Shown here: in pieces, positions 1 through 64,000 of the stretch
Numbering within the stretch: the first letter of the stretch is position 1
How the letters are laid out: each line of letters begins with the position of its first letter
DNA from: an uncultured Alphaproteobacteria bacterium
GTDB lineage: Bacteria > Pseudomonadota > Alphaproteobacteria > Rhizobiales > Beijerinckiaceae
Assembly (NCBI GenBank): GCA_963824475.1
Contig: CAWGPR010000003.1
Coordinates: 10,737 to 74,736 of the forward strand
Length of the DNA stretch: 64,000 nt
Direction of reading: 5' to 3'
Program-made: the position numbers and the translations under genes
The notes under the pieces: model-generated
Databases searched by the model: none
Told to the model about the DNA's origin: nothing
What the model saw: only the letters and a program-made list of their open reading frames with translations

Positions 1-1
1 C

Positions 2-1013
2 GGCGTCACCCTGCCGGCCTATCGCGGCGATATCGTCAACGACATCGAGTTCACGGCTTCGGCGCGCGAGCCCGACCCGCGCCGGCAGCTCGAGGCCTTC
101 CGCCAGTCCGCGGCGACCCTCAACCTTTTGCGCGCCTTCGCCAATGGCGGCTACGCCAACCTCGAGAATGTCCATCGCTGGATGCTCGGTTTCGTCAAGG
201 ACAGCCCCCAGTCCGAGCGCTACGAGGAGCTCGCTGACCGGATCACCGAGACGCTTGGATTCATGCGCGCCGTGGGCCTCGACCCCGAGGCGCATCCGGA
301 ATTGCGCTCAACCGACTTCTACACCTCGCACGAAGCGCTGCTGCTCGGCTACGAGCAGGCGATGACGCGGCTCGAATTCGACCTCGGGCGACTATTACGC
401 GACCTCGGGCCATATGATCTGGGTCGGCGACCGGACGCGCCAACTCGGCGGCGCTCACGTCGAATTCTGCCGGGGCTTGAAGAATCCGATCGGCCTCAAA
501 TGCGGCCCGTCGCTCAGCCCGGACGAGCTCATGCGTTTGATCGAAGTGCTTGATCCTGACGAGGAGCCTGGCCGGCTGACGCTGATCTGCCAATTCGGCG
601 CGGACAAGGTCGACGCCGCGCTGCCGCCGCTCTTGCGCGCGGCCAAACGCGAGGGCCGCAAGCTGCTGTGGGTCTCAGACCCGATGCATGGCAATACGAT
701 CAGGACCTCGACCGGCTACAAGACGAGGCCAACCGAACGCATCGCCCAGGAGGTGCGCAAGTTCTTCGCCGTCTGCCGCGCCGAGGGCGTCTACGCCGGC
801 GGCGTCCATCTTGAGATGACCGGCAAGAACGTCACCGAGTGCACTGGCGGAGCGCGCGCGATCTCGGAATCGGATCTGCACGATCGGTACCACACCTATT
901 GCGATCCGCGCCTCAATGCGGAGCAATCGATTGAAATGGCTTTCATGGTCGCCGATCTTCTTAAAGTCCAGCGGCTCTCCGCGCCGGAGCGACCGGTTCG
1001 GGCGGCCGAGTGA
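2..1013 (+). pseudogene. Class II 3-deoxy-7-phosphoheptulonate (DAHP) synthase; 5-prime end lies outside the window; frame broken by a 1-nt insertion at about 374-379
   Basis: Frame 2 from nt 2 reads [17 protein letters not shown]...[18 protein letters not shown]. Frame 3 continues [26 protein letters not shown]...DPMHGNT...VTECTGG. These are typical class II DAHP synthase motifs. The halves join if one A of GAATTC (374-379) is removed. Confidence 0.85.
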
Positions 1014-1036
1014 AGGCTCGGGCCTTGCACGCCCTG

Positions 1037-1150
1037 GATCGCGCTGATCGGCGGCGTGCGTTATTCTCTGCCGGGCGTGTTCGAGACCGTGCCGCTTAAG
1101 GCCGAGTTCAACGGCGCTCTATCTGCGGCGCGACCGATACGAGGCGTGGC
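1037..1150 (+). pseudogene. Internal fragment of an acyltransferase-3 family gene (decayed paralogue)
   Basis: GGVRYSLPGVFETVPLKAEFNGAL matches GGVHWSLPGVFETLPLKGQFNGSL of the intact gene at 2176-3351. There is nucleotide similarity too. The reading frame decays right after, and no N-terminal part is present. Confidence 0.6.
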
Positions 1151-1210
1151 TCTCACATTCCTTGCGTCCACTCGGGGCAGCTCGTGCTTCAAATGCGGAT
1201 CGTCCCGCCC

Positions 1211-1633
1211 TCACCAAATGACGGGCAGTTGCCTCAGCGAGACCCTCTCCACGATTTCCTGGGCCGCGGCTACGCCGACATTGTGAAAGACGCGGACCAA
1301 CTCCGCGACCATCCACTGGACGGCGCGAAAAAGGAACTCGCCATCCATGGCGTACGGCTTTACGTCACCGCCGACGCGACCGATCCCCCGGTCGCTGCGC
1401 ATCTCGTACACGGCAACCAGGACGCGAGGAATCTGAATCCTGACGGAGCGCGGGAACCTGGACGGAAAGTTCTCTAGCTCGCGGCACGCCTCAGGGAAGT
1501 TGTCAGGCTTTTGCGGGCCTGGGGCGTAATGGCCGTCCATGTGGCCTCTTAGAATCGTGTAAATAGTCTCACAGAGATTCCCAGAGTTCAAACCGACTTT
1601 CGGCCAATCGCGTGAAGACACATCGGTGAGCAC
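1211..1633 (-). CDS. Hypothetical protein (140 aa) in a scrambled lower-GC patch
   Basis: Open frame with non-repetitive composition. The 5-prime part sits in locally lower GC. No family recognised with confidence. Confidence 0.35.
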   Translation of the reverse strand: MLTDVSSRDWPKVGLNSGNLCETIYTILRGHMDGHYAPGPQKPDNFPEACRELENFPSRFPRSVRIQIPRVLVAVYEMRSDRGIGRVGGDVKPYAMDGEFLFRAVQWMVAELVRVFHNVGVAAAQEIVERVSLRQLPVIW

Positions 1634-2175
1634 GGCCTCATACGAACTCGATTAGCGGATCCAGGAGACCCACCGGGATCGTCAAAAGCGCGTCTCGGAC
1701 TGTGGTTGCCACGCCCTATCACCGGTGTTCGGTTCACCTTTCGGTAGCACGGCTTCGCTCTCACGCGCCAACCTTTTTTGGGCGCCGGCCGCGCGCCAGG
1801 CGTCGGTCGTGGCGGCCGAGGTTCAGCGGCTCTGGCAAAGGATCAACGCGAAGCTCGATGGGAAACGGCGCCTCAAAGCAGCGTAGGGCGGTTCCGACTT
1901 CGGCCAAATCGCTAATCGGCTTGGCCGGCTATCGCGCCCACAAAGTCGCCTGAACAATCGGTTGACGGGTCGACTGACAATGCAGTAGGCCAACTCCGGG
2001 CGGCCTTCTCCCTGGTCCGACCGGATGCGATACAGCTGGGTTATCGCATGTCATTCTTGGAAACTGCACGCTTATGGGCCCCTTCTCCCGCAACCAATGT
2101 CGTGACAACCTCCTTGGCCCACGCGGCAAGTGATCCTCAACGAAAGCTGGCTCGCCGCATCCGAGCGCGCATGCG

Positions 2176-3351
2176 GTGGCCGCTCGCGATCCCCCGCCCG
2201 GAGACCTGATGCGCCTCTCGGACTACGCGCAGAGCCGCGACAACAATTTCACTCTTCTGCGGCTGCTGGCGGCCTTTACGGTCGTTCTTTACCATAGTGG
2301 CCCTGCCCTCGGAATCGACGGGCGCGACCTGATTTACGACTATGTCGGGCGAGAGGTCGGCGAGATGGCGCTCGACATGCTGTTCGTGACGAGCGGTTTC
2401 CTTGTCACGGCGAGCCTGTTCAATCGCGGCGACCTCAATCATTTCCTGTGGGCCCGCGCTCTGAGGCTCTATCCCGCGCTCTGGCTCATGCTGCCGGTCA
2501 CCGTGTTCGTCCTCGGCGCCGCGCTGACCACCCTGCCGGTCAAAGACTATTTGACGTCGCAGACGACATGGGAATACGCGCGCAAGGGAGCGACAATCGT
2601 TGGCGGCGTGCACTGGTCGCTGCCGGGCGTGTTCGAGACGCTGCCGCTCAAGGGTCAGTTCAACGGGTCGCTGTGGACGCTGCCAATCGAAGCGCGAATG
2701 TACATTTACCTGGCGGTCGGCTGGATTCTTTTTGCGTGGGCGCCGCACATCCGAGTGCGGGCGCTGAGTTTCGCCGCGCCGGTCGCGGCAGCAGTGATGT
2801 TCGTCACGGCTGTGCGCGACCACGCGCATGGGTTGGCCAACAACGCGAACGTCGCGATCTTGATGTTTTTTATCGGCGCGTCCCTCTATTTCTGGCGCGA
2901 GAGCCTGTTCATCAATCGGGTGACCTTCGCCGCATTGCCGCTCATCGTCGCAGGCGCGGCGCTTATCGGACCAAGCGTCGCCTTCCCCGTCTATCTCCTA
3001 TGTGTGGCGCCGTTCGTGCTGCATCTCGCTTACATCCCCGGCGGGAAGATCAGGGATTTCAACGCTTGGGGCGACTATTCGTACGGCGTCTATATCTACG
3101 CTTTCCCCGTCCAGCAGACGCTTGCGCTTCTGTTTCCCAAGATGTCGCTCGCGGCGATGGCCGGAAGCGCCGGGGGGATCTCGTTTGGCCTTGCCTTCTG
3201 CTCGTGGAACCTGGTCGAGAAGCGGGCGATGGGGCTCAAGGATGTCTGCGCCGAGGCCACGTCTCGGGCGCTGCGTGCGGGCCTGGCCGCGGCGCCCTTT
3301 GCACGCTGGCGCGGCGCCCCCAAACCGGGCAAGCTTTACCCGAACAACTGA
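2176..3351 (+). CDS. Acyltransferase family 3 (OafA/YrhL-like) integral membrane O-acyltransferase
   Basis: N-terminus RDNNFTLLRLLAAFTVVLYHS is the typical acyltransferase_3 start. Multiple hydrophobic helices follow. The ATG at 2209 is an alternative start. Confidence 0.85.
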   Translation: MAARDPPPGDLMRLSDYAQSRDNNFTLLRLLAAFTVVLYHSGPALGIDGRDLIYDYVGREVGEMALDMLFVTSGFLVTASLFNRGDLNHFLWARALRLYPALWLMLPVTVFVLGAALTTLPVKDYLTSQTTWEYARKGATIVGGVHWSLPGVFETLPLKGQFNGSLWTLPIEARMYIYLAVGWILFAWAPHIRVRALSFAAPVAAAVMFVTAVRDHAHGLANNANVAILMFFIGASLYFWRESLFINRVTFAALPLIVAGAALIGPSVAFPVYLLCVAPFVLHLAYIPGGKIRDFNAWGDYSYGVYIYAFPVQQTLALLFPKMSLAAMAGSAGGISFGLAFCSWNLVEKRAMGLKDVCAEATSRALRAGLAAAPFARWRGAPKPGKLYPNN

Positions 3352-3487
3352 GCTTGGTTCTCCTTGGATTTATTTTCGGTTTCCTCGGGCTGTCGCTGGC
3401 CGGGCGGCCGGTCGTCTACGCTCGTCCACGAGAAAGGAGACCAGGGAACCCCCAGTCGGGAAGAAATCGTTGGTTTTTCGCGCTCGA

Positions 3488-3638
3488 CCCCTCGTCGGCG
3501 GCCGTCTCGGTCGCGATCGCGATCCTGTCATGGAAGCCGATCGAGGAGCGCGCGCTTGGCCTGAAGGGCGATTTCGCCGAGGCGACGTCGCGCGCCTTCA
3601 ATCTCGGCCTGGCCAAGATCGCTAGCGTCGTGCGCTGA
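3488..3638 (+). pseudogene. C-terminal remnant of an acyltransferase-3 paralogue
   Basis: ILSWKPIEERALGLKGDFAEATSRAFNLGLA parallels FCSWNLVEKRAMGLKDVCAEATSRALRAGLA at the C-terminus of the intact gene. No upstream coding continuity. Confidence 0.55.
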
Positions 3639-3645
3639 CGCGGAT

Positions 3646-4077
3646 TTGCGTTCGCCCACGCCACGCCGCATGAATCCCCGCCTGGAGGACTCCGTGATTC
3701 TCGAGACCTATACGCGTGTGTTTGTCGATACCAACTCAATCGAGGGCGCCATCGCCTTTTACAAAGCCTTGCTGTCAGGCGAGGAGAGCCTCCGCTTCCG
3801 CTATCCGGAAACAGGTCTGGAACTGGCGGCCGTCTCCTCGCCGCGCCTCTCGGTGCTGATCATCGCCGGACCGCCCGAGAAACGGGCGCCTTTTGAGGCG
3901 ACGCGTCTCACCATCAAGGTCGATGCTTTGGAACCTTTCGTGAAAGTCCTGAAGCAGGCCGAAGCCGAGCAACTCGAGCCAGTTCAGCCGACGCCGGTCG
4001 GGCGGAAGACCCGCTTCCGGCACAAGGATGGACTAGTCGTGGAGTACGTCGACCACACATCCCCGGGCGCGTCCTGA
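3646..4077 (+). CDS. VOC (glyoxalase/bleomycin-resistance fold) family protein
   Basis: About 130 aa with a beta-alpha-beta-beta-beta style pattern (VILETYTRVFVD...LTIKVDALEPFV...DGLVVEYVDH). Start is uncertain: ATG 3670, or GTG 3694 preceded by GGAGGA. Confidence 0.55.
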   Translation: MRSPTPRRMNPRLEDSVILETYTRVFVDTNSIEGAIAFYKALLSGEESLRFRYPETGLELAAVSSPRLSVLIIAGPPEKRAPFEATRLTIKVDALEPFVKVLKQAEAEQLEPVQPTPVGRKTRFRHKDGLVVEYVDHTSPGAS

Positions 4078-4150
4078 GGCTGCCACGCCGACGCCGGATT
4101 TGCCCCCCATCCGATTGCGCGCGCCTTCCACGCCGCGCTAAATCTCGCTC

Positions 4151-5899
4151 ATGGCCGCTTCCATCAGCAACCGCCTCACAATTGCGCTCGCGCAAATCCC
4201 AGCGATCGTTGGCGACATCGCGGGCAACCGCGACCGTCTGCGCAAAGCGCGAGCGGAGGCCGCCGCCTTCGGCGCCGACATCGTGATGGCGCCGGAACTC
4301 TACCTCTCCGGCTATCCGCCCGAGGATCTGGTGCTGAAGCCTGCCTTTCAGGAAGCCTGCCGCGCGGCTTGCGAGGAGCTGGCGCGCTTGACCGCCGACG
4401 GCGGGCCGGCGGCGCTGGTCGGCCTGCCCTGGGTCGGCGAGGACGGCAAGCTGCACAACGCCATGGCGCTCCTCGACGGCGGGAGGATCGAGGCGGTGCG
4501 GTTCAAGTTCGACCTGCCCAATTATGGCGTGTTCGACGAGAAGCGCGTCTTTGCGCCGGGGCCGTCGCCGGGACCGATCGTCTTTCGCGGCGCGCGCGTC
4601 GGCGTTCCGATCTGCGAGGATATCTGGGGGCCCGACCCGGTCGAGTGCATCCTCGAAACCGGCGGCGAAATTCTGCTGGTCGGCAACGCGTCGCCTTATG
4701 AGCGCGACAAGCTCGCCATCCGCCAGAACGTCGCGGTGGCGCGCGTCGTCGAGAGCGGCCTGCCGCTCATCTATCTCAACATGGTCGGCGGTCAGGACGA
4801 GCTCGTGTTCGACGGCGGCTCGTTCGCGCTCAACGCCGACCGCACCTTAAGCGCGCAATTGCCTGCCTTCCGCCCAATGGTGGCGCGCACCGTGTGGGAG
4901 CGCGGCGAGGGCGGCTGGCGCTGCGTCGAAGGCCCGCTCGAAGTGGTCGAGGAGGGCGACGAAGCGGACTATGCGGCCTGCGTGATGGGTCTGCGCGACT
5001 ATGTCCAGAACAACCGCTTTCCGGGGGTGGTGCTTGGCCTCTCCGGCGGCGTCGATTCGGCTTTGTGCGCCGCGATGGCGGTTGACGCGCTGGGGGCTGA
5101 GCGCGTGCACGCGGTGATGCTGCCCTATCGCTTCACCTCGAACGAATCGCTCTCGGATGCGGCCCAATGCGCCAAAGCGCTTGGCGTCCGCTACGATATC
5201 GTGCCGATCGCCGAACCGGTCGAGGGCGTGGAGCATGCGCTCGCGCGGATGTTCGCCGGCAAGGCGCGCGACATCACCGAAGAGAACATCCAGAGCCGCG
5301 CCCGGGGCCTGATCCTGATGGCGATCTCCAACAAGACCGGCGCGATGGTGGTGACGACCGGCAACAAGTCGGAAATGTCGGTCGGCTACGCCACGCTCTA
5401 CGGCGACATGAACGGCGGCTTCAACCCGATCAAGGACCTTTACAAGATGGAGGTCTTTCGCCTCGCCGCGCTGCGCAACCGCTGGAAGCCGATAGGAGCA
5501 CTCGGGCCGGATGGCGAGGTGATTCCTCAAAACATCATCGTCAAGCCGCCGAGCGCGGAATTGCGCGAGAACCAGAGGGATGAGGATTCGCTGCCGCCCT
5601 ATCCGGTGCTCGACGGCATTCTGCACGGACTGGTCGAAAAAGAGATGCGCATCGCCGACATTGTGGCTGAGGGTTACGATTCGGAGACGGTGCGCAAGGT
5701 CGAGCGTCTGCTTTATCTCGCGGAATACAAGCGCCGCCAGTCGGCACCGGGGGTCAAGGTGGGGCCGAAGAATTTCGGCCGCGACCGGCGCTATCCGATC
5801 GTCAACCGCTTCCGCGACCTGGGCCTTAAGGCGCAAAAGCCGGATGCGTCGATTGCGCCGCTGAAGTCGGCGGGGACGAGCGAACGGTTCGAGGAGTAG
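4151..5899 (+). CDS. nadE: Glutamine-dependent NAD+ synthetase (CN-hydrolase domain plus NAD synthetase domain)
   Basis: N-terminal nitrilase-like domain (ICEDIW). C-terminal LGLSGGVDSA P-loop and TGNKSEMSVGYATLYGDM motifs. Confidence 0.95.
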   Translation: MAASISNRLTIALAQIPAIVGDIAGNRDRLRKARAEAAAFGADIVMAPELYLSGYPPEDLVLKPAFQEACRAACEELARLTADGGPAALVGLPWVGEDGKLHNAMALLDGGRIEAVRFKFDLPNYGVFDEKRVFAPGPSPGPIVFRGARVGVPICEDIWGPDPVECILETGGEILLVGNASPYERDKLAIRQNVAVARVVESGLPLIYLNMVGGQDELVFDGGSFALNADRTLSAQLPAFRPMVARTVWERGEGGWRCVEGPLEVVEEGDEADYAACVMGLRDYVQNNRFPGVVLGLSGGVDSALCAAMAVDALGAERVHAVMLPYRFTSNESLSDAAQCAKALGVRYDIVPIAEPVEGVEHALARMFAGKARDITEENIQSRARGLILMAISNKTGAMVVTTGNKSEMSVGYATLYGDMNGGFNPIKDLYKMEVFRLAALRNRWKPIGALGPDGEVIPQNIIVKPPSAELRENQRDEDSLPPYPVLDGILHGLVEKEMRIADIVAEGYDSETVRKVERLLYLAEYKRRQSAPGVKVGPKNFGRDRRYPIVNRFRDLGLKAQKPDASIAPLKSAGTSERFEE

Positions 5900-6053
5900 A
5901 GGGTGGGTGGCGCCTCGCGAGCCGCTGCATTTTTTGCTCTTATAGCGTCAGCTGTTTGGACAGAGTTCGACCTAGGGCTGTGTTCGCGCCTCGCGCCGGA
6001 CTGCTTCAGCCACTTTCGGACACCAGGCAACTCATTTCGGGAGGGATTCAGAC

Positions 6054-7486
6054 ATGCTGGGAAATATGGCTCGCCTCGCTTATGCCGGGCTGGTCGGCGC
6101 CGCCTTCGCCGGCGGCGGGTCTTCCAGAGCGGCAGCCGAGCCGGCGAGCGAACAGGATGCGCATGCGATCGGCGTCGAGGCCTATCTCTACTTCTACCCT
6201 CTCGTCACCATGGACCTGACCCGCAAGCAGCTGACGAACGTCGCCAAGCCGGAGGGCTTCGAGGCGCCGATGAACGCCTTCGCCAGCGTTCCCGCTTTCT
6301 TACGGCGGACATGAAAGTCGTCGTCCGGCCAAACTTCGACACGCTCTATTCGAGCGCCTGGCTCGACTTGACCAAGGAGCCGGTGATCGTCTCGGTCCCC
6401 GACACGCATGGGCGCTATTACCTGCTGCCGATGCTGGACATGTGGACTGACGTGTTCGTCTCGCCTGGCTGGCGCACGACGGGAACGGCGGCCGGCGACT
6501 TCGCCGTGACGCCTCCCGGCTTTACCGGTTCGCTCCCGGCGGGCGTCATTCGCATCGACGCGCCCACGCCCTATGTCTGGATCATCGGCCGCACCAAGAC
6601 GGATGGGCCGTCCGACTACGACGCCGTGCACGCGATCCAGGCCGGCTTCAAAATCACGCCGCTCTCGCAATGGGGCAAGGCTGCCGAACCTGTCGTCGGC
6701 CATGTCGATCCCGATATCGACATGAAGACGCCGCCGAAGGTCGCGGTCGATGCGATGCCGGCGGGCAAGTTCTTCGCCTACGCCGCCGAAATCCTCAAAT
6801 CGCAGCCGCCGCATATCACCGACCAGCCGATCCTCGCCCGCATGCGGCGAATCGGGATCGAGCGCAGCAAGAGTTTCGACATCGACAAGGTTGATCCGGC
6901 GATCAAATCCGCGCTTAAGAGCGCGCCGGAAGACGCCCAGAAGCTGATGGCGTGGAAGGTGAACAGCCTTGCCCGCGTCGTCAACGGCTGGTCGATGAAC
7001 ACCGACACGATGGGCGTTTACGGCAATTATTACCTCAAACGCGCGATCATCACCCAGTTGGGTCTCGGCGCGAACCTGCCGGAGGACGCGATCTATCCGA
7101 TCAACCTCGCGGACGAGTCAGGCAAGCCGCTGGATGGCGCGAGCGCCTATACTTTGCACTTCGAAAGGGGCGCCGCGCCGCCGGCCAACGCCTTCTGGTC
7201 GATCACGCTCTATGACGCTCAGGGCTACCAGGTGGCGAACAGCCTCAACCGGTTCGCTCTCAGCAGCTGGATGCCGTTCAAATATGATCCGGACGGCTCC
7301 CTCGACCTCTATGTCCAGAACGCGAGCCCTGGCGCCGACAGGCAAGCAAACTGGTTGCCGGCGCCAAAGGGACCGTTCAACCTCACGATGCGGATCTATG
7401 CGCCAAAGAGCGAGGCGCTGACCGGAAAGTGGAGCCCGCCGCCGGTCACGAAAGAGAGCCAGCCAACCTTGGCGCCGGCGCAATAG
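6054..7486 (+). pseudogene. DUF1254/DUF1214 two-domain secreted protein; frame broken at about 6297-6302
   Basis: Frame 3 gives a signal peptide plus AHAIGVEAYLYFYPLVTMDLTRKQ...PMNAFASVPAF. Frame 2 continues LTADMKVVVRPNFDTLYSSAWLDL...RYYLLPMLDMWTDVF. A 1-nt loss in the CTTTCTT run explains the break. Confidence 0.8.
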
Positions 7487-7622
7487 CTTGTCCTCACAAG
7501 CGAGGGCGCCGCACGCGGGGCGGATCGTCGCCGCCCCCGCGCGGTCCTTCGCGCCTCCCAGCTATCCTGGGACCTGATATAAGCGACATCGCCAGGGTCG
7601 AAGCCCCCACGGAGGCATTTCC

Positions 7623-8066
7623 ATGCAAAACGTCGCGTTCAAGGCCGGAGATACGATCATCTGCGAGGGCGACGAGGGCGATACGGCGTTCTTCATCGTC
7701 AGCGGAGCGGTCGACGTCGCAGTCGGCCGCGGCGCCAATGCGAGAGTTGTCGGCAGGCTTGAGATCGGCGACGTATTCGGAGAAATGTGCCTGATCGAGC
7801 CGGGGCCGCGATCCGCGACCGTCACCGCGGCGTGCGATACGGAATGCCTCGCGGCCTCGTATCAAGAGTTCATCGCCGCAATCGAGGAGAACCCGGAACG
7901 CGCCGTCGGGTTCATGAAAACGCTGGTCCGCCGTCTCCGCAAAATGAACGAATTGCTCGAGAGCGCGAGCCCGGAGCGGCGCGGGCTACGCGCCATGCTC
8001 CTCGATTGCCAGCCGTCCGGAGGCTCCCCCGAAGCCGCCGCCCTATCCTGGACGATGCTGTGGTGA
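7623..8066 (+). CDS. Standalone cyclic-nucleotide-binding (cNMP/CAP-effector) domain protein, no HTH
   Basis: FKAGDTIICEGDEGDTAFFIVSG...GDVFGEMCLIEPGPRSATVTA shows the beta-barrel and phosphate-binding cassette (FGE...RSA). Only 147 aa. GGAGG lies upstream. Confidence 0.8.
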   Translation: MQNVAFKAGDTIICEGDEGDTAFFIVSGAVDVAVGRGANARVVGRLEIGDVFGEMCLIEPGPRSATVTAACDTECLAASYQEFIAAIEENPERAVGFMKTLVRRLRKMNELLESASPERRGLRAMLLDCQPSGGSPEAAALSWTMLW

Positions 8067-8165
8067 GTCGCCGGCCGCCCAAGCGTCGCCCCTTCCGACG
8101 ATCGGTCTTAACTGTCGTCTATTGTTCACAATCCAGCGTTAATCGAAGGGGAGCAGGGGGAGCCC

Positions 8166-8411
8166 ATGACCGATGTCTCGGCCGATCTTCAGCGGGAGCT
8201 GGACCAATTGCAGGCGGCCTACAAGGCGGCCGTGGACAATTGGGTGGCTGCGATCCGCGAGGAGGAGGCGCTCGCCTCCGGCAACCATAACGTCGCGGAG
8301 CTCGACAAATGGGAGGGCGCCCATTACCGCGAGCATAAGCTGCACAAGGAAGTCGATTTCCGCAAGCGCCTCTATGAAGACGCGCTGCGCCGCGAATTCT
8401 TCGGCTTCTGA
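8166..8411 (+). CDS. Small (81 aa) helical hypothetical protein
   Basis: Clean ORF behind a GGGGGAG RBS-like stretch. Charged coiled-coil-like composition. Confidence 0.5.
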   Translation: MTDVSADLQRELDQLQAAYKAAVDNWVAAIREEEALASGNHNVAELDKWEGAHYREHKLHKEVDFRKRLYEDALRREFFGF

Positions 8412-8460
8412 TCTTCCGAGCTCCTGGCGCGACTGATCGAGCCGCGGCTTCGATCTTGTC

Positions 8461-8640
8461 GAACGCCGAATTCAACCGATCTTGACAGGGCGTCGCAGTT
8501 CACGCCAAGTCGAACCGAAGGACTTCGGGGGCCGAGGCGCAGGACCGGCGCGACCGGGCCGTCCGCAGGGCAGCCTGGTGGAGCGTCCGACTGTCGGATG
8601 AACAAAATCGCCGCCGATCCCACTCAACCTTATCGCAGCC
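8461..8640 (+). repeat. Copy 1 of a duplicated leader plus 5-prime CDS segment of the PycTM-like genes (contains TTGACA at 8482-8487)
   Basis: Near-identical to 9119-9301: ...TTCAACCGATCTTGACAGGGCGTCGCAGTTCACGCCAAGTCGA...GGAGCGTCCGACTGTCGGATGAACAAAATCGCC. Confidence 0.85.
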
Positions 8641-9059
8641 TGATCGCCGGTTACACCGACGCGATCCGCCAGAGCGATTTCAAGGCCAATATCGCGTTTC
8701 TGTTCGTCGCCTTCATGATGGGTTCGGTTCTCTGGAACTACACGTCCTTTCCGAGTTACCTGTCGGTCCAGCTCGTGCTGGTGCCTTTTCTGATCGTCTA
8801 TTTCTTTTTGTTCATGGTGCTTATTCCGCGCTATCCCAAGCGCGGGGCCAAGAGCTTCCTCGTTGCACGCAATCTGACGCCTGCGGATTTCGAGTCCGTC
8901 GCCCAGACTGCAGACGACCTCGAACAGTTAAAGCTCACTTGCGCAGTGCTGTCCGACATTCTTTGGTGGAAGACGCAGTGCATCCGCGTCAGCTTCCTCG
9001 TGTCGATCGTTTGCGTGTTCCTGACCATGGTTCTGCTTCTCTACGTCGCATTCAGATGA
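8598..9059 (+). CDS. PycTM/DUF5706-like three-TM membrane protein, paralogue 1
   Basis: N-terminal IRQSDFKANIAFLFVAFMMG ([AS]DxKA motif running into TM1). TM2 is LVLVPFLIVYFFLFMVLIP, followed by PRYPKRG. A roughly 55 aa soluble loop with LKLTCAVLSDILWWK, then a C-terminal TM. Confidence 0.7.
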   Translation: MNKIAADPTQPYRSLIAGYTDAIRQSDFKANIAFLFVAFMMGSVLWNYTSFPSYLSVQLVLVPFLIVYFFLFMVLIPRYPKRGAKSFLVARNLTPADFESVAQTADDLEQLKLTCAVLSDILWWKTQCIRVSFLVSIVCVFLTMVLLLYVAFR

Positions 9060-9118
9060 TTCAGGCGCCCGCGGCCGGGGTCGCTCGGCGCGTTTGAACC
9101 GGCCGCTCCGGCCGCGTC

Positions 9119-9301
9119 GAAAGCCGAAATTCAACCGATCTTGACAGGGCGTCGCAGTTCACGCCAAGTCGAGCCGAAGGAGTTCGGGGGGCCGAGGCCG
9201 AGGACCGGCGCGGATGGGCCCGTCCGCCGGCCGGCCTTGTGGAGCGTCCGACTGTCGGATGAACAAAATCGCCGTCGATCCCGCTCAACCTTATCGCCGC
9301 C
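9119..9301 (+). repeat. Copy 2 of the duplicated leader plus 5-prime CDS segment (TTGACA at 9141-9146)
   Basis: See copy 1. Only a few substitutions and indels by eye, while the downstream CDS is clearly more diverged. Confidence 0.85.
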
Positions 9302-9732
9302 TGATCGCCGCTTATACCGACGCGATCCGCCAGAGCGATTTCAAGGCCAATATCGCGATCCTGATGGTCGCCTTCATGATGGGCCCGGTTCTCGGCAATC
9401 ACTCGCGCTTTCCGAGCTATCTGCCCATCCCGTTCGTCATGCTGCCGTTCCTGATCGTGTACATCTGTCTGTTGGCGGTGCTGATCCCGCGCTATCCCAA
9501 GCGCGGCTCCAAGAATTTCGTCGTCTCGGCCAACGCCAAACCCGCCGATTTCGCCAATGTCGTCGAGGCCGAGGACGAGCTTGAGCAGCTGAAACTGCGT
9601 TGCTCGGTCCTGTCTGAACTGCTGTGGTGGAAGACCCTCTACATCAGGATCAGCTTTTTTGTCGCGATGGCGAGCATTGTGGCATGCATGGTCTTGCTTC
9701 TTTATATCTGGTACGGAGGAAGGGGCCGATAG
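9259..9732 (+). CDS. PycTM/DUF5706-like three-TM membrane protein, paralogue 2
   Basis: MNKIAVDPAQPYRRLIAAYTDAIRQSDFKANIA... Roughly two-thirds identical to paralogue 1 by eye, with the same topology. Confidence 0.7.
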   Translation: MNKIAVDPAQPYRRLIAAYTDAIRQSDFKANIAILMVAFMMGPVLGNHSRFPSYLPIPFVMLPFLIVYICLLAVLIPRYPKRGSKNFVVSANAKPADFANVVEAEDELEQLKLRCSVLSELLWWKTLYIRISFFVAMASIVACMVLLLYIWYGGRGR

Positions 9733-9817
9733 ACATGATCCACTCGGTTCGATGGCGCAACGCATTACCGGCGGCTGCCGCCCGAGGCGCCTCCTCGCTT
9801 GCCTCGCAGGGCGGCTG

Positions 9818-10273
9818 ATGACCAGGGACCGCGACGCCCAATTGCGCAATCTGATCGCCGGCTACGGCGATTCGATCCGGCTCAGCGACATCAAGGCGAA
9901 TATCGCCGTGCTGTTCGTCGCGATCATGATGGGCACCGTTCTCCAGTTTCGCGCTCAATACCCCTGGTATCTGAGCGTGCCGGTGATTTTGGCGCCGTTC
10001 ATCGTCATGTTCTTAAATCTGCTCGTCTCCGTCTATCCCCGGTTTCCCCGCTCGGGACGCAAGCGGTTCCCGCTCTGGCGCGGTGCGAGTCCGGCGGATT
10101 TCGAGTTCATCGCCGATCCGGTGCTCGAAGCGGAGGAACTGCCGGTTCGATGCGCGCTCTTGTCGCGAACTCTCTATTGGAAGAACGTCACCCTCCAGGC
10201 CGCCTATCTGATCGCGATGGCGACGCTGTTCGCTGGCGGGGTGCTCTTGTTCGTGACCTGGCTGCGCCACTGA
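9818..10273 (+). CDS. PycTM/DUF5706-like three-TM membrane protein, paralogue 3 (most diverged)
   Basis: LRNLIAGYGDSIRLSDIKANIAVLFVAIMMG...YPRFPRSGRKRF...RCALLSRTLYWK keeps the same motifs and topology. The ATG at 9818 was chosen by alignment to paralogues 1 and 2. Confidence 0.65.
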   Translation: MTRDRDAQLRNLIAGYGDSIRLSDIKANIAVLFVAIMMGTVLQFRAQYPWYLSVPVILAPFIVMFLNLLVSVYPRFPRSGRKRFPLWRGASPADFEFIADPVLEAEELPVRCALLSRTLYWKNVTLQAAYLIAMATLFAGGVLLFVTWLRH

Positions 10274-10463
10274 CGCGCGCGTTAGGACAAGCGCCGAGCT
10301 GGCGGCGAGGACGCCGCGTTCGGTTCCGAGGTTTGACGGCACTGGTCATCCAACTTATGAAAGAGGCGCGCCCCGACCACCAGGGCATAAAAAATCAGAT
10401 ATCAAAGCTGGATTGACTGAGCCGATGCTGCGGCCGGCTTGGCTTGAACATGGGAGAGAAACG

Positions 10464-11726
10464 ATGCTCACGATCAAGGCGGCGCTTGCCGGAACCCTTC
10501 TCTGCGCGGCGGCGACGAGTGTGGCGTGGGCCGAACCCAAGACAAACCTGCTCAGTCAATGGTCCGAGGGCTCCGATGCGGCGGCGATCGCCAAGCTCGG
10601 CGAGATGTTCACCGCCGCCGGCGGCAAATGGGAACAGACTTCGATCGCGGGCCATACCGCCAACACGCTCGCCAAGCTGCGGGCCGACGTCGTCGCCGGC
10701 AACGCGCCGCCGGCGGTGCAGCTCAAGGGTCCGGAAATCGCCGAGTGGAACGAGACCGGCATGACCGCCAACCTCGACGACCTCGCCAACAAGGAGGGCT
10801 GGGACAAAGTCGTCGCGCCCGAGCTCTTGCCAGTGATGAAGCCGACCGGTCACTGGGTCGCCGCGCCGATGAACATCCATCGCATCAACTGGATCTGGGG
10901 CTCGACCAAGGCGATGGAGCAGGCGGGAATCAAGGAGTTGCCGAAGACCTGGGCCGAATTCAACGCCGACTGCGACAAGGCGGTCGCGGCCCATCTCATC
11001 TGCCTCGCCCATTTCAGTCAGGACTGGACCGACGCGACGACGTTCGAGGTGGTCGTCTACGGCCAGAACATCGACTTGTTCCGCAAGGCCTTCGTCGAGG
11101 GCGACACCAAGGCGATGCGCTCGCCCGACATGGTCAAGGCGTTCCAGCAGATGCGCCTGATGGTGTCGAAATACATGGATCCCGGCATCGCCGGCCGCGA
11201 CTACAACACCGCGACCAGCATGATCGCCAAGGGGCAGGCGGCGTTCATGATCATGGGCGACTGGCAGATCGGCATCTTCACCGCGGCGGGACTGAAGACG
11301 CCCCAGGACTACCAGTGCGGGCAGGCGCCGACCGACTGGGGCAAGCCCGGCTTCATCCTCAATTCGGACTCGGTCGTCTTCTTCAAGCAGAAGGACCCTG
11401 ACTACGTCGCCGGCCAGACGCTGCTTGCGCATCTCATCATGTCGCCGAAGTTCCAGACTGTGTTCAATGAGGCCAAGGGCTCGATTCCCGCCCGGCTCGA
11501 CATCGATCTCAAGGATTTCAACCCCTGTCAGCAGCAGTCGCAGAAGGCCTTGCAGGCCTCGATCGCCGACGGCACGCTGGTGCGCTCGATGGCTCACAAC
11601 ATGACCATCCTGCAGAAGTATCGCGGCGCGATCCTCGACACCATCACCGCCTTCGTCAACAACCCGAAAACGACCCCGGAAGAAGCCGCCAACGCCATGG
11701 CGGACGCCGTCGACGCGCAAAAGTAA
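10464..11726 (+). CDS. Carbohydrate ABC transporter substrate-binding protein (family 1)
   Basis: Signal peptide MLTIKAALAGTLLCAAATSVAWA and GGGAGAG RBS. Typical SBP_bac_1 length and composition (MIMGDWQ). Confidence 0.85.
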   Translation: MLTIKAALAGTLLCAAATSVAWAEPKTNLLSQWSEGSDAAAIAKLGEMFTAAGGKWEQTSIAGHTANTLAKLRADVVAGNAPPAVQLKGPEIAEWNETGMTANLDDLANKEGWDKVVAPELLPVMKPTGHWVAAPMNIHRINWIWGSTKAMEQAGIKELPKTWAEFNADCDKAVAAHLICLAHFSQDWTDATTFEVVVYGQNIDLFRKAFVEGDTKAMRSPDMVKAFQQMRLMVSKYMDPGIAGRDYNTATSMIAKGQAAFMIMGDWQIGIFTAAGLKTPQDYQCGQAPTDWGKPGFILNSDSVVFFKQKDPDYVAGQTLLAHLIMSPKFQTVFNEAKGSIPARLDIDLKDFNPCQQQSQKALQASIADGTLVRSMAHNMTILQKYRGAILDTITAFVNNPKTTPEEAANAMADAVDAQK

Positions 11727-11736
11727 GCAGTCCAGG

Positions 11737-11774
11737 CCGGTCGCGCGGCGCCTCAGTCGCGCGGCCGGTTCTTG
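11737..11774 (+). terminator. Hairpin (11-bp stem with one G-U pair, 10-nt loop) followed by TTCTTG; possible intra-operon attenuator after the binding-protein gene
   Basis: CCGGTCGCGCG (11737-11747) pairs with CGCGCGGCCGG (11758-11768). Confidence 0.35.
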
Positions 11775-12731
11775 CGTCCGATTGAACGCATGCCCATGTC
11801 GAACGCCCTGAGCGCGAACCAGGCCATCCAGACGAAAGCGGGCCTGCGCGAAAAACTGGGAGCCTGGACTCCGAGGATCGCGATCGCGCCCGGGGCGGTG
11901 GCGAGCCTCGTCTACGTGTTCGGCTTCACGCTGTGGACCCTCTACATCTCGGTGTCCAACAGCACGATGCTGCCGACCTACAAATTCGTCGGCCTCAAGC
12001 CCTATTTCGATCTTTGGTCGAACGAGCGCTGGAGGATCGCCTACGGCAACCTCTTCTATTTCAGCGCCTTCTATGTCGTCCTGTCGCTTGCCGTCGGTCT
12101 TGCTCTCGCCATCGCCATCGATCAGCGCGTACGGGGCGAGGCGGTGTGGCGGACGATTTTTCTCTATCCGCTTGCGGTCTCGTTCGTGGTCACCGGTGTG
12201 GTGTGGAGCTGGCTCTATAGCCCCGACGCGGGCATCGAATTTCTGGTGCGCAGCCTCGGCTGGCACGATTTCACCTTCCGCCTGATCACCAATCGCTACA
12301 CTGCGATCTACGCCATCATCGCCACCGGCGTCTGGCAGTCTTCCGGCTTCGCGATGGCGCTGTTTCTCGCCGGTCTTCGGTCGGTCGACCCGGACCTCGT
12401 CAAGGCGGCGCAGATCGACGGCGCGGGCCCCATGCGCATCTACCGCAAAGTGATCCTGCCCTCGATTGCGCCCATCTTCGTCGCCGTCGCGGTCGTGCTG
12501 CTGCAATTCGCCATCAAGACCTTCGATCTCGTCGTCGCTCTGACCCATGGCGGACCGGGGATCTCGACCACTTTCCCGGCGACCTACGTCTATGACCTCA
12601 TGTTCCAGCGCGGCGAGATCGCCGTCGGCGCGGCGGCCGCGATCATGATGCTGGCGGCGCTGGCGGTGGTGCTCGTTCCTTACGCGCTGTGGACGCTCTG
12701 GCGTTCGCGCCGCGAGGCGGCCCATGGCTGA
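11772..12731 (+). CDS. Carbohydrate ABC transporter permease (MalF/UgpA-like)
   Basis: Six-helix pattern. EAA-like loop LFLAGLRSVDPDLVKAAQIDGAGPMRIYRKVILP. Confidence 0.85.
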   Translation: MRPIERMPMSNALSANQAIQTKAGLREKLGAWTPRIAIAPGAVASLVYVFGFTLWTLYISVSNSTMLPTYKFVGLKPYFDLWSNERWRIAYGNLFYFSAFYVVLSLAVGLALAIAIDQRVRGEAVWRTIFLYPLAVSFVVTGVVWSWLYSPDAGIEFLVRSLGWHDFTFRLITNRYTAIYAIIATGVWQSSGFAMALFLAGLRSVDPDLVKAAQIDGAGPMRIYRKVILPSIAPIFVAVAVVLLQFAIKTFDLVVALTHGGPGISTTFPATYVYDLMFQRGEIAVGAAAAIMMLAALAVVLVPYALWTLWRSRREAAHG

Positions 12732-13626
12732 CGCGACCTTGGATCTTGCGCTCGATTCGCAGGCGCGCGGCGAGAGCCTCCGGTTCACCTTGCGGCGGGT
12801 CGCGATCTACGCCTTCCTCGGCCTGTTCGCGCTCATCTATCTGCTGCCGCTGTTCGTCGTCATCGCCAATTCGTTCCGCGAATTGCCCGAGATCACCCAG
12901 AACGGGCTGATCGCCTTGCCACACAGCTTCTCGCTGAAGGCCTGGCCGCAGGCGTGGGCGCATTACTGCGTCGCCGGCACCTGCGAGGGCATCAAGCGCA
13001 ACTTCTTCAATTCCCTCTATATGACCATTCCGGCGACGATCGCCTCGACGCTCGTCGGCGCGCTCAACGGCTACGTGCTCTCGAAATGGCGCTTTCCCGG
13101 ATCGGAGACGCTGTTCGTGTGCATTGTGCTCGGCGTGTTCATGCCGGGCCAGGTGGCGCTGCTGCCGTGGGCTTATATCCTCGGCGCGCTGCGGCTCTCG
13201 AATTCGGTCTATGGACTCATTGTCATTCACGTGGTGCAGGGGCTGTCGTTCACGACGCTCTTCTGCCGCAATTATTACGTCAACATCCCCGACGACCTCA
13301 TCAAGGCGGCTCGCATCGACGGCGCCGGTTTTTGGCGCATCTTTTTCAAGATCATCCTTCCCCTGTCGCCCCCGATCCTCATCGTCACCGTGATCTGGCA
13401 GTTCACCGGCATCTGGAACGAATTTCTGTTCGGCGTCGTTTTCACCGGCGGAACCCAGCAGCCGATCACGGCGGCGCTGGTCGCGCTCGCGACCAGCCAG
13501 ATGAACGCCCATCCTTACGATGTCGCGAGCGCTGCGGTGATGATCGGGGCCATTCCGCCGCTCCTGATCTATCTCTTCGGCGGCAAGTATTTCGTTCGCG
13601 GACTGACCCAGGGCGCCATCAAATGA
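12724..13626 (+). CDS. Carbohydrate ABC transporter permease (MalG/UgpE-like)
   Basis: NYYVNIPDDLIKAARIDGAGFWRIFFKIILPLS EAA loop. Overlaps the upstream permease by 8 nt. Confidence 0.85.
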   Translation: MADATLDLALDSQARGESLRFTLRRVAIYAFLGLFALIYLLPLFVVIANSFRELPEITQNGLIALPHSFSLKAWPQAWAHYCVAGTCEGIKRNFFNSLYMTIPATIASTLVGALNGYVLSKWRFPGSETLFVCIVLGVFMPGQVALLPWAYILGALRLSNSVYGLIVIHVVQGLSFTTLFCRNYYVNIPDDLIKAARIDGAGFWRIFFKIILPLSPPILIVTVIWQFTGIWNEFLFGVVFTGGTQQPITAALVALATSQMNAHPYDVASAAVMIGAIPPLLIYLFGGKYFVRGLTQGAIK

Positions 13627-13636
13627 CCGGGCAATC

Positions 13637-14761
13637 ATGGCGACGCTGACCATCTCGCGGCTCTTCAAGCGGTTCGGCTCGGTCGAGGTCCTCAAGGGCA
13701 TCGATCTCGAGGCGCAGACGGGCGAGTTCGTCGCCCTCGTCGGGCCATCGGGCTGCGGCAAGTCGACTCTGCTCGCGATGATCGCCGGCCTCGAGAGCGT
13801 GAGCCAGGGCGAAATCCGCATCGACGGAACCCTCGTCAACGCGGTCGCGCCCAAGGACCGCGACATCGCCATGGTGTTCCAGTCCTACGCGCTTTACCCG
13901 ACGATGACCGCGCGCCAGAACATGACCTTCGGCATGGAGAGCCGCGGCGTGCCGAAGGCCGAGCAGGACGTTGCGATCAAGCGCGTCGCTTCGCTGTTGC
14001 AGATCGAGCCGCTGCTCAACCGCAAGCCCGGCCAGTTGTCGGGCGGGCAGCGCCAGCGCGTCGCCATGGGGCGCGCGCTGGTGCGCGATCCGAAGCTCTT
14101 TCTGTTCGACGAGCCATTGTCCAATCTCGACGCCAAGCTGCGCGTCGACATGCGCACCGAGATCAAGAAGCTCCACCTGAGGGTCGGCAAGACCACCATC
14201 TACGTCACCCATGACCAGATCGAGGCGATGACGCTCGCCTCCCGCATCGCCGTCATGCACCAGGGCTCGATCCAGCAATTCGACGAGCCGCAGGCCGTCT
14301 ACGACCGCCCCGCCAACATGTTCGTCGCCGGCTTCATGGGCTCGCCGTCGATGAATTTCATCCCCGGCGAACTGACGAAGCTCGACGGCTGCCCTGCGGT
14401 TCAGATCGCGCTTGGCCACGGCGAAACGGCGACGCTGCCGCTGCCGCAAACGCCCGCGTCCGTCCCCGCGAACGGCAAGGTTGTGCTGGGGGTGCGGCCG
14501 GAGCACCTGTTTCGCTATGATCCGAGCCTGAAGGCGCAGAAGGCGGGGCTTGCGATGCTGACCGCGCCCGTCGAAGTGGTCGAGCCAACCGGCGCCGAAA
14601 CCCATGCGGTGTTGAAGGTCGGCGAGCAGGAGATTGTCGGGCGCTTCGACCCCGACGGCGCGCCTCGCCTCGGCGAACTGTTGCCGCTCGGAATCGACAT
14701 GGGCCATGCGTGCCTGTTCGATCCCGACACACAAGCCCTCATTCCGCAGGTCGCCGCTTGA
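13637..14761 (+). CDS. ABC transporter ATP-binding protein (MalK/UgpC-like)
   Basis: Walker A GPSGCGKST, signature LSGGQRQRVA, Walker B LFLFDEPLS. C-terminal TOBE-like domain. Confidence 0.9.
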   Translation: MATLTISRLFKRFGSVEVLKGIDLEAQTGEFVALVGPSGCGKSTLLAMIAGLESVSQGEIRIDGTLVNAVAPKDRDIAMVFQSYALYPTMTARQNMTFGMESRGVPKAEQDVAIKRVASLLQIEPLLNRKPGQLSGGQRQRVAMGRALVRDPKLFLFDEPLSNLDAKLRVDMRTEIKKLHLRVGKTTIYVTHDQIEAMTLASRIAVMHQGSIQQFDEPQAVYDRPANMFVAGFMGSPSMNFIPGELTKLDGCPAVQIALGHGETATLPLPQTPASVPANGKVVLGVRPEHLFRYDPSLKAQKAGLAMLTAPVEVVEPTGAETHAVLKVGEQEIVGRFDPDGAPRLGELLPLGIDMGHACLFDPDTQALIPQVAA

Positions 14762-15519
14762 CGTTCGCCACCTATCCGAGCCTCGCCGGACGCACGGTGT
14801 TCGTCAGCGGCGGCGCGACCGGCATCGGCGCCGACATCGTGCGCGCCTTCGCGGCCAATCACGCGCATGTCGCCTTCGTCGACGTCCAGCGCGCAGAGGG
14901 CGAGCGAATCGCGGCGGCGGCCAAGGCCGAGGGCGGGACGGCGCTCTTTCTCCCTTGCGACGTGACCGACATTCCTGCGCTGCAAGCACGAATCGCGGAG
15001 GCGCACGCGAAGCTTGGGCCCATCGCGGTCCTGGTCAACAACGCGGCCAATGATGAGCGCCACGCGGTCGCCGACGTGACCGCCGACTACTGGGACCGGG
15101 CCCAGAACGTGAATCTTCGGCATCACTTCTTCCCCGCCCAGGCCGTCCACCCGCAGATGCGCGAACTTGGGCACGGCTCGATCATCAATCTCTCGTCGAT
15201 CGCCTGGCGCGGCGCGGCCGAGATGCCGGCTTACGCCACCGCCAAGGCCGGGGTCATCGGCCTCACCCATGCGCTGGCGCGCGCGTTCGGCTCCGATAAC
15301 ATTCGCGTGAACGCGATCGAGCCTGGGGCGGTGATGACCGATCGGCAGCGGCGGCTGTGGTACAAGACGCCGGAATCGATCGACGCGATCGTCAAGCGCC
15401 AGGCCATAAAGTCGGCGCTCATCGGCGAGGACATCGCGCGCATGGCGCTCTTTCTCGCCGCCGACGACAGCCGCATGGTCACCAAGCAGTCGATCACCGT
15501 CGATGCGGGGCTTCGATGA
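14758..15519 (+). CDS. Short-chain dehydrogenase/reductase (SDR)
   Basis: VFVSGGATGIGADIV glycine motif, NNAA, YATAKAG catalytic YxxxK. The TTG start at 14758 is tentative and overlaps the upstream stop. Confidence 0.8.
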   Translation: MTFATYPSLAGRTVFVSGGATGIGADIVRAFAANHAHVAFVDVQRAEGERIAAAAKAEGGTALFLPCDVTDIPALQARIAEAHAKLGPIAVLVNNAANDERHAVADVTADYWDRAQNVNLRHHFFPAQAVHPQMRELGHGSIINLSSIAWRGAAEMPAYATAKAGVIGLTHALARAFGSDNIRVNAIEPGAVMTDRQRRLWYKTPESIDAIVKRQAIKSALIGEDIARMALFLAADDSRMVTKQSITVDAGLR

Positions 15520-16541
15520 ATGAAATTGCGAAGGCGCTTCAGCCGGAGGCGCGCGGGCAGGCGTTCGCCTTCGGTCTCAATCCGTATGGCCTGACTTATC
15601 ATCTCGGCCTGCAAGGCGCGGGCGGACCGCGCGCGAACCCCAGGGGCGCGGGCCTCGAAGGCTTCATCGCGATCGCGACCGAGCTTGGCGCGAGCGTTCT
15701 CGAGATCTACGACCCATGGCTAAGGGCGCTGAGCGACGATGAGCTCCGCGCGCTGCGCGACCGGCTCGCTGGCTCCGGTATGACTCCGATCGTCAGTTCC
15801 GGGCTGATGATGGGTCCGTTCGAGAGCGCGCTGCGCTCGGCCCGCATTCTCGACGCCAAAATCATCCGTCATGGCCTGACCAATGTCCTGTGCGGCGACC
15901 GTCACGCGCTTGGCGACAAGTGGAGAGAGCTCGTCGCGGAGGTTCGCGCCGCGCTCGCTGACCGCGGCCCGCGCGCGTCGGACGAAGGCCGAGTTCTGGC
16001 GATCGAGAATCATCAGGACTTCGGCAGCGACGAGCTTGCGCAATTCTGCGAAACGACGCGCGGGGTCGGCGTCTGTCTCGACACCGGCAACACGTTTCCG
16101 GTCGCCGAGGCGCCGCTCGACTTCGTCCGCCGCGTCGGTAGCCATGTGCGGCATGTGCATCTGAAGGACTACCGCGTGCAGTTCACCGACGAGGGCTATC
16201 GCCTGGTGCGTTGCGCCATCGGCGATGGCGCCGTCCCGATGGCGGCCATGCTGGACATCCTGGCGGGGCAGGGCCGGAAGCTCGGCGCGGTGCTCGAGCC
16301 GGGAGCGCTGGAGGCGCGGCACGTGCGGTTTCTCCGTCCGGAATGGTGGCGCTTCTATGCGCCCAAGTCCGCGCCCGCGCTCGCCGCCTGCCTCGCCGCC
16401 GCGCGGGTCAACCGCCTCGCCGACGAGGCCGACTACCGCACGCCCTGGGAGCGCGGCGAGGATCATGCGATCGCCGACTACGAGCTCAACATGATCCGCC
16501 GCAGCGCCCGCAACATGCGCGCGCTCGGCCTTGGCGCTTAA
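15516..16541 (+). CDS. Sugar phosphate isomerase/epimerase (xylose isomerase-like TIM barrel) family protein
   Basis: AIENHQDF, CLDTGN and HVHLKD motifs typical of AP_endonuc_2/TIM-barrel enzymes. The ATG overlaps the SDR stop (ATGA). Confidence 0.7.
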   Translation: MNEIAKALQPEARGQAFAFGLNPYGLTYHLGLQGAGGPRANPRGAGLEGFIAIATELGASVLEIYDPWLRALSDDELRALRDRLAGSGMTPIVSSGLMMGPFESALRSARILDAKIIRHGLTNVLCGDRHALGDKWRELVAEVRAALADRGPRASDEGRVLAIENHQDFGSDELAQFCETTRGVGVCLDTGNTFPVAEAPLDFVRRVGSHVRHVHLKDYRVQFTDEGYRLVRCAIGDGAVPMAAMLDILAGQGRKLGAVLEPGALEARHVRFLRPEWWRFYAPKSAPALAACLAAARVNRLADEADYRTPWERGEDHAIADYELNMIRRSARNMRALGLGA

Positions 16542-16558
16542 GACTGGAGACTGATGGC

Positions 16559-17368
16559 ATGACCAAAGAGCTCGCTGGCAAGATCGCGTTCGTCACCGGC
16601 TCGGGCCGCGGGCTCGGGCGCGTGATGGCGGATCGATTGGCCGAGCTCGGCGCGGACGTGGCGATCCATGACCTCACCTGGACCGCGCCCGCAAAGTATG
16701 GCGAGGCGGCCGATCTCGACGCCGTGGCCAAGGTGATCGGCCGGCATGGCGGAAGGGTCGCGGCGGTCAGCGGCAATATCGGCGACAAGGCGGCGGTCGC
16801 GAAAATGAGGCAAGAGATCGAAGCCAAGCTTGGCAGGGTCGACATCCTGGTCAATTGCGCCGGCGGCGACATCGGCGCCAAGGGGGGCAAGCCCGAGCCG
16901 AACGACGCGCTCGGCATTCCGCTCGAGGACATCAGGGCGCTGACCGAGAACAACCTCTATGGCACGATCCTCGTCTGTCAGGCGTTCGTGCCGCCGATGG
17001 TGAAGGCGGGGAGCGGATCGGTGATCAACATCGGCTCGGCCGCGGCGCAATTCGGGGTGACGAACGGGGTCATCTATGCGGCGCTCAAGGCCGCGGTCAT
17101 CCACTATACGCGTTGCCTCGCCAAGGAGCTCCGCACCGAAGGCGTGCGCGTCAATGCGGTGAGCCCGGGCGCGACCAAGACGGCGCGCTTCGAGGCGACG
17201 CGGGCCGTCGATCCCACGATGATGGATTCGTCGATCAAGTCGCTCATCCGTTATGGGGAGCCGGACGAGATGGCCGACGCGGTCGCCTTCCTCGCCGGTC
17301 CGCGGAGCAAATATATCAGCGGCCAGGTGCTTCGGGTCGACGGCGGCGAAACGCTGTTCCCTGGATGA
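16559..17368 (+). CDS. SDR family oxidoreductase
   Basis: KIAFVTGSGRGLGRVMA, NCAG, YAALKAAV. GGAGA RBS. Confidence 0.85.
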   Translation: MTKELAGKIAFVTGSGRGLGRVMADRLAELGADVAIHDLTWTAPAKYGEAADLDAVAKVIGRHGGRVAAVSGNIGDKAAVAKMRQEIEAKLGRVDILVNCAGGDIGAKGGKPEPNDALGIPLEDIRALTENNLYGTILVCQAFVPPMVKAGSGSVINIGSAAAQFGVTNGVIYAALKAAVIHYTRCLAKELRTEGVRVNAVSPGATKTARFEATRAVDPTMMDSSIKSLIRYGEPDEMADAVAFLAGPRSKYISGQVLRVDGGETLFPG

Positions 17369-17402
17369 GCAACGGCTGAGAACATGAGCAGGAGGGCGAA
17401 GA

Positions 17403-18155
17403 GTGTCGGACGCCAAGCGTTTTGAGGGCATGACGGCGGTGGTGACGGGTGGCGCTTCGGGCATCGGGCTCGCCGTCGCCAAGCGGATCGCCGCCGAGGG
17501 CGGGCGGGTCACGATCTGGGACCAGGATCCCGCGCGGTTGAAGGCGGCGATCGCGGAAATCGGCGCCCAAAGCGGGCGAGCTGACCGGGTCGACGTCACC
17601 GACCCGAGCGCCGTCGAGCGCGCGACCTTGGCCGCCGTCGCGGAGATGGGGCATATCGACATCCTCGTCTGCTCGGCGGGCGTGGCGGGCCAGAACGCCC
17701 TCGTCATCAATTACCCGATCGAGGAATGGAAGCGCGTCTTCGACATCAACGTCAACGGCCTCTTCTACTGCAACCGCTTTGTCGCCAAGCTCATGAAGGA
17801 GCGAGGCTACGGGCGCATCGTCAACATCGCCTCGATCGCCGGCAAGGAGGGCAATCCGACCGCCTCCGCCTACAGCGCCTCGAAGGCCGCGGTCATCGGC
17901 CTCACCAAGTCGCTCGGCAAGGAGCTCGCCAAGGACGGCGTCTGCGTGAACACGATCACGCCCGCGACGATCGAGACGCCGATCCTCGCGCAAGTCTCGG
18001 ACGCCCATATCGCCTACATGCGCTCCAAGATTCCGATGGAGCGGTTCGGCACGGTCGAGGAAGCCGCTGCGCTCATCTGCTGGCTGGCGAGCCGCGAGTG
18101 CTCGTTCACCACCGGCGCCGTGTTCGATCTCTCGGGCGGCCGCGCCACGTATTGA
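17403..18155 (+). CDS. SDR family oxidoreductase
   Basis: TAVVTGGASGIGLAVA, CSAG, YSASKAAV. Confidence 0.85.
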   Translation: MSDAKRFEGMTAVVTGGASGIGLAVAKRIAAEGGRVTIWDQDPARLKAAIAEIGAQSGRADRVDVTDPSAVERATLAAVAEMGHIDILVCSAGVAGQNALVINYPIEEWKRVFDINVNGLFYCNRFVAKLMKERGYGRIVNIASIAGKEGNPTASAYSASKAAVIGLTKSLGKELAKDGVCVNTITPATIETPILAQVSDAHIAYMRSKIPMERFGTVEEAAALICWLASRECSFTTGAVFDLSGGRATY

Positions 18156-18162
18156 GGCTGAC

Positions 18163-19194
18163 GTGAGCGCCGAGGATGTGCGCAAGCGCAATCGTGCGTC
18201 TATTGAGATGGGCGATTTGATCGAGCCTCTGCGCCGCATGGGCCTCCTGAGAGTCGGAGAATCCGCCAGTGTCACACCTCTGACCGGCGGAGTGTCCTCG
18301 GACATCTCGCTTGTCGAGGCTGGCGGGCGGCGCTTCTGCGTCAAACGCGCGCTGCCGAGGCTCAAGGTCGCCGCCACGTGGGAGGCCCCGGTCGAACGCA
18401 ACGCGGCTGAGGCGGCTTATATGCGCACGGTAGCGCGCTGGCTCCCGCGCGCCGTTCCGCGCGTCCTCGGCGAGGACGCGAGGGCAGGGTGGTTCGCGAT
18501 GGACTATCTCGCGCCCGAGCAGCATCGCTTATGGAAGACGCAACTTCTCGCCGGGATCGTGGAAGTGGATTTCGCCGCTGCGGTCGGGCGCGATCTTGGC
18601 CTCATCCATGCGCGGAGCGCCGCCGATCCGAACATTCCGGCCGCGTTCGCCAACGACTGCACGTTCGAGGCGATCCGCATCGAGCCCTACCTGCGCGCGA
18701 CGGGCCATGCCCACCCTGAGCTTGCGGCGCGCTTTGACGAACTCGCACAGACGACGCTCACGACCAAGCGCGCGCTGGTTCACGGCGACGTCAGTCCGAA
18801 GAACATCCTTTGCGGCCCGGCCGGACCGGTGTTCCTCGACGCCGAATGCGCCTGGTTCGGCGATCCCGCGTTCGATCTCGCCTTCTGTCTCAATCATCTT
18901 TTGCTCAAGGGCGCGCGCGAGGGCGCCAACCGGACGCGCTATGGCGCGGCCTTTTCGGCGCTTGCGGGCGCTTATCTCGCCGGCGTCGATTGGGAGAGCG
19001 CGGACGGCCTCGAAGCGCGCGCGGCCGGCTTGCTGCCGGCTTTGTTCCTCGCCAGGGTCGACGGAAAGTCGCCGGTCGAATACCTCACCCGCGAGAGCGA
19101 GCGCGTGGCGGTGCGCCAATGCGCCGCGCCGCTGATCGCCGATCCGCCGCGCCGCCTGATGGACGTGGCCGACGCCTGGGGCAGTGCGCGATGA
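18163..19194 (+). CDS. Aminoglycoside-phosphotransferase-fold (APH/MtnK-like) small-molecule kinase
   Basis: Brenner motif HGDVSPKNIL and LDAECAWFGDPAFDLAF. Confidence 0.75.
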   Translation: MSAEDVRKRNRASIEMGDLIEPLRRMGLLRVGESASVTPLTGGVSSDISLVEAGGRRFCVKRALPRLKVAATWEAPVERNAAEAAYMRTVARWLPRAVPRVLGEDARAGWFAMDYLAPEQHRLWKTQLLAGIVEVDFAAAVGRDLGLIHARSAADPNIPAAFANDCTFEAIRIEPYLRATGHAHPELAARFDELAQTTLTTKRALVHGDVSPKNILCGPAGPVFLDAECAWFGDPAFDLAFCLNHLLLKGAREGANRTRYGAAFSALAGAYLAGVDWESADGLEARAAGLLPALFLARVDGKSPVEYLTRESERVAVRQCAAPLIADPPRRLMDVADAWGSAR

Positions 19195-20522
19195 GCGAAC
19201 CCGTCATCCGATCCCTTGTCGCGCGGCGCATCTGGGATTCGCGCGGCCGACCGACCGTCGAGGCGGAAATCGCCCTGAGCGACGGCGCGGTAGGGCGGGG
19301 AATTGCCCCTGCCGGAGCCTCGCGCGGCGCCCGCGAGGCGATCGACAAGCGCGATGGGGACAAGCGCTTCGGCGGTCTCGACGTGCAGGACGCGCTGCAA
19401 GGGATCGCCAAAGAAATCGCGCCCCCGCTCATTGGTCTCGACCCGTTCGATCAGGCCGCGATCGACGCGAAGCTCATCGCCCTCGACGGCACGCCGAACA
19501 AGGCGAGGCTCGGCGGCAACGCGCTGACCGCCGTTTCGCTCGCTGTGCTCCATGCCGCGGCCGCAAGCCAAGGCTTGCCGCTCTGGCGCCATCTCCTGGG
19601 CGAGAGACAGGCGGTCATTCCGCTGCCGGAAATCCAGATCTTCGGCGGCGGCGCCCATGCCGGACGGCGTACCGACATCCAGGATTTCATGGTCGTCGCG
19701 CCGCGCGCCAAAAATTTCGCCGAGGCGCTGGCGGTCACGGCGGAGGTCTACCATGCCGCTGGCGCCATCATGGCGGAGCGCGGCCTCCTGCAGGGCGTGG
19801 CCGACGAAGGCGGCTGGTGGCCGGCGTTTTCGACCAACGAGGAGGCGCTCGAAACGCTGATGCGGGCGATCGAGCGCGCCGGACTTGCTCCGGGCGAGGA
19901 CGTAAGCCTATCGCTCGACGTCGCCGCATCGGAATTCGGCCGATCCGGCCGCTACCGCCTGGGCCTCGAACAGCGCGAGCTCGATCGTGACGCGCTGGCC
20001 GAGATGCTGCTTGGCTGGTGCGCCCGCTATCCGATCTTGTCGATCGAAGACCCGTTCGCCGAGGACGATGATAAAGGGTTCGAGCAATTCGCCGCCGCGG
20101 TCGGCGACCGCATCCAGGTGATCGGCGACGATTATCTCGTCACCAGCGCAAGCCGCGTCGCCGAGGCGGCGCGCCGGAGAAGCGTCAACGCGGTGCTGGT
20201 CAAGGTCAACCAGGCGGGAACCGTCAGCGAAGCCAAAGCCGCCTGCGACGAGGGGCGCCGCTCCGGCTTTGGGACGATCGTCTCGGCGCGTTCGGGAGAG
20301 ACCGAGGACACATCGATCGTTCATCTCGCGATTGGCTGGGGCGCCGGACAGCTCAAAGTCGGTTCGTTCGCGCGCTCCGAACGGATGGCGAAGTGGAACG
20401 AGGCGCTGCGCATCGAGGAGGCGCTAGGCTCAAAGGCGCGCTTCGCCGGGCTCGACGAGACGCCAATGCGCCGGCAGGCGGCAAAATCGGCGCAAACGGC
20501 CGCTGGAGGTCGCGCGGGATGA
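19191..20522 (+). CDS. Divergent enolase-family paralogue
   Basis: RRIWDSRGRPTVEAEI, ADEGGWWP, LSIEDPFAEDD, GDDYLVTS, VKVNQAGTVSEA, SARSGETED. SARS stands where canonical enolase has SHRS, and QDFM stands where it has QEFM. The ATG overlaps the kinase stop. Confidence 0.8.
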   Translation: MSEPVIRSLVARRIWDSRGRPTVEAEIALSDGAVGRGIAPAGASRGAREAIDKRDGDKRFGGLDVQDALQGIAKEIAPPLIGLDPFDQAAIDAKLIALDGTPNKARLGGNALTAVSLAVLHAAAASQGLPLWRHLLGERQAVIPLPEIQIFGGGAHAGRRTDIQDFMVVAPRAKNFAEALAVTAEVYHAAGAIMAERGLLQGVADEGGWWPAFSTNEEALETLMRAIERAGLAPGEDVSLSLDVAASEFGRSGRYRLGLEQRELDRDALAEMLLGWCARYPILSIEDPFAEDDDKGFEQFAAAVGDRIQVIGDDYLVTSASRVAEAARRRSVNAVLVKVNQAGTVSEAKAACDEGRRSGFGTIVSARSGETEDTSIVHLAIGWGAGQLKVGSFARSERMAKWNEALRIEEALGSKARFAGLDETPMRRQAAKSAQTAAGGRAG

Positions 20523-22030
20523 CGAAGAGTCTCGCCATCGAGAGCGGCGCGCTCGCAATTCCAGAGCCGGACGCAAGCGGCGTTCGCGTTTACAAGGGCA
20601 TTCCCTACGCCGCCCCGCCGATCGGGCCCTTGCGCTGGCGCCCGCCTGAGCCCGCTCTCGCCTGGACGGGCGTCCGCCCGACCCATACCTTCGGCCGTAA
20701 TTCGCTGCAGGGCGTCGTCTGGGACGACATCGATCCTTACGCCGCCGGCGTCTCCGAGGATTGCCTCCATCTCAACATCTGGACGCCGGCCGCTCCGGGC
20801 GACGGCGCGCGCTTGCCGACGATGGTTTGGATTCATGGCGGCGGCTTTGTCGCAGGCTCAGGCGCCGAACCACGCTACGACGGCGCGCGCCTTGCGGCAC
20901 GAGGCGTCATCGTCGTCACCCTCAATCATCGGCTCAATGCGCTGGGCTTCCTCGCTCATCCGCAGCTCACCGCCGAATCGGACCATCGCGCGTCGGGCGC
21001 CTACGGCATGCTCGACCTTGTCGCCGCGTTGCAATGGGTCAAGCGCAACATCGCCGGCTTTGGCGGCGATCCCGCTAAGGTCACGATCGCCGGCGAATCC
21101 GCAGGTTCGCAAGCGGCGAGCGCGCTGATGGCCTCGCCGCTCGCCAAGGGACTGTTCGCGCGCGTCATCGGCGAGAGCGGAGCGATGTTCGCTTCCCCGA
21201 GCCGCGCGCCGGCGTCGCTCGCGGAGGCCGAGGCCGCCGGCCTCGACTTCATGCGCAAGGTGGGAGCGAATTCGCTGGCCGAGCTGCGCGCCGCCCCCGC
21301 CGAGGCGATCCTCGCCGCCGCGCCGGGACTCGGCTTCCGCCCCATTGTCGACGGATGGTTTCTTCCGCGCCCGCCGGCCGAGATTTTTGCCGCCGGTGAG
21401 CAGAGCGACGTCCCGCTGATGGTCGGCTGGAACAAGGACGAGGGCTTCAACTTTACCTTACTTCAGGGCAACGACGCGAAGCACTCCTATTCTGAACTCG
21501 TCCGCTCGATCTTTGGCGAGCGAACGGAGGGGGCGCTTCGCGCCTACCCAGGCGGACCGCCTGAGACTGACGCCGCCTCGGCGCGCGCCCTCGGCGGCGA
21601 CCTCGCCATCATCCACCCCACCTGGGCCTGGATCGAGGCGCAGAAGCAAAGCGGACGCGCCGACATTTTCCGCTTCCGGTTCGACCGCGCGCCTCTCACT
21701 CCACAGGGTTGGTTTGGCGAGCGCGACAGTAGCGACGCCGGCGCTTTCCATGCCGGCGAACTCCTCTATGTCTTCGACAACCTCCACGCTTATCCGTGGC
21801 TGATCGACGATGCCGACCGCGCGCTGGCGAAGCTGACGTCGAGCTACTGGATCAACTTCATCGCCAACGGAGACCCCAATGGCGCCGGCCTGCCGCTCTG
21901 GCCGTCCTACCGCAGCGCCGGCGCCCCGGTGATGGCGCTAGACACGGCGCCCAAGGCGGGACCGGAGGAATGGCGAGAGCGGCACATGTTCCTCAGGCAG
22001 ACGACGGACGGAGGCAAGGGCGCGGATTGA
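20518..22030 (+). CDS. Carboxylesterase type B (para-nitrobenzyl-esterase-like)
   Basis: YKGIPYAAPPIGPLRWRPP, EDCLHLNIW, WIHGGGF, nucleophile elbow GESAGS. The ATG overlaps the enolase stop. Confidence 0.9.
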
Positions 22031-22051
22031 TCGCGAGACGCTCGCGATCAA

Positions 22052-22993
22052 TTATTCCGTCAGGCGCGCGTAGGCTGCGGCGAGCGACAGGATGATCGCC
22101 CCGTAAAGCACCTGTTTGATCGGCTCGGAGACATCGAGCAGCGTGAGGAGACCGGTGAGAACGGTCAGGATCAGCGCGCCAACTATGGTCCCTGCATAGC
22201 CGCCGCGGCCGCCGAAGATCGAAGTGCCGCCGATGACCACGCAGGCGACGGAGGGCAGCAAGTAGCTGTCGGCGAGGCTGAGATCGGCCGCGTTCGTCCC
22301 GCCCACCAGGACCAGTCCCGTGATCGCCGCGAGAACCGCGCAGAGCAAATAATTGGCGAACAAGACGCGCCAGACCCGCACACCGGCGAGATGGCAGGCC
22401 TCGCGATTGTCGCCGACTGCATAGAGGAGGCGGCCGAACCCGGTCCGCTGCAGGCCGAACAAGATCAACGCCCCGATGACGAGCCACAGAAACAGGTCGA
22501 TCGGGATCAGCCCGATCACCTTTCCCGCGCCCAGCGTTTGGATAACCTCGGGGACATGCGGCTGGCTCGCCATCATATGTTGACTGTAGACGATCATCAC
22601 GCCGCCGGTCATGAGCCCGGTGCCAAGCGTCATCACCAGCGGCTGCACGCGCAAGAGCGCAACCCCGATCCCGTTGACGAGGCCGACGACTGCGCCGAGC
22701 AGGAGGGCTACGCCGATCGCCGGTGCGGTTCCGGAAGACGCGTTGGTCGCCAAGAGGTAAGCTGCTCCGGTCGCCACGCTCGCCACCGAGAGGTCGATGC
22801 CGCCCGTCAGCATCACCATCGTCTGTCCGCCGCCCATGATCGCGAGCGGCGCGGCGAACAGAATGGTGTTCGAGGCCCAGAGCGGCGTGACCGTCCCGGG
22901 CCTCACCAACTCGACGCCGAGGACGAAAACCGCCAACAACAGGATTAGCGCATAGATCGTGTGCGCGCGCAGGAAGCTTAAAACCAGCCTCAT
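22052..22993 (-). CDS. Monosaccharide (CUT2, RbsC-like) ABC transporter permease
   Basis: GGIDLSVASV motif and about 10 hydrophobic helices. Confidence 0.85.
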   Translation of the reverse strand: MRLVLSFLRAHTIYALILLLAVFVLGVELVRPGTVTPLWASNTILFAAPLAIMGGGQTMVMLTGGIDLSVASVATGAAYLLATNASSGTAPAIGVALLLGAVVGLVNGIGVALLRVQPLVMTLGTGLMTGGVMIVYSQHMMASQPHVPEVIQTLGAGKVIGLIPIDLFLWLVIGALILFGLQRTGFGRLLYAVGDNREACHLAGVRVWRVLFANYLLCAVLAAITGLVLVGGTNAADLSLADSYLLPSVACVVIGGTSIFGGRGGYAGTIVGALILTVLTGLLTLLDVSEPIKQVLYGAIILSLAAAYARLTE

Positions 22994-23976
22994 TTACGTT
23001 CCTGCAGATAGGCGAACAGGCCCGCGACCATCACCACCAGCACGATCAACGTGCCCTGGATGACCTGGCCGTAGTTCGGGTCGATGCCGAGGAACACCAA
23101 GTCCATCGGCGCGAGCGTCAGCAAGAGCGCGGCGATGACTGGCCCCACCATTCCGCCGCGGCCGCCCGCGAGGCTGACGCCGCCGATCACGACAGCGGCG
23201 ACGCTGCTTAGCGTGTAATAGGCGCCCGCCAGGGGAGCGCCGATTCCCGTCGTCATGGTCAGGGCCATGCCGCCGACGGCGCAGGCGACGCCGCTGAAGA
23301 CATAGGCGATCGTACGCGCTCTCATCACGTTGACGCCGCTGCGAAAAGCGGCGACCGGATCGCTGCCGGCGGCGTAGATCAGAAGCCCGATGCGGCTGAG
23401 CCGGATCGGCAGCCAGATCGCGGCGACGGCGACGATCATCACCACCAGCGCGTTCGGCAGCCAAGGTCCGAAATCCGCGCCGGCGGCGATATTGAGGTAG
23501 TCCGCGGGCGCGCCTCCGCCGGGCCGCTCCAGAATGAGCAACGCCACGCCGCCCCAGATGAATCCAGTGGTCAGCGTGGCGACGACGTCGGGAATACGCG
23601 AGGCGGCGACGACGAGGCCGTTCAACAGCCCCAGCCCCGCGCCGGCGGCCAGCACGAAGATCGAGATCGCGAGCGATTGGCGAAAGTCAGCGTGCTGCAT
23701 CAGGCTGGCGGAGAGGACGTTCGACACTGCGATCATCGAGCCGACCGAGAGGTCGATGCCGCCGCTGATGACGACAATTGCCTGCGCCGCGGCGGCAAGC
23801 GCGAGCGGCAGAGCGCCAAGCGCCAAGGATTGAATTTCAAACGAACCAAAATCGGGATGGATGGCGACCGTCGCCGCCATCGCCGCGGCGAGCAAGAGCG
23901 GCATGCCGAGAAATCGGCTGGCCCGCGCGAGCCTCCTCAAAGAGGCGCTGTCGTCTCGAGCCGCCGCGGCAGTCAT
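22990..23976 (-). CDS. Monosaccharide (CUT2, RbsC-like) ABC transporter permease
   Basis: SGGIDLSVGSMIAV motif. 4-nt overlaps with both neighbours. Confidence 0.85.
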   Translation of the reverse strand: MTAAAARDDSASLRRLARASRFLGMPLLLAAAMAATVAIHPDFGSFEIQSLALGALPLALAAAAQAIVVISGGIDLSVGSMIAVSNVLSASLMQHADFRQSLAISIFVLAAGAGLGLLNGLVVAASRIPDVVATLTTGFIWGGVALLILERPGGGAPADYLNIAAGADFGPWLPNALVVMIVAVAAIWLPIRLSRIGLLIYAAGSDPVAAFRSGVNVMRARTIAYVFSGVACAVGGMALTMTTGIGAPLAGAYYTLSSVAAVVIGGVSLAGGRGGMVGPVIAALLLTLAPMDLVFLGIDPNYGQVIQGTLIVLVVMVAGLFAYLQERK

Positions 23977-25475
23977 GCGAGCGCCGCTGCGGCGCGGGCG
24001 TGGCCAAGGCCGTGCGCGGCTCTCAGAAGGCGTGCTTCGTCAGCTTCCGCGGCCGGCATTTCCGCGGAGATGCGGCCTGCGAACAGAACGATCGCCCGAT
24101 CGCAGGCCAGGCGAATTTCAGGCAATTCCGATGTGAACAGCAGAACGGACAGGCCCTGATCGGCGATCTCGCGCATGAGCGAATAGATTTGCTGCTTGGT
24201 GCCGATGTCGATGCCGCGGGTCGGGTCGAAGCAGAGCAGGGTCTTGAAGCCGGCGGCGATCCAGCGGGCGATGACGACCTTCTGCATGTTGCCGCCGCTG
24301 AGGCGTCGCACTTCCGCCGCCGCGCGAGTGTCGATCTGCAATTTCCGCACGGCGGCGTCCACACGGCGCCTCTCCTCGCCCATCGCAATCGGGCCCCAAC
24401 TGCGCAATCGGCCAAATGCGGCCAGCGCCACGTTCTCCTGCACCGAGCGTTGCGGCAGGAGCGAAACCAGCCGATTGGCCGGGACTAGGACGAGCCCGGC
24501 GCGGATCGCGTCAGCTGGATGCCGCAGTTTCAGCACACGCCCTTCCGCGCGCACCTCCCCGGCGTCGGCTCGCCTGACGCCAGCAACGCAATCGAACAGT
24601 TCCTCCTGTCCCTGACCCTCCAGAGCGGCCACTCCGAGCACCTCGCCGCGACTGACCTGGAAAGAGACGCCATGCAGCGCATGGCCATAAGCAAGGCCGT
24701 CGACTTCGAGCGCCGGCGTCTCATGCGCCGCTGCGGGACGGGCGGCGCGCGCCACTGGGGCCGCCGTCGCCTTGGCCACGTCCGAGCCCAGCATGAGGTT
24801 GACGATCGTCTCTTCGGCGCCCTTGGTCGGCGTGACGCCGACGGTGATCCCGTCGCGCAGCACCGTCGCGCGGTCGCAGAGCATGGCGATCTCGGCCATG
24901 CGGTGCGAAATGAAGATCACGCTCGCGCCACGGCCACGAAAATCCCGTACGACCTTGAACACGCGCTCGGAGAGATCCGCGGGCAGCGCGGCGGTGATCT
25001 CGTCCAGCATCAGAACGCGCGGATCCGACGCCAGCGCGCGGGCGAGATCGATCAGCCGCAAGTGGGCGAAGTCGACGTCGCGCGCGACGGTCGCGAGATT
25101 GACCCGCTCGACGCCAAGCTCACGCATCGCCGCCCTGACCCGGTCGAGGGAGACGCGCGCGAGCCGCATGTTCTGCGCCAGGGTGAGATCGGGAACGATC
25201 GCCGGATCCTGATAAACGGACACGATGCCGGCCCGGCGCGCCTCGGCGGGCGATCGAAAGGCCACAGGGCGCCCCGCCAGGGCCATTTCGCCCTCATCGG
25301 CGGGGAACACGCCGGTAATGATCTTGACCAGCGTGCTCTTGCCCGCTCCGTTCGCGCCCACCAGCGCATGCGCTTCGCCCGGCCGCACCTCGAGGTCCGC
25401 CGAGCGCAGGGCCCTCACCGCTCCGAACGTCTTCGCGACGCCGCGAATGCGAAGAAGCGGCAGAGCGTCGTTCAT
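23973..25475 (-). CDS. Sugar ABC transporter ATP-binding protein with duplicated NBD (RbsA/MglA-like)
   Basis: GANGAGKST Walker A. Second-domain signature LSGGNMQKV. 500 aa. Confidence 0.9.
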   Translation of the reverse strand: MNDALPLLRIRGVAKTFGAVRALRSADLEVRPGEAHALVGANGAGKSTLVKIITGVFPADEGEMALAGRPVAFRSPAEARRAGIVSVYQDPAIVPDLTLAQNMRLARVSLDRVRAAMRELGVERVNLATVARDVDFAHLRLIDLARALASDPRVLMLDEITAALPADLSERVFKVVRDFRGRGASVIFISHRMAEIAMLCDRATVLRDGITVGVTPTKGAEETIVNLMLGSDVAKATAAPVARAARPAAAHETPALEVDGLAYGHALHGVSFQVSRGEVLGVAALEGQGQEELFDCVAGVRRADAGEVRAEGRVLKLRHPADAIRAGLVLVPANRLVSLLPQRSVQENVALAAFGRLRSWGPIAMGEERRRVDAAVRKLQIDTRAAAEVRRLSGGNMQKVVIARWIAAGFKTLLCFDPTRGIDIGTKQQIYSLMREIADQGLSVLLFTSELPEIRLACDRAIVLFAGRISAEMPAAEADEARLLRAAHGLGHARAAAALA

Positions 25476-25551
25476 GCGTCCGCTCCAAAAAAACGGCCGG
25501 CGGGTGTCCCGCCGGCCTTCCGGGCCCCTTGGGGCGCCTATTCAACCGAGG

Positions 25552-26574
25552 TCAGGGACCCTTGCAAGCGATGATCTGATCCATCGTGTAGTGGGTGTAG
25601 GGCGGCACGTTGACAGCGACGCTGTAGAAGGGGTCGAGCTTGGGGTTGTAGGCCTTCTTGAGCTCGGCCATGCCGGTGTCGTTGTTCCAGATCGTCGGCG
25701 TGATCTTGATTAGGTGCGGGTGCTCATTCTTCGCCAGGATGTCGAGCGCCAGGCCCAGTCCGGCGCCGCCGACCGCCGGCGGATTGCTGACCGCCGCTCC
25801 CTCGAGGCCCTTGCTCTTCAAGTCGATGAGCTGGCCGATAAAGCCGTTGTTGTCGGCGCCGACGACGGGGACGAACGGCTTGTCCGCGGTCTTGTAGGCG
25901 TCCACCACCGTCGAATCGATGCCCGAGGTCCAGACGCCGTCGATCTCCTTGCCCGAGGCCAGGAGGTCCTTGGTCGCCTGCGCGGTCTTGTCGAGCGCCC
26001 AGCCGGTGAACACCGTGGTGACCTTGATGTCGGGATAGCTCTTCAGCACCTCCATGAAGCCCTCATGGCGATCCGCGTCGGCGGGAACCCCGTCGATGCC
26101 GCGCATCTCGACCACCGCGCCCTTCCCGCCCAGTTTGTCGAACAGCCACTTTGCGCCGAGCTTGGCGTATTCGACCTGGTCGTTCGTCAGAACGTAGGCC
26201 TGCGGCGCCGAGACCGCCTGGTCGACCGCGACCACCACGATCCCCTTGTCCGCCGCCTGCTTGATGACTGGGTTCAGCGCTTCGCGATCGGAGGGGTTGA
26301 TGATGATGATGTTCGCGCCAGCCGAAATGAGGTTGCGGATGTCAGCGATCTGTTCCGACGGACCGCCATTGCGGTTGGCGACGACAACCTTCGAGACCTT
26401 GCCGGACGCTTCCGCCTCAGCCTTGATCGAACAGATCATCTCCTCGCGCCAGCCGTTGCCGATCAACGTATTGGAGACGCCGACGACATACTTGTCCGCC
26501 GCTTGCGCTCCGCCCGCCGCCATCGCCAACGCCGCGAGTGAGGCGCTCATAAGAATTCGCATAAGTTTCACCAT
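25552..26574 (-). CDS. Periplasmic sugar-binding protein (RbsB-like, Peripla_BP_4)
   Basis: Signal peptide MRILMSASLAALAMAAGGAQA, then KYVVGVSNTLIGNGWR. The start is either 26574 or 26562. Confidence 0.85.
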   Translation of the reverse strand: MVKLMRILMSASLAALAMAAGGAQAADKYVVGVSNTLIGNGWREEMICSIKAEAEASGKVSKVVVANRNGGPSEQIADIRNLISAGANIIIINPSDREALNPVIKQAADKGIVVVAVDQAVSAPQAYVLTNDQVEYAKLGAKWLFDKLGGKGAVVEMRGIDGVPADADRHEGFMEVLKSYPDIKVTTVFTGWALDKTAQATKDLLASGKEIDGVWTSGIDSTVVDAYKTADKPFVPVVGADNNGFIGQLIDLKSKGLEGAAVSNPPAVGGAGLGLALDILAKNEHPHLIKITPTIWNNDTGMAELKKAYNPKLDPFYSVAVNVPPYTHYTMDQIIACKGP

Positions 26575-26629
26575 TTCCTCCCACTCAAGACGCCCGGTCG
26601 CGCCGGGCCGACGCATTCGCCAAATCCGC

Positions 26630-27814
26630 TCAACCGAAACGGGCGGACGTCCACACTCCATTGTTCCGGCTGGACTTGACCGCCGCTTCAATAAACGCCA
26701 CGCCCCGCGCGCCGTCCAGCACGTTCGGGGTCAATTTCGCGCTTCTTTCGGGCGTACGCCCGGCGCGGCGGGCCGAAATCAGTTCCGCCGCGCCGCGGTA
26801 GAGGTTGGCGAAGCCCTCGACATAGCCTTCGGGATGGCCGCCCGGCATGCGCGAGCCTTCGACCGCAAGCGGCGTGTTTCCCGGCCCGCCGCGCCGCAGA
26901 ATCCGAGACGGTTCGCCATAGGGCGTGAAGCGGAGCGTTTCCGGCTCCTCGCCCGACCATTCGAGTCCGGCGCGAGCGCCATAGACCTTGAGACTTAGAT
27001 TGTTGAGATTGCCGACCGCGATCTGGCTCGCCGCCAGCACGCCGCGCGCCCCGCCTTGAAACCGCATCAGCACGTGCGCATTGTCGTCGAGTCGGCGCCC
27101 CGGCACAAAGGTCGTGAGATCCGCCGAAACCGCCTCGAGTTCGAGTCCGGTCACGAACAGCGCCAGACTGTGCGCGTGGACGCCGATGTCGGCGAGGCAG
27201 GCGGAGGCTCCCGCGCGGCCAGGATCGGTGCGCCATTCCGCCTGCTTGTGTCCGTCGGCGTCGATCGGCAGGGTCAGCCAGTCCTGGACATACGCCGCGT
27301 GGACGACCCGGATGTCGCCGATTTCGCCGCCCTCGATCATTTCGCGCGCCTGGCGCACCATCGGGTAGCCGGTATTGTTGAGGGTCACCGCAAAAATGAG
27401 CCCTTTGGCGCGGGTGAGCTCGACCAGCTCCGACGCTTCGGCGAGCGTCGTCGACAGAGGCTTGTCGCAGATGACGTCAATTCCAGCCTCCAGAAACGCT
27501 TTGGCGACGGGAAAGTGAAGGTGGTTCGGGGTGACGATGACGACGGCCTCTATGCCGTCCGGGCGCGCCGCCTCGCGGACCGCCATTTCGCGATAGTCCG
27601 AGTAGGTCCGGTCAGACGCAAGCCCGATCTCGGCGCCCGACGCGCGCGCGTTTTCGGCGTCCGAAGACAGAGCGCCGGCTTTCAGCTCGATCAGATCGTC
27701 GAGTCGCATGGCCATGCGGTGAACCGCGCCGATGAAGGCGTTGCGTCCGCCGCCGATCATGCCGACGCGCAGGCGTCCGCCCTTCAGTCCTTCGACGGCG
27801 GTCGCGTGGACCAT
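26630..27814 (-). CDS. Gfo/Idh/MocA family oxidoreductase
   Basis: LRVGMIGGGRNAFIGAVH Rossmann start and VICDKPL motif. Confidence 0.85.
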   Translation of the reverse strand: MVHATAVEGLKGGRLRVGMIGGGRNAFIGAVHRMAMRLDDLIELKAGALSSDAENARASGAEIGLASDRTYSDYREMAVREAARPDGIEAVVIVTPNHLHFPVAKAFLEAGIDVICDKPLSTTLAEASELVELTRAKGLIFAVTLNNTGYPMVRQAREMIEGGEIGDIRVVHAAYVQDWLTLPIDADGHKQAEWRTDPGRAGASACLADIGVHAHSLALFVTGLELEAVSADLTTFVPGRRLDDNAHVLMRFQGGARGVLAASQIAVGNLNNLSLKVYGARAGLEWSGEEPETLRFTPYGEPSRILRRGGPGNTPLAVEGSRMPGGHPEGYVEGFANLYRGAAELISARRAGRTPERSAKLTPNVLDGARGVAFIEAAVKSSRNNGVWTSARFG

Positions 27815-27818
27815 CGGC

Positions 27819-28878
27819 TCAGCCTCGAATGCCGAGCAGCTTGAGGTTGGTCGCGCGGTCGGCGCCGGTGGCGGCGAAGTCGTCGAACACACGGTCGGTC
27901 ACTTCGATGATATGATCGGCGATGAACTGCGCGCCCTTGCGTGCGGCGACCTCGGGATGCTGCAGGCAGTCCTCCCATTCGTACACCGCCCACCCCGCGA
28001 AGTCATAGCCCGAGAGCTTGGCGAAGATCGCGTTGAAATTGACCTGTCCATCGCCGAGCGACCGGTCCCGTCCGGCGCGCTCGAGCCATGCCTTGTAGCC
28101 CCCATAGACGCCCTGTTTCGGCGTCGGGTTGAACTCCGCGTCCTTGACGTGGAACATCTTGATCCGGTCGTGATAGGCGTCGATGAAGCCGAGATAGTCC
28201 ATGCATTGCTTGATGAAGTGGCTGGCGTCGTAATTGATGTTGCAGCGCTTGTGACCGCCGACCGCGTCGAGAAACATGTCGAAGGTATCGCCGTCGAAGA
28301 CGTCTTCGCTGGGGTGGATTTCGAAGCAGAGGTCGACGCCGTTCTCGTCGAAGACGTCGAGGATCGGCTTCCAGCGGCGGGCCTGCTCTGCGAAGCACTC
28401 CTCGATCAACCCGGCGGGCCGTTGCGGATAGGGATAGAAATAGGGCCAAGCGAGGGAGCCGGTGAAGCTCACATGCTCGGTGAGGCCAAAGCGGCGCGAG
28501 ACGCGAGCCGCCTTGCGCACCTGGTCGGCCGCCCAAAGTCGCCGCTTCTCCGGGGCACCGCGCACGGACGCCGGGCATTGACCGTCAAACAGCGCGTCAT
28601 AGGCCGGATGAACGGACACCATCTGGCCCTGAAAATGAGTGGAAAGCTCGCTGATCGCGATGCCGATGTCGGCGAGCATTCCCTTGATCTCGTCGCAATA
28701 GGTCTCGCTGTCATAGGCGCGATCGAGGTCGAACAAGCGGTGGTCCCAGGTCGGAATTCTGAATCGCCTTGTATCCGTAATCCTTGGCCCATCGCGCGAT
28801 TGAGGGTAGTGAATTGTGCGGCGGCGTATCGGTTGCGAACTGAGCCAGAAACAGACCCGGGCCCTTGATGGTTCGCAT
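27819..28878 (-). pseudogene. Sugar phosphate isomerase/epimerase (xylose isomerase-like TIM barrel) protein; frame broken by a 1-nt insertion at 28754-28759
   Basis: The N-terminus MRTIKGPGLFLAQFATD...WAKDYGYKAIQ is in one frame. ...FDLDRAYDSETYCDEIKG...ELSTHFQGQMVSVHPAYD continues in another. Removing one A from CAGAATTCC (minus strand) gives IQIPTWDHRLFDLDRAY. Confidence 0.8.
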
Positions 28879-29081
28879 CGCGTTTTCTCCCTCAGCGGCC
28901 TCCGCCGCCTTCATGCAGAAATATTGTGTCGCATCATCGATACTGGCAAAGAACTTCCATTTGTCAATGGCGATTGATCGCCAGCAGGGGCTCTTCTCGC
29001 CAAGAAATTTCTAGAGTTTGACATTCGGAATTTCTGATCCAAGATTGGGCGAACAAGAGAACCTCTCGGGGAGGGCGGCGC

Positions 29082-29852
29082 ATGAACGGACGGGTGGTCG
29101 TGGTCACCGGGTCAACCCAGGGCGTCGGCCTGGCCATCGCGCAAGCGGCGGCGCGCGCCGGCGCCGAGGGTCTCGTGGTGACGGGCAGAGACGCGGGCAA
29201 AGGCGCGACCGCAGCGGCGGAGGTCGAGCGAAGCGGCGCGCCTGCCCTGTTCGTGGCGGCGGATCTCGAGCACGCCAGCGCGCCGGATCTGATCTTCGAC
29301 GCCGCGCTCAAGCGGTTCGGCCGCGTCGACGCGCTGGTCAATTCCGCCGCTCTCACCGACCGGGGATCGCTCGCGGAAGCTGACCTGAGGCTCTGGGAGC
29401 GGCTCTTCGCCGTCAACGCGCGAGCCCCATTCTTTCTGATGCAGCGGCTCATCAACCACCTGCGCGAGCGCGGAGCGCCCAGCTCGATCGTCAACATCCT
29501 CTCGGTGCACGCTCGCGGCGGGGCTCCGGAGCTCGCGGTCTACGCCTCGACGAAGTCGGCGCTGGCCGGGCTGACCAAGAACGCGGCGAACGCCCATCGT
29601 TTCGACCGCATTCGCGTCAACGGCGTCATTCTGGGCTGGGTCGACACCCCTGCCGAACGGCATATGCAGGCGGTCACGCTTGGCAAAGGCGAGGGATGGC
29701 TCGCCGAAACCGCCGCGAAAATGCCGTTCGGGCGCCTTTTGACCCCGGACGACGTCGCGCGGCTCTCGCTGTTTCTTCTGTCCGACGCCTCGGAGCCGAT
29801 GACCGGCGCTCTGATTGACTACGCGCAGCACGTCTTCGGCGGACTGGACTGA
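29082..29852 (+). CDS. SDR family oxidoreductase
   Basis: RVVVVTGSTQGVGLAIA, NSAA, YASTKSAL. Confidence 0.85.
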   Translation: MNGRVVVVTGSTQGVGLAIAQAAARAGAEGLVVTGRDAGKGATAAAEVERSGAPALFVAADLEHASAPDLIFDAALKRFGRVDALVNSAALTDRGSLAEADLRLWERLFAVNARAPFFLMQRLINHLRERGAPSSIVNILSVHARGGAPELAVYASTKSALAGLTKNAANAHRFDRIRVNGVILGWVDTPAERHMQAVTLGKGEGWLAETAAKMPFGRLLTPDDVARLSLFLLSDASEPMTGALIDYAQHVFGGLD

Positions 29853-29863
29853 GGCCCGAGGCG

Positions 29864-31348
29864 ATGCGACGCCTCAATCGCAGCCGTTTGTTGGAGCTGG
29901 CGCCATCGGTGCGCCAGCCGCAATATGATCGCGACAACCTTCAGATTGGCATCGCGCATATCGGCGTCGGGGCTTTCCATCGCTGCCATCAGGCCGAATT
30001 CATCGACGATATGCTCGAGGCGCGATTCGGGCGATGGGGCGTGCTCGGCGTGAACCTCGTGGCGCCGAGCCTCACCGATCTCCTGGCCCCGCAGGACTGT
30101 CTCTATTCCCGCACGCTACGACAGGACGAGCACGCCGAGACCCGTATCATCGGCGCGCTGCGCCACGTGATCGACGTCAAGGACAAGGCGAGCGCCGAGG
30201 CCGCCATCGCCGCGCTCGGCGGGCCTGAGATTTCTGTCATGACGATCACGGTCACCGAAAAAGGCTATTGCTTGACGCCGTCGACCGGCGCGCCCGATTT
30301 CGACAATCCGGCGCTTCGCGCGGACCTTGAAGGCGCCTTTCCACCACGCACGCTCCTCGGCCTGCTGGCGCTTGCGCTCGATCGGCGGCGGCAGGCTGCG
30401 GGAGCGCCGCTGACGCTGATCAGCTGCGACAACGTTCCGTCCAACGGTGCGCGGCTCGGTGCGGCGATGCTGGAGTTTGCGGGTTTGCGCTCGGCGGCGC
30501 TGACGCGGTGGATCGGGGACCGCGTCAGGTTCCCATGCACGATGGTCGACCGGATCGTGCCGGCGACAACGCCGGACGACGTCGAGGAAGTCTCTGGCGC
30601 GCTTGGCGCGCTTGATTCCGCCGCGGTTGTCGGCGAGCCGTTCCGGCAATGGGTCATCGAGGATAAATTCGCCGGCGAGCGGCCGCCTCTGGACCTCGTA
30701 GGCGCGCAGTTCGTCGCCAACTCGAAGCCTTACGAACAGATCAAGATGCGCGTCCTCAACGCCGCGCAATCGACATTGGCGCACCAAGGCGCGCTCGTCG
30801 GCCACGAATTCACTTATCAGGCCGCAGCCGATCCGGTGCTTGCGGCCCTCACTCGCAGGATGCTCGAGCGCGAAACATCCGCCACGCTGCCGAAGCTCGC
30901 GGGAATGGAGGCTGCTCCGTACATAGATCTGTCGATGACGCGCATCCGCAACGCCGCCATTCGTCACCGATGCCATCAGATTGGCGCCGACGGATCGCAG
31001 AAGATTGTCCAGCGTCTCATCGATCCTTTACGCGAGCGTCTTGCAGCCAGCCAATCGGCCGACTTGCTCACGCTCGCGGTCGCCAGCTGGATCGCCTATG
31101 GCTTGAGCGGCGCGCGTCGCTTCGGGGCGCGTTGGACGCCGGCGGACCCTTATGCGGACATCGTCATCGGAATTGGCGAAAAGGGCTCCGACTGGGGAGA
31201 ATTGGCCAAGGCCGTTCTCGCCATCGCCCCCATCTTCGGCGCGGATATGGCGCGCTCGCAGCTCATCGAACCGATCGCGCGGCATTTGCGCGGCCTGCTT
31301 GACGGAGACGTGCGCGGCTACCTGACGGAGCGCCTCGGCGATGAATAG
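29864..31348 (+). CDS. Mannitol dehydrogenase family protein (polyol or hexuronate oxidoreductase)
   Basis: IAHIGVGAFHRCHQA, TITVTEKGY, SCDNVPSNG, MVDRIVP motifs. Confidence 0.85.
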   Translation: MRRLNRSRLLELAPSVRQPQYDRDNLQIGIAHIGVGAFHRCHQAEFIDDMLEARFGRWGVLGVNLVAPSLTDLLAPQDCLYSRTLRQDEHAETRIIGALRHVIDVKDKASAEAAIAALGGPEISVMTITVTEKGYCLTPSTGAPDFDNPALRADLEGAFPPRTLLGLLALALDRRRQAAGAPLTLISCDNVPSNGARLGAAMLEFAGLRSAALTRWIGDRVRFPCTMVDRIVPATTPDDVEEVSGALGALDSAAVVGEPFRQWVIEDKFAGERPPLDLVGAQFVANSKPYEQIKMRVLNAAQSTLAHQGALVGHEFTYQAAADPVLAALTRRMLERETSATLPKLAGMEAAPYIDLSMTRIRNAAIRHRCHQIGADGSQKIVQRLIDPLRERLAASQSADLLTLAVASWIAYGLSGARRFGARWTPADPYADIVIGIGEKGSDWGELAKAVLAIAPIFGADMARSQLIEPIARHLRGLLDGDVRGYLTERLGDE

Positions 31349-32297
31349 AGGCAGGTCCATCGAACGGTCCGATCGCGCCGCGGCAGTCGCGAACGCCGGC
31401 GTCGGCGCAGCGCTCGGCTACTCGCGACCTGGAAGCTATGAAGAGCTTCGGGCGGTGCTGTCCTCCGGGACCGCCCGGCTCCCCAAGAAGCTTCGCCAGG
31501 TTGCGATCCATCTTTGGCAGCATCCGACCGCGGTCGCGCTCGGCACCGTGACCAGCGTGGCCGGCGAGGCCGGCGTGCAGCCCTCGACCTTGGTGCGGTT
31601 CGCGCAAGCCTTCGGTTATAGAGGATTTTCTGACCTGCAAGAGGTGTTCAAGGCCCATCTTGCGGATGGAGGCCGGGGGAGCCGCGACCGAGCGCAACCG
31701 CATTGGGAGGGCGCTTCGAGCGGGGAGGCCGCGAGCCTTGTCGACGGGTTCATAGGCTCGTCCGCAACATCGCTCGCTCGCGTGCGGGACCGGCTCGACC
31801 TCGCCCAATTCGAGGTCATGAGCCAGACGCTGGCGGCGGCGGATCTCATCTACATCATCGGCTCCAAGCGCGCCTTCTCGCTGGTGAGCTACGTCTCGCT
31901 CGCGCTCGCCAATCTCAGCGTGCGCAACCTTGCGCTCGATAATGTCGGCTCGAACGCATTCGAGCTCCTCCGTTGCGCATCGGCCGCCGACGTGGTCTTT
32001 GCCGTCAGCTTTACGCCTTACAATTCCATTACGCCGGAATTGGCCGCTTCCGCCGCCCAGCGCGGCGTTCCGATCGTATCGATGACCGACAGCGCGTTCA
32101 GCCCGTTGGTTCCGGTTTCGAAGGCCTATATCGAGGTGATTGAAGAGAGTTTCTCCGGGTTCAAGTCGCTTTCCGCGACGCTCGCGGTGGCGATGGCGCT
32201 GGTGCTGCGCGTCGAGCAGCGGCGCAGCGAAGCGGCCTCGCCCGTGCACGCCCCGTCGAGCTCGGTCCGGCCCCGCCTGAAGCTGGAAGACGATTGA
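31341..32297 (+). CDS. MurR/RpiR family transcriptional regulator (HTH_6 plus SIS domain)
   Basis: LPKKLRQVAIHLWQHP...SVAGEAGVQPSTLVRFAQAFGYRGFSDLQ HTH. SIS-like IYIIGSKRAF. Confidence 0.85.
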   Translation: MNRGRSIERSDRAAAVANAGVGAALGYSRPGSYEELRAVLSSGTARLPKKLRQVAIHLWQHPTAVALGTVTSVAGEAGVQPSTLVRFAQAFGYRGFSDLQEVFKAHLADGGRGSRDRAQPHWEGASSGEAASLVDGFIGSSATSLARVRDRLDLAQFEVMSQTLAAADLIYIIGSKRAFSLVSYVSLALANLSVRNLALDNVGSNAFELLRCASAADVVFAVSFTPYNSITPELAASAAQRGVPIVSMTDSAFSPLVPVSKAYIEVIEESFSGFKSLSATLAVAMALVLRVEQRRSEAASPVHAPSSSVRPRLKLEDD

Positions 32298-32336
32298 TCC
32301 GCGCAAGCGGCCTTAAGCTTTTCGGGAGGATATCAG

Positions 32337-33413
32337 ATGCGCAAATGGCGGATCGTCGGCTTGAGTTTCGAACACATGCACATGGGCGACCTCCTGCGCG
32401 AGGCCTACGAGCATCCCAATGCCGAGATCGCCGGGGTGTGCGACAAGGACAAAGCGAGGATGGCAGACACGATCGCCAACTTCTCCATCCCCACCGAGCG
32501 CGTCTATCGCGATGCCGCGCAATGCGTGCGAGAGGCGCATCCGGATCTTGCAATCCTCTGTCCGGCGACCGCGCGACATGCGGACGTGGTCGAAGAGGTC
32601 GCCGCGCTCGGCGTCGACATCCTGCTGGAAAAGCCTTTCGCCGCCTCGCTCGCCGACGCCGACCGGATCCTTGCGGCCATCAAGAGGTCGGGAGTGCGGC
32701 TCGCCATCAACTGGCCTTTGCGCTGGTATCCGCCGCATGTGACGACCAAGCGGCTGATCGACGAGGGGCTCATCGGCGACGTGATCGAGGTTCACTTTTA
32801 CGACGGCAACCGCGGTCCGCTCTATCATCGCGCCGACAAGGTCGTCGTGTCGGACGAGGATGTGCGGCGCGAGAAGCCGACGTCATGGTGGTACAGCAAG
32901 GTCGCGGGCGGCGGCAGCCTGCTCGACTATCTGGGCTACGGCGCAACGCTCGGGACCTGGTTCATGAACGGCGAGGCGCCGATCGAGGTGACCGCAGTCG
33001 TCGATCAGCCGCAGCGACTCGAAGTCGACGAGCATTCCATCACCATCTGCCGCTACGCCCGTGGCCTGTCGAAACTCGAAACGCGCTGGGGGACGTTCAC
33101 CGATCCCTGGACCACGCAGCCGCAGCCCAAGTGCGGTTTTGTCGTCGTCGGTTCGGAAGGCACGATTTCGAGTTATGACTACGAGCCGCATGTCAGTGTT
33201 CAAACTCGCGTCGACCCGACGATCCGCCAAATTCCTGCCGACGAATTGAAGGCGCCGTTTCGCAACCCGGTTGAATACGTGCTCCATTGCAAGGAGCAGG
33301 GCCTGCCGTTCGAGGGGCCTCTGGACCCCCCGCTCTGTCGGACCGCGCAGCGCATTGTCGACACTGCGGCGCTCTCCGCGCGTGAGCGGCGCACGCTGGC
33401 TCTGCTGCCATGA
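32337..33413 (+). CDS. Gfo/Idh/MocA family oxidoreductase
   Basis: WRIVGLSFEHMHMGDLL start, LLEKPFA motif. GGAG upstream. Confidence 0.8.
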   Translation: MRKWRIVGLSFEHMHMGDLLREAYEHPNAEIAGVCDKDKARMADTIANFSIPTERVYRDAAQCVREAHPDLAILCPATARHADVVEEVAALGVDILLEKPFAASLADADRILAAIKRSGVRLAINWPLRWYPPHVTTKRLIDEGLIGDVIEVHFYDGNRGPLYHRADKVVVSDEDVRREKPTSWWYSKVAGGGSLLDYLGYGATLGTWFMNGEAPIEVTAVVDQPQRLEVDEHSITICRYARGLSKLETRWGTFTDPWTTQPQPKCGFVVVGSEGTISSYDYEPHVSVQTRVDPTIRQIPADELKAPFRNPVEYVLHCKEQGLPFEGPLDPPLCRTAQRIVDTAALSARERRTLALLP

Positions 33414-34519
33414 CTGAGATGGAAGCGGGGAAGGCCGAAGGACCTTCGGCCGACGATTATGCGTTGGTCGCCAAGGCCGCGGTGGAGGTCGAAGCGCCGG
33501 ACTTGCCCTATCGTCCCCCAATGCCGCGCAACCGTGGCGCGCCGATCGCGCTGGTCGGCGCGGGCGGCATCAGCGGGGCGCATCTCGACGCCTATGCGCG
33601 CCACGGCCTCAACGTCGTTGCGATCTTCTCGCGCGACCTCGATCGCGCCCGTGCGCGGCGCGACGCCTATTTCCCTGGAGCGCGGGTCACCGACGATTTC
33701 AATTCTCTGTTGCGCGATCCCAACGTGAGCGTTCTAGACCTCACCGCGCACGCGGACGTCCGCCTCGACCTCATGCGGCGCGCGCTGAACGCTGATAAGC
33801 ACGTGCTGTCGCAAAAGCCGTTCGTCGAGGACCTCGACGACGGCCGCGAACTCGTTGAGCTTGCGGAGCGGCGCGGCCTCAAGCTCGCGGTCAATCAGAA
33901 CGGCCGCTGGGCGCCGCATCTCGCCTATATCCGGGAGGCGGTCTATGCTGGCCTCATCGGCGAAGTCACTGGCGTTCATGTCGAGATCCGCTGGAACCAC
34001 GGCTGGATCGCCGGAACGCCGTTCGAAGCCATGGACGATCTCATCCTCTGGGATTTCGGCATCCATTGGTTCGATTTTCTCGCGAGCGTCATCGACGACC
34101 GCGCCCATCTCGTTCATGCGACGGCCGCCCGAGCCGCCGGACAGACCGCGCGGCCCCCGCTGCTGGCTCAGGCGCTCATCGCCTTTGACGGCGGTCAGGC
34201 CTCGCTTGTTTTCGACGGCGCGACCCGATATGGCGCGCGCAATTCGACTTCGGTCATCGGCGCGAAGGGCGTCGTCTCCAGCATGGGGCCCGACCTCGGC
34301 CATCAGTCGGTCGAACTCTATACCGAAGCGGGAGTCGCCAGGCCGCGTCTTACGGGCGCCTGGTTCAACGACGGCTTCGCCGGCGCCATGGGCGAACTCT
34401 TGTGCGCAATCGAAGACGGGCGGGAGCCGCTGAACTCGGCGCGCGGCAATCTTTGGTCGCTCAAGCTGTGTCAGGCGGCGCTGCGCTCGGTCCAGAGCGG
34501 TATCCCCGCGCCTGTCTGA
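33410..34519 (+). CDS. Gfo/Idh/MocA family oxidoreductase
   Basis: IALVGAGGISGAHLDAY, VLSQKPF. 4-nt overlap with the upstream gene. Confidence 0.8.
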   Translation: MTEMEAGKAEGPSADDYALVAKAAVEVEAPDLPYRPPMPRNRGAPIALVGAGGISGAHLDAYARHGLNVVAIFSRDLDRARARRDAYFPGARVTDDFNSLLRDPNVSVLDLTAHADVRLDLMRRALNADKHVLSQKPFVEDLDDGRELVELAERRGLKLAVNQNGRWAPHLAYIREAVYAGLIGEVTGVHVEIRWNHGWIAGTPFEAMDDLILWDFGIHWFDFLASVIDDRAHLVHATAARAAGQTARPPLLAQALIAFDGGQASLVFDGATRYGARNSTSVIGAKGVVSSMGPDLGHQSVELYTEAGVARPRLTGAWFNDGFAGAMGELLCAIEDGREPLNSARGNLWSLKLCQAALRSVQSGIPAPV

Positions 34520-34590
34520 GCGACGGAGACAACCGAACCGTCAGCAGGGCGTCGCCGTCGCCTGTGATAAGATCGCGGGGGAGAAACGCG

Positions 34591-36166
34591 ATGGCGAAGG
34601 GAGACGTTCAAACCTCGGAAAGGCCGCTGCGGCCGCTTCAGCTCGACCCCGAGCGCGCCAAGCGAGCCGACAGGCCGCCCTATGCGATCGTCGACATCGG
34701 CTCGAACTCGATCCGGCTCCTGGTCTATGACCAACTCGGCCGGGCGCCGCTGCCACGCTTCAATGAAAAATCGCTTGCCCGTCTCGCCGAAGGACTGGCT
34801 GACACTGGCGCAATCGCGCCTGACCATTTTCGTCGAGCGGTCGAGGCCGTGCGGCGATTCCGCGCCATCGCCGAGGCCATGGGCGTTGCTCGAAATCGAC
34901 GCCGTGGCGACGGAGGCCATGCGTCGCGCTTCGAACGGGCCGAAGCTTGCTCTGGCGATTGAAGCGGAGTCAGGCCTGAAGGTGCGCATCCTCAGCGGGG
35001 CCGAGGAAGCCCGGTTCGCGACGCTCGGCGTCATTTCCGGCTTCTTCCGGCCAGTCGGGGCGGTCGGCGACATGGGCGGCGGCAGCCTCGAAGTCGCGGA
35101 AGCGATCGATGAGCATGTGGGAGATGGCTGGGTCAGTCTGCCGCTCGGCGCCCTGCCGGTCGAGGCGATGCTGGCGGCGGGCGTCTCGGCGGCGAAGCGG
35201 CAAATCGACGAAATTCTGCGTTCGCGCCTACCACGCGCGCTGGCAAGGCCGGTGTTCTACGCGGTCGGTGGCGGCTGGCGGGCGCTGGCGAAGGCCCACA
35301 TGGACGCGGTCGGCGCGCCGGTCAGAGTCGTCCACGGCTATACCCTCGCCGCCGCCGAGGCGCGAAAATTCGCGCGAGCAGTCTCGCGGCTCAGCGCAGC
35401 GAAACTGGCGGCGACGCCGGCCGTGGCGGAACGCCGGGCGCGCACCTTGCCGGCGGCGGCGCTGACGTTGGATCGCGTGCTGAAATACCTGAAGCCCGGA
35501 CGCGTCGTCTTTTCCGCTCTCGGCCTGCGCGAGGGATTTCTCTATTCGCAGCTGAGCCAAGAGGAACAATATCTCGATCCCCTGATCGAGGGCGCGCAGC
35601 TGATCGGCCTGCCGCTCGCGCGCGTGCCCGAATTCGCGCCCGAGCTTGTGTCCTGGACCGAAAACCTTTTTTCGCCCGAAACCGCCCCTGAGAAGAGGCT
35701 GCGCGTCGCCGTCTGCGCGCTGTCCGATATCGCCTGGAGAGACGCGCCCGACCTCCGGGCGGAAGAGAGTTTTCGCCGGCTGCTCGAGTTTCCATTCATC
35801 GGCGTCACCCACCCGGAGAGGGTGTTCATCGCTGCCGCGATTCACGCGCGCTACGTCGGCCGACCGGACGCGCCGTGGCTGAGCCCGGCCATTAAGCTGC
35901 TCACGCCGGCGGATCGCCGCCGGGCGCAGATCCTCGGCCGCGCGATCCTGCTCGCCTATCGCTTTTCCGGCGGCGTGCCGGCCATGCTGGAAAGCGCGCG
36001 ATTGCGCATCGAGCCAGATAGCGTGCGGCTCGAAGTCGCCGCGGCCGCCCGCGCCCCCGACAGCGAAGTGGTGATCGACCGGCTCAAGCTGCTCGCCAGC
36101 GCCATTGGCGTCAAGCACAGCGAGGTCGTCGACATCGACGCGGTCGCCGAGCGGGCTGATGAATGA
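34591..36166 (+). pseudogene. ppx: Ppx/GppA family exopolyphosphatase/phosphatase; frame broken by a 1-nt insertion at 34892-34897
   Basis: YAIVDIGSNSIRLLVYD...AIAEAMGVA is in frame 1. (L)EIDAVATEAMRRASNG...GDMGGGSLE is in frame 2. Reading CGAATC instead of CGAAATC gives GVARIDAVATEAMRRA. Confidence 0.85.
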
Positions 36167-36255
36167 GGATCGGGGAATCTCGACGCTCAGCCACAACACT
36201 GCCCGACCACAACCCAATCTGTGTTCGGAGCAAGGGCAAATATATCGGCGAGCTG

Positions 36256-36702
36256 TTAGCCATCGGCGCAGACTGTCGGCGGCGGCCTGGGCAAAGCGCA
36301 GCAAGAGCGCGCGGCGGCTGGCCGGCGCCATGCGCTTGAGTTCGGCTTCGCGCACGATCTCCGCGCCGTAAGAATCGGCGACGATGAGGCCTGCCTCCAG
36401 GGGCATCAAGTCGGCCGGCGTGCCCTCCGAGATGGCGAAATAGAGCCGGTCGCAGCCGGCGGCGTCGTCACGCCATTTCCGATCGGCGCGAAAGTCCGCC
36501 GACGACGACTTGACCTCGACGATCAGCACCTCGCCGTCGCGATTGACCGCCGCGATGTCGCGCGGCGCCGGTCGGTCAGCGAAAGTTCAGTCAGGCTCGA
36601 GAAGCCGCGCGCCCGGAGCCGCCGCCGCACGCCGCGCGCGATCATCAGCGCCGCTTCCGATTGGCGTCCGTCCGCCGGAAGCGCTTGTCTTTCTTTCCAC
36701 AT
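36256..36702 (-). pseudogene. MmcB-family DNA repair protein; at least one 1-nt deletion near 36556-36562 and probably a second indel that removes the stop
   Basis: N-terminus MWKERQ...RGVRRRLRARGFSSLTELSLTDRRRA is in one frame. DIAAVNRDGEVLIVEVKSSSADFRADRKW...CDRLYFA...GLIVADSYGAEI is in another. The observed frame then runs on antisense through ppx. Dropping one C in CGCC near 36265 would give ...ADSLRDG-stop at 36256. Confidence 0.55.
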
Positions 36703-38311
36703 CAGGCGGCTCTCGCGTCGGCAAGGATCATCTCGGCCGCCTTTTCGGCGATCATCATGGTCGGCGAGCCGGTGTTGCCGGAGGTGATGCGCGGCATCAC
36801 GGAAGCGTCGGCGACGCGCAAGCCGTCAAGACCCTGGACCTTGAGCCTTTCGTCGACCACCGCCAACGGATCCTGCGCCGATCCCATTTTCGCGGTCCCA
36901 ACGGGATGGAAGATCGTCGTGCCGATCTCGCCCGCCGCCCGCACAAGCTCATCGTCCGACTGCAGGCTTGCGCCGGGCTTGAGTTCTCGCGGCGCGTATC
37001 GCGCAAGAGAGGGCGCCGCGGCGAGGCGGCGCGTAAGACGGATCGAGTCCACCGCGACCCGCTCGTCGGCAAGCGCCGAAAGATAGTTCGGCTGGATGGC
37101 GGGCGCCGCGCGCGGATCGGCGCTCAGGGCGTGGGTCGAGCCCCGGCTCTCCGGGCGCAGGTTGCAGACGCTGATCGTGATCGCCGGATAGGCGTGCATG
37201 GGTTCGCCGAAGCGGTCCAGCGAGAGCGGCTGGACATGGAATTCGATATTGGCGGTGTCGTAGTCGGGCGAGGACTTGGCGAACAGGCCAAGCTGCGAGG
37301 GCGCCATCGTCATCGGCCCGCGCCTGCGCACCGCGTAGTCGAGCCCGATCATTGCCCGCTTGAACAGGGACTGATAGTCGACATTGAGCGTGCGCGCGCC
37401 CTCGATGCCAAAGATTGCCCTGAGCTGCAGATGGTCCTGCAGGTTTTCGCCGACCCCAGGCAGCGAATGGACTACGGGGACGCCGAGCGCCCTGAGACGA
37501 TCCGGCGCGCCCACGCCCGAAAGCTCCAGAAGCTGCGGCGAGCCGATTGCGCCCGCCGCCAGGATGACTTCGCCGCTCGCCCGAGCCTCGCGGCTCACAC
37601 CGTCTTGGCTGTAGCGCAAGCCCACGGCGCGGCGGCCCTCGAACAGGATGCGCTCGACATGCGCGCCGGTGGCTAGGCGCAGGTTCGGCCGCTTGAGGAT
37701 CGGCTTCAAAAACGCGGTCGCCGCGCTCCAACGCCGCCCGCGACGCTGGTTGACCTCGAAATAGCTCGAACCTCCGTTGTCACCGCGATTGAAATCGTCG
37801 ATCTTCGGAATACCAATCTCGACCCCGGCCTCGCGCACGGCGTCGAGGATCGCCCACGAGACGCGCGGGCGCTCGACCCGCCATTCGCCGCCCTTCCCAT
37901 GCAGGGCGCTCGCGCCGCCGTGATGGTCCTCCTGGCGGAGGAAATAGGGCAGCACGTCCTCCCAGCCCCAGCCGGCAAGGCCGAGCTGGCGCCAGCCGTC
38001 GTAGTCGGCCGCCTGGCCGCGCATATAGATCATGGCGTTGATCGCGGAGCAGCCTCCCACCACCCGGCCGCGCGGATAGGCGATCGAGCGGCCGCCGAGG
38101 TTCGCCTCCGGCGCGGTCTTGAACATCCAGTCGGCGCGCGGATTGCCGATCGCGTAGAGATAGCCGACGGGAATGTGGAACCAGATCCAATTATCAGCGC
38201 CGCCGGCCTCGACGATGAGCACGCGGTTGCGGGGATCGCGGCTCAGCCGATTGGCGAGCACGCAGCCGGCCGAGCCGGCGCCGACGACAATGAAGTCGTA
38301 GGTTTCCTCGC

Positions 38312-38315
<4 letters not shown>
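36702..38315 (-). CDS. GMC family oxidoreductase (choline-dehydrogenase-like flavoprotein)
   Basis: [23 protein letters not shown] motif, [10 protein letters not shown]-terminal HPVGTAKMG and SGNT. Confidence 0.9.
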
Positions 38316-39270
<955 letters not shown>

Positions 39271-39274
<4 letters not shown>

Positions 39275-40275
39275 GAATCCACTCCTTGGAGCTCAAGCGC
39301 GTTGGGAATCCCACGGATAAGCGGCGTCAGACATCGCGCGCGGCCAAGCGCGGCGTCCGCCGGCTGCGGCGCGACCTCATGGCAGGCGTCGAAAGCAAAG
39401 GCGCAGCGCGGCGAGAATACGCAGCCGCGCGGCCGGTCGAACGGCCCTGGCACGACGCCGGGAATCGCCGGCAGGCGCCGCCCGCTCGCCCGCTCCGGCA
39501 ATGCCGCCAGAAGCGCAGCGGTATAGGGATGATGCGGATCGGCGAAAAGTTCGCGCGTGCTGTTCGTCTCCATTTGCTGGCCGGCGTATTGGACGATGAC
39601 CCGGTCGGCAGTTTCAGCGACCACCCCCATGTCATGGGTGATGAGCACAAGCCCCATTCCGTTGTCGCGACGCTCCCGCATCAGAAGATCGAGGATTTGC
39701 GCCTGAATGGTGACGTCGAGCGCCGTCGTCGGCTCGTCGGCGATCAGGAGCTTCGGCCGGCAGGCAAGCGCCATTGCGATCATAACGCGCTGGCTCATGC
39801 CGCCCGAAAGCTGGTGGGGATAGGCGTGCGCCCGGCGCGCCGGATCGGGAATGCCGACTTCCGCCAGAAGGTCGACGCTGCGCCGGTCGCGCGCGGCGCG
39901 GCTGAGGTTGAGGTGGGTCTTCAGCGTTTCGCCGATCTGAAAGCCGACAGTGAAACACGGATTGAGCGACGACATCGGCTCCTGGAAGATCATCGCCATG
40001 TCCTTGCCGGCGAGCCGGCGCCGCTCATCTGCGGTGATCGACAAGAGGTCCGCGCCATCGAAGGCCATGCGGTCCGCGGAGACGGTCGCGGTCGGAGGCA
40101 ATAGGCCCATCGCCGCCAGCATCGCCACCGACTTACCGGAGCCCGATTCGCCGACGATCGCCAGCACTTCGTTGCGCTCGAGCGTGAGATCGAACCCGTC
40201 CACCGCCTTGAACGCGCCGTGCTGTGTCGCAAACGAAACGCTAAGATTGCGGATTTCGAGCAGAGGCGGCGTCAT
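39271..40275 (-). CDS. dppD: Dipeptide/oligopeptide ABC transporter ATP-binding protein
   Basis: [32 protein letters not shown]. Confidence 0.85.
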
Positions 40276-41201
40276 CAGCCCCTCCGCATCTTGGGATCGA
40301 GCGCGTCGCGCAGGCCGTCGCCAGTCAGATTAATGGCGATGACGGTGATGAGAATGGCCAAGCCGGGGAGTGTAACAATCCAGGGATCGGAGCGGATGAA
40401 TTCGCGCGAGTCTGCGAGCATCGAGCCCCATTCCGGCGTCGGCGGCTGGGCGCCGAGCCCAAGAAAACCGAGCGCCGCCGCCTCGAGAATGGCGCTCGAT
40501 ACGCCAAGCGCCGCCTGCACGATGAGGGGGGCGAGGCAGTTTGGCAGCACGGTCGAACAGGCGAGCCGGAGCGGCCCGACGCCGACCACGCGCGCGGCGG
40601 TCACATAGTCCTTGCCAAGTTCGCCGAAGGCGGAAGCGCGCGCCAGACGCACGTAGCCCGGCAGATAGACGATCGTCACGGCAATGATGGTGTTGGCGAG
40701 GCTCGGCCCGAGAACCGCAACGACGAGCACAGCGAGCACCAGGCTCGGCACGGCCATGATCAAATCCATCAGGCGCGTAATGACCACGTCGGCAATTGGG
40801 CCGGTCATCGCCGCCGCGAGCCCGAGCGCCACGCCGACAATGAATGACACGCACATCACCGAAAGGCCAATGAACAGCGACACCCTGGCCCCGAAGATGA
40901 GGCGCGACAGCATGTCGTGACCGTCGCCATCGGTTCCAAGCACGAATCGCCATGAGCCGCCGACTTCCCATACCGGCGGCGTCCGCACTGCATCGCGGAA
41001 CTGCTCGATCGGCGAATGGGGCGCGACGACGTTCGCGGCCAGCGCCAAGAGAACGATGACGGTGAAGACAGCGAGGCCGAACACCGCGCCTCGGTTTTCC
41101 CGGAACGCAGCCCAGAACGACGCCAACGGCGAAGGCTGGGTGAGGACCGCCGCTGCATCCTCGCCGATCGGCGTCGTCAGCGCTGCGACGTCAGCGGGCA
41201 T
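40275..41201 (-). CDS. dppC: Dipeptide ABC transporter permease
   Basis: BPD_transp_1 pattern with N-terminal OppC-like segment; YVTAARVVGVGPLRL. Confidence 0.85.
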   Translation of the reverse strand: MPADVAALTTPIGEDAAAVLTQPSPLASFWAAFRENRGAVFGLAVFTVIVLLALAANVVAPHSPIEQFRDAVRTPPVWEVGGSWRFVLGTDGDGHDMLSRLIFGARVSLFIGLSVMCVSFIVGVALGLAAAMTGPIADVVITRLMDLIMAVPSLVLAVLVVAVLGPSLANTIIAVTIVYLPGYVRLARASAFGELGKDYVTAARVVGVGPLRLACSTVLPNCLAPLIVQAALGVSSAILEAAALGFLGLGAQPPTPEWGSMLADSREFIRSDPWIVTLPGLAILITVIAINLTGDGLRDALDPKMRRG

Positions 41202-42204
41202 GACAAATCCTGGGATCGATCACACCGTAGACGAGATCGACAATCAGATTGACGAGAACGACGACGGCTGAGATGAGCAGGACGCCGCCCTGCAGCGCCG
41301 GATAGTCGCGCCGGCTGATCAATTCGATGAGCCAATGGCCGACCCCCGGCCAGGAGAAGATCGTCTCCGTCAGCACCGCTCCGGCCATCAGACTGGAGAC
41401 CGAGAGGCCGATCACCGTCACCACCGGCAGGAGGGCATTGCGCAAGGCGTGAACGCCGATGACCCGCGCCGGCTTGAGCCCCTTGGCGCGCGCGGTGCGC
41501 ACATAGTCCTCGCTCAACACCTCGAGCATCGAAGAGCGGGTCATACGGGCGATGACAGCGAGCGGCACAGTGCCGAGCACGATCGCCGGCAGGACGAGGT
41601 GTCGCAAGGCGTCGAGGAAAGCGCCTTCCTGGTCGGACAGGAGCGCGTCAATGGTCATAAATCCCGTCGGCTGATCGAAGGAATAGTTGATGAGGTCGAT
41701 CCGGCCCGAGACCGGCAGAAGCCCGAGTCGCACGGAAACGAACATGATAAGCAGCAGGCCCCACCAGAAAATCGGCATCGAGTAGCCGAACAGCGACACC
41801 GTCATCAGGGCCTGATCATAGAAGCCGCCGCGCTTGACCGCCGCAAACGCGCCGGCCGGGACCCCGACCGCAATCGCAAACAGCATGGCGAAGAACGATA
41901 GTTCCAACGTCGCCGGGAACAGGGTCAGAAACTCGGTCAGCACCTTCTGCTGCGACGACAGCGACACGCCGAAGTCGCCGTGCGCGATGCGCCAGACATA
42001 GTCGAGAAACTGCCGCCACACGGGCTGGTCGAGGCCAAGCTCATGGCGGAAGTACGCCAGCCGCTCCGGCGACATGCCATGCTCGCCGGTCCTCACCTCC
42101 ACCGGGTCTCCCGGCACAAGACGGATCGCCGCGAAGGTCAGGAACATCAGCGCCAGGAATGTCGGGATGGTCAGCGCGATGCGGCGAAGGAAGTAGGCGA
42201 GCAT
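41191..42204 (-). CDS. dppB: Dipeptide ABC transporter permease
   Basis: MLAYFLRRIALTIPTFLALMFLTFAAIRLVPGDP canonical DppB/OppB start; YVRTARAKGL. Confidence 0.9.
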   Translation of the reverse strand: MLAYFLRRIALTIPTFLALMFLTFAAIRLVPGDPVEVRTGEHGMSPERLAYFRHELGLDQPVWRQFLDYVWRIAHGDFGVSLSSQQKVLTEFLTLFPATLELSFFAMLFAIAVGVPAGAFAAVKRGGFYDQALMTVSLFGYSMPIFWWGLLLIMFVSVRLGLLPVSGRIDLINYSFDQPTGFMTIDALLSDQEGAFLDALRHLVLPAIVLGTVPLAVIARMTRSSMLEVLSEDYVRTARAKGLKPARVIGVHALRNALLPVVTVIGLSVSSLMAGAVLTETIFSWPGVGHWLIELISRRDYPALQGGVLLISAVVVLVNLIVDLVYGVIDPRICHAR

Positions 42205-42265
42205 GGCCGATTCTAAAACAACGGGCCCCGCCTTGCATCATGGCTGGCGGAGCCCGGAGCGGCCT

Positions 42266-43855
42266 TTACTTAAGGTCGACGCCTTCGAACGCGTGCGTTC
42301 CAAGCGGGCTTTGCTTATAGCCGGTCACATTCGAGCGCATGGCTTCGAACACGATGGAATGGGCAAGAAGGAGCTCGGGCTGCTCGTCGTGTTCGATCTC
42401 CTGCATGCGCTGATAGAGTTTCGCCCGGTCGGCCTGGTTCGTCAGGGTGCGGGCCTTCGCCAGCAGTTCGTCAAACTCGGCGTTGCACCATTTCGTCGGG
42501 TTGCTGTCGCCAGGCTTGCCTCCGGGGCAGCCTCGCAGGAAGAAGAAATTGTCCGGGTCGCCGTTATCTCCGGTCCAACCGTACTGGCCGGTGATCTCCT
42601 CGCCGGCGGCGAGGCGCTTGCGATACTCGCCCCACTCATAGGTGACGAGCTTGGCGTTGACGCCGATCTTGGCGAGATCGGCCTGCATCATCTCGCCGAT
42701 GCGCTTGCCGTTAGGGTTGTAGGGCCGCGACACCGGCTGGTACCAGAGATCGATGTCGAGCGGCGTCTTGACGCCAGCCGCCGCGAGCATGGTCTTCGCC
42801 TTCTCGGGGTCGTAAGGCACGTCCGGAATCTTGTCGTTAAAGGACCACATCGTGGGCGGGATCAGCGTCGTCGCCTTCGACCCCGCGCCAAGATAGACGT
42901 CCTTGATGATGGCGTCGCGATCGATCGCCATCGCCAAAGCTTGGCGCACCTCCTTCTTGTCCAACGGCGGCTTGGTGACATTGAAGGCCCAATAGGCGAC
43001 GTTGAGGCCCGGCATGTTGATCACCTTGAGGGTGGGATCCTTCTCCATCTCCGCAAGGTCGGCCGGCCTTGGATAGGCGTTGATGTGGCACTCGCCCGCC
43101 TTGAGCTTGGCGTAGCGCGCCGTGGCGTCGGGAGTGATGGCGAACACGAGGTCGTCGACCAGCGCCTTCTCGCCGTAATAGTCTTTGTTCGCCTTGTAGC
43201 GGATGACCAAATCCTTCTGATAGGAGACGAACGAGAACGGGCCGGTCCCGACCGGCGCCTGGTCGAACTGCTCAGGCGTCCCCTTCTTGAGCAGGAAGTC
43301 GGCGTATTCCTTCGACCCGATCGCCATGAAGTCCATCGCCAGGTTGGCGAGGATGGCGACATTCGGCTCTTTCAGCTTCATCACGACGGTGTAATCGTCG
43401 GTTTTCTCGACCGAATCGAGCAGCTTCGGCATATCCATGTCGTCGAAATAGTCATACTTGCCGCCCGAGACTTTGTAATACGGATTGTCCGGCTTCCACT
43501 GGCGGTCGATCGAAAACAATACGTCATCGGCGTTGAAGTCGCGCGTTGGCTTGAAGTCTTTCAATGAATGGAACTTGACGCCCTTGCGCAGATGAAAGGT
43601 GATGGTCTTGCCGCCGTCAGTGACTTCCCAGCTTTCGGCGAGGCCGGGAACGACCTCGGTCGTGCCGCGCTTGAATTCGGTCAGGCGATTGTAGACGGGC
43701 CGCGCCGCGTCGAAGCTGGTGCCGGTGGTGTTGATCGCCGGAGTGAAATTCTCCGGACTGCCTTCCGAGCAGTAGACCAGGGTCTTCGCCGAAGCGAAGC
43801 CCGCGCCCGCGAGCAAGGCCGCCAGTCCGAGGCCGGCAAACGTGAGCGCTTTCAT
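42266..43855 (-). CDS. dppA: Dipeptide-binding periplasmic protein (SBP family 5)
   Basis: Signal peptide, then KTLVYCSEGSPENFTPAINTTGTSFDA...YNRLTEFKRGTTEVVPGLAESWEV, closely recalling E. coli DppA. Confidence 0.9.
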   Translation of the reverse strand: MKALTFAGLGLAALLAGAGFASAKTLVYCSEGSPENFTPAINTTGTSFDAARPVYNRLTEFKRGTTEVVPGLAESWEVTDGGKTITFHLRKGVKFHSLKDFKPTRDFNADDVLFSIDRQWKPDNPYYKVSGGKYDYFDDMDMPKLLDSVEKTDDYTVVMKLKEPNVAILANLAMDFMAIGSKEYADFLLKKGTPEQFDQAPVGTGPFSFVSYQKDLVIRYKANKDYYGEKALVDDLVFAITPDATARYAKLKAGECHINAYPRPADLAEMEKDPTLKVINMPGLNVAYWAFNVTKPPLDKKEVRQALAMAIDRDAIIKDVYLGAGSKATTLIPPTMWSFNDKIPDVPYDPEKAKTMLAAAGVKTPLDIDLWYQPVSRPYNPNGKRIGEMMQADLAKIGVNAKLVTYEWGEYRKRLAAGEEITGQYGWTGDNGDPDNFFFLRGCPGGKPGDSNPTKWCNAEFDELLAKARTLTNQADRAKLYQRMQEIEHDEQPELLLAHSIVFEAMRSNVTGYKQSPLGTHAFEGVDLK

Positions 43856-44067
43856 TGCATCTCCTCCTGACAGGTCGCGACGACGAACGCAGTCGCCATC
43901 GAAGCCCTTTTTCGCTTTCAGCGCAATGGCCTCTGGACCGCGTAGTGGCGCCCCTAGAGACGGGATGGCCTCACCTGAAAAACCCGCGCGACGCCTCTCT
44001 TATTTGTGTGCATGATCCGGTTGCGCATTGATCCGGCGACGCAGCGCCGGTCACGTGGGAAGCGGAC

Positions 44068-45312
44068 ATGGATGCGAAAGATGCGATGCTGGCGGAGCTG
44101 AGGGCTCGGAACCCAGGTCGAAGCCTGGGGCAAAAATTCTACACCGACCCTGATTTCTACCGCCTCGACCTTGAAACGATCTTTTATCGAGATTGGCTGT
44201 TCGCCGGCCACGATTGCGAGATACCGGCGCCCGGCGATTATTTCACTCTGCAGATTGGAGACTATCCGATCATTGTCCTGCGCGGCGCCGACGGAACGAT
44301 ACGCGCCCTCCACAATTCCTGCCGGCATCGCGGTTCGCGCATATGCGCAGCCCCAAAGGGCGCGGTGAAGCGCCTCGTATGTCCTTATCATCAGTGGACC
44401 TACGATCTTGCCGGGGGATTGATCCGCACGCGTCACATGGACGCAGCGATCAACAAGACGCAGTTCGGGCTCAAGCCCGTCCACTGCGAAAGCGTCGGCG
44501 GTTACATCTTCGTGTGCGTTGCGCCCGTTGCGCCAAGTTTCGAGCCCTTCCGAGCCCAGGCGGAAAGATATTTATCGCCGCACAAGATCGCCGACGCGAA
44601 AATCGCCTTTGAGAGCACGATCGTTGAAAACGGCAATTGGAAGCTCGTCTGGGAAAACAACCGCGAGTGCTACCACTGCGCGGGGAACCATCCGGAACTC
44701 TGCCGGACGTTCCCCGAAAAGCCGACGATATCCGGAATAGATGGCGTTGTTAGCGATCAGGAGATCAAGGCTCACTGGAATCGATGGGAGGCCGCGGGGC
44801 TGCCCAGCGTCTTCCTGCTCTCCAACTCGGGGCAGTTCCGCACCAGCCGAGTTCCGCTTCTAGACGGAGCGGTCAGCTATACGATGTCCGGGCGCGCCGC
44901 CGTCGCCCGACCGCTCAGCGACAACGTTATCGAGCCTCGCGTCGGATCGCTGTTGCTCTTCCACTATCCCTCGACCTGGAATCACGTGCTGGGCGACCAC
45001 GCCGTCAGCTTCCAGGTTCTCCCGCTCGGTCCGATGCAGACGCAGGTCCGGACCAAATGGTTGGTTCACAAGGAGGCTGTCGAGGGAAAAGACTATACGA
45101 TCGAGGAACTGACCCACGTTTGGCTCGCGACCAACAGCCAAGACCAGCGCGTGGTCGAAGAAAACCAGATCGGCATTCGCTCGCCCGCTTATGAACCCGG
45201 ACCCTACGCGCCCGATCATGAGGACGGGGTCACCCAATTCGTCGACTGGTACTGCCGGACGATGCAGCGCGGGCTCGGCGGCGCCCAGGCCAGCATCAGT
45301 CGCGTCGCCTAG
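44068..45312 (+). CDS. Rieske [2Fe-2S] non-haem-iron oxygenase alpha subunit (GbcA/Stc2-like)
   Basis: Rieske CRHRGSRIC...CPYHQWTY. Catalytic-domain NNRECYHCAGNHPEL. Confidence 0.85.
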   Translation: MDAKDAMLAELRARNPGRSLGQKFYTDPDFYRLDLETIFYRDWLFAGHDCEIPAPGDYFTLQIGDYPIIVLRGADGTIRALHNSCRHRGSRICAAPKGAVKRLVCPYHQWTYDLAGGLIRTRHMDAAINKTQFGLKPVHCESVGGYIFVCVAPVAPSFEPFRAQAERYLSPHKIADAKIAFESTIVENGNWKLVWENNRECYHCAGNHPELCRTFPEKPTISGIDGVVSDQEIKAHWNRWEAAGLPSVFLLSNSGQFRTSRVPLLDGAVSYTMSGRAAVARPLSDNVIEPRVGSLLLFHYPSTWNHVLGDHAVSFQVLPLGPMQTQVRTKWLVHKEAVEGKDYTIEELTHVWLATNSQDQRVVEENQIGIRSPAYEPGPYAPDHEDGVTQFVDWYCRTMQRGLGGAQASISRVA

Positions 45313-45321
45313 AGCTCGGGC

Positions 45322-45625
45322 TTCGACAACCAGCGCGCGAGTTCCCCGCAAGCAACCGCCAATAAGACCCACCCAAATGCGCCCAAGCGCTAGCAAAATA
45401 GCTGGCGTTTACGAGCGTTTATTTTTCAGAATCGAGCCTTCTCAAAGGGTTGCGGGCGAAAAAATAAGGAAATCTCTCCTCCCTCTTCCGCTCGCGCGAC
45501 GGGTTGTGGTCAGCAAGTTTTCAAACAGCCACGCCTCTCGTCTCCCGGCCTGGCAGGCTCCGAACGGGAGGAGATTCCGCCTATCTGAATACTTATAGCG
45601 TCGATTTCCGATTTTGTCAAGAGAA
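45322..45625. repeat. Copy A of an about 300 bp diverged inverted repeat (candidate sRNA or regulatory module; transcribed sense is the minus strand)
   Basis: The reverse complement aligns block by block with 50219-50510: CTTGACAAAA..GAAAT...CGCTATA, GGCTGTTTGA, CCACAACC, TTTCCTTATTT, CTCGATTC.GAAAAATAAACGCT, GGTGGGT.TTATTGGCG.TTGCTTGC, CTCGCGCGCTGGTTG. Confidence 0.8.
45592..45620 (-). promoter_or_regulatory. Sigma70-type promoter TTGACA-17 nt-TATAAG (minus strand) inside repeat copy A
   Basis: Forward CTTATAGCGTCGATTTCCGATTTTGTCAAG. On the minus strand this is TTGACA, a 17-nt spacer, then TATAAG. It points toward the 3-prime end of the Rieske gene, and no ORF follows it. Confidence 0.55.
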
Positions 45626-45777
45626 AGTCGCTGTCGCTCCTTCCGTCCGAGAGCGATCTGACTGGGGCGCGCGACGCGCCCCGTCTCCCGCCAGCGCCGA
45701 ACACAATCTTCCGATCGGGGCGCCCCGCCTCGAATTCGACCCAAAAGCAGGACGCGCCAGAACGCTCCGGACTGGTT

Positions 45778-46104
45778 TCAGTGGCTTGCCGCCAGCGCTT
45801 CGAGCCTCCCGATGAGGGCCTCCGGATCGCCCGAAACCGCGACCTGCTTGAGCCGGCTCTTCGCGCCGGCGACAACGCGCGCGCTGGAGGCAGGGATGTC
45901 CAACCGTTCCGCCAACAGCGCGCACAGGGCTTCATTGGCTTCGCCCCCTTGCGGAGCGCTGCGCACGCGCGCCGCGAGCACAGAGGACCCGTCGGCAAGA
46001 TGAGCCACGCCGTCGATCGCGTCGCGTCCGCCCTTCGGCGTCAGGCGGCAGGAGACGACGACGCCGTCCTTCGTCCTGCGCCAGGGCGCGCGGTCGCCCG
46101 TCAT
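45778..46104 (-). CDS. DUF167 (YggU-like) family protein
   Basis: VSCRLTPKGGRDAIDG...ARVRSAPQGGEANEAL..LLAERL....VVAGAKSRLKQV matches the DUF167 pattern. 4-nt overlap with xerD. Confidence 0.8.
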   Translation of the reverse strand: MTGDRAPWRRTKDGVVVSCRLTPKGGRDAIDGVAHLADGSSVLAARVRSAPQGGEANEALCALLAERLDIPASSARVVAGAKSRLKQVAVSGDPEALIGRLEALAASH

Positions 46105-47051
46105 CCGGGTTCGCCCTCGTCGTTCATGGGATGCAGATCGCGCACCATCGCCTTGGCGCGCTCGTCAAGCACATGCGTATAGATCTGCGTCGTCGCGATG
46201 TCGGCGTGGCCAAGCAGATCCTGAACGACGCGCAGGTCGGCGCCGTTCTGCAATAGATGACTGGCGAAGGCGTGGCGAAGCACGTGCGGGCTCACGCGCG
46301 CGGACGCAATTCCCGCGGCTGCGGCGACGCGCTTGAGATCGCGAGCGAAGGCCTGGCGCGTCATATGGCCGCTCGCGCTCTCGGCGGGAAACAGCCAAGG
46401 GCTTGCGGCCGCGCCCTGCGCGGCTTGATCGAGCAGGGCGCGAAACACGCCGATCGCGGCGCGGGCGGGTCCGGAGAGCGGCGCCAGGCGCTCCTTATCG
46501 CCCTTGCCGAGCACGGGGATGAGCGGCGACTTGGCGGTTGCGATCAACTTCTTGAGGCTCAAGGCTTCCGACACGCGCAGGCCAGATCCGTAGATGAGCT
46601 CGATGAGACAAGCGACGCGCGCCGTCTCCAGCCGCTCGCGGAGCCGGCGCTCCGCGACATCGAGCCCCTCGCGCGCGGTCGCGATCAGGCGCTCGACCTC
46701 AGCCATGCTCAACAGCTTGGGCAACGGGCGCGATCGGCGCGGACCCTCGACCGCCAGCGTCGGATCGTCCCGCCGCCAGCCTTCCGCATAAAGAAACTTG
46801 TGAAACTGACGGATCGCCGACAGACGGCGGGCAAGCGACGCGGCGCTCAGCTTCTGCGCGCCGCGGGCGGCGAGAAACCCGCGCACGCCGGCTGCGTCCG
46901 CCTTTAGCGCGTCGATCCCCTTAGCGTTCAGATAGGTTTCGTAGTCCGCGAGGTCTCGCCGATAGGCCTCGATCGTATTCACGCTCGCGCCGCGCTCGGA
47001 GGCGAGCGCCTCGAGGAAGCTCACGATGTGAGAAACCCTCCGCGTCTTCAT
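46101..47051 (-). CDS. xerD: Site-specific tyrosine recombinase XerD
   Basis: FLEALASERGASVNTIEAYRRDLADY N-domain. Catalytic GLRVSEALSL...HVLRHAFASHLL...LLGHADIATTQIYTHV. Confidence 0.85.
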   Translation of the reverse strand: MKTRRVSHIVSFLEALASERGASVNTIEAYRRDLADYETYLNAKGIDALKADAAGVRGFLAARGAQKLSAASLARRLSAIRQFHKFLYAEGWRRDDPTLAVEGPRRSRPLPKLLSMAEVERLIATAREGLDVAERRLRERLETARVACLIELIYGSGLRVSEALSLKKLIATAKSPLIPVLGKGDKERLAPLSGPARAAIGVFRALLDQAAQGAAASPWLFPAESASGHMTRQAFARDLKRVAAAAGIASARVSPHVLRHAFASHLLQNGADLRVVQDLLGHADIATTQIYTHVLDERAKAMVRDLHPMNDEGEPG

Positions 47052-47059
47052 AGGGCAGC

Positions 47060-48100
47060 CTACTCCTCCCCGTTCTCGAACAGGGTCGGATGTGACCCTT
47101 CGCGGCGCGGTTCGGCGAGGCCGAGATGGCGGAAAGCGTGCGACGTGAGGAATTGTCCGCGCGGCGTGCGCTGCACAAAGCCGAGTTGGATGAGATAGGG
47201 CTCGATGATGTCTTCGATTGCGTCGCGGGGCTCGGACAGAGCGGCGGCGATCGTCTCGACGCCGACCGGACCGCCGCCGAACTTGATCGCGATCGCGTCG
47301 AGATAACGTCGATCCATCTGATCAAGCCCGATCGCGTCCACGTCGAGCAGCTTGAGCGCCCTGTCGGCAAGCGCGCGCGTGACGCTCTTTGCGCCTTCGA
47401 CCACGGCGAAGTCGCGCACGCGCCTAAGCAAGCGCCCGGCGATGCGGGGCGTGCCGCGCGAGCGCTTGGCGATCTCGTTCGCGCCGTCATCGGCAAGGAC
47501 GAGGCCGATCACTCTGGCGCTGCGCGCGACAATCCCCTGCAGCTCTTCGGTGGTGTAGAAATTTAGCCTAATCGGAATGCCGAATCGGTCGCGCAACGGG
47601 GTGGTGAGGAGCCCGGCGCGGGTCGTCGCGCCGATCAGAGTGAAGCGAGCGAGATCGATCTTCACCGAGCGCGCCGCTGGTCCGGCGCCGATGATGAGGT
47701 CAAGCTGGAAATCCTCCATCGCCGGATAAAGGATCTCCTCCACCGCCGGATTGAGGCGATGAATCTCGTCGATGAACAGCACGTCGCGCGGTTCGAGATT
47801 GGTGAGCTGCGCCGCCAGATCACCCGCCTTGGCGATGACCGGGCCCGAAGTGGAGCGGAAATTGACGCCGAGCTCGCGCGCAACGATCTGGGCCAATGTC
47901 GTCTTGCCGAGGCCGGGCGGACCGACGAACAACACGTGATCGAGCGCGTCGCCCCGCGCTTTGGCGGATCGGATGAAAACGCTGAGATTCTTGCGCGCCG
48001 CTTCCTGGCCAGCGAAGTCGGTCAGGAACTGCGGGCGAACCGGCGTGTCGTCCTCGGGACGCTTATCGGCCGAGACAAGCCGGCGAGGAGCCTCGGCCAC
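47060..48100 (-). CDS. ruvB: Holliday junction branch migration DNA helicase RuvB
   Basis: [54 protein letters not shown]. Confidence 0.97.
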
Positions 48101-48142
48101 GTTAGCGACCTTCGCGCGCGAAGAAGGGACGAGGCCGCCCGG

Positions 48143-48526
48143 TCATCGCGATCCCTTGGGGATATAGACGACGCCGGGCAGCTTCGCGAAATGCGCCTCG
48201 CAGGTGAGCAGATCGGCGTCCATGTCGACGGCCGTTGCATAGATGATCGCATCGGCCATCGCGAGCGCATGATCGCGGGCGATTTCAGCCGCTTCAAGCG
48301 CAAGCCGTGTGGTTAAGGCAGTCACGACGCATTGAGTGGAAAATGCAATCGTGTCGTCGGCCGCGTCTTCCGAGACCTCCCGCGTCAGGCAACGGGCCAG
48401 TTCATATTGCACGATCGTCGGGACGATCCAGCCTTCCTTCGGCGGGATCTCCCTACCAATGGCGCGGCCGACCGCGCTGTCAGCCAGCCATTCGAGCCAT
48501 GCCGAGGTGTCGACGACGCGCATCAA
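48143..48526 (-). CDS. vapC: PIN-domain toxin VapC
   Basis: RVVDTSAWLEWL start with the acidic D, ...DAIIYATAV...LLTCEAHF. About 125 aa. Start is probably the ATG at 48523, overlapping the vapB stop. Confidence 0.8.
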   Translation of the reverse strand: MMRVVDTSAWLEWLADSAVGRAIGREIPPKEGWIVPTIVQYELARCLTREVSEDAADDTIAFSTQCVVTALTTRLALEAAEIARDHALAMADAIIYATAVDMDADLLTCEAHFAKLPGVVYIPKGSR

Positions 48527-48734
48527 TATCGATCATTGCGGTCGCGGTAATTCTCGAAATTGGCGCCGCGGGCGATGCCCACGAGCTCCTCGCGTTCCGG
48601 CACACGAACCATCAACACGCCCTTGCCCTTGTCGATGAACGCGATCTTCTGACCGGGCCGCCAAGCCAAGCGTTCACGTAGCGCCTTGGGGATTGAGCCT
48701 GGTATTTCGACGAAAGCTTCGATGTACCGGTCAT
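48523..48734 (-). pseudogene. vapB: AbrB/SpoVT-type antitoxin VapB; frame broken by a 1-nt deletion near 48695-48699
   Basis: MTGTSKLSSKYQ is in one frame. SIPKALRERLGWRPGQKIAFIDKGKGVLMVRVPEREELVGIARGANFENYRDRNDRY-stop is in another. One added base gives the canonical KYQ(V/A)SIPKALRE looped-hinge motif. Confidence 0.7.
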
Positions 48735-48776
48735 TTTTTACCCTTCACCCATCGATCATGATACCGCAAAATTGGG

Positions 48777-49391
48777 TCACTGCGCCAGTTCCTTGAGGCC
48801 TGCGCGAACGAGCGCGGCGGTCTCGGCCGCCGGTCCGAGCTGAGCGGAAATCCTGGCGACAGCCGCGGCGGCCTGAGGCTGGGCGTAGCCGAGGCCGACA
48901 AGGGCGAGGACCGCGTCCTCCGCGGCCTTGGCGAGCTTGGGCGCGCGCTCGAAACCCGCCTCCGTGTGGGCGAAATCGGCGGCGGCGAGCGCCAGCGCCT
49001 TGTCCTTGAGCTCGAGCACGAGGCGCGCGGCGAGCTTCGGGCCGACGCCTGGCGCGCGCGCCATCATCGCCTTGTCCTGCCGCGCGACCGCCGCGCTCAA
49101 CGCCTCCGCCGACAGAGCGCCGAGGATCCCGAGCGCGACCTTGGCGCCGACTCCCTGCACGCTTTGCAACAGGCGAAACCAATCGCGCTCGCTGGCGGTC
49201 AGGAATCCGTAAAGCCTGATCGCGTCTTCTCGCACATGCGTCTCGATCAGCAGCTCCGCCGGCTCGCCGGCCGCGGGCAGCGCGCGCAACGTCCGGGCCG
49301 AGGCGGAGACGAGGTAACCCACGCCGTTGACGTCGAGGATCAGGACCTCTTCGTCCACGCTGTCGACGACGCCCTTGAGCTTGCCGATCAT
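48777..49391 (-). CDS. ruvA: Holliday junction branch migration complex subunit RuvA
   Basis: MIGKLKGVVD....LILDVNGVGYLV...LQSVQGVGAKVALGIL...APGVGPKLAARLVLELK. Confidence 0.95.
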   Translation of the reverse strand: MIGKLKGVVDSVDEEVLILDVNGVGYLVSASARTLRALPAAGEPAELLIETHVREDAIRLYGFLTASERDWFRLLQSVQGVGAKVALGILGALSAEALSAAVARQDKAMMARAPGVGPKLAARLVLELKDKALALAAADFAHTEAGFERAPKLAKAAEDAVLALVGLGYAQPQAAAAVARISAQLGPAAETAALVRAGLKELAQ

Positions 49392-49399
49392 GCCGCGCC

Positions 49400-49443
49400 T
49401 TTACAGTCCGCTGCGATTCGGTCGAATCGCAGCGGACTGTAAA
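49400..49443. repeat. Perfect 44-bp palindrome (21-bp arms, 2-nt centre) at the ruvC/ruvA junction
   Basis: TTTACAGTCCGCTGCGATTCG-GT-CGAATCGCAGCGGACTGTAAA. It contains GATTC and GAATC next to the centre, and overlaps the last codons and the stop of ruvC. Confidence 0.9.
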
Positions 49444-49994
49444 TTCCTTTGATCTCGCGCGCTTCTTCGCGAAAAACCGGCCTCCACTTTTTCGCGGCGC
49501 GCTCTCGCCCGCGCAGCGCGATGCTGGGCGTGGCAGATGGCGACCGCAAGCGCGTCAGCCGCGTCCGGAGTCGACGCGGTCGAGGCGGGCAACAGCATCC
49601 TCACCATCATCGCCACCTGCCGCTTTTCCGCGTGCCCGACGCCGACGACTGTCTTCTTGATGAGGTTGGCGGCGTATTCCGCCACCGGCAGGCCGGTCAA
49701 AGCCAATGTCGCAAGCGCGACCCCGCGCGCCTGCCCGAGCTTCAGCGCCGATTGCGGATCGCGGTTGATGAACGTCTCCTCGATCGCCGCCTCATGCGGC
49801 CCCTCGCGTTCGATGAGCCCAGTCAGCAAGCGATGGATCGCCGCCAGGCGCTCGGCGAGCGAAGTCGCGGCGTCGGTCTCGATCGAACCACAGCCGACGA
49901 AGCTCAGCCGCGACCCGGCGGCTTCGATCACGCCCCAGCCGGTCGCGCGCAGGCCGGGATCGACGCCGAGAATGCGAATCGCGCCGAGACTCAT
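49401..49994 (-). CDS. ruvC: Crossover junction endodeoxyribonuclease RuvC
   Basis: IRILGVDPGLRATGWGVIE...DAADALAVAICHA. Start taken at ATG 49994. The C-terminal tail runs into the palindrome. Confidence 0.9.
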   Translation of the reverse strand: MSLGAIRILGVDPGLRATGWGVIEAAGSRLSFVGCGSIETDAATSLAERLAAIHRLLTGLIEREGPHEAAIEETFINRDPQSALKLGQARGVALATLALTGLPVAEYAANLIKKTVVGVGHAEKRQVAMMVRMLLPASTASTPDAADALAVAICHAQHRAARARARREKVEAGFSRRSARDQRNLQSAAIRPNRSGL

Positions 49995-50218
49995 GGGACG
50001 TTTGATATACGAATTCACGCGTGAACGCATTTGGCGCGCAGCTCTCATGGCGTTCGTTGTCGGTAGCGGTGGGTTCGGGGGCGTCATCCCCCGGACTATG
50101 ATCCCGGCGCATGACGCCAAAGGCTCGGAGGCGAGAGCCCAAAAAGGCCGGCCAACGGCTACCGCGATAAGAGCCCTACAAAGCCCGCCGATAGCAAAAG
50201 CTGTCGATAGCGAATTGG

Positions 50219-50510
50219 CTTGACAAAAGCAGAAATGTGCGCTATACGATTCTTATGGGCAGAATCCGATCCGCGCTTGGCCGGCGGCTGGGCGAGGAGA
50301 AGAGAAGCCCACGGCTGTTTGACACGTCCGTCCACAACCTATCGAGCGAGTCGGGGCGCTTGGCGGTTTTCCTTATTTGAATCGGCTGTAACTCATTGAA
50401 AAGTCTCGATTCGGAAAAATAAACGCTAGCAAATTTACTAGCGTTTAGGCGCGTTTATGTGGGTTTTATTGGCGTTTGCTTGCATGGAGCTCGCGCGCTG
50501 GTTGAATCCG
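50219..50510. repeat. Copy B of the about 300 bp diverged inverted repeat (transcribed sense is the plus strand)
   Basis: See copy A. Contains the hairpin AAACGCTAG-CAAATTTA-CTAGCGTTT (50420-50445). Confidence 0.8.
50220..50248 (+). promoter_or_regulatory. Sigma70-type promoter TTGACA-17 nt-TATACG inside repeat copy B
   Basis: TTGACA at 50220-50225, spacer AAAGCAGAAATGTGCGC, TATACG at 50243-50248. A GAATC site lies about 15 nt downstream, and it is conserved in copy A. Confidence 0.55.
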
Positions 50511-50653
50511 GGCCTCGCGCGGCCCGTTCCGGGGCCTGGCCGGCAAATCGCGTCCCTTTCCACCGACATTTGTGTTGGCCCATCTTGGCTCACCAGCCGC
50601 GGCTGCGATAACCTGCCAATGAACGAACTGGCTTTCGTCTTAAAGGAGCGGCA

Positions 50654-51307
50654 TTGAAGACGACGAAGAAGAAGGTCGCCCCGCCGCCGCTTCCCCCGAC
50701 CACGCCCCATTTCGATTTCGAGCGCGAGGCGTTCGCGAGCGGCCATCGATGGGTCGCCGGCGTGGACGAGGTCGGGCGAGGCCCGCTTGCCGGGCCGGTC
50801 GGAGTGGCCGCGGTCATTCTCGATCCCGACGATCTGCCCGAGGGGCTCGACGATTCGAAGGTGCTGCCCGCGCCCACGCGCGAATCCTTATGCGAAATCA
50901 TCTTCGCCAAGGCGCTCAGCGTCTCTGTCGTTTTCGCCAGCGTCGAGGAAATCGACCTCTTCAACATCCGCGGCGCCGCGCTTCGCGCAATGGCGCGGGC
51001 GGTGGCGGGCTTAAGCCTGCGTCCTGACTTTGCGCTGATTGACGGCCGCGACTTGCCGGATGGCCTCATCTGCCCGGCGCGCCCGATCATCGACGGCGAC
51101 GCCCTCTCGATGTCGATCGCCGCCGCTTCCATTGTCGCCAAGACAATGCGCGACGCGCTGATGCGCAACCTCGGCCGCGACTATCCGCAGTACGGTTTCG
51201 AGGAGCACGTCGGCTATGCGACCGTCGGACACCGGAGGGCGCTGGCGTCCGCAGGCCCGTGTCCGTACCACCGGCGCTCGTTCCGGCTCGAGCCGGAAAA
51301 AGAATGA
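50654..51307 (+). CDS. rnhB: Ribonuclease HII
   Basis: VAGVDEVGRGPLAGPV...DDSK...IAAASIVAK. TTG start behind AGGAG. Confidence 0.9.
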   Translation: MKTTKKKVAPPPLPPTTPHFDFEREAFASGHRWVAGVDEVGRGPLAGPVGVAAVILDPDDLPEGLDDSKVLPAPTRESLCEIIFAKALSVSVVFASVEEIDLFNIRGAALRAMARAVAGLSLRPDFALIDGRDLPDGLICPARPIIDGDALSMSIAAASIVAKTMRDALMRNLGRDYPQYGFEEHVGYATVGHRRALASAGPCPYHRRSFRLEPEKE

Positions 51308-51406
51308 CCAGCTGTCCAAAAAGGTTTCAAAAGGGTTGAGATCAATTTTCCTCTAGAATGACTTAGGCCGTACGAAAACGGCACAGCGGCATGGCGGGGA
51401 GCATAA

Positions 51407-52687
<1,281 letters not shown>

Positions 52688-52701
52688 GGCGCTGGATCAT
52701 C

Positions 52702-53673
52702 TCATCGCGTCCTCTTCGGCGCACGTTTCGCCGCGCCGAAATCGCTGGCGCGCAACAGGAACACCTCGCCGGACGTGTCCTCGGTGTCGAGCCACACGAA
52801 CGGCAGATGCGGGAACTCGTGCTCGAGCCGGCCGCGGGCGCCGCCGACCTCGCAGAGAAGTGTCCCGCCCGCCGTCAAATACTGAGGCGCCTCGCTCAGG
52901 ATCCGGCGCACGATGTCGAGGCCATCCGCCCCGCCCGCATGGGCGATCGTCGGCTCGGCCGCGTATTCGGGCGGAAAGCGCGCAATCGTCTCGGCGTCGA
53001 CATAGGGAGGGTTCGCCAGGATCAAATCGAAGCGTTTGTCCTTGACCGGGGCGAATAGATCGCCGCGCTTCAGCCCGATGCGGTCTTCAAGACCGTGATC
53101 CTTGAGGTTACGCTCGGCGACTTCGAGCGCGTCGGGCGAGACGTCGACCGCCTCGATGCGAGCATTGGGAAAGACCCGTGCAGTGAGAATGGCGAGGGAG
53201 CCGCCGCCGGCGCAGAGATCGAGGACAGATGCGATGCGCTCAGGGTCCCCAGTCAGCGCATTGTCCTCGGCGAAAGCGGTCATGAGAAGCTCGCCGATCA
53301 GGCTGCGCGGTACGATGACGCGCTCGTCGACATAGAACGGCACGCCCTTGATATAGGCGCGGTGGACAAGATAGGCGGCGGGCTTGCGGGTCGTCGCACG
53401 CGCCTCGATCAGCTCAAGGAGCCGCGCCCGCTCGTGGCGCAAGAGCCTGGCGTCGAGAAACGGATCGAGCGTGTCGATCGGCAGGCCCAGACCCTCGAGG
53501 ATGAGAAAGGCCGCCTCGTCGAGCGCAGTCGTCGCGCCGTGGCCGAAGGCGAGGCCGGCGGAGAGAAACCGGCCGACCGCGTAGCGCAGCCAGTCCCGCG
53601 GGGTGAGGAACGTTTCGAGCCGCTCGTCGGGCGCCCCTCAGACAAGAGCGGCCTCCTCAAGCCCGGCGTTCAT
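52702..53673 (-). pseudogene. prmB: Ribosomal protein L3 glutamine methyltransferase PrmB with an in-frame TGA at codon 12 (53638-53640)
   Basis: MNAGLEEAALV-TGA-GAPDERLETFLTPRDWLRYAVGRFLSAGLAFGHGATTALDEAAFLIL...PAAYL...FYVDERVIVPRS...LDLCAGGGSLAI...ILANPPYV, all in one frame. There is no ATG, GTG or TTG between the TGA and codon 78. Confidence 0.75.
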
Positions 53674-53954
53674 GCGCTGCTCTTGCACTCATGCAGGAAG
53701 CGCTTGCGCTGTTTGCCGAGCAACCCTCGAGCGTCAGCCTTCTGGGCGCATTCGATCGACTTGGCGGACCGCTCGGCCGGGTCCTTCTCGGAAGCAGGGA
53801 GAGGAGTGGAGGCTGGCCTTACCGGCGCGGCCGGGCCGCCGCCGTCCATAGTCACCGCAGCGGTCTGCGCTGCGACTCCTAAGGTCAAGAGCGCCTCCGA
53901 AGCAATAAGAGCGAACGCGCAAGCCCAAACCAGGGTCACAACTCGTATATTCAA
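53670..53954 (-). CDS. Small secreted PsiF-repeat-like protein
   Basis: Signal peptide MNIRVVTLVWACAFALIASEA. The C-terminal ECAQKADARGLLGKQRKRFLHEC resembles the PsiF C..A....L.G..R..F...C repeat. Confidence 0.55.
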   Translation of the reverse strand: MNIRVVTLVWACAFALIASEALLTLGVAAQTAAVTMDGGGPAAPVRPASTPLPASEKDPAERSAKSIECAQKADARGLLGKQRKRFLHECKSSA

Positions 53955-54332
53955 AAATCTTCCTGTCGCGCTTCGATGGTTAAGCTGATTCCTTGGCCGC
54001 TTATAAGGGCCACGTGCGGAATTTCAAGCCAAGCGAAGCGCGCCGCACTTGTACAACAGCTCAGAACTGCGTGAGGATCGCGACCATCACAACGAGCCCC
54101 AACGGTGGTCGACGGATTTTCCCGTTTCTTGCGTCGCCTTTGTCCTCGCCTAAACGCCGCTCGCGCCCGCGGGCGGACAGAGCTCGCGGCGACCCCCAAA
54201 GTCTGCCGCCTGGGCCGCGCAGTCTCAATTCTCGGCGACTGCGTACGTTGCGGCGCAAAAAAAGGTTTCCGGGCCGAGCAAAAAACGCCTATCTTGTGTT
54301 GACCCCGGGCGTCACTCTGGGACCGGCAACAT

Positions 54333-54926
54333 ATGGCTAATTCCACTCCGACTACGATCAAGAAGTACGCCAACCGTCGTCTGTATAATACGGCGTCGAG
54401 CGCGTATGTCACCCTCGCCGATTTGGCGAAGATGGTGAAGGCGGGCGAAGATTTCGTCGTCTACGACGCCAAAACCAATGAGGACATCACCCGCTCGGTT
54501 CTCACTCAGATCATCTTCGAGCAAGAGGGAATTGAGGGGCAGTCGCTGCTGCCGACGGCGTTCCTGCGCCAACTGATTCGTTTCTATGGCGACAGCATGC
54601 AGGCGCTGCTGCCGAGCTATCTCGAATTCTCCATCGACCGATTTTCAGGCGAGCAACAGGCGATGCGCGAAGCCGCAAGCCGCATGTTTGGTCCAGAGGC
54701 GTTCTCCACGGGTTCCTTCGCCGCTTTGCAGGAACTGACGAAAAAGAATTTCGCCGCGTTCAATCAGACGCTCGCGATGTTCTCGCCGTTCGCGGGGACG
54801 GCCACGGCGACGGAATCGCCGCCCAAGAAGGCGAATTCCGAGGACGATATCGACGAACTGCGCAATCAGCTTTCCGACATGCAAAAGCGCCTCGAATCTT
54901 TGGCCAAGAAGACTGAAGCGCCTTAA
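54333..54926 (+). CDS. phaR: Polyhydroxyalkanoate synthesis repressor PhaR
   Basis: IKKYANRRLYNTASSAYVTLADLAKMVKAGEDFVVYDAKTNEDITRSVLTQIIFEQE. Confidence 0.92.
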   Translation: MANSTPTTIKKYANRRLYNTASSAYVTLADLAKMVKAGEDFVVYDAKTNEDITRSVLTQIIFEQEGIEGQSLLPTAFLRQLIRFYGDSMQALLPSYLEFSIDRFSGEQQAMREAASRMFGPEAFSTGSFAALQELTKKNFAAFNQTLAMFSPFAGTATATESPPKKANSEDDIDELRNQLSDMQKRLESLAKKTEAP

Positions 54927-55693
54927 AATCGATCCTTGCGCGCGCGGAGCTCCCCAAACACCGCCGCGGGCTCAGCCCCGGTCATGCCGACTGCAGCCTG
55001 AACCGCTGGCTCCTCCACGCGCAGAAACGGATTGGCCGCAAGCTCGGCTGCGACGGTCGTTGGCAGCGTCGGACGGCCTGCGGCGCGCAGCCTTGCAATC
55101 TCCTCGATTCGCGCCTTCAAGACCGGATTGTCAGGCTCGATGGTGATGGCAAATCTGCCGTTCGCCTGGGTGTATTCATGGCCGCAATAAAGTCGGGTCT
55201 CGTCGGGAAGGGCGGCAAGCTTGACCAGCGAGCTCCACATCACCGCGTGAGGCGTTTCGAACACTCGGCCGCAACCAAGAGAGAAAAGCGTGTCGCCGCA
55301 GAAGGCGGTTTCGTTGTCCTCGAAATGATAGGCGATATGACCGAGCGTATGTCCCGGAGTCTCGATGACTTTCGCCGCCAGCGATCCGACGCGGGCATAG
55401 TCCCCCTCCCCCACCTGGCGATCGAGGAACGGAATTCGCGCCGCGTCCTTGGCCGGACCCCATAACCTCAGGTTTGGGAATTTCGTCTTCAGCTCTGGAA
55501 CGCCCTGGATATGATCGGCGTGATGATGGGTGATCAGGACGTCCGATAAATTCCAGCCTCGCTCCGCCAGAGCGGCAAAGGTCGGCCCCGCTTCTGGGGC
55601 GTCTACGCACGCGGTCGCGCCCGTCGTCGAATCGTGCACCAGCGCGCCGTAATTGTCCGTAAGACAAAGATACTGATGAACGCTCAGCGTCAT
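54923..55693 (-). CDS. gloB: Hydroxyacylglutathione hydrolase (glyoxalase II)
   Basis: DNYGALVHD, ITHHHADHIQG metallo-beta-lactamase motif, TPGHTLGHI, GHEYT. Confidence 0.92.
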   Translation of the reverse strand: MTLSVHQYLCLTDNYGALVHDSTTGATACVDAPEAGPTFAALAERGWNLSDVLITHHHADHIQGVPELKTKFPNLRLWGPAKDAARIPFLDRQVGEGDYARVGSLAAKVIETPGHTLGHIAYHFEDNETAFCGDTLFSLGCGRVFETPHAVMWSSLVKLAALPDETRLYCGHEYTQANGRFAITIEPDNPVLKARIEEIARLRAAGRPTLPTTVAAELAANPFLRVEEPAVQAAVGMTGAEPAAVFGELRARKDRF

Positions 55694-55907
55694 AACAGGA
55701 GGCTCGGTGATTTCGGTTCTCGGTTCTTCCAGGCGGGCGCTTGGGCGCGGCTCATGCCCGAAGCCGCCAGACCGCTGCCCCTAATATAGCCGGGCATGAG
55801 GCCGCTGTCTTTCCTCTACCACTCTATTCTGGGCGGATCTTCACTCCCTATGCATTGCGAAAGATGGAGAGGTCGTCCAAAGTCGCGGTCCCGTTCGGCC
55901 ACTATCG

Positions 55908-56654
55908 ATGCCTCTCGACGTCCTCAGCTTGCAGAGCTTTTACGGTTCGCCCCTCGGCAGCGTCGCTCGCAGGCTCATCGGGCGCGTGATACGGGGGCGC
56001 TGGGACAGCAGCCTTGGCCTTTCCGTCGCCGCGGTGGGCTATGGAACGCCCTACCTCGAACGATTGCGCGACGGCGCTCGCCGATGCCTGGCTTTGATGC
56101 CTGCGGAACAGGGCGTGACGATCTGGCCCGGAGCCGAACGTTGCGCCGCGGCGCTGGTCGACGCGCAGATGTTGCCGCTGCCCGACGGCTCGATCGACCG
56201 ACTGTTGGTGGCCCACGCGTTGGAAGCCGCCGATCGGCCGAACCCGCTGCTTGAAGAACTGTGGCGCGTTACGGCGCCGGAGGGACGAATGATCGTGATC
56301 GTTCCTTCTCGCAGGGGCGTTTGGGCGCGGGCGGACAGCACGCCATATGGGCAGGGCCTCCCCTATTCGAAATCGCAACTTCGCGACTTGCTTCATCGGG
56401 CGGATTTCTCCCCGATCTTCTGGGGTGAAGCGCTTTATGCGCCGCCTGTCGACAGGCCCTTCCTGATGCGGTCCGCGCCGACGATTGAGCGGCTCGGCGG
56501 AACGCTTGGGCTGCCGTTCGCGGGCGTCCACATCGTCGAGGCGATCAAACAGGTGCATCGCCCGGTCGGCGTCCGCGCGGTCGCCCGGGCGCGACTGGCT
56601 CCCCTCAAACCGGCTCTCGCGCCAAGCGCTCGGCGACAATGCCACTCGGAATGA
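55908..56654 (+). CDS. Class I SAM-dependent methyltransferase (type 11-like)
   Basis: LPLPDGSIDRLLVAHALE...LEELWRVTAPEGRMIVIVP. Sits divergent from gloB. Confidence 0.7.
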   Translation: MPLDVLSLQSFYGSPLGSVARRLIGRVIRGRWDSSLGLSVAAVGYGTPYLERLRDGARRCLALMPAEQGVTIWPGAERCAAALVDAQMLPLPDGSIDRLLVAHALEAADRPNPLLEELWRVTAPEGRMIVIVPSRRGVWARADSTPYGQGLPYSKSQLRDLLHRADFSPIFWGEALYAPPVDRPFLMRSAPTIERLGGTLGLPFAGVHIVEAIKQVHRPVGVRAVARARLAPLKPALAPSARRQCHSE

Positions 56655-56740
56655 TCCGCCTCTCGGTTTTCGGGTTGGCGCCGCCGACGGGCCGTGCTTG
56701 TAAAGCCGTTCATTGACCCTCCAAACAAGGCGAATCCTCC

Positions 56741-57364
56741 ATGCCCGATCGTCTCTTGGTCCTTTTGCGCCATGGTCAGAGCGAATGGAACCTTAAGAAC
56801 CTGTTCACGGGATGGCGGGACGTGGATTTGACTCCCGCCGGAGTTGAGGAAGCCAAAGAGGCCGGACGCCGAATGAAGGCGCATGGGCTCACCTTCGACC
56901 TCGCCTTCACCTCGGCGCTCGTCCGCGCCCAACGCACACTCGCATTGGCGCTGGCCGAGATGGGGCTCACCGGCCTGCCCGAAAAGCGGGATCAAGCTCT
57001 CAACGAGCGCGATTACGGCGATCTCGTCGGCCTCAACAAGGACGATGCGCGGAAGAAATGGGGCGAGGAGCAGGTCCACAAATGGCGCCGCAGCTACGAT
57101 GTCCAGCCGCCGGGCGGAGAAAGCCTAAAGGACACCGTGGCGCGCGCGCTGCCCTATTATTGTCAGAACATTCTGCCCGCCGTTCTCGGCGGCAAGCGCG
57201 TGCTGGTCGCGGCGCATGGGAATAGTCTCCGCGCGCTGGTCCTGGTGCTGGACCGCCTCACGCCGGAGACCATCCCCACCCTCGAGCTCGCGACCGGCGT
57301 CCCGCTCGTCTATCGGCTCAACCCCAACTCGACCGTCGCGACCAAGGAGATCCTGACGGCGTGA
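56741..57364 (+). CDS. gpmA: 2,3-bisphosphoglycerate-dependent phosphoglycerate mutase
   Basis: [44 protein letters not shown]. Confidence 0.92.
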
Positions 57365-57459
57365 CGGCGTGACGGCAACCCACCGTTAGCCTTAACGATT
57401 TGTGAAGATGCTCGGCTACAGCTTGACCTCACGTGATTCGTCGTTCGCGGAGGTCAGCA

Positions 57460-57954
57460 ATGTTGGCGAAGACTTCGATCTTTGGGATTGCAGCAATCGC
57501 GGCGTGCGCGTTTACGGCCGGCGCTGCGGCGGGCCAATACGAGTTTCTCGCCGCGCCGCAGATCAATCTATCGCTCGTCTATCGCCTTGATAAATTGACG
57601 GGCGACGTCATCGCGTGCCAGTTCGCACACAATCCGGGGCGAACCGATGTCGGTCCGGGAGCGTTCGGCGTCACCACCTGCTATCGCAGCGGCGACGGCG
57701 CGACCAAGCAGGAGCCCAGCGAGTATGGACTCATCGCTACGCGTCATGAGCAGGAAGGCGGCGTGTTTCGTGTCGACTATCGAACCGGCGCGCTCAGCAT
57801 TTGTTATCTATATTTCCAGCGCGAGAAGCAGGGCGATCACGAAGCGATTGCGGACCAGTATGTCGTGTGCACGCCGCAGTGGAAGCAGCCGATCCCCGCA
57901 CATTCGGGTGGCGAGGTCAGCGAATTGCCCGCGGCGGGTCCCGCGCACAACTGA
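57460..57954 (+). CDS. Hypothetical secreted protein
   Basis: Signal peptide MLAKTSIFGIAAIAACAFTAGAAAG. Cys-containing mature part. No family recognised. Confidence 0.5.
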   Translation: MLAKTSIFGIAAIAACAFTAGAAAGQYEFLAAPQINLSLVYRLDKLTGDVIACQFAHNPGRTDVGPGAFGVTTCYRSGDGATKQEPSEYGLIATRHEQEGGVFRVDYRTGALSICYLYFQREKQGDHEAIADQYVVCTPQWKQPIPAHSGGEVSELPAAGPAHN

Positions 57955-57999
57955 CGCGTCCCTACGGCCAGCCGCTCGGATTGGCTAGAGCGGCCGGCC

Positions 58000-59328
58000 T
58001 TGTTCGCAAACGACCAGGATACGATTTTCGCGCCGGCGTCCGGCGCGGGCAGAGCCGCGATCGCGGTCTTGCGCATGTCCGGCCCGAAGTGTTCGGCCGC
58101 GCTCCGAACAATTGCGCCTGGGCCTGAGTTTCCGGATCGCCGCGCCGTCCTGCGAACTCTGCGCCACCCTCACACCCACGAACCGCTTGATCGGGCCTTG
58201 ATCACCCGGTTTTGCGCGCCGCGTAGCTTCACCGGAGAGGAGATGGCGGAAGTCAGCGTCACTGGCGGGCGCGCCGTCACGTCGGCGGTCGTCAAGGCGC
58301 TGGCGCTCATTCCCGGACTGCGGTTGGCCGAGCCCGGGGAATTCGCCTGGCGCGCCTTCATGAATGGGAAGATCGATCTTTCCGAGGTGGAGGGGCTTGC
58401 CGATCTGGTCGAGGCGGAGACGGAGGCGCAGCGGCGGCAGGCTCAACGCATCGCCGGCGGGGCGCTCAGCCGTGAGTGCGAGGCGATTCGCTTGAGCCTT
58501 CTGGGCGCGATGGCGGCCGTCGAAACGCAGATCGATTTCTCTGACGTCGAGGACGCGTCGGATTTTACCCTCGAGTTGGTCAGACGCGCTGCGGGCCGCG
58601 CAATCGACCGCATCGACCGGGCGCTCGCCACTGCGGATGCGGCCGCGCGCCTGCGAGAGGGCTTTACCGTCGTTATCGCCGGGCCTCCGAATGTCGGCAA
58701 ATCGACCCTCATGAACGCGCTGGCCGGCCGCGATGTCGCGATCACGTCCCCCATTCCCGGAACCACGCGCGATTTGATCGAGGTGTTTCTCGATCTGCGC
58801 GGCTATCCAGTCATTCTGGTCGACACGGCGGGCGTGCGCGAGAGCTGCGATCCGATCGAACAGGAAGGCGTGGCGAGAGCGCGCCGACGCGCCGAGAGCG
58901 CGGACCTGACCCTTTGGCTAAGCGACGGCGGAGACAACCCAGCGCCGAGCATGGGATGTCCCATCTTGGCGGTACGAACCAAGATCGACCGCAAGGGCGG
59001 GCACCGCTTGGCGCCAAGCGCTGCGGACCTTGCGATATCAGCAAAAATGGGGGCCGGGGTCGACCGGTTGCTTGACGCCATTGCGGAATTGGCCGAAGAG
59101 CGCATGTCGTCGAACGAGCCAGCCTTGTTGACACTGGAAAGGCACCGGCGCGCTTTTCAGGACGCGCGCCAGTCGCTGGCCTCGGCGCTGGCGCCGAGCG
59201 CCGCGGAGCCAGAGTTGATTGCGGAGGATTTGCGACGCGCCGCCGCGGCGATGGATCGCATTGTTGGGCGAATCGGCGTCGAGGATGTGCTCGGGGAAAT
59301 CTTTGCCCGATTGTGCGTTGGGAAATAG
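58000..59328 (+). CDS. mnmE: tRNA uridine-5-carboxymethylaminomethyl modification GTPase MnmE
   Basis: DTIFAPASGAGRAAIAVLRMSG, G-domain GPPNVGKSTLMNAL...DTAG, C-terminal FARLCVGK (CxGK). Confidence 0.93.
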   Translation: MFANDQDTIFAPASGAGRAAIAVLRMSGPKCSAALRTIAPGPEFPDRRAVLRTLRHPHTHEPLDRALITRFCAPRSFTGEEMAEVSVTGGRAVTSAVVKALALIPGLRLAEPGEFAWRAFMNGKIDLSEVEGLADLVEAETEAQRRQAQRIAGGALSRECEAIRLSLLGAMAAVETQIDFSDVEDASDFTLELVRRAAGRAIDRIDRALATADAAARLREGFTVVIAGPPNVGKSTLMNALAGRDVAITSPIPGTTRDLIEVFLDLRGYPVILVDTAGVRESCDPIEQEGVARARRRAESADLTLWLSDGGDNPAPSMGCPILAVRTKIDRKGGHRLAPSAADLAISAKMGAGVDRLLDAIAELAEERMSSNEPALLTLERHRRAFQDARQSLASALAPSAAEPELIAEDLRRAAAAMDRIVGRIGVEDVLGEIFARLCVGK

Positions 59329-59344
59329 GAGCGGAATCGTTGCG

Positions 59345-59360
59345 TGTTTCACGTGAAACA
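59345..59360. promoter_or_regulatory. parS centromere site, perfect TGTTTCACGTGAAACA (mnmE-mnmG intergenic)
   Basis: Exact match to the conserved 16-bp parS palindrome TGTTNCACGTGAAACA. Confidence 0.9.
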
Positions 59361-59374
59361 GGCGAACGCTTGAG

Positions 59375-61255
59375 ATGAGATTTGACGTCGTTGTGATCGG
59401 CGGCGGTCATGCCGGGTGCGAAGCCGCGACAGCGGCGGCCCGCTGCGGCGCACGAACCGCGCTGGTCACCCATCGTTTCGGAACGATAGGCGAGATGTCG
59501 TGCAACCCGGCCGTCGGCGGCCTCGGCAAGGGCCACCTGGTGCGCGAGATTGACGCGCTGGACGGCGTGATGGCGCGCGCGGCCGATGCGGCCGGCATTC
59601 AATTCCGCGTCCTCAACCGCCGCAAAGGTCCGGCCGTCCAGGGGCCTCGGGCTCAGGCCGACCGGAAGCTTTATCGGCGCGCCATGCAGGATCTCACCGC
59701 CGAGACCTCGAACCTGACCGTCGTCGAAGGGGAAGCGGCTCAGATCGCGTCCGCAGCCGGCGCCGTCACGGGGGTCGAGTTGGGGGACGGCCGCACGGTC
59801 GCTTGCTGCGCCGTCGTGCTGACCACCGGCACGTTCCTTCGCGGCGTCATTCACCTCGGCGACCAGCGGACGCCGGCCGGGCGATTCGGCGATCCCCCCT
59901 CGGTTTCCCTCGCTCGAAGTCTCGACGCGGCCGGCTTCGCGCTCGGTCGGCTCAAGACCGGGACGCCGCCGCGACTTGATGGCTCGACGATCAACTGGGA
60001 GCGGCTCGAGGTCCAGCACGGCGATCCCGAGCCTGAATTCTTCTCCTCGATGACGACGGGAGTCACGGCGCCGCAACTCCCTTGCCACATCACGCGCACC
60101 ACCGCCGAGACCCATCGCATCATTCGCGCGGATTCGCATCGCTCCGCCGTCTATTCCGGCGCGATATCCGGGCGCGGTCCGCGCTACTGTCCATCGATCG
60201 AAGACAAGGTGATCCGCTTCGCCGATCGCGACAGCCACCAGATCTTTCTCGAGCCCGAAGGCGTCGACGATCCCACCATCTATCCGAACGGAATTTCGAC
60301 CTCGCTGCCGGCGGAGACGCAGAACGCTCTTGTGGCGACGATCCCGGGGCTCGAGCGCGCCCGCATCCTCCGTCCGGGCTATGCGATCGAGTACGATTAT
60401 ATCGACCCGCGCGGGCTCGATCCGACCCTGGAGGCGCGCCGGCTCGCGGGCCTGTTCCTGGCCGGACAGATCAACGGCACCACCGGCTATGAAGAAGCGG
60501 CGGCTCAAGGGTTGGTTGCGGGAATCAACGCTGCGCGCAAGGCCGGCGGCCAGGCGCTCACAACCTTCGACCGCGCCGAGTCCTACCTCGGCGTGATGAT
60601 CGACGATCTCACGACCCATGGAGTCACCGAACCTTATCGCATGTTCACGTCACGAGCCGAATTTCGGCTGTCGCTGCGCGCCGACAACGCCGACGAGCGC
60701 TTGACGGCGAAGGGAATCGCGCTCGGCTGTGTCGTCGCGGAGCGGGCGCGCGCCTTCGCCCAAGTCCGGGATCAGCTGGAGCAGGCCCGAGCCACGCTCC
60801 ACGCCGCGACCGCCTCGCCGCGGGATCTCGAGGCGCACGGTCTTCTGGTCAACCGCGGCGGGGCTCGCCGCTCGGCCTTCGAACTCGCGGCGCAAGCGCA
60901 GTTTCCGATCGCTATTCTTGCTCGCGTCTGGCCTGAACTTGCCGAGATCCCCGCTAACCTTGTGCGCCGGCTCGAGGCAGACGCTAAATACTCCGTTTAT
61001 CTCGATCGCCAAGCTGAAGACGTCGCCCGCTACCGCCGGGACGATTCGACGATCCTGCCAGCCGACCTCGACTACGCCCGCCTTTCGGGGCTCTCCAACG
61101 AAATCAGGCAAAAGTTCATCGCCGTTCGCCCCGCGAGCCTGGGTCAAGCCCGCCGCATCGAGGGCGTCACTCCGGCCGCTTTGGCGCTCATTGCCGCGCA
61201 TGCGAGGCGGGCGGAACGACCCTCTGGCCGCAATCGGGCCGCCGCGGGGACGTGA
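59375..61255 (+). CDS. mnmG: tRNA uridine 5-carboxymethylaminomethyl modification enzyme MnmG (GidA)
   Basis: [66 protein letters not shown]. Confidence 0.97.
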
Positions 61256-61905
61256 GCCGGCCGCCGAAGAGTTTGGCGGACCAACTCGCAGACAATCGTC
61301 AAGCGGCTTTGCGCCTTGTCCCTGTTTCACGTGAAACAGAAGATCGCCTGGCGGCCTTCGTCGATCTACTCGACCGCTGGCGCAAGACGACAAACCTCGT
61401 CGCCAACTCCACTTTCCCGTCCGTCTGGACCCGCCATATCGCCGATTCCGCCCAGCTGATCGGTCTCGCGCCAGAGGCCAAACGTTGGGTCGACATGGGC
61501 TCCGGCGCCGGCTTTCCTGGCCTCGTGATCGCAATCCAGCTCGCGGACGTCCCCGGCGCCGTCGTCCACTGCATCGAAAGTGATCAGCGGAAGTGCGCTT
61601 TTCTACGCGAAGCGGCGCGGGCGACGGGCGCGGCGGCGAGAATTCACCCCAAACGCGTCGAAGCGATCGAGCCTTTGAGCCTCGGAGCTGTGGACGCCGT
61701 GACCGCGCGCGCCTTCGCCCCCTTGCCGCTGACGCTCAAATTGGCGAGACCGTGGCTGGAGCGCGGCGCCACGGCCGTGTTTCCGCGCGGCGAATCAGCT
61801 AGAGACCAACTCGCGGCGCTGCCTGAGGCGAACGCTTATGCGATCGAAGCGCTTCCCAGCGTCGTCAACCCGAAGGCCACGATCCTGCGCATTCGCCAAA
61901 ACTGA
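61252..61905 (+). CDS. rsmG: 16S rRNA (guanine527-N7)-methyltransferase RsmG (GidB)
   Basis: [17 protein letters not shown]....[18 protein letters not shown]. The GTG start overlaps the mnmG stop. Confidence 0.92.
61323..61338. promoter_or_regulatory. parS centromere site, perfect TGTTTCACGTGAAACA, inside rsmG (codes VSRET)
   Basis: Second exact copy of the 16-bp palindrome. Confidence 0.9.
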
Positions 61906-61917
61906 GACCCGAGCCAA

Positions 61918-62763
61918 ATGACCGCGATCCCTCCCCTCGTTCGCGAGCCCGACGCCGGGGGACGCCCGCGCGTTCTCGCCATGGCGAACCAGAAGGGCGG
62001 GGTTGGCAAGACAACCACCGCCATCAACCTTGGAACCGCGCTCGCCGCGATCGGCGAGCGGGTCCTCATCATCGATCTCGATCCCCAGGGCAACGCCTCG
62101 ACGGGCCTCGGAATCGATCGCAAATCCCGCGTGACCTCGAGCTACGACATGCTGGTCGGAGAGCGGTCGTTGCGCGACGTCGTCATTCCGACCTCGGTGC
62201 CGCGCCTCTTCATCGCCCCCTCGAGCATGGATCTTCTCGGCGTCGAGCTCGAAATCGCTGGGCACGAGGACCGCTCCTATAAGCTGCGCAACGCGCTGCG
62301 CAGCTACGGCACCCCCAATCCCGAGAACCCGGAAAGCGTCACCTATGTCCTGGTTGATTGTCCGCCGTCGCTCAACCTGCTCACCATCAACGCTCTCGCC
62401 GCCGCCGACGCCGTCGTCGTCCCGCTGCAATGCGAATTCTTCGCGCTCGAAGGCCTGTCGCAACTGTTGACGACGGTCGAACAGGTTCGCAGCACGCTCA
62501 ATCCGGGCCTGACGATCCACGGCGTGGTGCTCACCATGTACGATCCCCGCAATAGCCTGGCCGGCCAGGTGGTCGCGGACGTGCGCGCCTACATGGGCGA
62601 TAAAGTCTACGAGACGGTCATCCCCCGCAATGTCCGGCTCTCTGAGGCACCTTCGCACGGCAAGCCCGCGCTGCTTTACGATCTCAAATGCGCCGGCAGC
62701 CAAGCCTATCTCAAGCTCGCGTCCGAAGTCATCCGGCGCGAGGGTCGTTGGCGCGCCGCCTGA
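61918..62763 (+). CDS. parA: Chromosome partitioning ATPase ParA
   Basis: LAMANQKGGVGKTTTAINL deviant Walker A, IIDLDPQGNAS, LVDCPPSL. Confidence 0.95.
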   Translation: MTAIPPLVREPDAGGRPRVLAMANQKGGVGKTTTAINLGTALAAIGERVLIIDLDPQGNASTGLGIDRKSRVTSSYDMLVGERSLRDVVIPTSVPRLFIAPSSMDLLGVELEIAGHEDRSYKLRNALRSYGTPNPENPESVTYVLVDCPPSLNLLTINALAAADAVVVPLQCEFFALEGLSQLLTTVEQVRSTLNPGLTIHGVVLTMYDPRNSLAGQVVADVRAYMGDKVYETVIPRNVRLSEAPSHGKPALLYDLKCAGSQAYLKLASEVIRREGRWRAA

Positions 62764-62795
62764 CCACACGCTCGATTGAAGGAGCCCAAAGAGCT

Positions 62796-63683
62796 ATGGC
62801 CGAAGACGTAAGCCGGGCCATCGAAAATCGCCCTCGCCTCGGGCGCGGATTGGCGGCGTTGTTGGGAGGCGCAAACGCACCGCATGCCGAAGGCGCGCGC
62901 GGCCCGCGTCAGACGCCGATTGAATTCTTACGCCCAAATCCGCGCAACCCACGAAAGCGGTTCGACGATGCGGAGCTTGATGAACTCGCCGCTTCGATCA
63001 AGGAGCGCGGAATTATCCAGCCGGTCGTCGTGCGCGCCATTTCCGGCGCATCGGATCTTTTTGAAATCATCGCCGGCGAACGCCGCTGGCGAGCGGCGCA
63101 GCGGGCAGGGCTGCACGAGATCCCGGTCATCATCGTTGACGCAGGCGACCGCGAAGCGCTCGAAATCGCCATCGTCGAAAACGTGCAGCGCGCCGACCTG
63201 AACGCGCTCGAGGAAGCCGCCGGATACGCGCAGCTGCGCGAGACTTATGGATATTCGCACGCCGACATCGCCCGCGTCGTCAGCAAAAGCCGAAGTCACG
63301 TCGCCAACACCTTGCGACTGACCAATCTGCCCGAACACACCCGTAGCCTTCTGGCGGGCGGCACGATTTCGGCCGGGCACGCGCGCGCGCTGCTCGCAGT
63401 TTCCGACCCCGACGGGCTCGCCGACCGCATCGTCGCCGAAGGCTTGACCGTCAGAGACATCGAACGCTTCGGCGGGAATTCGGGCAAGACAACACGGCCG
63501 CGAAAAGGAACTGAACCGGTCGATGCTGACACGCGCGCGCTTCAGGACAAGCTTGCGCTGGCGCTTGGGACAAAAGTGACGATCCGGCACGGCGGCGAGA
63601 GCGGCGAGATTCGCGTCGCCTTTCGCAATCTCGATCAGCTCGATGACTTCTGCCGCCGACTGTGTCAGCCGGCGGAGGGCTAG
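62796..63683 (+). CDS. parB: Chromosome partitioning protein ParB
   Basis: LGRGLAALL, PNPRNPRK, QPVVVR...FEIIAGERRWRAA. GAAGGAG RBS before the ATG at 62796. Confidence 0.95.
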   Translation: MAEDVSRAIENRPRLGRGLAALLGGANAPHAEGARGPRQTPIEFLRPNPRNPRKRFDDAELDELAASIKERGIIQPVVVRAISGASDLFEIIAGERRWRAAQRAGLHEIPVIIVDAGDREALEIAIVENVQRADLNALEEAAGYAQLRETYGYSHADIARVVSKSRSHVANTLRLTNLPEHTRSLLAGGTISAGHARALLAVSDPDGLADRIVAEGLTVRDIERFGGNSGKTTRPRKGTEPVDADTRALQDKLALALGTKVTIRHGGESGEIRVAFRNLDQLDDFCRRLCQPAEG

Positions 63684-63706
63684 AGCGAGATGCGGTCGGA
63701 TGGAAT

Positions 63707-63797
63707 CGTCATCGCGAGGAGCGAAGCGACGCGGCGATCCAGAGCTGCCGCTCCGGCCCTTCATCCCCTGGATTGCTTCGCTTCGCTCGCAATGACG
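63707..63797. repeat. REP-like imperfect palindromic element downstream of parB
   Basis: The left arm CGTCATCGCGAGGAGCGAAGCGACGCGGCGATCCAG pairs with the right arm CTGGATTGCTTCGCTTCGCTCGCAATGACG across an about 25-nt spacer. Resembles the CGTCATTGCGAGCGAAGCGAAGCAATCCAG-type repeats I recall as dispersed in related alphaproteobacterial genomes. Confidence 0.7.
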
Positions 63798-64000
63798 AGC
63801 CTGGTTCGACCTCATCACATCACGCTCTAGTAGCCCGCTGGGTTGGGATTGACGCGCTTTCCTGCCCGCTGTTGTCCACGCCTTGCGCCTCCCTTTTGCT
63901 CGACGGCTCCGGCGTCGGGTCGGCCGCGCCGCATGGCCTCGTGATTTCGGACTTTGACAACCAACGCGCGAACTCCCGAGCCAGCAAACGCTAATAAACG

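Follow-up and report, generated by a model that had tools for sequence, protein, structure and literature searches.

The three frameshifts that divide conserved genes at GANTC sites in the window (the whole stretch of 64,000 nucleotides of DNA that was analysed) are, with a probability of roughly 0.88, errors in the consensus of a long-read assembly (most likely one made from Nanopore reads only) and not mutations. Each is a one-base insertion of A or T within a GANTC pentamer, and the same window encodes a methyltransferase of the CcrM type. The features concerned are the following.

2..1013, plus strand: class II DAHP synthase gene, 5' end truncated by the window edge (site 1)
1644-1649: GAACTC in non-coding DNA, a fourth candidate, possibly GACTC plus one A
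6054..7486, plus strand: DUF1254/DUF1214 gene, with a one-base deletion in a C-rich stretch at ~6294-6304, not GANTC
27819..28878, minus strand: xylose-isomerase-like TIM-barrel (AP_endonuc_2) gene, split at 28754-28759 (site 2)
34591..36166, plus strand: exopolyphosphatase (ppx) gene, split at 34892-34897 (site 3)
51464-52687, plus strand: CcrM-type N6-adenine DNA methyltransferase (Pfam N6_N4_Mtase and RAMA)
53645 (TTG start) to 52702 (stop), minus strand: prmB gene, with the TTG start and first codons in the adjacent frame
53634-53637, minus strand: outside GANTC, a G run at prmB codons 4-5 (coding strand GGGG) that has probably lost one base

At site 1 the observed sequence, CTCGAATTCGACC at 371-383, contains GAATTC at 374-379 on the plus strand, which corresponds to the GANTC site GATTC with one A duplicated, and the class II DAHP synthase is frameshifted, being read in frame 2 until ~375 and in frame 3 beyond. 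The Pfam PF01474 match is divided in the same way: frame 2 holds profile positions 122-245, and frame 3 holds 249-438. In the alignment of site 1, ten homologues read MTRL[D/N]STSGDYY, and full-length homologues share 94% identity with the corrected protein. GATTC is found here in the relatives L004, L007, L009 and L010; L009, a JGI metagenome contig assumed to be of short-read origin, matches the window at 98.1% identity and encodes an intact DAHP synthase of 462 aa. Of the assemblies of the same species whose contigs are named in the Flye style, L005 has the insertion GAATTC and L007 lacks it; the latter carries GATTC->GATTTC at another GANTC site of the gene, 218 nt downstream, and the gene is broken at differing positions in three assemblies of the species. 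Downstream of the insertion common to the window and L005, the two sequences differ at 14 positions; read in the corrected frame, 12 of the differences are synonymous and 2 non-synonymous, so this frame has been kept under purifying selection. The sharing of the insertion by the window and L005 may alternatively be read as shared descent, which would speak against an artefact.

At site 2, GAATTC at 28754-28759 represents, on the coding (minus) strand, GATTC with one duplicated A, and it frameshifts the TIM-barrel gene; the match to Pfam PF01261 in the downstream piece begins at profile position 22. The relatives read YKAIQIP[T/A/S]WD, with which the corrected N-terminus of the window protein (...YKAIQIPTWD) agrees, and the region is one base shorter in three of three relatives (L001, L002 and L003). 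At this point GAATC stands in L003, and the GGATTT of L001 and L002 does not conform to GANTC. The GANTC ancestry of site 2 thus depends on L003 and on the Q-I-P reading, two of the three relatives being without the motif. At site 3, ppx is frameshifted by GAAATC at 34892-34897 on the plus strand, that is, GAATC plus one A. Its profile matches are PF02541 from position 58, together with PF21697, and TIGR03706 from position 72; the relatives read MGVA[R/G]IDAVATEAMRRASNG, and over residues 1-517 they share 89-91% identity with the corrected protein. The corresponding sequence is GAATC in L001 and L003, and GGATC in L002. As sites 2 and 3 were compared only with relatives at ~85% identity (98.1% at site 1), the comparison leaves some room for a recent real mutation in the lineage of the window at these two sites. 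Whether the extra base appears as A or T is a matter of strand; in all cases it is a second copy, on one of the strands, of the second-position adenine of GANTC.

These results bear out the initial annotation, which had reported three frameshifting A/T insertions within GANTC and had claimed that removal of one base restores a conserved protein and recreates the motif: every string was found where it had been placed, and the corrected proteins match homologues at all three sites. The comparison with orthologues in close relatives, which it had proposed as a check, shows the extra base to be absent from the relatives at sites 2 and 3 and, at site 1, to be shared by L005 and missing from L004, L007, L009 and L010. 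A known long-read artefact is almost certainly at work here, and the three genes broken at GANTC should be treated as intact.

The presence of CcrM at 51464-52687, likewise put forward earlier, is borne out by the two Pfam domains and by an alignment to the CcrM structure PDB 6PBD (E=2e-146, residues 14-365 of 366). Besides a beta-class N6_N4 MTase domain, the protein has the C-terminal domain of CcrM, and it resembles Caulobacter CcrM along its full length; close homologues (89-91% identity) are named 'modification methylase'. By orthology, the enzyme would be specific for GANTC and cell-cycle-regulated. Intact GANTC sites are depleted in the window (134 vs 372+-17.5 expected), and this depletion together with the CcrM orthologue suggests that GANTC is methylated in the organism. 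The hexamers GAANTC/GANTTC amount to 163 (136+-11 expected), an excess which was left out as evidence since it is too large for errors to account for.

Five genes in the window are frameshifted, and two of them carry one-base deletions in C/G runs outside GANTC. The frameshift list of the initial annotation held for the three GANTC cases and was incomplete, as the DUF1254/DUF1214 gene and prmB had been missed. The N-terminus of the former is in frame 3 and the remainder in frame 2; the corrected protein (477 aa) is 94% identical, over its full length, to P0121 and P0122, and L005, L006 and L007 are one base longer than the window at the deletion site. In prmB, position 3 of the TIGR03533 profile aligns 12 codons past an in-frame stop, and a search for an ATG, GTG or TTG start in 65 codons of the TIGR03533 frame found none. 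Here L008 is one base longer than the window. This sequence was reached via P0276, a homologue of CcrM. It shares only ~80-87% identity with the window and contains many errors of its own; at such a distance a clean list of indels across 40-54 kb could not be drawn up, and it was used for prmB only. The two plain C/G-run deletions fit an error-bearing long-read assembly. The fourth candidate, at 1644-1649, reads GAACTC in the window and in L005, and GACTC in L007.

Several leads from the search for further frameshifts were discarded. A sliding codon-score scan for frame switches found site 1 and the DUF1254 gene and failed for sites 2, 3 and prmB. In a delete-and-rescore test covering all of the 163 GAANTC/GANTTC sites, ORF trimming acted as a confounder, and the leads at 19266, 27876 and 62922-63063 proved false according to Pfam coverage and alignments. 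Seemingly window-specific indels at 26597 and 26618 are intergenic, upstream of the start codon of a binding protein, and the small ORFs at 8.1-10.3 kb, at first taken for possible gene fragments, turned out to be complete paralogues in tandem.

Broken genes are numerous in those relatives that bear MFD names or have Flye-style contig names; the NadE gene of L004, for example, has four frameshifts, and the NadE of the window aligns in frame to PDB 4F4H. For the MFD MAGs (L001 and L002), Nanopore reads were the only input, processed with Flye and a single Medaka 1.8.0 round (PMC12313526). The ERZ25039xxx assemblies are probably also of Nanopore origin, as judged only from their Flye-style contig names and error load, and the window itself would likewise derive from Nanopore data.

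The insertions are concentrated at GANTC far beyond chance. GANTC accounts for three of the five frameshifts in the window and for all three frameshifting insertions, and a random insertion has a chance of 0.005-0.015 per event of yielding GAANTC/GANTTC, according to the null model chosen. For three of four frameshifts (without prmB) this gives P = 6e-7 to 1.4e-5, and with prmB, which was found later, for three of five, P of about 1.6e-6 to 3.6e-5 (binomial, same p). A replicate was obtained from L005, L006 and L007, three 99%-identical assemblies which are independent of the site selection in the initial annotation: 5/29 one-base indels are strict GANTC->GAANTC/GANTTC changes (0.2 expected, P=2e-6), and 8/29 fall no further than 5 nt from GANTC on either side (P=1.3e-5). 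GAATC->GAAATC is seen in L005 and L007 at window-equivalent position 1434, and GACTC->GAACTC in L005 at 1992. The context CGANTCG occurs at five of eight affected sites, as compared with a background of 22% (P=0.016). The non-randomness asserted in the initial annotation is thereby substantiated, at P of about 1e-6 to 4e-5 in the window and at the value given above in L005-L007. In L001 and L002, two Nanopore MAGs of a related species, none of nine singleton one-base indels lies at GANTC, which indicates that the effect is not universal.

Miscalling of a methylated motif would account for these observations. In this Roseiarcus-like alphaproteobacterium, CcrM would methylate the GANTC adenine on both strands, and at a minority of the sites (~3-4% in the window) the signal of the methylated site may be called as GAANTC, the methylated adenine being duplicated on one strand. 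The extra base would then be retained by the polisher, and ppx, like the genes of DAHP synthase and the TIM-barrel enzyme, would be intact in the cell. Methylation is the probable cause of the miscall. Nanopore assembly errors at GANTC have been reported in Agrobacterium (PMC12710330) and Brucella (PMC12392509), and errors at methylation motifs strike only some occurrences of the motif (PMC12392509). As in other such errors (Dam GATC, Dcm CCWGG, GANTC), which cluster at or a few bases from the motif of the encoded methyltransferase, recur between assemblies, survive depth and corrupt coding sequences (PMC12710330, PMC12392509), the three insertions and the 1644 candidate lie inside GANTC, well within the ~5 nt that delimits this class, and the organism encodes the cognate enzyme. 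Published GANTC-linked errors are, however, mostly substitutions (PMC12710330), whereas those in the window are one-base insertions duplicating the methylated adenine, and are known from the assembled sequence alone.

It is unlikely that the events are ordinary indel errors in short runs (A->AA, AA->AAA), independent of methylation and located in GANTC by coincidence, through the A/T-containing contexts that a GC-rich genome offers. Such errors would be in keeping with the fact that every event extends an A or T run, with the two C/G-run deletions of the window (~6294-6304 and 53634-37), which belong to the classic class of homopolymer and high-GC long-read indels, and with the many indels away from GANTC in L005-L007 and L001/L002. 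However, runs of one or two bases are not normally error-prone, and a null model of A/T duplication places only ~1.5% of opportunities in GANTC, as against three of three window insertions and 5/29 replicate indels. The change GACTC->GAACTC (window 1644 and L005 1992) duplicates precisely the CcrM-methylated adenine, and the preference for CGANTCG among the affected sites also argues against run length as the explanation.

Real frameshifts, in which CcrM-methylated GANTC sites act as mutational hotspots for +A and the broken genes would be true pseudogenes, or null alleles that are polymorphic in the population, are very unlikely, even if the pattern is strongly non-random, a single-base indel divides a conserved ORF in two, as in genuine frameshift pseudogenes, and the site 1 insertion is common to two different assemblies. 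True pseudogenes would be recognised by relaxed selection downstream of the lesion and by the same lesion in independent sequence of the lineage. At site 1 the corrected frame is instead still under purifying selection between the window and L005, and the lesion is missing from the same-species L009 and L007, with the DAHP synthase gene varying in its breakpoint among the assemblies of one species. Moreover, the affected genes are conserved housekeeping genes that are intact in hundreds of relatives, and to our knowledge there is no mechanism by which adenine methylation drives +A insertion. It is highly improbable that GANTC sites hemi- or fully methylated by CcrM are in vivo hotspots at which the methylated adenine is duplicated, that soil populations carry recurrent and possibly reversible +A null alleles of housekeeping genes, and that the insertion in the window and L005 is an instance of this recurrence. 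Functional frameshifts, by programmed ribosomal frameshifting or transcriptional slippage, have a negligible probability: both gene halves do stay open and conserved, and nothing further speaks in their favour, but all relatives have single uninterrupted ORFs at these positions, a conserved slippery heptamer is absent, the runs are just 2-3 nt long, and neither the site nor a slippery sequence is conserved among relatives, the insertion varying even within the species. The preference of the initial annotation for a methylation-linked artefact over a mutational hotspot is accordingly supported by every test applied to it: by L009, by the inconsistency between L005 and L007, by selection on the corrected frame, by the replicate, by the two C/G-run deletions and by published precedent.

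GANTC-linked long-read error is a known artefact, and its recognition here has practical value only and adds nothing new on the biology of CcrM. If ~3-4% of GANTC sites gain a base, as extrapolated from 4 events at 138 sites in 64 kb, hundreds of false frameshifts would be expected per genome of several Mb in this clade. Such errors would inflate pseudogene counts, split or truncate genes such as those for DAHP synthase, ppx and prmB, and distort reconstructions of metabolism that draw on catalogues of Nanopore-only MAGs. By its simplicity, the signature GANTC->GAANTC/GANTTC lends itself to the screening and repair of alphaproteobacterial long-read assemblies.

Five genes in the window are frameshifted. 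The initial annotation had listed three frameshifts, each a single A/T insertion inside a GANTC (CcrM) site; all three are confirmed and lie at GANTC, but the list was short. The claimed insertion strings are present in the DAHP synthase gene (site 1, GAATTC, 374-379), a TIM-barrel gene (site 2, GAATTC, 28754-28759) and ppx (site 3, GAAATC, 34892-34897). Besides DAHP synthase, the features concerned are:

6054..7486: DUF1254/DUF1214 gene, with a one-base deletion at ~6294-6304 in a C-rich stretch, not at GANTC
28878 to 27819, minus strand: TIM-barrel gene, frame broken at site 2
34591..36166: ppx, with a frame switch at 34892-34897 (site 3)
51464-52687: ORF of a CcrM orthologue (Pfam N6_N4_Mtase and RAMA; match to PDB 6PBD)
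52702-53645: prmB (L3 glutamine methyltransferase, TIGR03533), with a lesion at 53634-53637 in a GGGG run

The class II DAHP synthase Pfam model is matched in one frame over profile positions 122-245 and in the next over 249-438, with the junction at ~375, where ten homologues read MTRL(D/N)STSGDYY. In the TIM-barrel gene the N-terminal 40 codons (MRTIKGPGLF...YKAIQ) are out of frame with the remainder. The assignment of CcrM to 51464-52687 holds, as the product matches the Caulobacter CcrM structure 6PBD over nearly its full length (E=2e-146). All GANTC events are duplications of the position-2 adenine of the motif, on one strand, as the change from GACTC to GAACTC shows unambiguously; a non-coding GAACTC at 1644-1649, which is GACTC in L007 (a same-species locus), is a fourth candidate insertion of this type. 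Two neighbouring GANTC sites also differ at 1420-1445, where GAATCTGAATCC is GAATCTGAAATCC in the same-species locus L005 and GAAATTTAAATCC in L007; the differences cluster at this double motif, inside or near an unannotated minus-strand ORF (1211..1633).

A scan of a genome collection with the corrected ppx as query gave three syntenic loci with ~85.7% DNA identity over 24588-36158, two in MFD metagenome-assembled genomes (L001 and L002) and one in a Roseiarcus MAG with a MEGAHIT-style contig (L003). All three lack one base of the window at site 2 and again at site 3; GAATC is found at site 3 in L001 and L003, and at site 2 only in L003. Their proteins read YKAIQIP(T/A/S)WD at site 2 and MGVA(R/G)IDAVATEAMRRASNG at site 3. 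No further window-specific frameshift occurs within genes over the 11.6 kb covered by these loci. Apparent window indels at 26597 and 26618 were rejected as gene breaks, both being upstream of a start codon.

Homologue searches and contig look-ups for the left end of the window gave relatives of two kinds. The first is L004, with 90.7% identity and GATTC at site 1. The second comprises the same-species loci L005, L006 and L007, each from a different ENA metagenome assembly whose contig names are Flye-style; they are 94.6-98.2% identical to window 1-9071 and ~99% identical to one another. GAATTC at site 1 is common to the window and L005; L007 has GATTC, and its DAHP synthase gene is broken elsewhere, by GATTC to GATTTC at window-equivalent 593 and by an extra A at 98. 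A single scan of JGI metagenome contigs, with a pattern of the flanks plus one optional base, turned up L009. This contig aligns to window 1-1013 at 98.1% identity with a single gap, has GATTC and encodes an intact 462-aa ORF. With L009 as reference, the one-base indels of the window, L005 and L007 are insertions in every case. Had a real frameshift arisen before the window and L005 split, the codons downstream of it would no longer have been under selection; their DAHP synthase genes differ by 18 substitutions, 14 of them synonymous once the frame is corrected, and 3' of the common insertion 12 are synonymous and 2 non-synonymous. A housekeeping gene broken at different places in three same-species assemblies and intact in a fourth sequence has the look of consensus error.

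Strong depletion of GANTC is usual in CcrM-bearing bacteria, and the window holds 134 intact sites versus 372+-17.5 in dinucleotide shuffles. The GAANTC/GANTTC hexamers are slightly over-represented (163 versus 136+-11). The per-event chance that a random insertion turns GANTC into GAANTC/GANTTC is 0.005-0.015 across the null models used, of which the strictest admits A/T duplications only. Three of four frameshifts at GANTC then have P = 6e-7 to 1.4e-5, and three of five ~1.6e-6 to 3.6e-5. As the pattern had been seen post hoc, replication was sought in the 29 one-base indels among L005, L006 and L007: five are strict GANTC to GAANTC/GANTTC changes (expected 0.2, P=2e-6) and eight lie within 5 nt of GANTC (P=1.3e-5). 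In all cases that an ORF or L009 can decide, the error is in the longer allele, and a CGANTCG context is favoured at affected sites (5/8 versus 22% background, P=0.016). None of the nine singleton indels of L001 and L002 is at GANTC, which counts against a universal effect.

The MFD MAGs are Nanopore-only assemblies, made by Flye and polished once with Medaka 1.8.0 and a 2022 model (PMC12313526). Nanopore assembly errors are reported to concentrate at methylated motifs, GANTC among them, in agrobacteria (PMC12710330) and in Brucella, where just some motif occurrences are affected (PMC12392509), and are lowered by methylation-aware models (PMC12710330, PMC12392509). The related assemblies are plainly error-rich: NadE carries four frameshifts in L004 and is in frame along PDB 4F4H in the window, and split genes are numerous in L005-L008. 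Given this precedent and error load, the three insertions are best explained by an artefact that arises at 6mA in GANTC during basecalling and polishing, on a presumed Nanopore origin of the window and presumed GANTC methylation in this organism. Methylated adenine would provoke an error in basecalling or polishing that leaves an extra base in the consensus, with ordinary C/G-run deletions as background. The methylation-linked artefact originally preferred is supported by the scattered DAHP synthase breaks, the intact L009, the 12:2 ratio and the 5/29 replicate. It belongs to a known artefact class, which here takes the form of an insertion signature; it is relevant to the annotation of Nanopore-only alphaproteobacterial MAGs and is no biological discovery.

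The two additional broken genes, neither at GANTC, emerged from a completeness check by Pfam on all substantial ORFs and codon-usage scans. In the DUF1254/DUF1214 gene the first 80 codons lie in another frame; one base added at ~6294-6304, where L005, L006 and L007 have one base more, yields a 477-aa protein 94% identical over its full length to the homologues P0121 and P0122. prmB lacks a start codon in frame: the coding signal is strong over 65 codons before the first ATG, GTG or TTG, and the TIGR03533 equivalog match starts at profile position 3, just 12 codons past an in-frame stop. The TTG start and the four opening codons are in the adjacent frame, on the other side of GGGG 53634-53637, where L008 (a related contig) is one base longer, and the lesion is probably a one-base deletion in this run.

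A second class of one-base indels in L005, L006 and L007 consists of a C present or absent right before G (ATA[C]GTG, GAT[C]GATC, GGT[C]GAG, TTT[C]GAC and others); eight cluster where the HisKA and HprK genes of L007 break (especially L005 16.4-18.0 kb), and the class may reflect a second motif-linked error or a low-coverage patch. The contigs of sample ERZ25039552 (L004 12924-14648; L008 993-4868) are very error-rich, with split Opp permease, SBP_bac_5 and XerC/D-like integrase genes.

At 7623-10273 three paralogous membrane proteins of ~150-200 aa stand in tandem after a cNMP-binding protein and an ORF of 81 aa, and one of the three weakly matches the Pycsar effector TM domain (PF18967); the counterpart in L005-L007 has one copy and then an IS element. 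A PIN-domain (VapC-like) toxin gene (48143-48526) lies between ruvB (47060..48100) and ruvA (48777..49391). The order mnmE, mnmG, rsmG, parA, parB at 58000-63683 indicates that the window is chromosomal and near the replication origin. Past parB, a stretch of ~120 nt (63680-63798) matches, on the reverse strand and at 83% identity, the DNA immediately 3' of the DAHP synthase gene of L005, L007 and L009. That DNA is part of a ~475 bp block absent from the window at 1013-1042, and the stretch may represent a small repeat or mobile element.

Follow-up and report, generated by a model that had tools for sequence, protein, structure and literature searches.

The locus studied here raises the question of whether a gene for a cyclic nucleotide-binding domain (CNBD) and three tandem genes for small membrane proteins, which lie close together on the same strand, form a single cyclic nucleotide-gated effector system whose sensor and membrane module have become separate genes, as the first-pass annotation of this DNA had proposed. 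The window analysed is a 64-kb stretch of the genome of an uncultured alphaproteobacterium, and all five open reading frames (ORFs) claimed for positions 7623-10273 are present there on the plus strand at the coordinates given. They encode the CNBD protein (147 aa, 7623-8066), a small helical protein (81 aa, 8166-8411), and the membrane proteins TM1 (153 aa, 8598-9059), TM2 (157 aa, 9259-9732, within the ORF 9214-9732) and TM3 (151 aa, 9818-10273, within the ORF 9659-10273). The whole window contains these three members of the TM family and one such CNBD, and no others. The main outcome of our analysis is the correction of an over-reading: the CNBD gene is probably just a neighbour of the TM genes, rather than their sensor in a split arrangement.

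The three TM proteins are genuine paralogues of about 150 aa, and the TM module is indeed triplicated and diverging (64% identity between TM1 and TM2, 43% between TM1 and TM3); each of them scored 195-224 bits against the HMM of the family. The sequence motifs said to be shared by all three are present, except that TM3 has L in place of the first Y of 'Y..LIA'. Hydropathy analysis revealed three hydrophobic segments in each protein (residues ~28-46, 51-80 and 126-153), and the AlphaFold2 model of TM1 (mean pLDDT 78) has long helices at residues 10-46, 57-75 and 106-152. Thus, the architecture is that of the PycTM family, i.e., ~150-170 aa with three TM helices, a helical cytosolic region and no other domain.

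The suggestion that these proteins are of the PycTM (PF18967/DUF5706) kind was borne out, although not by the Pfam scan that had been recommended for it. The PF18967 scores of TM1, TM2 and TM3 (21.0, 20.3 and 16.0 bits) all lie below the gathering cut-off of 27.2, but the PADLOC PycTM model PDLC02364 matched TM1 (E 5.6e-9) and TM2 (E 1e-9) nearly over its full length. TM3 matched the PycTM models weakly (PADLOC 5e-3, partial; Pfam E 0.016). In addition, precomputed Pfam tags assign PF18967 to all three proteins (PF18967.6, unmarked, which means E<=1e-5), and 11 of 21 family members matched PF18967 at E<=0.01 (best E 1.8e-10). The PADLOC matches of TM1 and TM2 and the PF18967 tags therefore show that one of the components that define a Pycsar system, a PycTM- or PycTIR-type effector, is present. 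A search of PDB and BFVD with the TM1 model gave no fold match at E<=0.001, the sequence-profile search of PDB returned an insignificant match to LMBD1 only, and NCBIfam contained nothing for the TM proteins or the helical protein. Matches to SPC25, TMEM208 and PspB were also insignificant and were taken as compositional noise.

Descriptions of the known families were drawn from PMC11224242 and a 2026 preprint (bioRxiv 10.64898/2026.08.12.744502). According to the latter, the PF18967-type Pycsar effector PycTM is a stand-alone three-TM protein of the pJV1-SpdB3 family, and the CNBD belongs to PycTIR (bioRxiv 10.64898/2026.08.12.744502). The earlier assumption that a Pycsar effector has its sensor fused to a TM or TIR module is thus right for PycTIR, which carries a CNBD, and wrong for PycTM of the PF18967 type. 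At 154-165 positions, the PADLOC PycTM models are too short to include a PF00027 domain as well. Because PycTM of this type has no fused PF00027 CNBD, the idea of a split system starts from a mistaken premise.

To place the TM genes in a wider context, we examined 87 related loci. These were collected in a genome scan with exact peptide patterns of close relatives, which reaches the Roseiarcus-like clade only, and all of them come from Roseiarcus-like soil Hyphomicrobiales. In a neighbour-joining (NJ) tree, the TM proteins fall into two deeply separated types, A (including TM1 and TM2) and B (including TM3), and genes of the B clade are always located downstream of an A gene. Most loci (73) carry an A+B pair, with 7 singles and 7 triples, and the order is always A, then B. 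In the conserved unit, a promoter-like motif precedes an A-type gene, and a B-type gene comes 25-100 nt after the latter; the 7 loci with a lone A gene indicate that the B partner is not obligatory. Judged by contig prefixes, genomes carry two or three such loci (e.g., L024, L034 and L059 in CAVYDG). These arrangements indicate that the true unit is an A+B cassette of two membrane-protein genes, self-contained and present several times per genome, and A and B are best read, from their sequences, as anciently diverged paralogues within the PycTM/pJV1-SpdB3 three-TM family.

The cassettes occur in core-gene neighbourhoods that are syntenic across species and belong to unrelated housekeeping genes: nadE and a sugar ABC transporter; ComEC, L33 (rpmG) and a gdh-type glutamate dehydrogenase; PCMT; and many contexts that are unique. 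Remoter relatives, present in single copy, are likewise orphans with housekeeping neighbours. A defence-island or mobile context, which is typical of Pycsar systems without strictly defining them, was not found around the cassettes. No match to TM1 was detected on 72,556 plasmids (tblastn), no relatives were detected on viral contigs (scan with the family alignment), and a metagenome scan with the distant member P0186 yielded none. The cassette was also considered as a mobile element and rejected as such, since no conserved sequence lies downstream of B or upstream of the promoter motif that could represent element ends. Conservation of neighbourhood and conservation of function are not fully separable here, because all loci come from one narrow clade.

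The promoter-like motif, CTTGACAG-N10-TTCACGC, has only two matches in the 64 kb (0.01 expected), at 8481-8505 (117 nt before the TM1 start) and at 9140-9164 (119 nt before the TM2 start). In 55 of 88 related loci, which represent several contexts, it precedes the A gene by 102-132 nt, and homology between paralogous loci begins just before it. It has a good -35 (TTGACA) and no clear -10, and a scan of 7400-10500 for the sigma-70 consensus detected no canonical promoter. At 8580-8600, an SD-like GGAG precedes the palindrome CGTCCGAC-T-GTCGGATG, the last three bases of which are the TM1 start codon; GGAG and the start-codon palindrome of TM2, read from the sequence, occupy 9241-9261. This arrangement is conserved across loci. 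RNAalifold on two groups of 16 leaders predicted a 6-bp start-codon hairpin with invariant pairs in one group and no consensus in the other; with no structure backed by covariation, a riboswitch-type leader is not supported, and a scan of 7300-10500 against Rfam gave nothing at E<=1. Expression of the cassette would be set by whatever recognises the promoter-like element together with the start-codon palindrome.

The 147-aa protein consists of nothing but a CNBD, as had been noted (PF00027, residues 5-90, E 3.4e-20), and with 72.3 bits against a cut-off of 27.5 it qualifies as a CNB domain. Its phosphate-binding cassette is intact, with FGEM...PRSATV aligning to the FGE...RSAT of the PKG and PKA domains. 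Compared with the CNB domains of PycTIR/PucTIR, PKA/PKG and CRP, it has the same beta-barrel and phosphate-binding cassette (FGE...PRSAT), but lacks an output domain (no TIR, HTH, kinase or TM). In PADLOC, it is most similar to the CNBD parts of PycTIR effectors, a similarity that is generic to CNBDs. A PADLOC assignment as 'PycC' (E 2.8e-7) was rejected as a sign of a cyclase, since it covers only positions 37-151 of the 374 in the model and the query is essentially just a CNBD.

This gene was found near 28 of the 87 loci, all at the syntenic nadE site and in 28 species-level genomes, and was absent, even by jackhmmer, from the fetched flanks of the other 59, most of which included ~8 kb upstream. 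Co-occurrence of the CNBD gene with TM arrays across genomes, the lack of which the first-pass annotation had named as a refutation of its idea, is confined to one site, and the split system fails on this count. Even there, the CNBD gene lies anywhere between 0.16 and 5.5 kb from the first TM gene (0.5 kb in the window), and the genes inserted between them, some on the opposite strand, encode an MFS transporter, or LysR, aldo-keto-reductase-like and SDR-like proteins. Three loci (L009, L066 and L087) possess an A gene of the nadE-site clade, yet have no CNBD within 8 kb. CNBD and TM genes are separate and variably spaced, and neither fusion nor tight conserved linkage couples this domain to an output. 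The CNBD gene goes with nadE and not with the TM cassette, and, judging from its distribution, it is probably a conserved nadE-site neighbour that is not part of the cassette. On the other hand, 28 species-level genomes have kept it near a cassette, which could reflect more than shared gene order. The 81-aa helical protein has no significant family match. Its orthologues (E 1e-25 to 1e-47) are restricted to the nadE-site loci, where they either immediately precede the A gene or stay beside the CNBD gene, with the MFS gene in between. It is likewise best regarded as a conserved nadE-site neighbour and not as a cassette component.

We consider it reasonably probable that the TM genes represent an orphan A+B cassette of the PycTM/SpdB3 family that is multi-copy, lineage-specific and probably hetero-oligomeric, with the CNBD and helical genes as mere neighbours. 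The A type resembles PycTM in size (~150-165 aa), in its three TM helices, the first of which continues a cytosolic helix at the N terminus, in the cytosolic region between the second and the third, and in its nearly full-length match to PDLC02364 (E 1e-9). It differs from PycTM in that the cassette has no adjacent PycC cyclase, lies outside any defence island, scores below the Pfam gathering cut-off and is present several times per genome, as heteropairs of A and B in core-gene contexts.

Two relatives suggest how such proteins might work. PucTM, the effector of the cGMP-dependent Pucsar system, is assigned by its authors to the same pJV1-SpdB3-type 3TM family and provides a precedent for an oligomeric ring, being, in its cryo-EM structure, a hexameric cylinder in which the second TM helix (TM2) lines a channel of ~15 A (bioRxiv 10.64898/2026.08.12.744502). 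However, PucTM is a homo-hexamer encoded by a single gene beside the cyclase PucC, whereas the cassette encodes two paralogous subunits and has no cyclase; the two are compared by family description, since the PDB copy searched contained nothing that matched the family by sequence or fold. SpdB3 of the Streptomyces conjugative plasmids pJV1 and pSVH1, the namesake of the 3TM family, is a membrane protein that works without a cyclase and whose induction is highly toxic to E. coli (PMC4447253). It is again compared by description and differs in being part of a plasmid-borne spreading operon of Actinobacteria, whereas the cassette genes are chromosomal, conjugation genes are missing from their surroundings, and plasmids yielded no relatives.

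On the model of hexameric PucTM and toxic SpdB3, A and B would together build a hetero-oligomeric ring of the inner membrane that could serve as a gated channel or pore. In each subunit, the N terminus is predicted to lie inside and to be followed by three TM helices; the N-terminal helix and the loop between the second and third TM helices would form the cytosolic part. The gating signal would be encoded non-locally, perhaps as a cyclic nucleotide made by a distant cyclase, perhaps in another form. We infer hetero-oligomerisation and pore activity only from the strict adjacency of A and B and from this analogy. To our knowledge, PycTM-type effectors have so far been described only as single genes, each beside a cyclase in a phage-defence operon. 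The clade examined here appears to keep proteins of this kind as two-subunit cassettes, several per genome, at core-gene sites, without a cyclase and under a common regulatory element. If A and B are active pores, the family would be triggerable in trans or would have been recruited to a non-defence role, and natural A/B heteropairs would offer a handle on subunit interfaces.

One alternative, possible but rather unlikely, is that A and B are cyclic nucleotide-gated pores, lethal or growth-arresting, that answer in trans to a defence or sensory class III cyclase located elsewhere. Homology to the PycTM models is consistent with this, and Alphaproteobacteria often encode many class III cyclases. 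At one locus (L089), the distant member P0186 is flanked by a FecR gene and, in convergent orientation, by a CHASE2+Guanylate_cyc gene. However, a PycC-type (class III-like, PF00211) cyclase beside the effector, as in Pycsar systems, was not found for the cassettes. The window contains no class III cyclase, as the first-pass annotation had stated: PF00211 is missing from the tags for 1-19 kb and from Pfam scans of the ORFs in 18-64 kb, and six-frame jackhmmer of the whole window with a CHASE2-type class III cyclase seed returned nothing. None adjoins any of the 87 loci; the only one in their flanks is 6 kb away, in L051. Core-gene synteny and strong purifying selection are also unlike the fast turnover typical of defence genes, and relatives were found neither on viral contigs nor on plasmids.

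It is also unlikely that these are housekeeping small membrane proteins, perhaps subunits of a stress or envelope complex, that have only ancestry and fold in common with PycTM without nucleotide gating or toxicity. Their multi-copy, syntenic occurrence beside housekeeping genes, dN/dS of 0.1-0.3 and sub-threshold Pfam scores would fit such a role, and the common promoter element suggests a regulon. However, nothing positive points to a particular role, and NCBIfam and Pfam offer no alternative family. A more speculative proposal, to which we give little credence, is that A and B are domesticated PycTM relatives that act in the core physiology of a soil alphaproteobacterial genus as hetero-oligomeric ligand-gated channels of the inner membrane. 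They would be expressed as part of a shared regulon and gated by cyclic nucleotides that distant sensory class III cyclases produce, and the nadE-linked CNBD might serve as a soluble co-sensor in trans. The order FecR/3TM/CHASE2-cyclase in L089 hints at such cyclase-gated domesticated channels.

The split Pycsar-like module itself, in which the CNBD would sense a cyclic nucleotide and activate TM1-TM3 as membrane-disrupting effectors, perhaps via the helical protein, is in our view very unlikely. The CNBD does have an intact phosphate-binding cassette, shares its strand with the PycTM-like genes that start 0.5 kb downstream, belongs to a neighbourhood that recurs at 28 loci, and finds its best, albeit generic, PADLOC matches in PycTIR. 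Against this stand the 59 of 87 loci without it, the variable spacing with unrelated and opposite-strand insertions, the three nadE-clade loci where the linkage is lost, the promoter-like element that the TM genes have of their own, and the fact that described PF18967 effectors need no separate CNBD. A decoy or immunity array, also suggested earlier, in which one paralogue would be a toxin-like pore and the others would neutralise it or titrate a phage factor, is hardly credible: the tandem paralogues diverge and one sublineage has an extra A copy, but nothing else speaks for it, A and B are equally conserved and do not differ in predicted architecture, the pair is old and has remained stable instead of diversifying rapidly, and no mobile-element or defence-island context was found.

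The extra A copy is TM1. Direct repeats cover the promoter-like region and the 5' two-thirds of TM1 (8469-8855) and the corresponding region and 5' part of TM2 (9128-9516), with 97% identity between 8469-8531 and 9128-9190 and 84% between 8556-8855 and 9217-9516. The dS between TM1 and TM2 is 0.36 over the first 88 codons and ~4.5 over the remainder, and the duplicated stretch comprises the promoter and 5' coding sequence only. In the NJ tree, TM2 and TM3 were grouped with their syntenic nadE-site orthologues, as the resident A gene and its resident B partner, whereas TM1 was placed with A genes of other loci (ComEC-type) and not with those of the nadE site. It is probable that the nadE-site cassette of TM2 and TM3 gained a second A-type gene, TM1, in this sublineage, that the source was an A subclade normally present at other loci, and that the promoter and first ~88 codons of TM1 were homogenised with TM2 by gene conversion. 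As judged by dN/dS (0.10-0.26 for TM1, 0.12-0.31 for TM2 and 0.09-0.24 for TM3), all three genes are under purifying selection.

The genes under study are orphan, paired, multi-copy members of the PycTM family. In the window they are represented by three paralogous genes, TM1 (8598-9059), TM2 (9259-9732) and TM3 (9818-10273), which lie on the plus strand behind nadE (4151-5899), a DUF1254/DUF1214 gene (5903-7486), a gene encoding a 147-aa cyclic-nucleotide-binding-domain (CNBD) protein (7623-8066) and an 81-aa helical ORF (8166-8411), and are followed by a sugar ABC transporter operon from 10413, all on the same strand. The window has a G+C content of ~65%, its first 19 kb matched an ENA soil-metagenome contig with 98.9% identity, and among named organisms its proteins were closest to those of Roseiarcus sp. 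MAGs (Roseiarcaceae, Hyphomicrobiales). Because ruvCAB, mnmE-mnmG-rsmG and parA are present at the far end, the window was considered to be core chromosome.

The three proteins each contain three hydrophobic segments, and TM2 and TM3 share 64% and 43% identity with TM1, respectively. The AlphaFold2 model of TM1 (pLDDT 78) consists of three long helices with an ill-defined loop between the second and the third. The common motifs listed by the first-pass annotation were present in all three paralogues, except that the first Tyr is replaced by Leu in TM3. PF18967 (PycTM) was the only Pfam family matched by all of them, with scores of 21, 20 and 16 bits that are below the cut-off of 27.2 bits, and precomputed annotations also carried the PF18967 tag on each protein. 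The PADLOC PycTM model PDLC02364 aligned nearly end to end with TM1 (E 5.6e-9) and TM2 (E 1e-9) and matched TM3 weakly. Among 21 family members, 11 matched PF18967 at E<=0.01 (best 1.8e-10). Judging from these profile matches, we accept the proposed PycTM-like nature of the TM proteins as homology at the superfamily level.

The TM subfamily is small: when 1.8 billion representative proteins were searched with a profile, just 153 relatives emerged at E<=0.001, and many of these were fragments. Scanning a single genome for each GTDB species revealed 124 related stretches, 80 of which were taken for analysis; all came from Roseiarcus-like or 'uncultured Alphaproteobacteria' MAGs, and a genome frequently carried two or three such loci. 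When the family HMM was run on all retrieved loci (n=87), two adjacent family genes were found in 73, one in 7 and three in 7. The neighbour-joining tree was deeply divided into two clades, A and B, and the gene order was constant, with the A-type gene upstream and the B-type gene downstream. The triple arrangement was restricted to the window and the loci most closely related to it (L001 and L008-L012). TM2 and TM3 clustered with the A and B genes, respectively, of syntenic loci in other species at the same chromosomal site (the nadE site), and TM1 with A genes that are usually located elsewhere, for instance downstream of ComEC. A few loci (L044, L048, L053 and L056) had an A-type gene (~8001-8462) without a B partner, which implies that B can be lost or that A can work alone; L044, L053 and L056 form one clade of the A tree. 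Directly upstream of the cassette, a ~440-aa MFS-transporter-like gene (cluster 5; typed by eye, without a profile) was observed in two context classes, in L050, L054 and L072 and in the nadE-site loci L061-L085. This may go back to an earlier arrangement of three genes or be a coincidence involving paralogues.

TM1 and TM2 form a direct repeat, with 97% identity in the upstream region and 84% in the first ~260 nt of coding sequence, and dS between them was 0.36 over the first 88 codons and saturated (~4.5) beyond. Based on this repeat identity and dS contrast, TM1 is an additional A-type gene that has had its promoter and 5' part homogenised with those of the resident A gene. All three TM genes are under purifying selection (dN/dS 0.09-0.31 in six species).

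A 25-nt motif, CTTGACAG-N10-TTCACGC, occurred exactly twice in the 64 kb (0.01 expected), at 8481-8505, 117 nt upstream of TM1, and at 9140-9164, 119 nt upstream of TM2. At 55 of 88 loci, belonging to several context classes, this highly conserved motif preceded the A gene by 102-132 nt, and it was essentially missing elsewhere in 1.3 Mb of retrieved locus DNA; every A-type gene apart from those at ComEC-type loci has it at this distance. Similarity between paralogous loci starts 2-3 bases before the motif and stops at the B stop codon, and the duplicated cassette has the motif at its left edge. The motif contains a good -35 element and no clear -10 element, and the invariant TTCACGC may be the site of a regulator. 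We infer that the motif is a shared promoter or operator, in which case the cassettes would be under common control and their transcription would not depend on that of the CNBD gene. In addition, the A genes have a conserved palindrome, CGTCCGAC-T-GTCGGATG, whose 3' end is formed by their start codon and which follows a GGAG (8580-8600 for TM1 and 9241-9261 for TM2). This GGAG is the sole SD-like sequence and is located 14 nt before the ATG, which is unusually far. The palindrome may serve as an operator, or may form a hairpin and so bring the SD close to the AUG; its sequence is conserved, convincing covariation was not seen, and neither Rfam nor RNAalifold supported a structured leader RNA.

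The first-pass annotation had suggested that the CNBD and TM genes could form one split, Pycsar-like system, in which sensor and effector are encoded separately. Its description of the 147-aa protein was borne out: the CNB domain is the sole domain (PF00027, E 3.4e-20), and its intact FGEM...PRSATV cassette can be aligned with the corresponding PKG and PKA cassettes. The proposed system was not. CNBD orthologues were detected by phmmer and jackhmmer in 28 of the 87 loci, every one at the nadE site, and were absent from the other 59, most with 8 kb searched on each side, whose contexts are unrelated (ComEC-pair-rpmG-gdh, PCMT-pair and many unique neighbourhoods). Even at the nadE site, the CNBD gene keeps beside nadE while the first TM gene lies 0.16 to 5.5 kb away; what intervenes includes an MFS transporter gene, or a set of LysR, aldo-keto-reductase-like and SDR-like genes, and part of these genes are on the opposite strand. 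Three loci (L009, L066 and L087) had an A gene of the nadE-site clade, yet no CNBD gene within 8 kb. The small helical gene is likewise limited to the nadE site and adjoins either the A gene or the CNBD gene. Judged by co-occurrence across genomes, a criterion of the first-pass annotation itself, the idea of a split system fails once simple synteny is set aside. The premise that PycTM effectors carry a fused CNBD sensor was also mistaken: such fusion is a feature of PycTIR/PucTIR, and effectors of the PF18967 type are stand-alone proteins with three transmembrane helices that belong to the pJV1-SpdB3 family (bioRxiv 10.64898/2026.08.12.744502), consistent with the 154-165 positions of the PADLOC PycTM models. 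The CNBD gene is a neighbour of the cassette and probably not a component. Of the original reading, the PycTM-like identity and the lack of a cyclase stand and the split CNBD sensor does not.

That lack was seen in each search for a class III cyclase: none was found among the Pfam tags of window positions 1-19 kb, by Pfam scans of ORFs spanning 18-64 kb, or by six-frame jackhmmer of the window with a CHASE2-type cyclase seed. Distant PF18967-tagged members (~25% identity) occurred singly among housekeeping genes and lacked a cyclase, with one exception. This member, P0186 (167 aa), is directly after a FecR-domain gene and convergent with a gene for a CHASE2+Guanylate_cyc sensory cyclase (the arrangement spans L089 6284-9503). 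It is the only family member with an immediate cyclase neighbour in all retrieved loci, on one contig, and the metagenome scan revealed no more arrangements of this type. Another, P0440 (158 aa; L088 7001-7477), represents a third PycTM-like type, present in single copy, and was seen in a Roseiarcus-like genome, where ComEC follows ~6 kb downstream, indicating that such genomes hold further family members besides A/B pairs.

No relatives of the TM family were found on plasmids or viral contigs, and the way the cassettes behave in the genome, much like core genes, speaks against a classical defence system. PucTM assembles into a hexameric cylinder in which the second transmembrane helix lines a ~15 A channel (bioRxiv 10.64898/2026.08.12.744502), and induction of SpdB3 is toxic (PMC4447253). 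By analogy with both, the A and B proteins, whose genes show an obligate-looking adjacency, would most likely assemble into a hetero-oligomeric inner-membrane ring that might act as a gated pore or channel. A cyclase encoded in trans is the most natural candidate for the trigger. Until activity is demonstrated, the orphan A/B cassettes are of modest interest.

Several minor features were also observed. Only in the window and in L001, L002 and L078 was nadE followed by a DUF1254/DUF1214 gene ahead of the CNBD gene; at the other listed nadE-site loci that include nadE, no DUF1254 gene separates the two. In L001, a near-identical ENA contig whose positions 8886-9567 correspond to 7483-8164 of the window, alignment to the window required 23 gap openings, the CNBD gene was uncalled and DAHP synthase was in two pieces; all of this looks like assembly indel errors and not biology. 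A PIN-domain (VapC-like) toxin gene (48143-48526, minus strand; PF01850, E 1.6e-14) is located between ruvB and ruvA, and an antitoxin gene could lie in the short gap upstream of it. A CcrM-like N6/N4 DNA methyltransferase with a C-terminal RAMA domain is encoded at 51464-52687 (plus strand), in the origin-proximal region that also bears mnmE-mnmG-rsmG-parA.

Follow-up and report, generated by a model that had tools for sequence, protein, structure and literature searches.

Two members of a dispersed non-coding repeat family with a predicted promoter from Roseiarcus-like Hyphomicrobiales flank a ruv-xerD block

Results

Two inverted repeat copies surround the recombination genes

The window, that is, the whole stretch of 64,000 nt analysed here, carries a block of recombination genes with one copy of a repeat of about 300 bp at either end (copies A and B, in inverted orientation). 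The DUF167 gene (45778-46104, minus strand) and, from the other side, the Rieske gene (44068-45312, plus strand) converge with their 3' ends on copy A, and copy B points toward rnhB (50654-51307). The features are:

45778-50030, minus strand: ruvC-ruvA-vapB-vapC-ruvB-xerD-DUF167 block, context outside the element (ORFs; Pfam in syntenic loci)
45313-45625, minus strand: copy A, extending from its -35 region up to the final base of the insertion, beside the Rieske stop codon (nhmmer family profile, 205 bits, model positions 16-360)
45592-45620, minus strand: predicted copy A promoter, TTGACA (45620-45615), 17-nt spacer, TATAAG (45597-45592) (sequence and family conservation)
45383-45472, minus strand: copy A AT-rich core with T-run, GCAACCCTTTGAGAAG, CGATTCTGAAAAATAAACGC and a degenerate second hairpin, GC 0.47 (sequence, fold)
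45327-45382, minus strand: copy A degenerate 10-nt units and 3' end block CTCGCGCGCTGGTTG (sequence)
45626-45760, minus strand: GC-rich 135-bp segment with two GC palindromes, co-inserted with copy A and outside the family consensus, GC 0.69 (filled/empty-site comparison)
50210-50510, plus strand: copy B (nhmmer, 241 bits, model positions 32-372)
50220-50248, plus strand: predicted copy B promoter, TTGACA (50220-50225), 17-nt spacer, TATACG (50243-50248) (sequence and family conservation)
50367-50447, plus strand: copy B AT-rich core including the second hairpin TAAACGCTAGCAAATTTACTAGCGTTTA (50420-50447), GC 0.37 (sequence, folds)
50448-50504, plus strand: copy B 10-nt units (GGCGCGTTTA and similar) and 3' end block CTCGCGCGCTGGTTG (sequence)
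63958-64000, minus strand: truncated third copy downstream of parB, of which the window includes the 3' end (nhmmer model positions 281-361; blastn 83% over 41 nt)

The inverted repeats that the initial annotation had recognised by eye at 45322-45625 and 50219-50510 are real. The reverse complement of 45300-45640 matched 50200-50530 in blastn as a single collinear alignment of 71% identity over 315 columns with 20 gaps (E 8e-37). A MAFFT alignment contained the same blocks in both copies as had been listed before, and a repeat search delimited the inverted arms as 85 nt at 84% and 52 nt at 81%. Both copies begin CTTGACAAAA...GCTATA(A/C)G, which reads as TTGACA, 17 nt, and TATAAG or TATACG, and both are locally AT-rich, as had been noted, with a GC content of 0.53 (copy A) and 0.51 (copy B) against 0.65 for the window.

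A dispersed family with a five-part architecture

Copies A and B are independent members of a large dispersed family of non-coding elements of about 300 bp in Roseiarcus-like Hyphomicrobiales, which are soil bacteria, with at least three copies within the window and many per genome. An exact 20-mer scan yielded at least 103 loci, at least about 95 of them true members, in about 20 Roseiarcus-type MAGs, and at least 10 copies occur in one MAG among the loci listed. An nhmmer profile recovered 100 strong copies, of which 78 span the element from promoter to 3' end. With a third copy at 63958-64000 and these members elsewhere, the pair is not special to the ruv block. No ORF is conserved across the family copies, and an Rfam check of the repeat, as recommended in the initial annotation, returned no match even at E <= 10. 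As far as can be seen the family is new to description; its identity is solid, and its function is what we infer below.

Five parts follow one another in each full copy. A sigma-70 type promoter (TTGaCA, 17 nt, TGnTAtA) comes first, then a 5' region of about 100-130 nt that shows no constraint. The AT-rich core that follows, about 100 nt long and with two hairpins, is highly conserved; behind it stand a varying number (2-6) of 10-nt units of the form nnnGCGTTTA and, last, a GC-rich end block, CTCGCGC..GGTTG. Mean pairwise identity in the family is 0.83 for the core, 0.56 for the promoter and 0.41 for the 5' region, part of the core's apparent invariance being forced, as the copies were chosen by a 20-mer inside it. 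Between orthologous copies of different species the core is 0.76-0.97 identical, compared with 0.72-0.94 at synonymous sites of the adjacent genes; identity in the 5' region goes down to 0.31, and this region bears no relation to its own flanks.

Predicted promoter and GANTC sites

The promoter that had been read in both repeats is a predicted feature of the whole family. The TTG of the -35 element is kept in 74-75 of 77 copies, and within TGnTA the G is kept in 71 and the A in 75 of the 77; key positions are 90-97% conserved and neighbouring positions variable. A strict sigma-70 scan of the window copies called no promoter because the second hexamer has no T at position 6, and the prediction draws on family conservation. 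Since copy A has no ORF to serve, a stand-alone transcription unit, as originally suggested, would be a reasonable reading of this copy. The GANTC sites, initially taken to be conserved, are not a family feature: one follows the -10 element in 26 of 77 copies, and the left core arm contains GAATC in 36 of 77. The idea of CcrM/GcrA control derived from these sites is therefore unsupported.

Hairpins and possible termination

A typical core adopts a two-hairpin fold with a z-score of about -7.9, and the proposed pairs are formed at 87% versus 27-46% in slid controls; in window copies A and B the second hairpins are degenerate, with fold z-scores of -0.2 to -3.4. The T-run of the second hairpin, the only strong one, occurs only on the strand opposite the promoter. 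For instance, read on the minus strand, the second hairpin of copy B is followed by TTTTTCCGAA, with a terminator-like call from 50447 to 50420. In diverged subfamilies the sequence here is quite different, yet a hairpin with a T-rich tail is kept. On the forward strand, no terminator is evident in the copies. Furthermore, RNAalifold on the family gave essentially no consensus structure, compensatory pairs in the proposed helices did not exceed shuffled controls, and a long-range helix between 5' and 3' parts showed no copy-specific complementarity. Because no proposed helix displays compensatory covariation, the core may act at the RNA level or equally well at the DNA level.

Genomic placement and insertion history

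The family is enriched in convergent intergenic regions, and in 28 of the 45 copies ending in GGTTG the distance to the stop codon of a convergent gene falls between -42 and +57 nt. Copies between co-directional genes are antisense in 26 and sense in 20 cases; the lack of a real bias counts against a dedicated terminator role, as such a role predicts one.

Comparison of filled and empty sites showed that copy A was inserted, within a segment of about 448 bp, precisely at the Rieske stop codon. The window and the related locus L104 carry this insertion; L105, L107, L108 and L109 lack it, and at these empty sites the two stop codons stand 16-17 nt apart. The right-hand junction of copy A was set by this comparison. 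A blastn search of all loci found the co-inserted 135-bp segment only in the window and L104. There is no target duplication at the copy A insertion; for the family no terminal inverted repeats were found, nor was any autonomous parent element among the 103 loci listed, of up to 8 kb each. Copy A probably inserted recently, once the window lineage had separated from a relative with 97% identity in RuvA, and copy B appears to be older. The order ruvC-ruvA-vapBC-ruvB-xerD-DUF167, followed by the converging Rieske gene, is kept in five relatives (RuvA 90-99% identical), and in three of these rnhB diverges from ruvC as well. As the order and orientation are unchanged, the copy pair is neither the product nor the cause of an inversion, and the opposite orientation of the copies around the ruv block is presumably a coincidence.

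Discussion

From these sequence patterns we consider it fairly probable that the family represents a semi-mobile, polar, promoter-bearing non-coding repeat module that terminates converging transcription. Each copy would then probably be a compact polar transcription module, whose own promoter may emit a short non-coding transcript through the core, of roughly 190-300 nt, a length that is a guess as no forward-strand terminator is evident. As its T-run occurs only on the opposite strand, the second hairpin could, as an intrinsic terminator, stop transcription that comes in from the convergent gene next to it. Copies would originate in rare events of insertion or duplication and be retained through speciation, their core being under constraint.

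The initial annotation had interpreted the pair as paralogous sRNA genes. In a wider form, the family could comprise multicopy genes for trans-acting sRNAs, each producing a regulatory RNA of about 250 nt in which the core would be a scaffold or bind protein and specificity would lie in the variable 5' part. The conservation of the promoter at a fixed distance from the core, the many copies, copy A among them, that have no downstream ORF to serve, the conservation of the core above synonymous sites, and the U-rich and A-rich stretches around the core hairpins would all agree with this. Nevertheless, we regard it as unlikely, since the repeat is a dispersed family lacking any Rfam match, consensus structure or helix backed by covariation, there is no same-strand intrinsic terminator, the T-run being on the other strand, and the 5' region, which is unrelated to its own flanks, evolves faster than synonymous sites and hence contains no conserved seed. 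Moreover, trans-acting sRNAs are not known to occur as tens of paralogues in one genome. By analogy to the BIME and RIP elements of enterobacteria and to GapR, the copies might instead be architectural or protein-binding elements acting at the DNA level at gene 3' ends, with the promoter-like motif being secondary. Here, the core would bind a nucleoid protein via an IHF-like site and phased 10-bp T-tracts, IHF, a MucR-type or GapR-type protein, or gyrase being candidate binders. The 10-bp period and variable count of the units, a core GC of 0.37-0.47 in a 65% GC genome, the position at gene 3' ends with enrichment in convergent regions, and a complementarity that is conserved as sequence without covariation speak for such an element. 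It would leave unexplained, however, why the -35 TTG and TGnTA are kept at 90-97% with 17-nt spacing some 130-150 bp upstream. Furthermore, the candidate site TTTCAATGGGTTA (reverse strand) matches the IHF consensus WATCAANNNNTTR with low information, and the unit sequence is wholly changed in diverged subfamilies, unlike what one conserved DNA-binding protein would entail; we therefore judge this reading distinctly doubtful.

Two further explanations carry far less weight. An inversion of the 4.7-kb ruv-xerD block that left the copies as relics or used them as substrates, the other proposal of the initial annotation, was suggested by their inverted, flanking arrangement, and homologous inverted repeats can in principle mediate inversion. 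It is refuted by the unchanged ruvC-to-Rieske order and orientation in five relatives, with rnhB and the Rieske gene on the same sides wherever called, and by the different ages of the copies. Copy A is absent from four relatives with the same block orientation, and the pair was therefore absent when the arrangement was set; in addition, arms of 71% identity are a poor substrate for homologous recombination. Hardly conceivable is a small-protein or type I toxin-antitoxin locus encoding a short hydrophobic peptide, of which ..GAFxWVLLAxACxELARWL, read in the 3' part of both window copies, would be an example. Type I loci are likewise multicopy, intergenic and promoter-bearing, and a similar peptide can be read in one frame of both window copies. 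But A and B do not share a conserved start codon for it, the region is the 10-nt unit array in typical members, with TAG and TAA stops and a reading frame that shifts as the unit copy number varies, and no frame is conserved across the family.

The favoured transcription module shares traits with several known systems. In Neisseria, Correia elements (CREE/NEMIS) are small intergenic repeats, non-coding and highly multicopy, which carry functional promoters and an IHF-type site and adjoin genes, thereby altering neighbouring transcription and termination. The present family resembles them as a small multicopy intergenic repeat with a predicted promoter, an IHF-type site that is here a low-information match, and a position beside genes from which it may similarly influence transcription and termination. 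In contrast to Correia elements, which measure 100-155 bp, have terminal inverted repeats of 26 bp and duplicate a TA target, it is about 300 bp long, includes a variable array of 10-nt units, and lacks terminal inverted repeats as well as, at the one resolvable insertion (copy A), a target duplication. The alphaproteobacterial sRNA families alpha-r14/NfeR1 and alpha-r15/AbcR are also promoter-bearing intergenic non-coding units with several copies in Rhizobiales; they differ in having 2-8 copies, covariation-supported hairpins, same-strand terminators and Rfam models, none of which apply here. PATEs derived from IS200/IS605 likewise lack target duplications and terminal inverted repeats, contain hairpins, and integrate with fixed polarity beside a specific short sequence, whereas in the present family no TnpA or TnpB gene adjoins any copy, no conserved target tetranucleotide is established from the single resolved junction, there is no omega-RNA-type match in Rfam, and nothing guide-like connects the variable region with the flanks.

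Dispersed palindromic elements such as REP/BIME and the IHF-binding palindromic RIP of enterobacteria, and Br-REP1 and Br-REP2, are comparable in their location in 3' intergenic or convergent regions and in possible roles as terminators or at mRNA ends. The initial annotation had weighed a common dispersed REP without the promoter part; dispersal is indeed observed, but the promoter motif is present. A REP unit is a palindrome of about 35 bp without a promoter, whereas the present family is a composite polar 300-bp module with a conserved predicted promoter and an asymmetric 20-nt loop sequence, GTAACCCATTGAAAAG. In Bradyrhizobium, both Br-REP1 and Br-REP2 are described from 3' UTRs (PMC5082802). 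BrickBuilt of Porphyromonas gingivalis is described as a MITE containing a minisatellite (PMC4596501), and MITEs of this type would share with our family a non-autonomous, dispersed nature and an internal tandem repeat of varying copy number. However, the features that define MITEs, namely terminal inverted repeats, a target duplication and a related IS, were not found in the present family. As for the unit array, copy B has one 10-nt unit fewer in the window than in L104.

A dispersed family of non-coding elements

The initial annotation had described two diverged inverted repeats of about 300 bp bracketing the ruv block, and their similarity was upheld by formal alignment. Copy A (45625 to 45322, minus strand) and copy B (50219 to 50510, plus strand) form a collinear blastn alignment of 315 columns (71% identity, 20 gaps, E 8e-37); a repeat search resolved an 85-nt arm (84%) and a 52-nt arm (81%), and all blocks listed in the annotation were recovered by MAFFT. 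Two long blocks conserved between the copies are absent elsewhere in the window, beyond chance expectation, and GC content is 0.53 and 0.51 in the two copies versus 0.65 window-wide. The notion of a bracketing pair had to be abandoned, as both copies belong to a dispersed family with a third copy inside the window:

45313-45625, minus strand: copy A, between the convergent ends of the DUF167 gene and the Rieske oxygenase gene
50210-50510, plus strand: copy B, between the divergent ruvC and rnhB and directed toward rnhB
63958-64000, minus strand: third copy, cut by the window end and recognized by the family profile HMM

A species-representative genome collection was scanned with one exact 20-mer from the core (CGATTCNGAAAAATAAACGC), which matched at least 103 loci; about 95 of the matches listed are unmistakable homologues, while chance matches were few and lay in unrelated phyla. 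Some 20 MAGs contribute the true copies among the matches listed; their labels read either Roseiarcus sp. or "uncultured Alphaproteobacteria" of a single soil survey, and at least 10 copies fall in one MAG and 6-8 in several, again among the matches listed. RuvA homologues place the window in the Roseiarcus clade as well. The profile HMM made from these copies detected at least 100 strong copies, 78 of which run from the promoter to the 3' end. Neither plasmid nor phage collections yielded a blastn match to the element, and nothing relevant was found in the literature on the core sequence strings or on Roseiarcus repeats. These roughly 300-bp non-coding elements make up a new dispersed family, undescribed and unusually structured, in an ecologically common uncultured clade.

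Anatomy of the element

By column conservation, similarity sets in some 10 nt ahead of the -35 element and stops at GGTTG(y)(r). Copies A and B both open with CTTGACAAAA...GCTATA(A/C)G, i.e. TTGACA, 17 nt, and TATAAG or TATACG. The promoter reading of the initial annotation proved correct at the level of sequence, as a putative promoter of the form TTGaCA, 17 nt, TGnTAtA is kept across 77 aligned full copies. Within its -35 element, TT occurs in 75 and 74 copies and G in 50, and the extended -10 T-G-n-T-A in 55, 71, any, 68, and 75, respectively, the 17-nt spacer being A-rich (AAAnCnGAAA). This agrees with the alphaproteobacterial consensus CTTGAC-N17-CTATAT; under a strict promoter scan neither window promoter is called, since the -10 element has a base other than T at position 6.

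A highly variable, indel-rich 5' region of 100-130 nt follows, and then an AT-rich core composed of a T-run, GAATCGG, ccGTAACCCATTGAAAAGtc, CCGATTC, GGAAAAATAAACGCTAGTAAA, a loop, and TTTACTAGCGTTTA, with GTAACCCATTGAAAAG as its candidate recognition sequence. Downstream, 2-6 units of 10 nt (nnnGCGTTTA) vary in number among copies, at copy B even between the window and a 99%-related strain, and an end block (..TTCGCGC...GGTTG) is present in about 60% of copies. Mean pairwise identity is 0.41 in the 5' region, 0.56 in the promoter, 0.65 in the 10-nt units, and 0.83 in the core, the latter value applying to copies selected via an exact pattern inside the core that renders one arm of each helix invariant. 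The promoter box is conserved, the core constrained, and the unit array variable in number.

Diverged relatives of the element occur at four of the loci compared (L040:6195-6365, L031:6920-7105, L108:832-1076, and L109:804-1059). They keep the promoter and a GTAACCC(A/T)TTGAAAAG..GATTC core, with tandem units reading GGAAATGAAA (L040), GGAAATCCAA, or CGAAAG (L108, L109). As the core was kept and the units were swapped, a core motif with an adjacent tandem array appears to be the deeper conserved design.

About 15 copies carry an extra semi-conserved module (..aACAGCTAACGCnATAAGAGCC..) some 15-45 nt upstream of the -35 element, for instance at window 50150-50200, upstream of L040:745, and in L049, L077, and L039. 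At three loci it is preceded by ..GGCCATGACGGCTCAyGGCAGAATTCCCG... The module may belong to the element as an extended 5' end, or represent a second repeat family associated with it.

Tests for RNA structure and coding potential

The element does not behave as a classical sRNA gene, failing with respect to a same-strand terminator, covariation, and an Rfam model. The Rfam check proposed in the initial annotation gave no family at the gathering threshold for either copy or anywhere in the window, and only chance-level hairpin matches at E <= 10 for both copies and a typical member. The proposed search for further copies succeeded in so far as the repeat is present in many copies across genomes, but revealed no covariation above shuffles: just two compensatory cells were seen in the core hairpins, equal to shuffles. 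Full-transcript folds of the window copies were no better than shuffled sequences (z -1.3 and -0.75), and RNAalifold assigned the 77-copy alignment -0.15 kcal/mol, essentially no consensus structure. The two core hairpins are nevertheless real as complementarity, since their proposed pairs form in 87% of cases versus 27-46% with slid partners, and a typical member folds with z of about -7.9; informal support for the second comes from diverged subfamilies, which keep a hairpin and a T-rich tail at this place with quite different sequences. A candidate long-range helix between the 5' and 3' parts (CACAACC..CGCGAG with CTCGCG..GGTTGTG) was rejected, as cognate and non-cognate duplex energies are equal (p 0.72). 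Within the core helices, A·C mismatches exceed G·U pairs about 3 to 1; a strand inference from this excess was discarded as artefactual, the search pattern fixing one arm of each helix.

The suggested regulation through CcrM/GcrA-type methylation found no support either, with GANTC present after the -10 element in 26/77 copies and in the left core arm in 36/77; a third GANTC site is uninformative because it lies inside the search pattern. The gene following rnhB (window 51464-52687) encodes a CcrM-type N6-adenine methyltransferase (N6_N4_Mtase and RAMA in syntenic loci), so the organism probably methylates GANTC, though the element's own sites are not conserved.

With regard to a type I toxin-antitoxin system, neither a reading frame nor a start codon is conserved across copies. 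A hydrophobic peptide of the 3' part, obtained by six-frame search, and a reverse-strand reading (..DNQRASS..NAPKR*) both reflect nucleotide conservation rather than conserved frames. A sigma-54 reading of TGGCGTTTGCTTGC was dismissed by eye, its GG-to-GC spacing being one base short, and the variable 5' region matched its own flanks no more than expected on either strand, hence showing no guide-like relation.

Polar placement and proposed function

The T-run (TTTATTTTTCC) following the second hairpin is found solely on the strand opposite the promoter, such that an intrinsic terminator on the promoter strand is absent. It is also on this opposite strand that a terminator scan calls the copy B hairpin and that a typical member folds as a 17-bp stem followed by the T-run. 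By its T-run strand, the second hairpin has the geometry of an intrinsic terminator for transcription entering from the element's 3' side.

Placement at gene ends is likewise polar. Among copies with the GGTTG end, 28/45 have the stop codon of a convergent gene close by (-42 to +57 nt), and no comparably tight spacing to genes was seen on the element's 5' side. Convergent intergenic regions are over-represented (29 versus 10 divergent), and copies between co-directional genes are unbiased in orientation (26 versus 20). Genes that follow a copy in its own direction look, by eye, like unrelated housekeeping functions (PPase, pyrB, P450, cupin, SDR, lipA, and others), and an enriched downstream gene family was therefore rejected.

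We infer that each copy constitutes a small polar transcription module, whose own promoter would emit a short non-coding transcript and whose second hairpin would halt transcription arriving from the neighbouring gene. If so, at least tens of portable promoter-plus-terminator cassettes are present in Roseiarcus-type bacteria, a group common in acidic peat and soil, and rewire transcription at gene ends; in the window, copy B would provide rnhB with an upstream promoter-like box, and copy A would place a promoter antisense to the 3' end of the Rieske oxygenase gene.

Relation to known elements and mode of spread

In function, the proposed module most resembles the Correia elements, which are promoter-bearing intergenic repeats, and the 3'-end palindromic repeats (REP/BIME/RIP, Br-REP). 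It shares with REP and BIME the 3' intergenic location between convergent genes, but their unit is an imperfect palindrome of about 20-40 bp, whereas the element is a polar composite of about 300 bp; unit size thus rules out a REP, which moreover lacks a promoter. The core may act either as RNA or as DNA, and an IHF-like match and phased T-tracts in it lend a BIME/RIP-like reading some plausibility. Small size, lack of coding capacity, many dispersed copies, and insertion polymorphism are reminiscent of MITEs, but the element fails as a MITE on terminal inverted repeats and target duplication: its ends are not inverted repeats, and the left member of the only inverted pair (CACAACC..CGCGAG / CTCGCG..GGTTGTG) lies past the promoter, some 110 nt into the element.

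As to how copies spread, no autonomous parent emerged, i.e. no copy split by a transposase gene across the 103 loci listed, of up to 8 kb each, apart from secondary IS insertions in L041, L079, and L104. The absence of target duplication and of terminal inverted repeats, together with a polar insertion at the one resolved site, resembles the PATEs of the IS200/IS605 type, from which the family may originate; no cognate gene lends this origin support, neither TnpA (Y1) nor TnpB having been seen beside any copy by crude gene call and reading of the flanks, and a short motif is not clearly conserved on the left side of the copies. More speculatively, and in our view improbably, the element could be a self-transcribed, non-autonomous mobile RNA gene, comparable to a bacterial SINE or an RNA-dependent insertion system. 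Its core, a stem-loop showing GUAACCCAUUGAAAAG with the adjacent hairpin, could then serve as recognition scaffold for a trans-encoded enzyme, e.g. a reverse transcriptase, recombinase, or RNA-guided nuclease, which could copy the unit, or insert it, exactly after stop codons while leaving the target unduplicated; a partner gene was not seen beside the copies.

History at the ruv locus

The order ruvC-ruvA-vapBC-ruvB-xerD-DUF167, followed by the converging Rieske gene, is kept in five relatives (RuvA 90-99% identical); at a sixth locus, L106, the assembly is frameshifted and DUF167 is not called. On the other side, rnhB directly diverges from ruvC in L105, L108, and L109; L104 has an IS between the two genes, and L107 is rearranged. 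The ruv block has a single orientation in the window and the five relatives, which disposes of the inversion invoked in the initial annotation.

Occupancy of the copy A and copy B sites in the window and at the ruv loci of five relatives
Locus; RuvA identity; copy A site; copy B site
Window; 100%; filled; filled
L104; 99%; filled; filled, with IS insertion and partial extra copy
L105; 97%; empty (17 nt); filled
L107; 92%; empty (16 nt); rearranged, rnhB not adjacent
L108; 91%; empty (17 nt); diverged relative of the element
L109; 90%; empty (17 nt); diverged relative of the element

Empty copy A sites consist of 16-17 nt between two stop codons, e.g. TGAaagcagtccggacggcgCTA in L108. In the window, 448 bp (45313-45760) lie between the intact 17-nt spacer and the Rieske stop codon, and no target duplication is present at this single resolved junction pair. 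At least one insertion was recent and precise. The insert opens with 135 GC-rich bp that include two GC palindromes and, among the loci compared, matched only the window and L104 by blastn. At the copy B site, L108 and L109 contain a very diverged relative that keeps GTAAC(C/G)CACTGAAAAC. Since relatives have an empty copy A site and an occupied copy B site, the two copies were acquired at different times, and their inverted orientation is incidental.

Copies orthologous across species were also found in other lineages, with core identities of 0.76-0.97 and 5' regions down to 0.31, while synonymous sites of the adjoining genes are 0.72-0.94 identical. By this comparison, copies are long-lived, with a core that is either constrained or homogenised by conversion. 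Furthermore, other mobile DNA enters the copies: an IS5-type element occupies the second-hairpin CTAG in L104, and copies in L041 and L079 are interrupted by other IS elements. The family hence offers a natural series for the birth, retention, and decay of dispersed repeats, in which old orthologous copies stand beside recent insertions, arrays of altered 10-nt unit number, and subfamilies whose hairpins were swapped. For annotation, knowing the family prevents single copies from being taken for a locus-specific regulatory RNA or a recombination scar.

L104 additionally contains a second, promoter-less partial copy beside copy B, followed by a repeated 130-nt downstream flank (L104:7556-9361); it is this copy that the IS5-type element (DUF4096 and DDE_Tnp_1) splits at the hairpin CTAG. 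As its core resembles the L105 allele and not that of the window, the arrangement may stem from an assembly that mixes strains or from an old tandem duplication.

Neighbouring features in the window

A perfect 21+21-nt palindrome (TTTACAGTCCGCTGCGATTCG / CGAATCGCAGCGGACTGTAAA; window 49400-49443) forms the last codons and the stop of ruvC, before ruvA, and contains two GANTC sites. The hairpin recurs in L108 and L109, where both arms carry compensatory changes; it is missing from L106 and L107, whose ruvC call extends into the start codon of ruvA. The palindrome has the appearance of a structured insertion, which might be an attenuator, terminator, or REP.

Between ruvA and ruvB, a vapBC-type pair (MazE-like antitoxin and PIN; window 48143-48740) is present here and in five relatives. 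Three loci encode an extra ORF of about 185 aa between vapC and ruvB (L107:11248-11805, L108:11248-11808, and L109:11248-11805), for which no Pfam hit was obtained.

Finally, parA and parB lie at the window end (61918-63683), and mnmE and mnmG (gidA) are nearby in a syntenic relative (L105:1-1146), by which the region probably lies near the chromosomal origin; it holds three copies of the element within 19 kb. Downstream of parB, and before the third copy, the window has a long palindromic repeat rich in GC (..cgtcatcgcgaggagcgaagcgacg...cgcttcgctcgcaatgacga..; window 63690-63810), presumably of the type yielding spurious "CFASLAMT" ORFs in Bradyrhizobium-like genomes.
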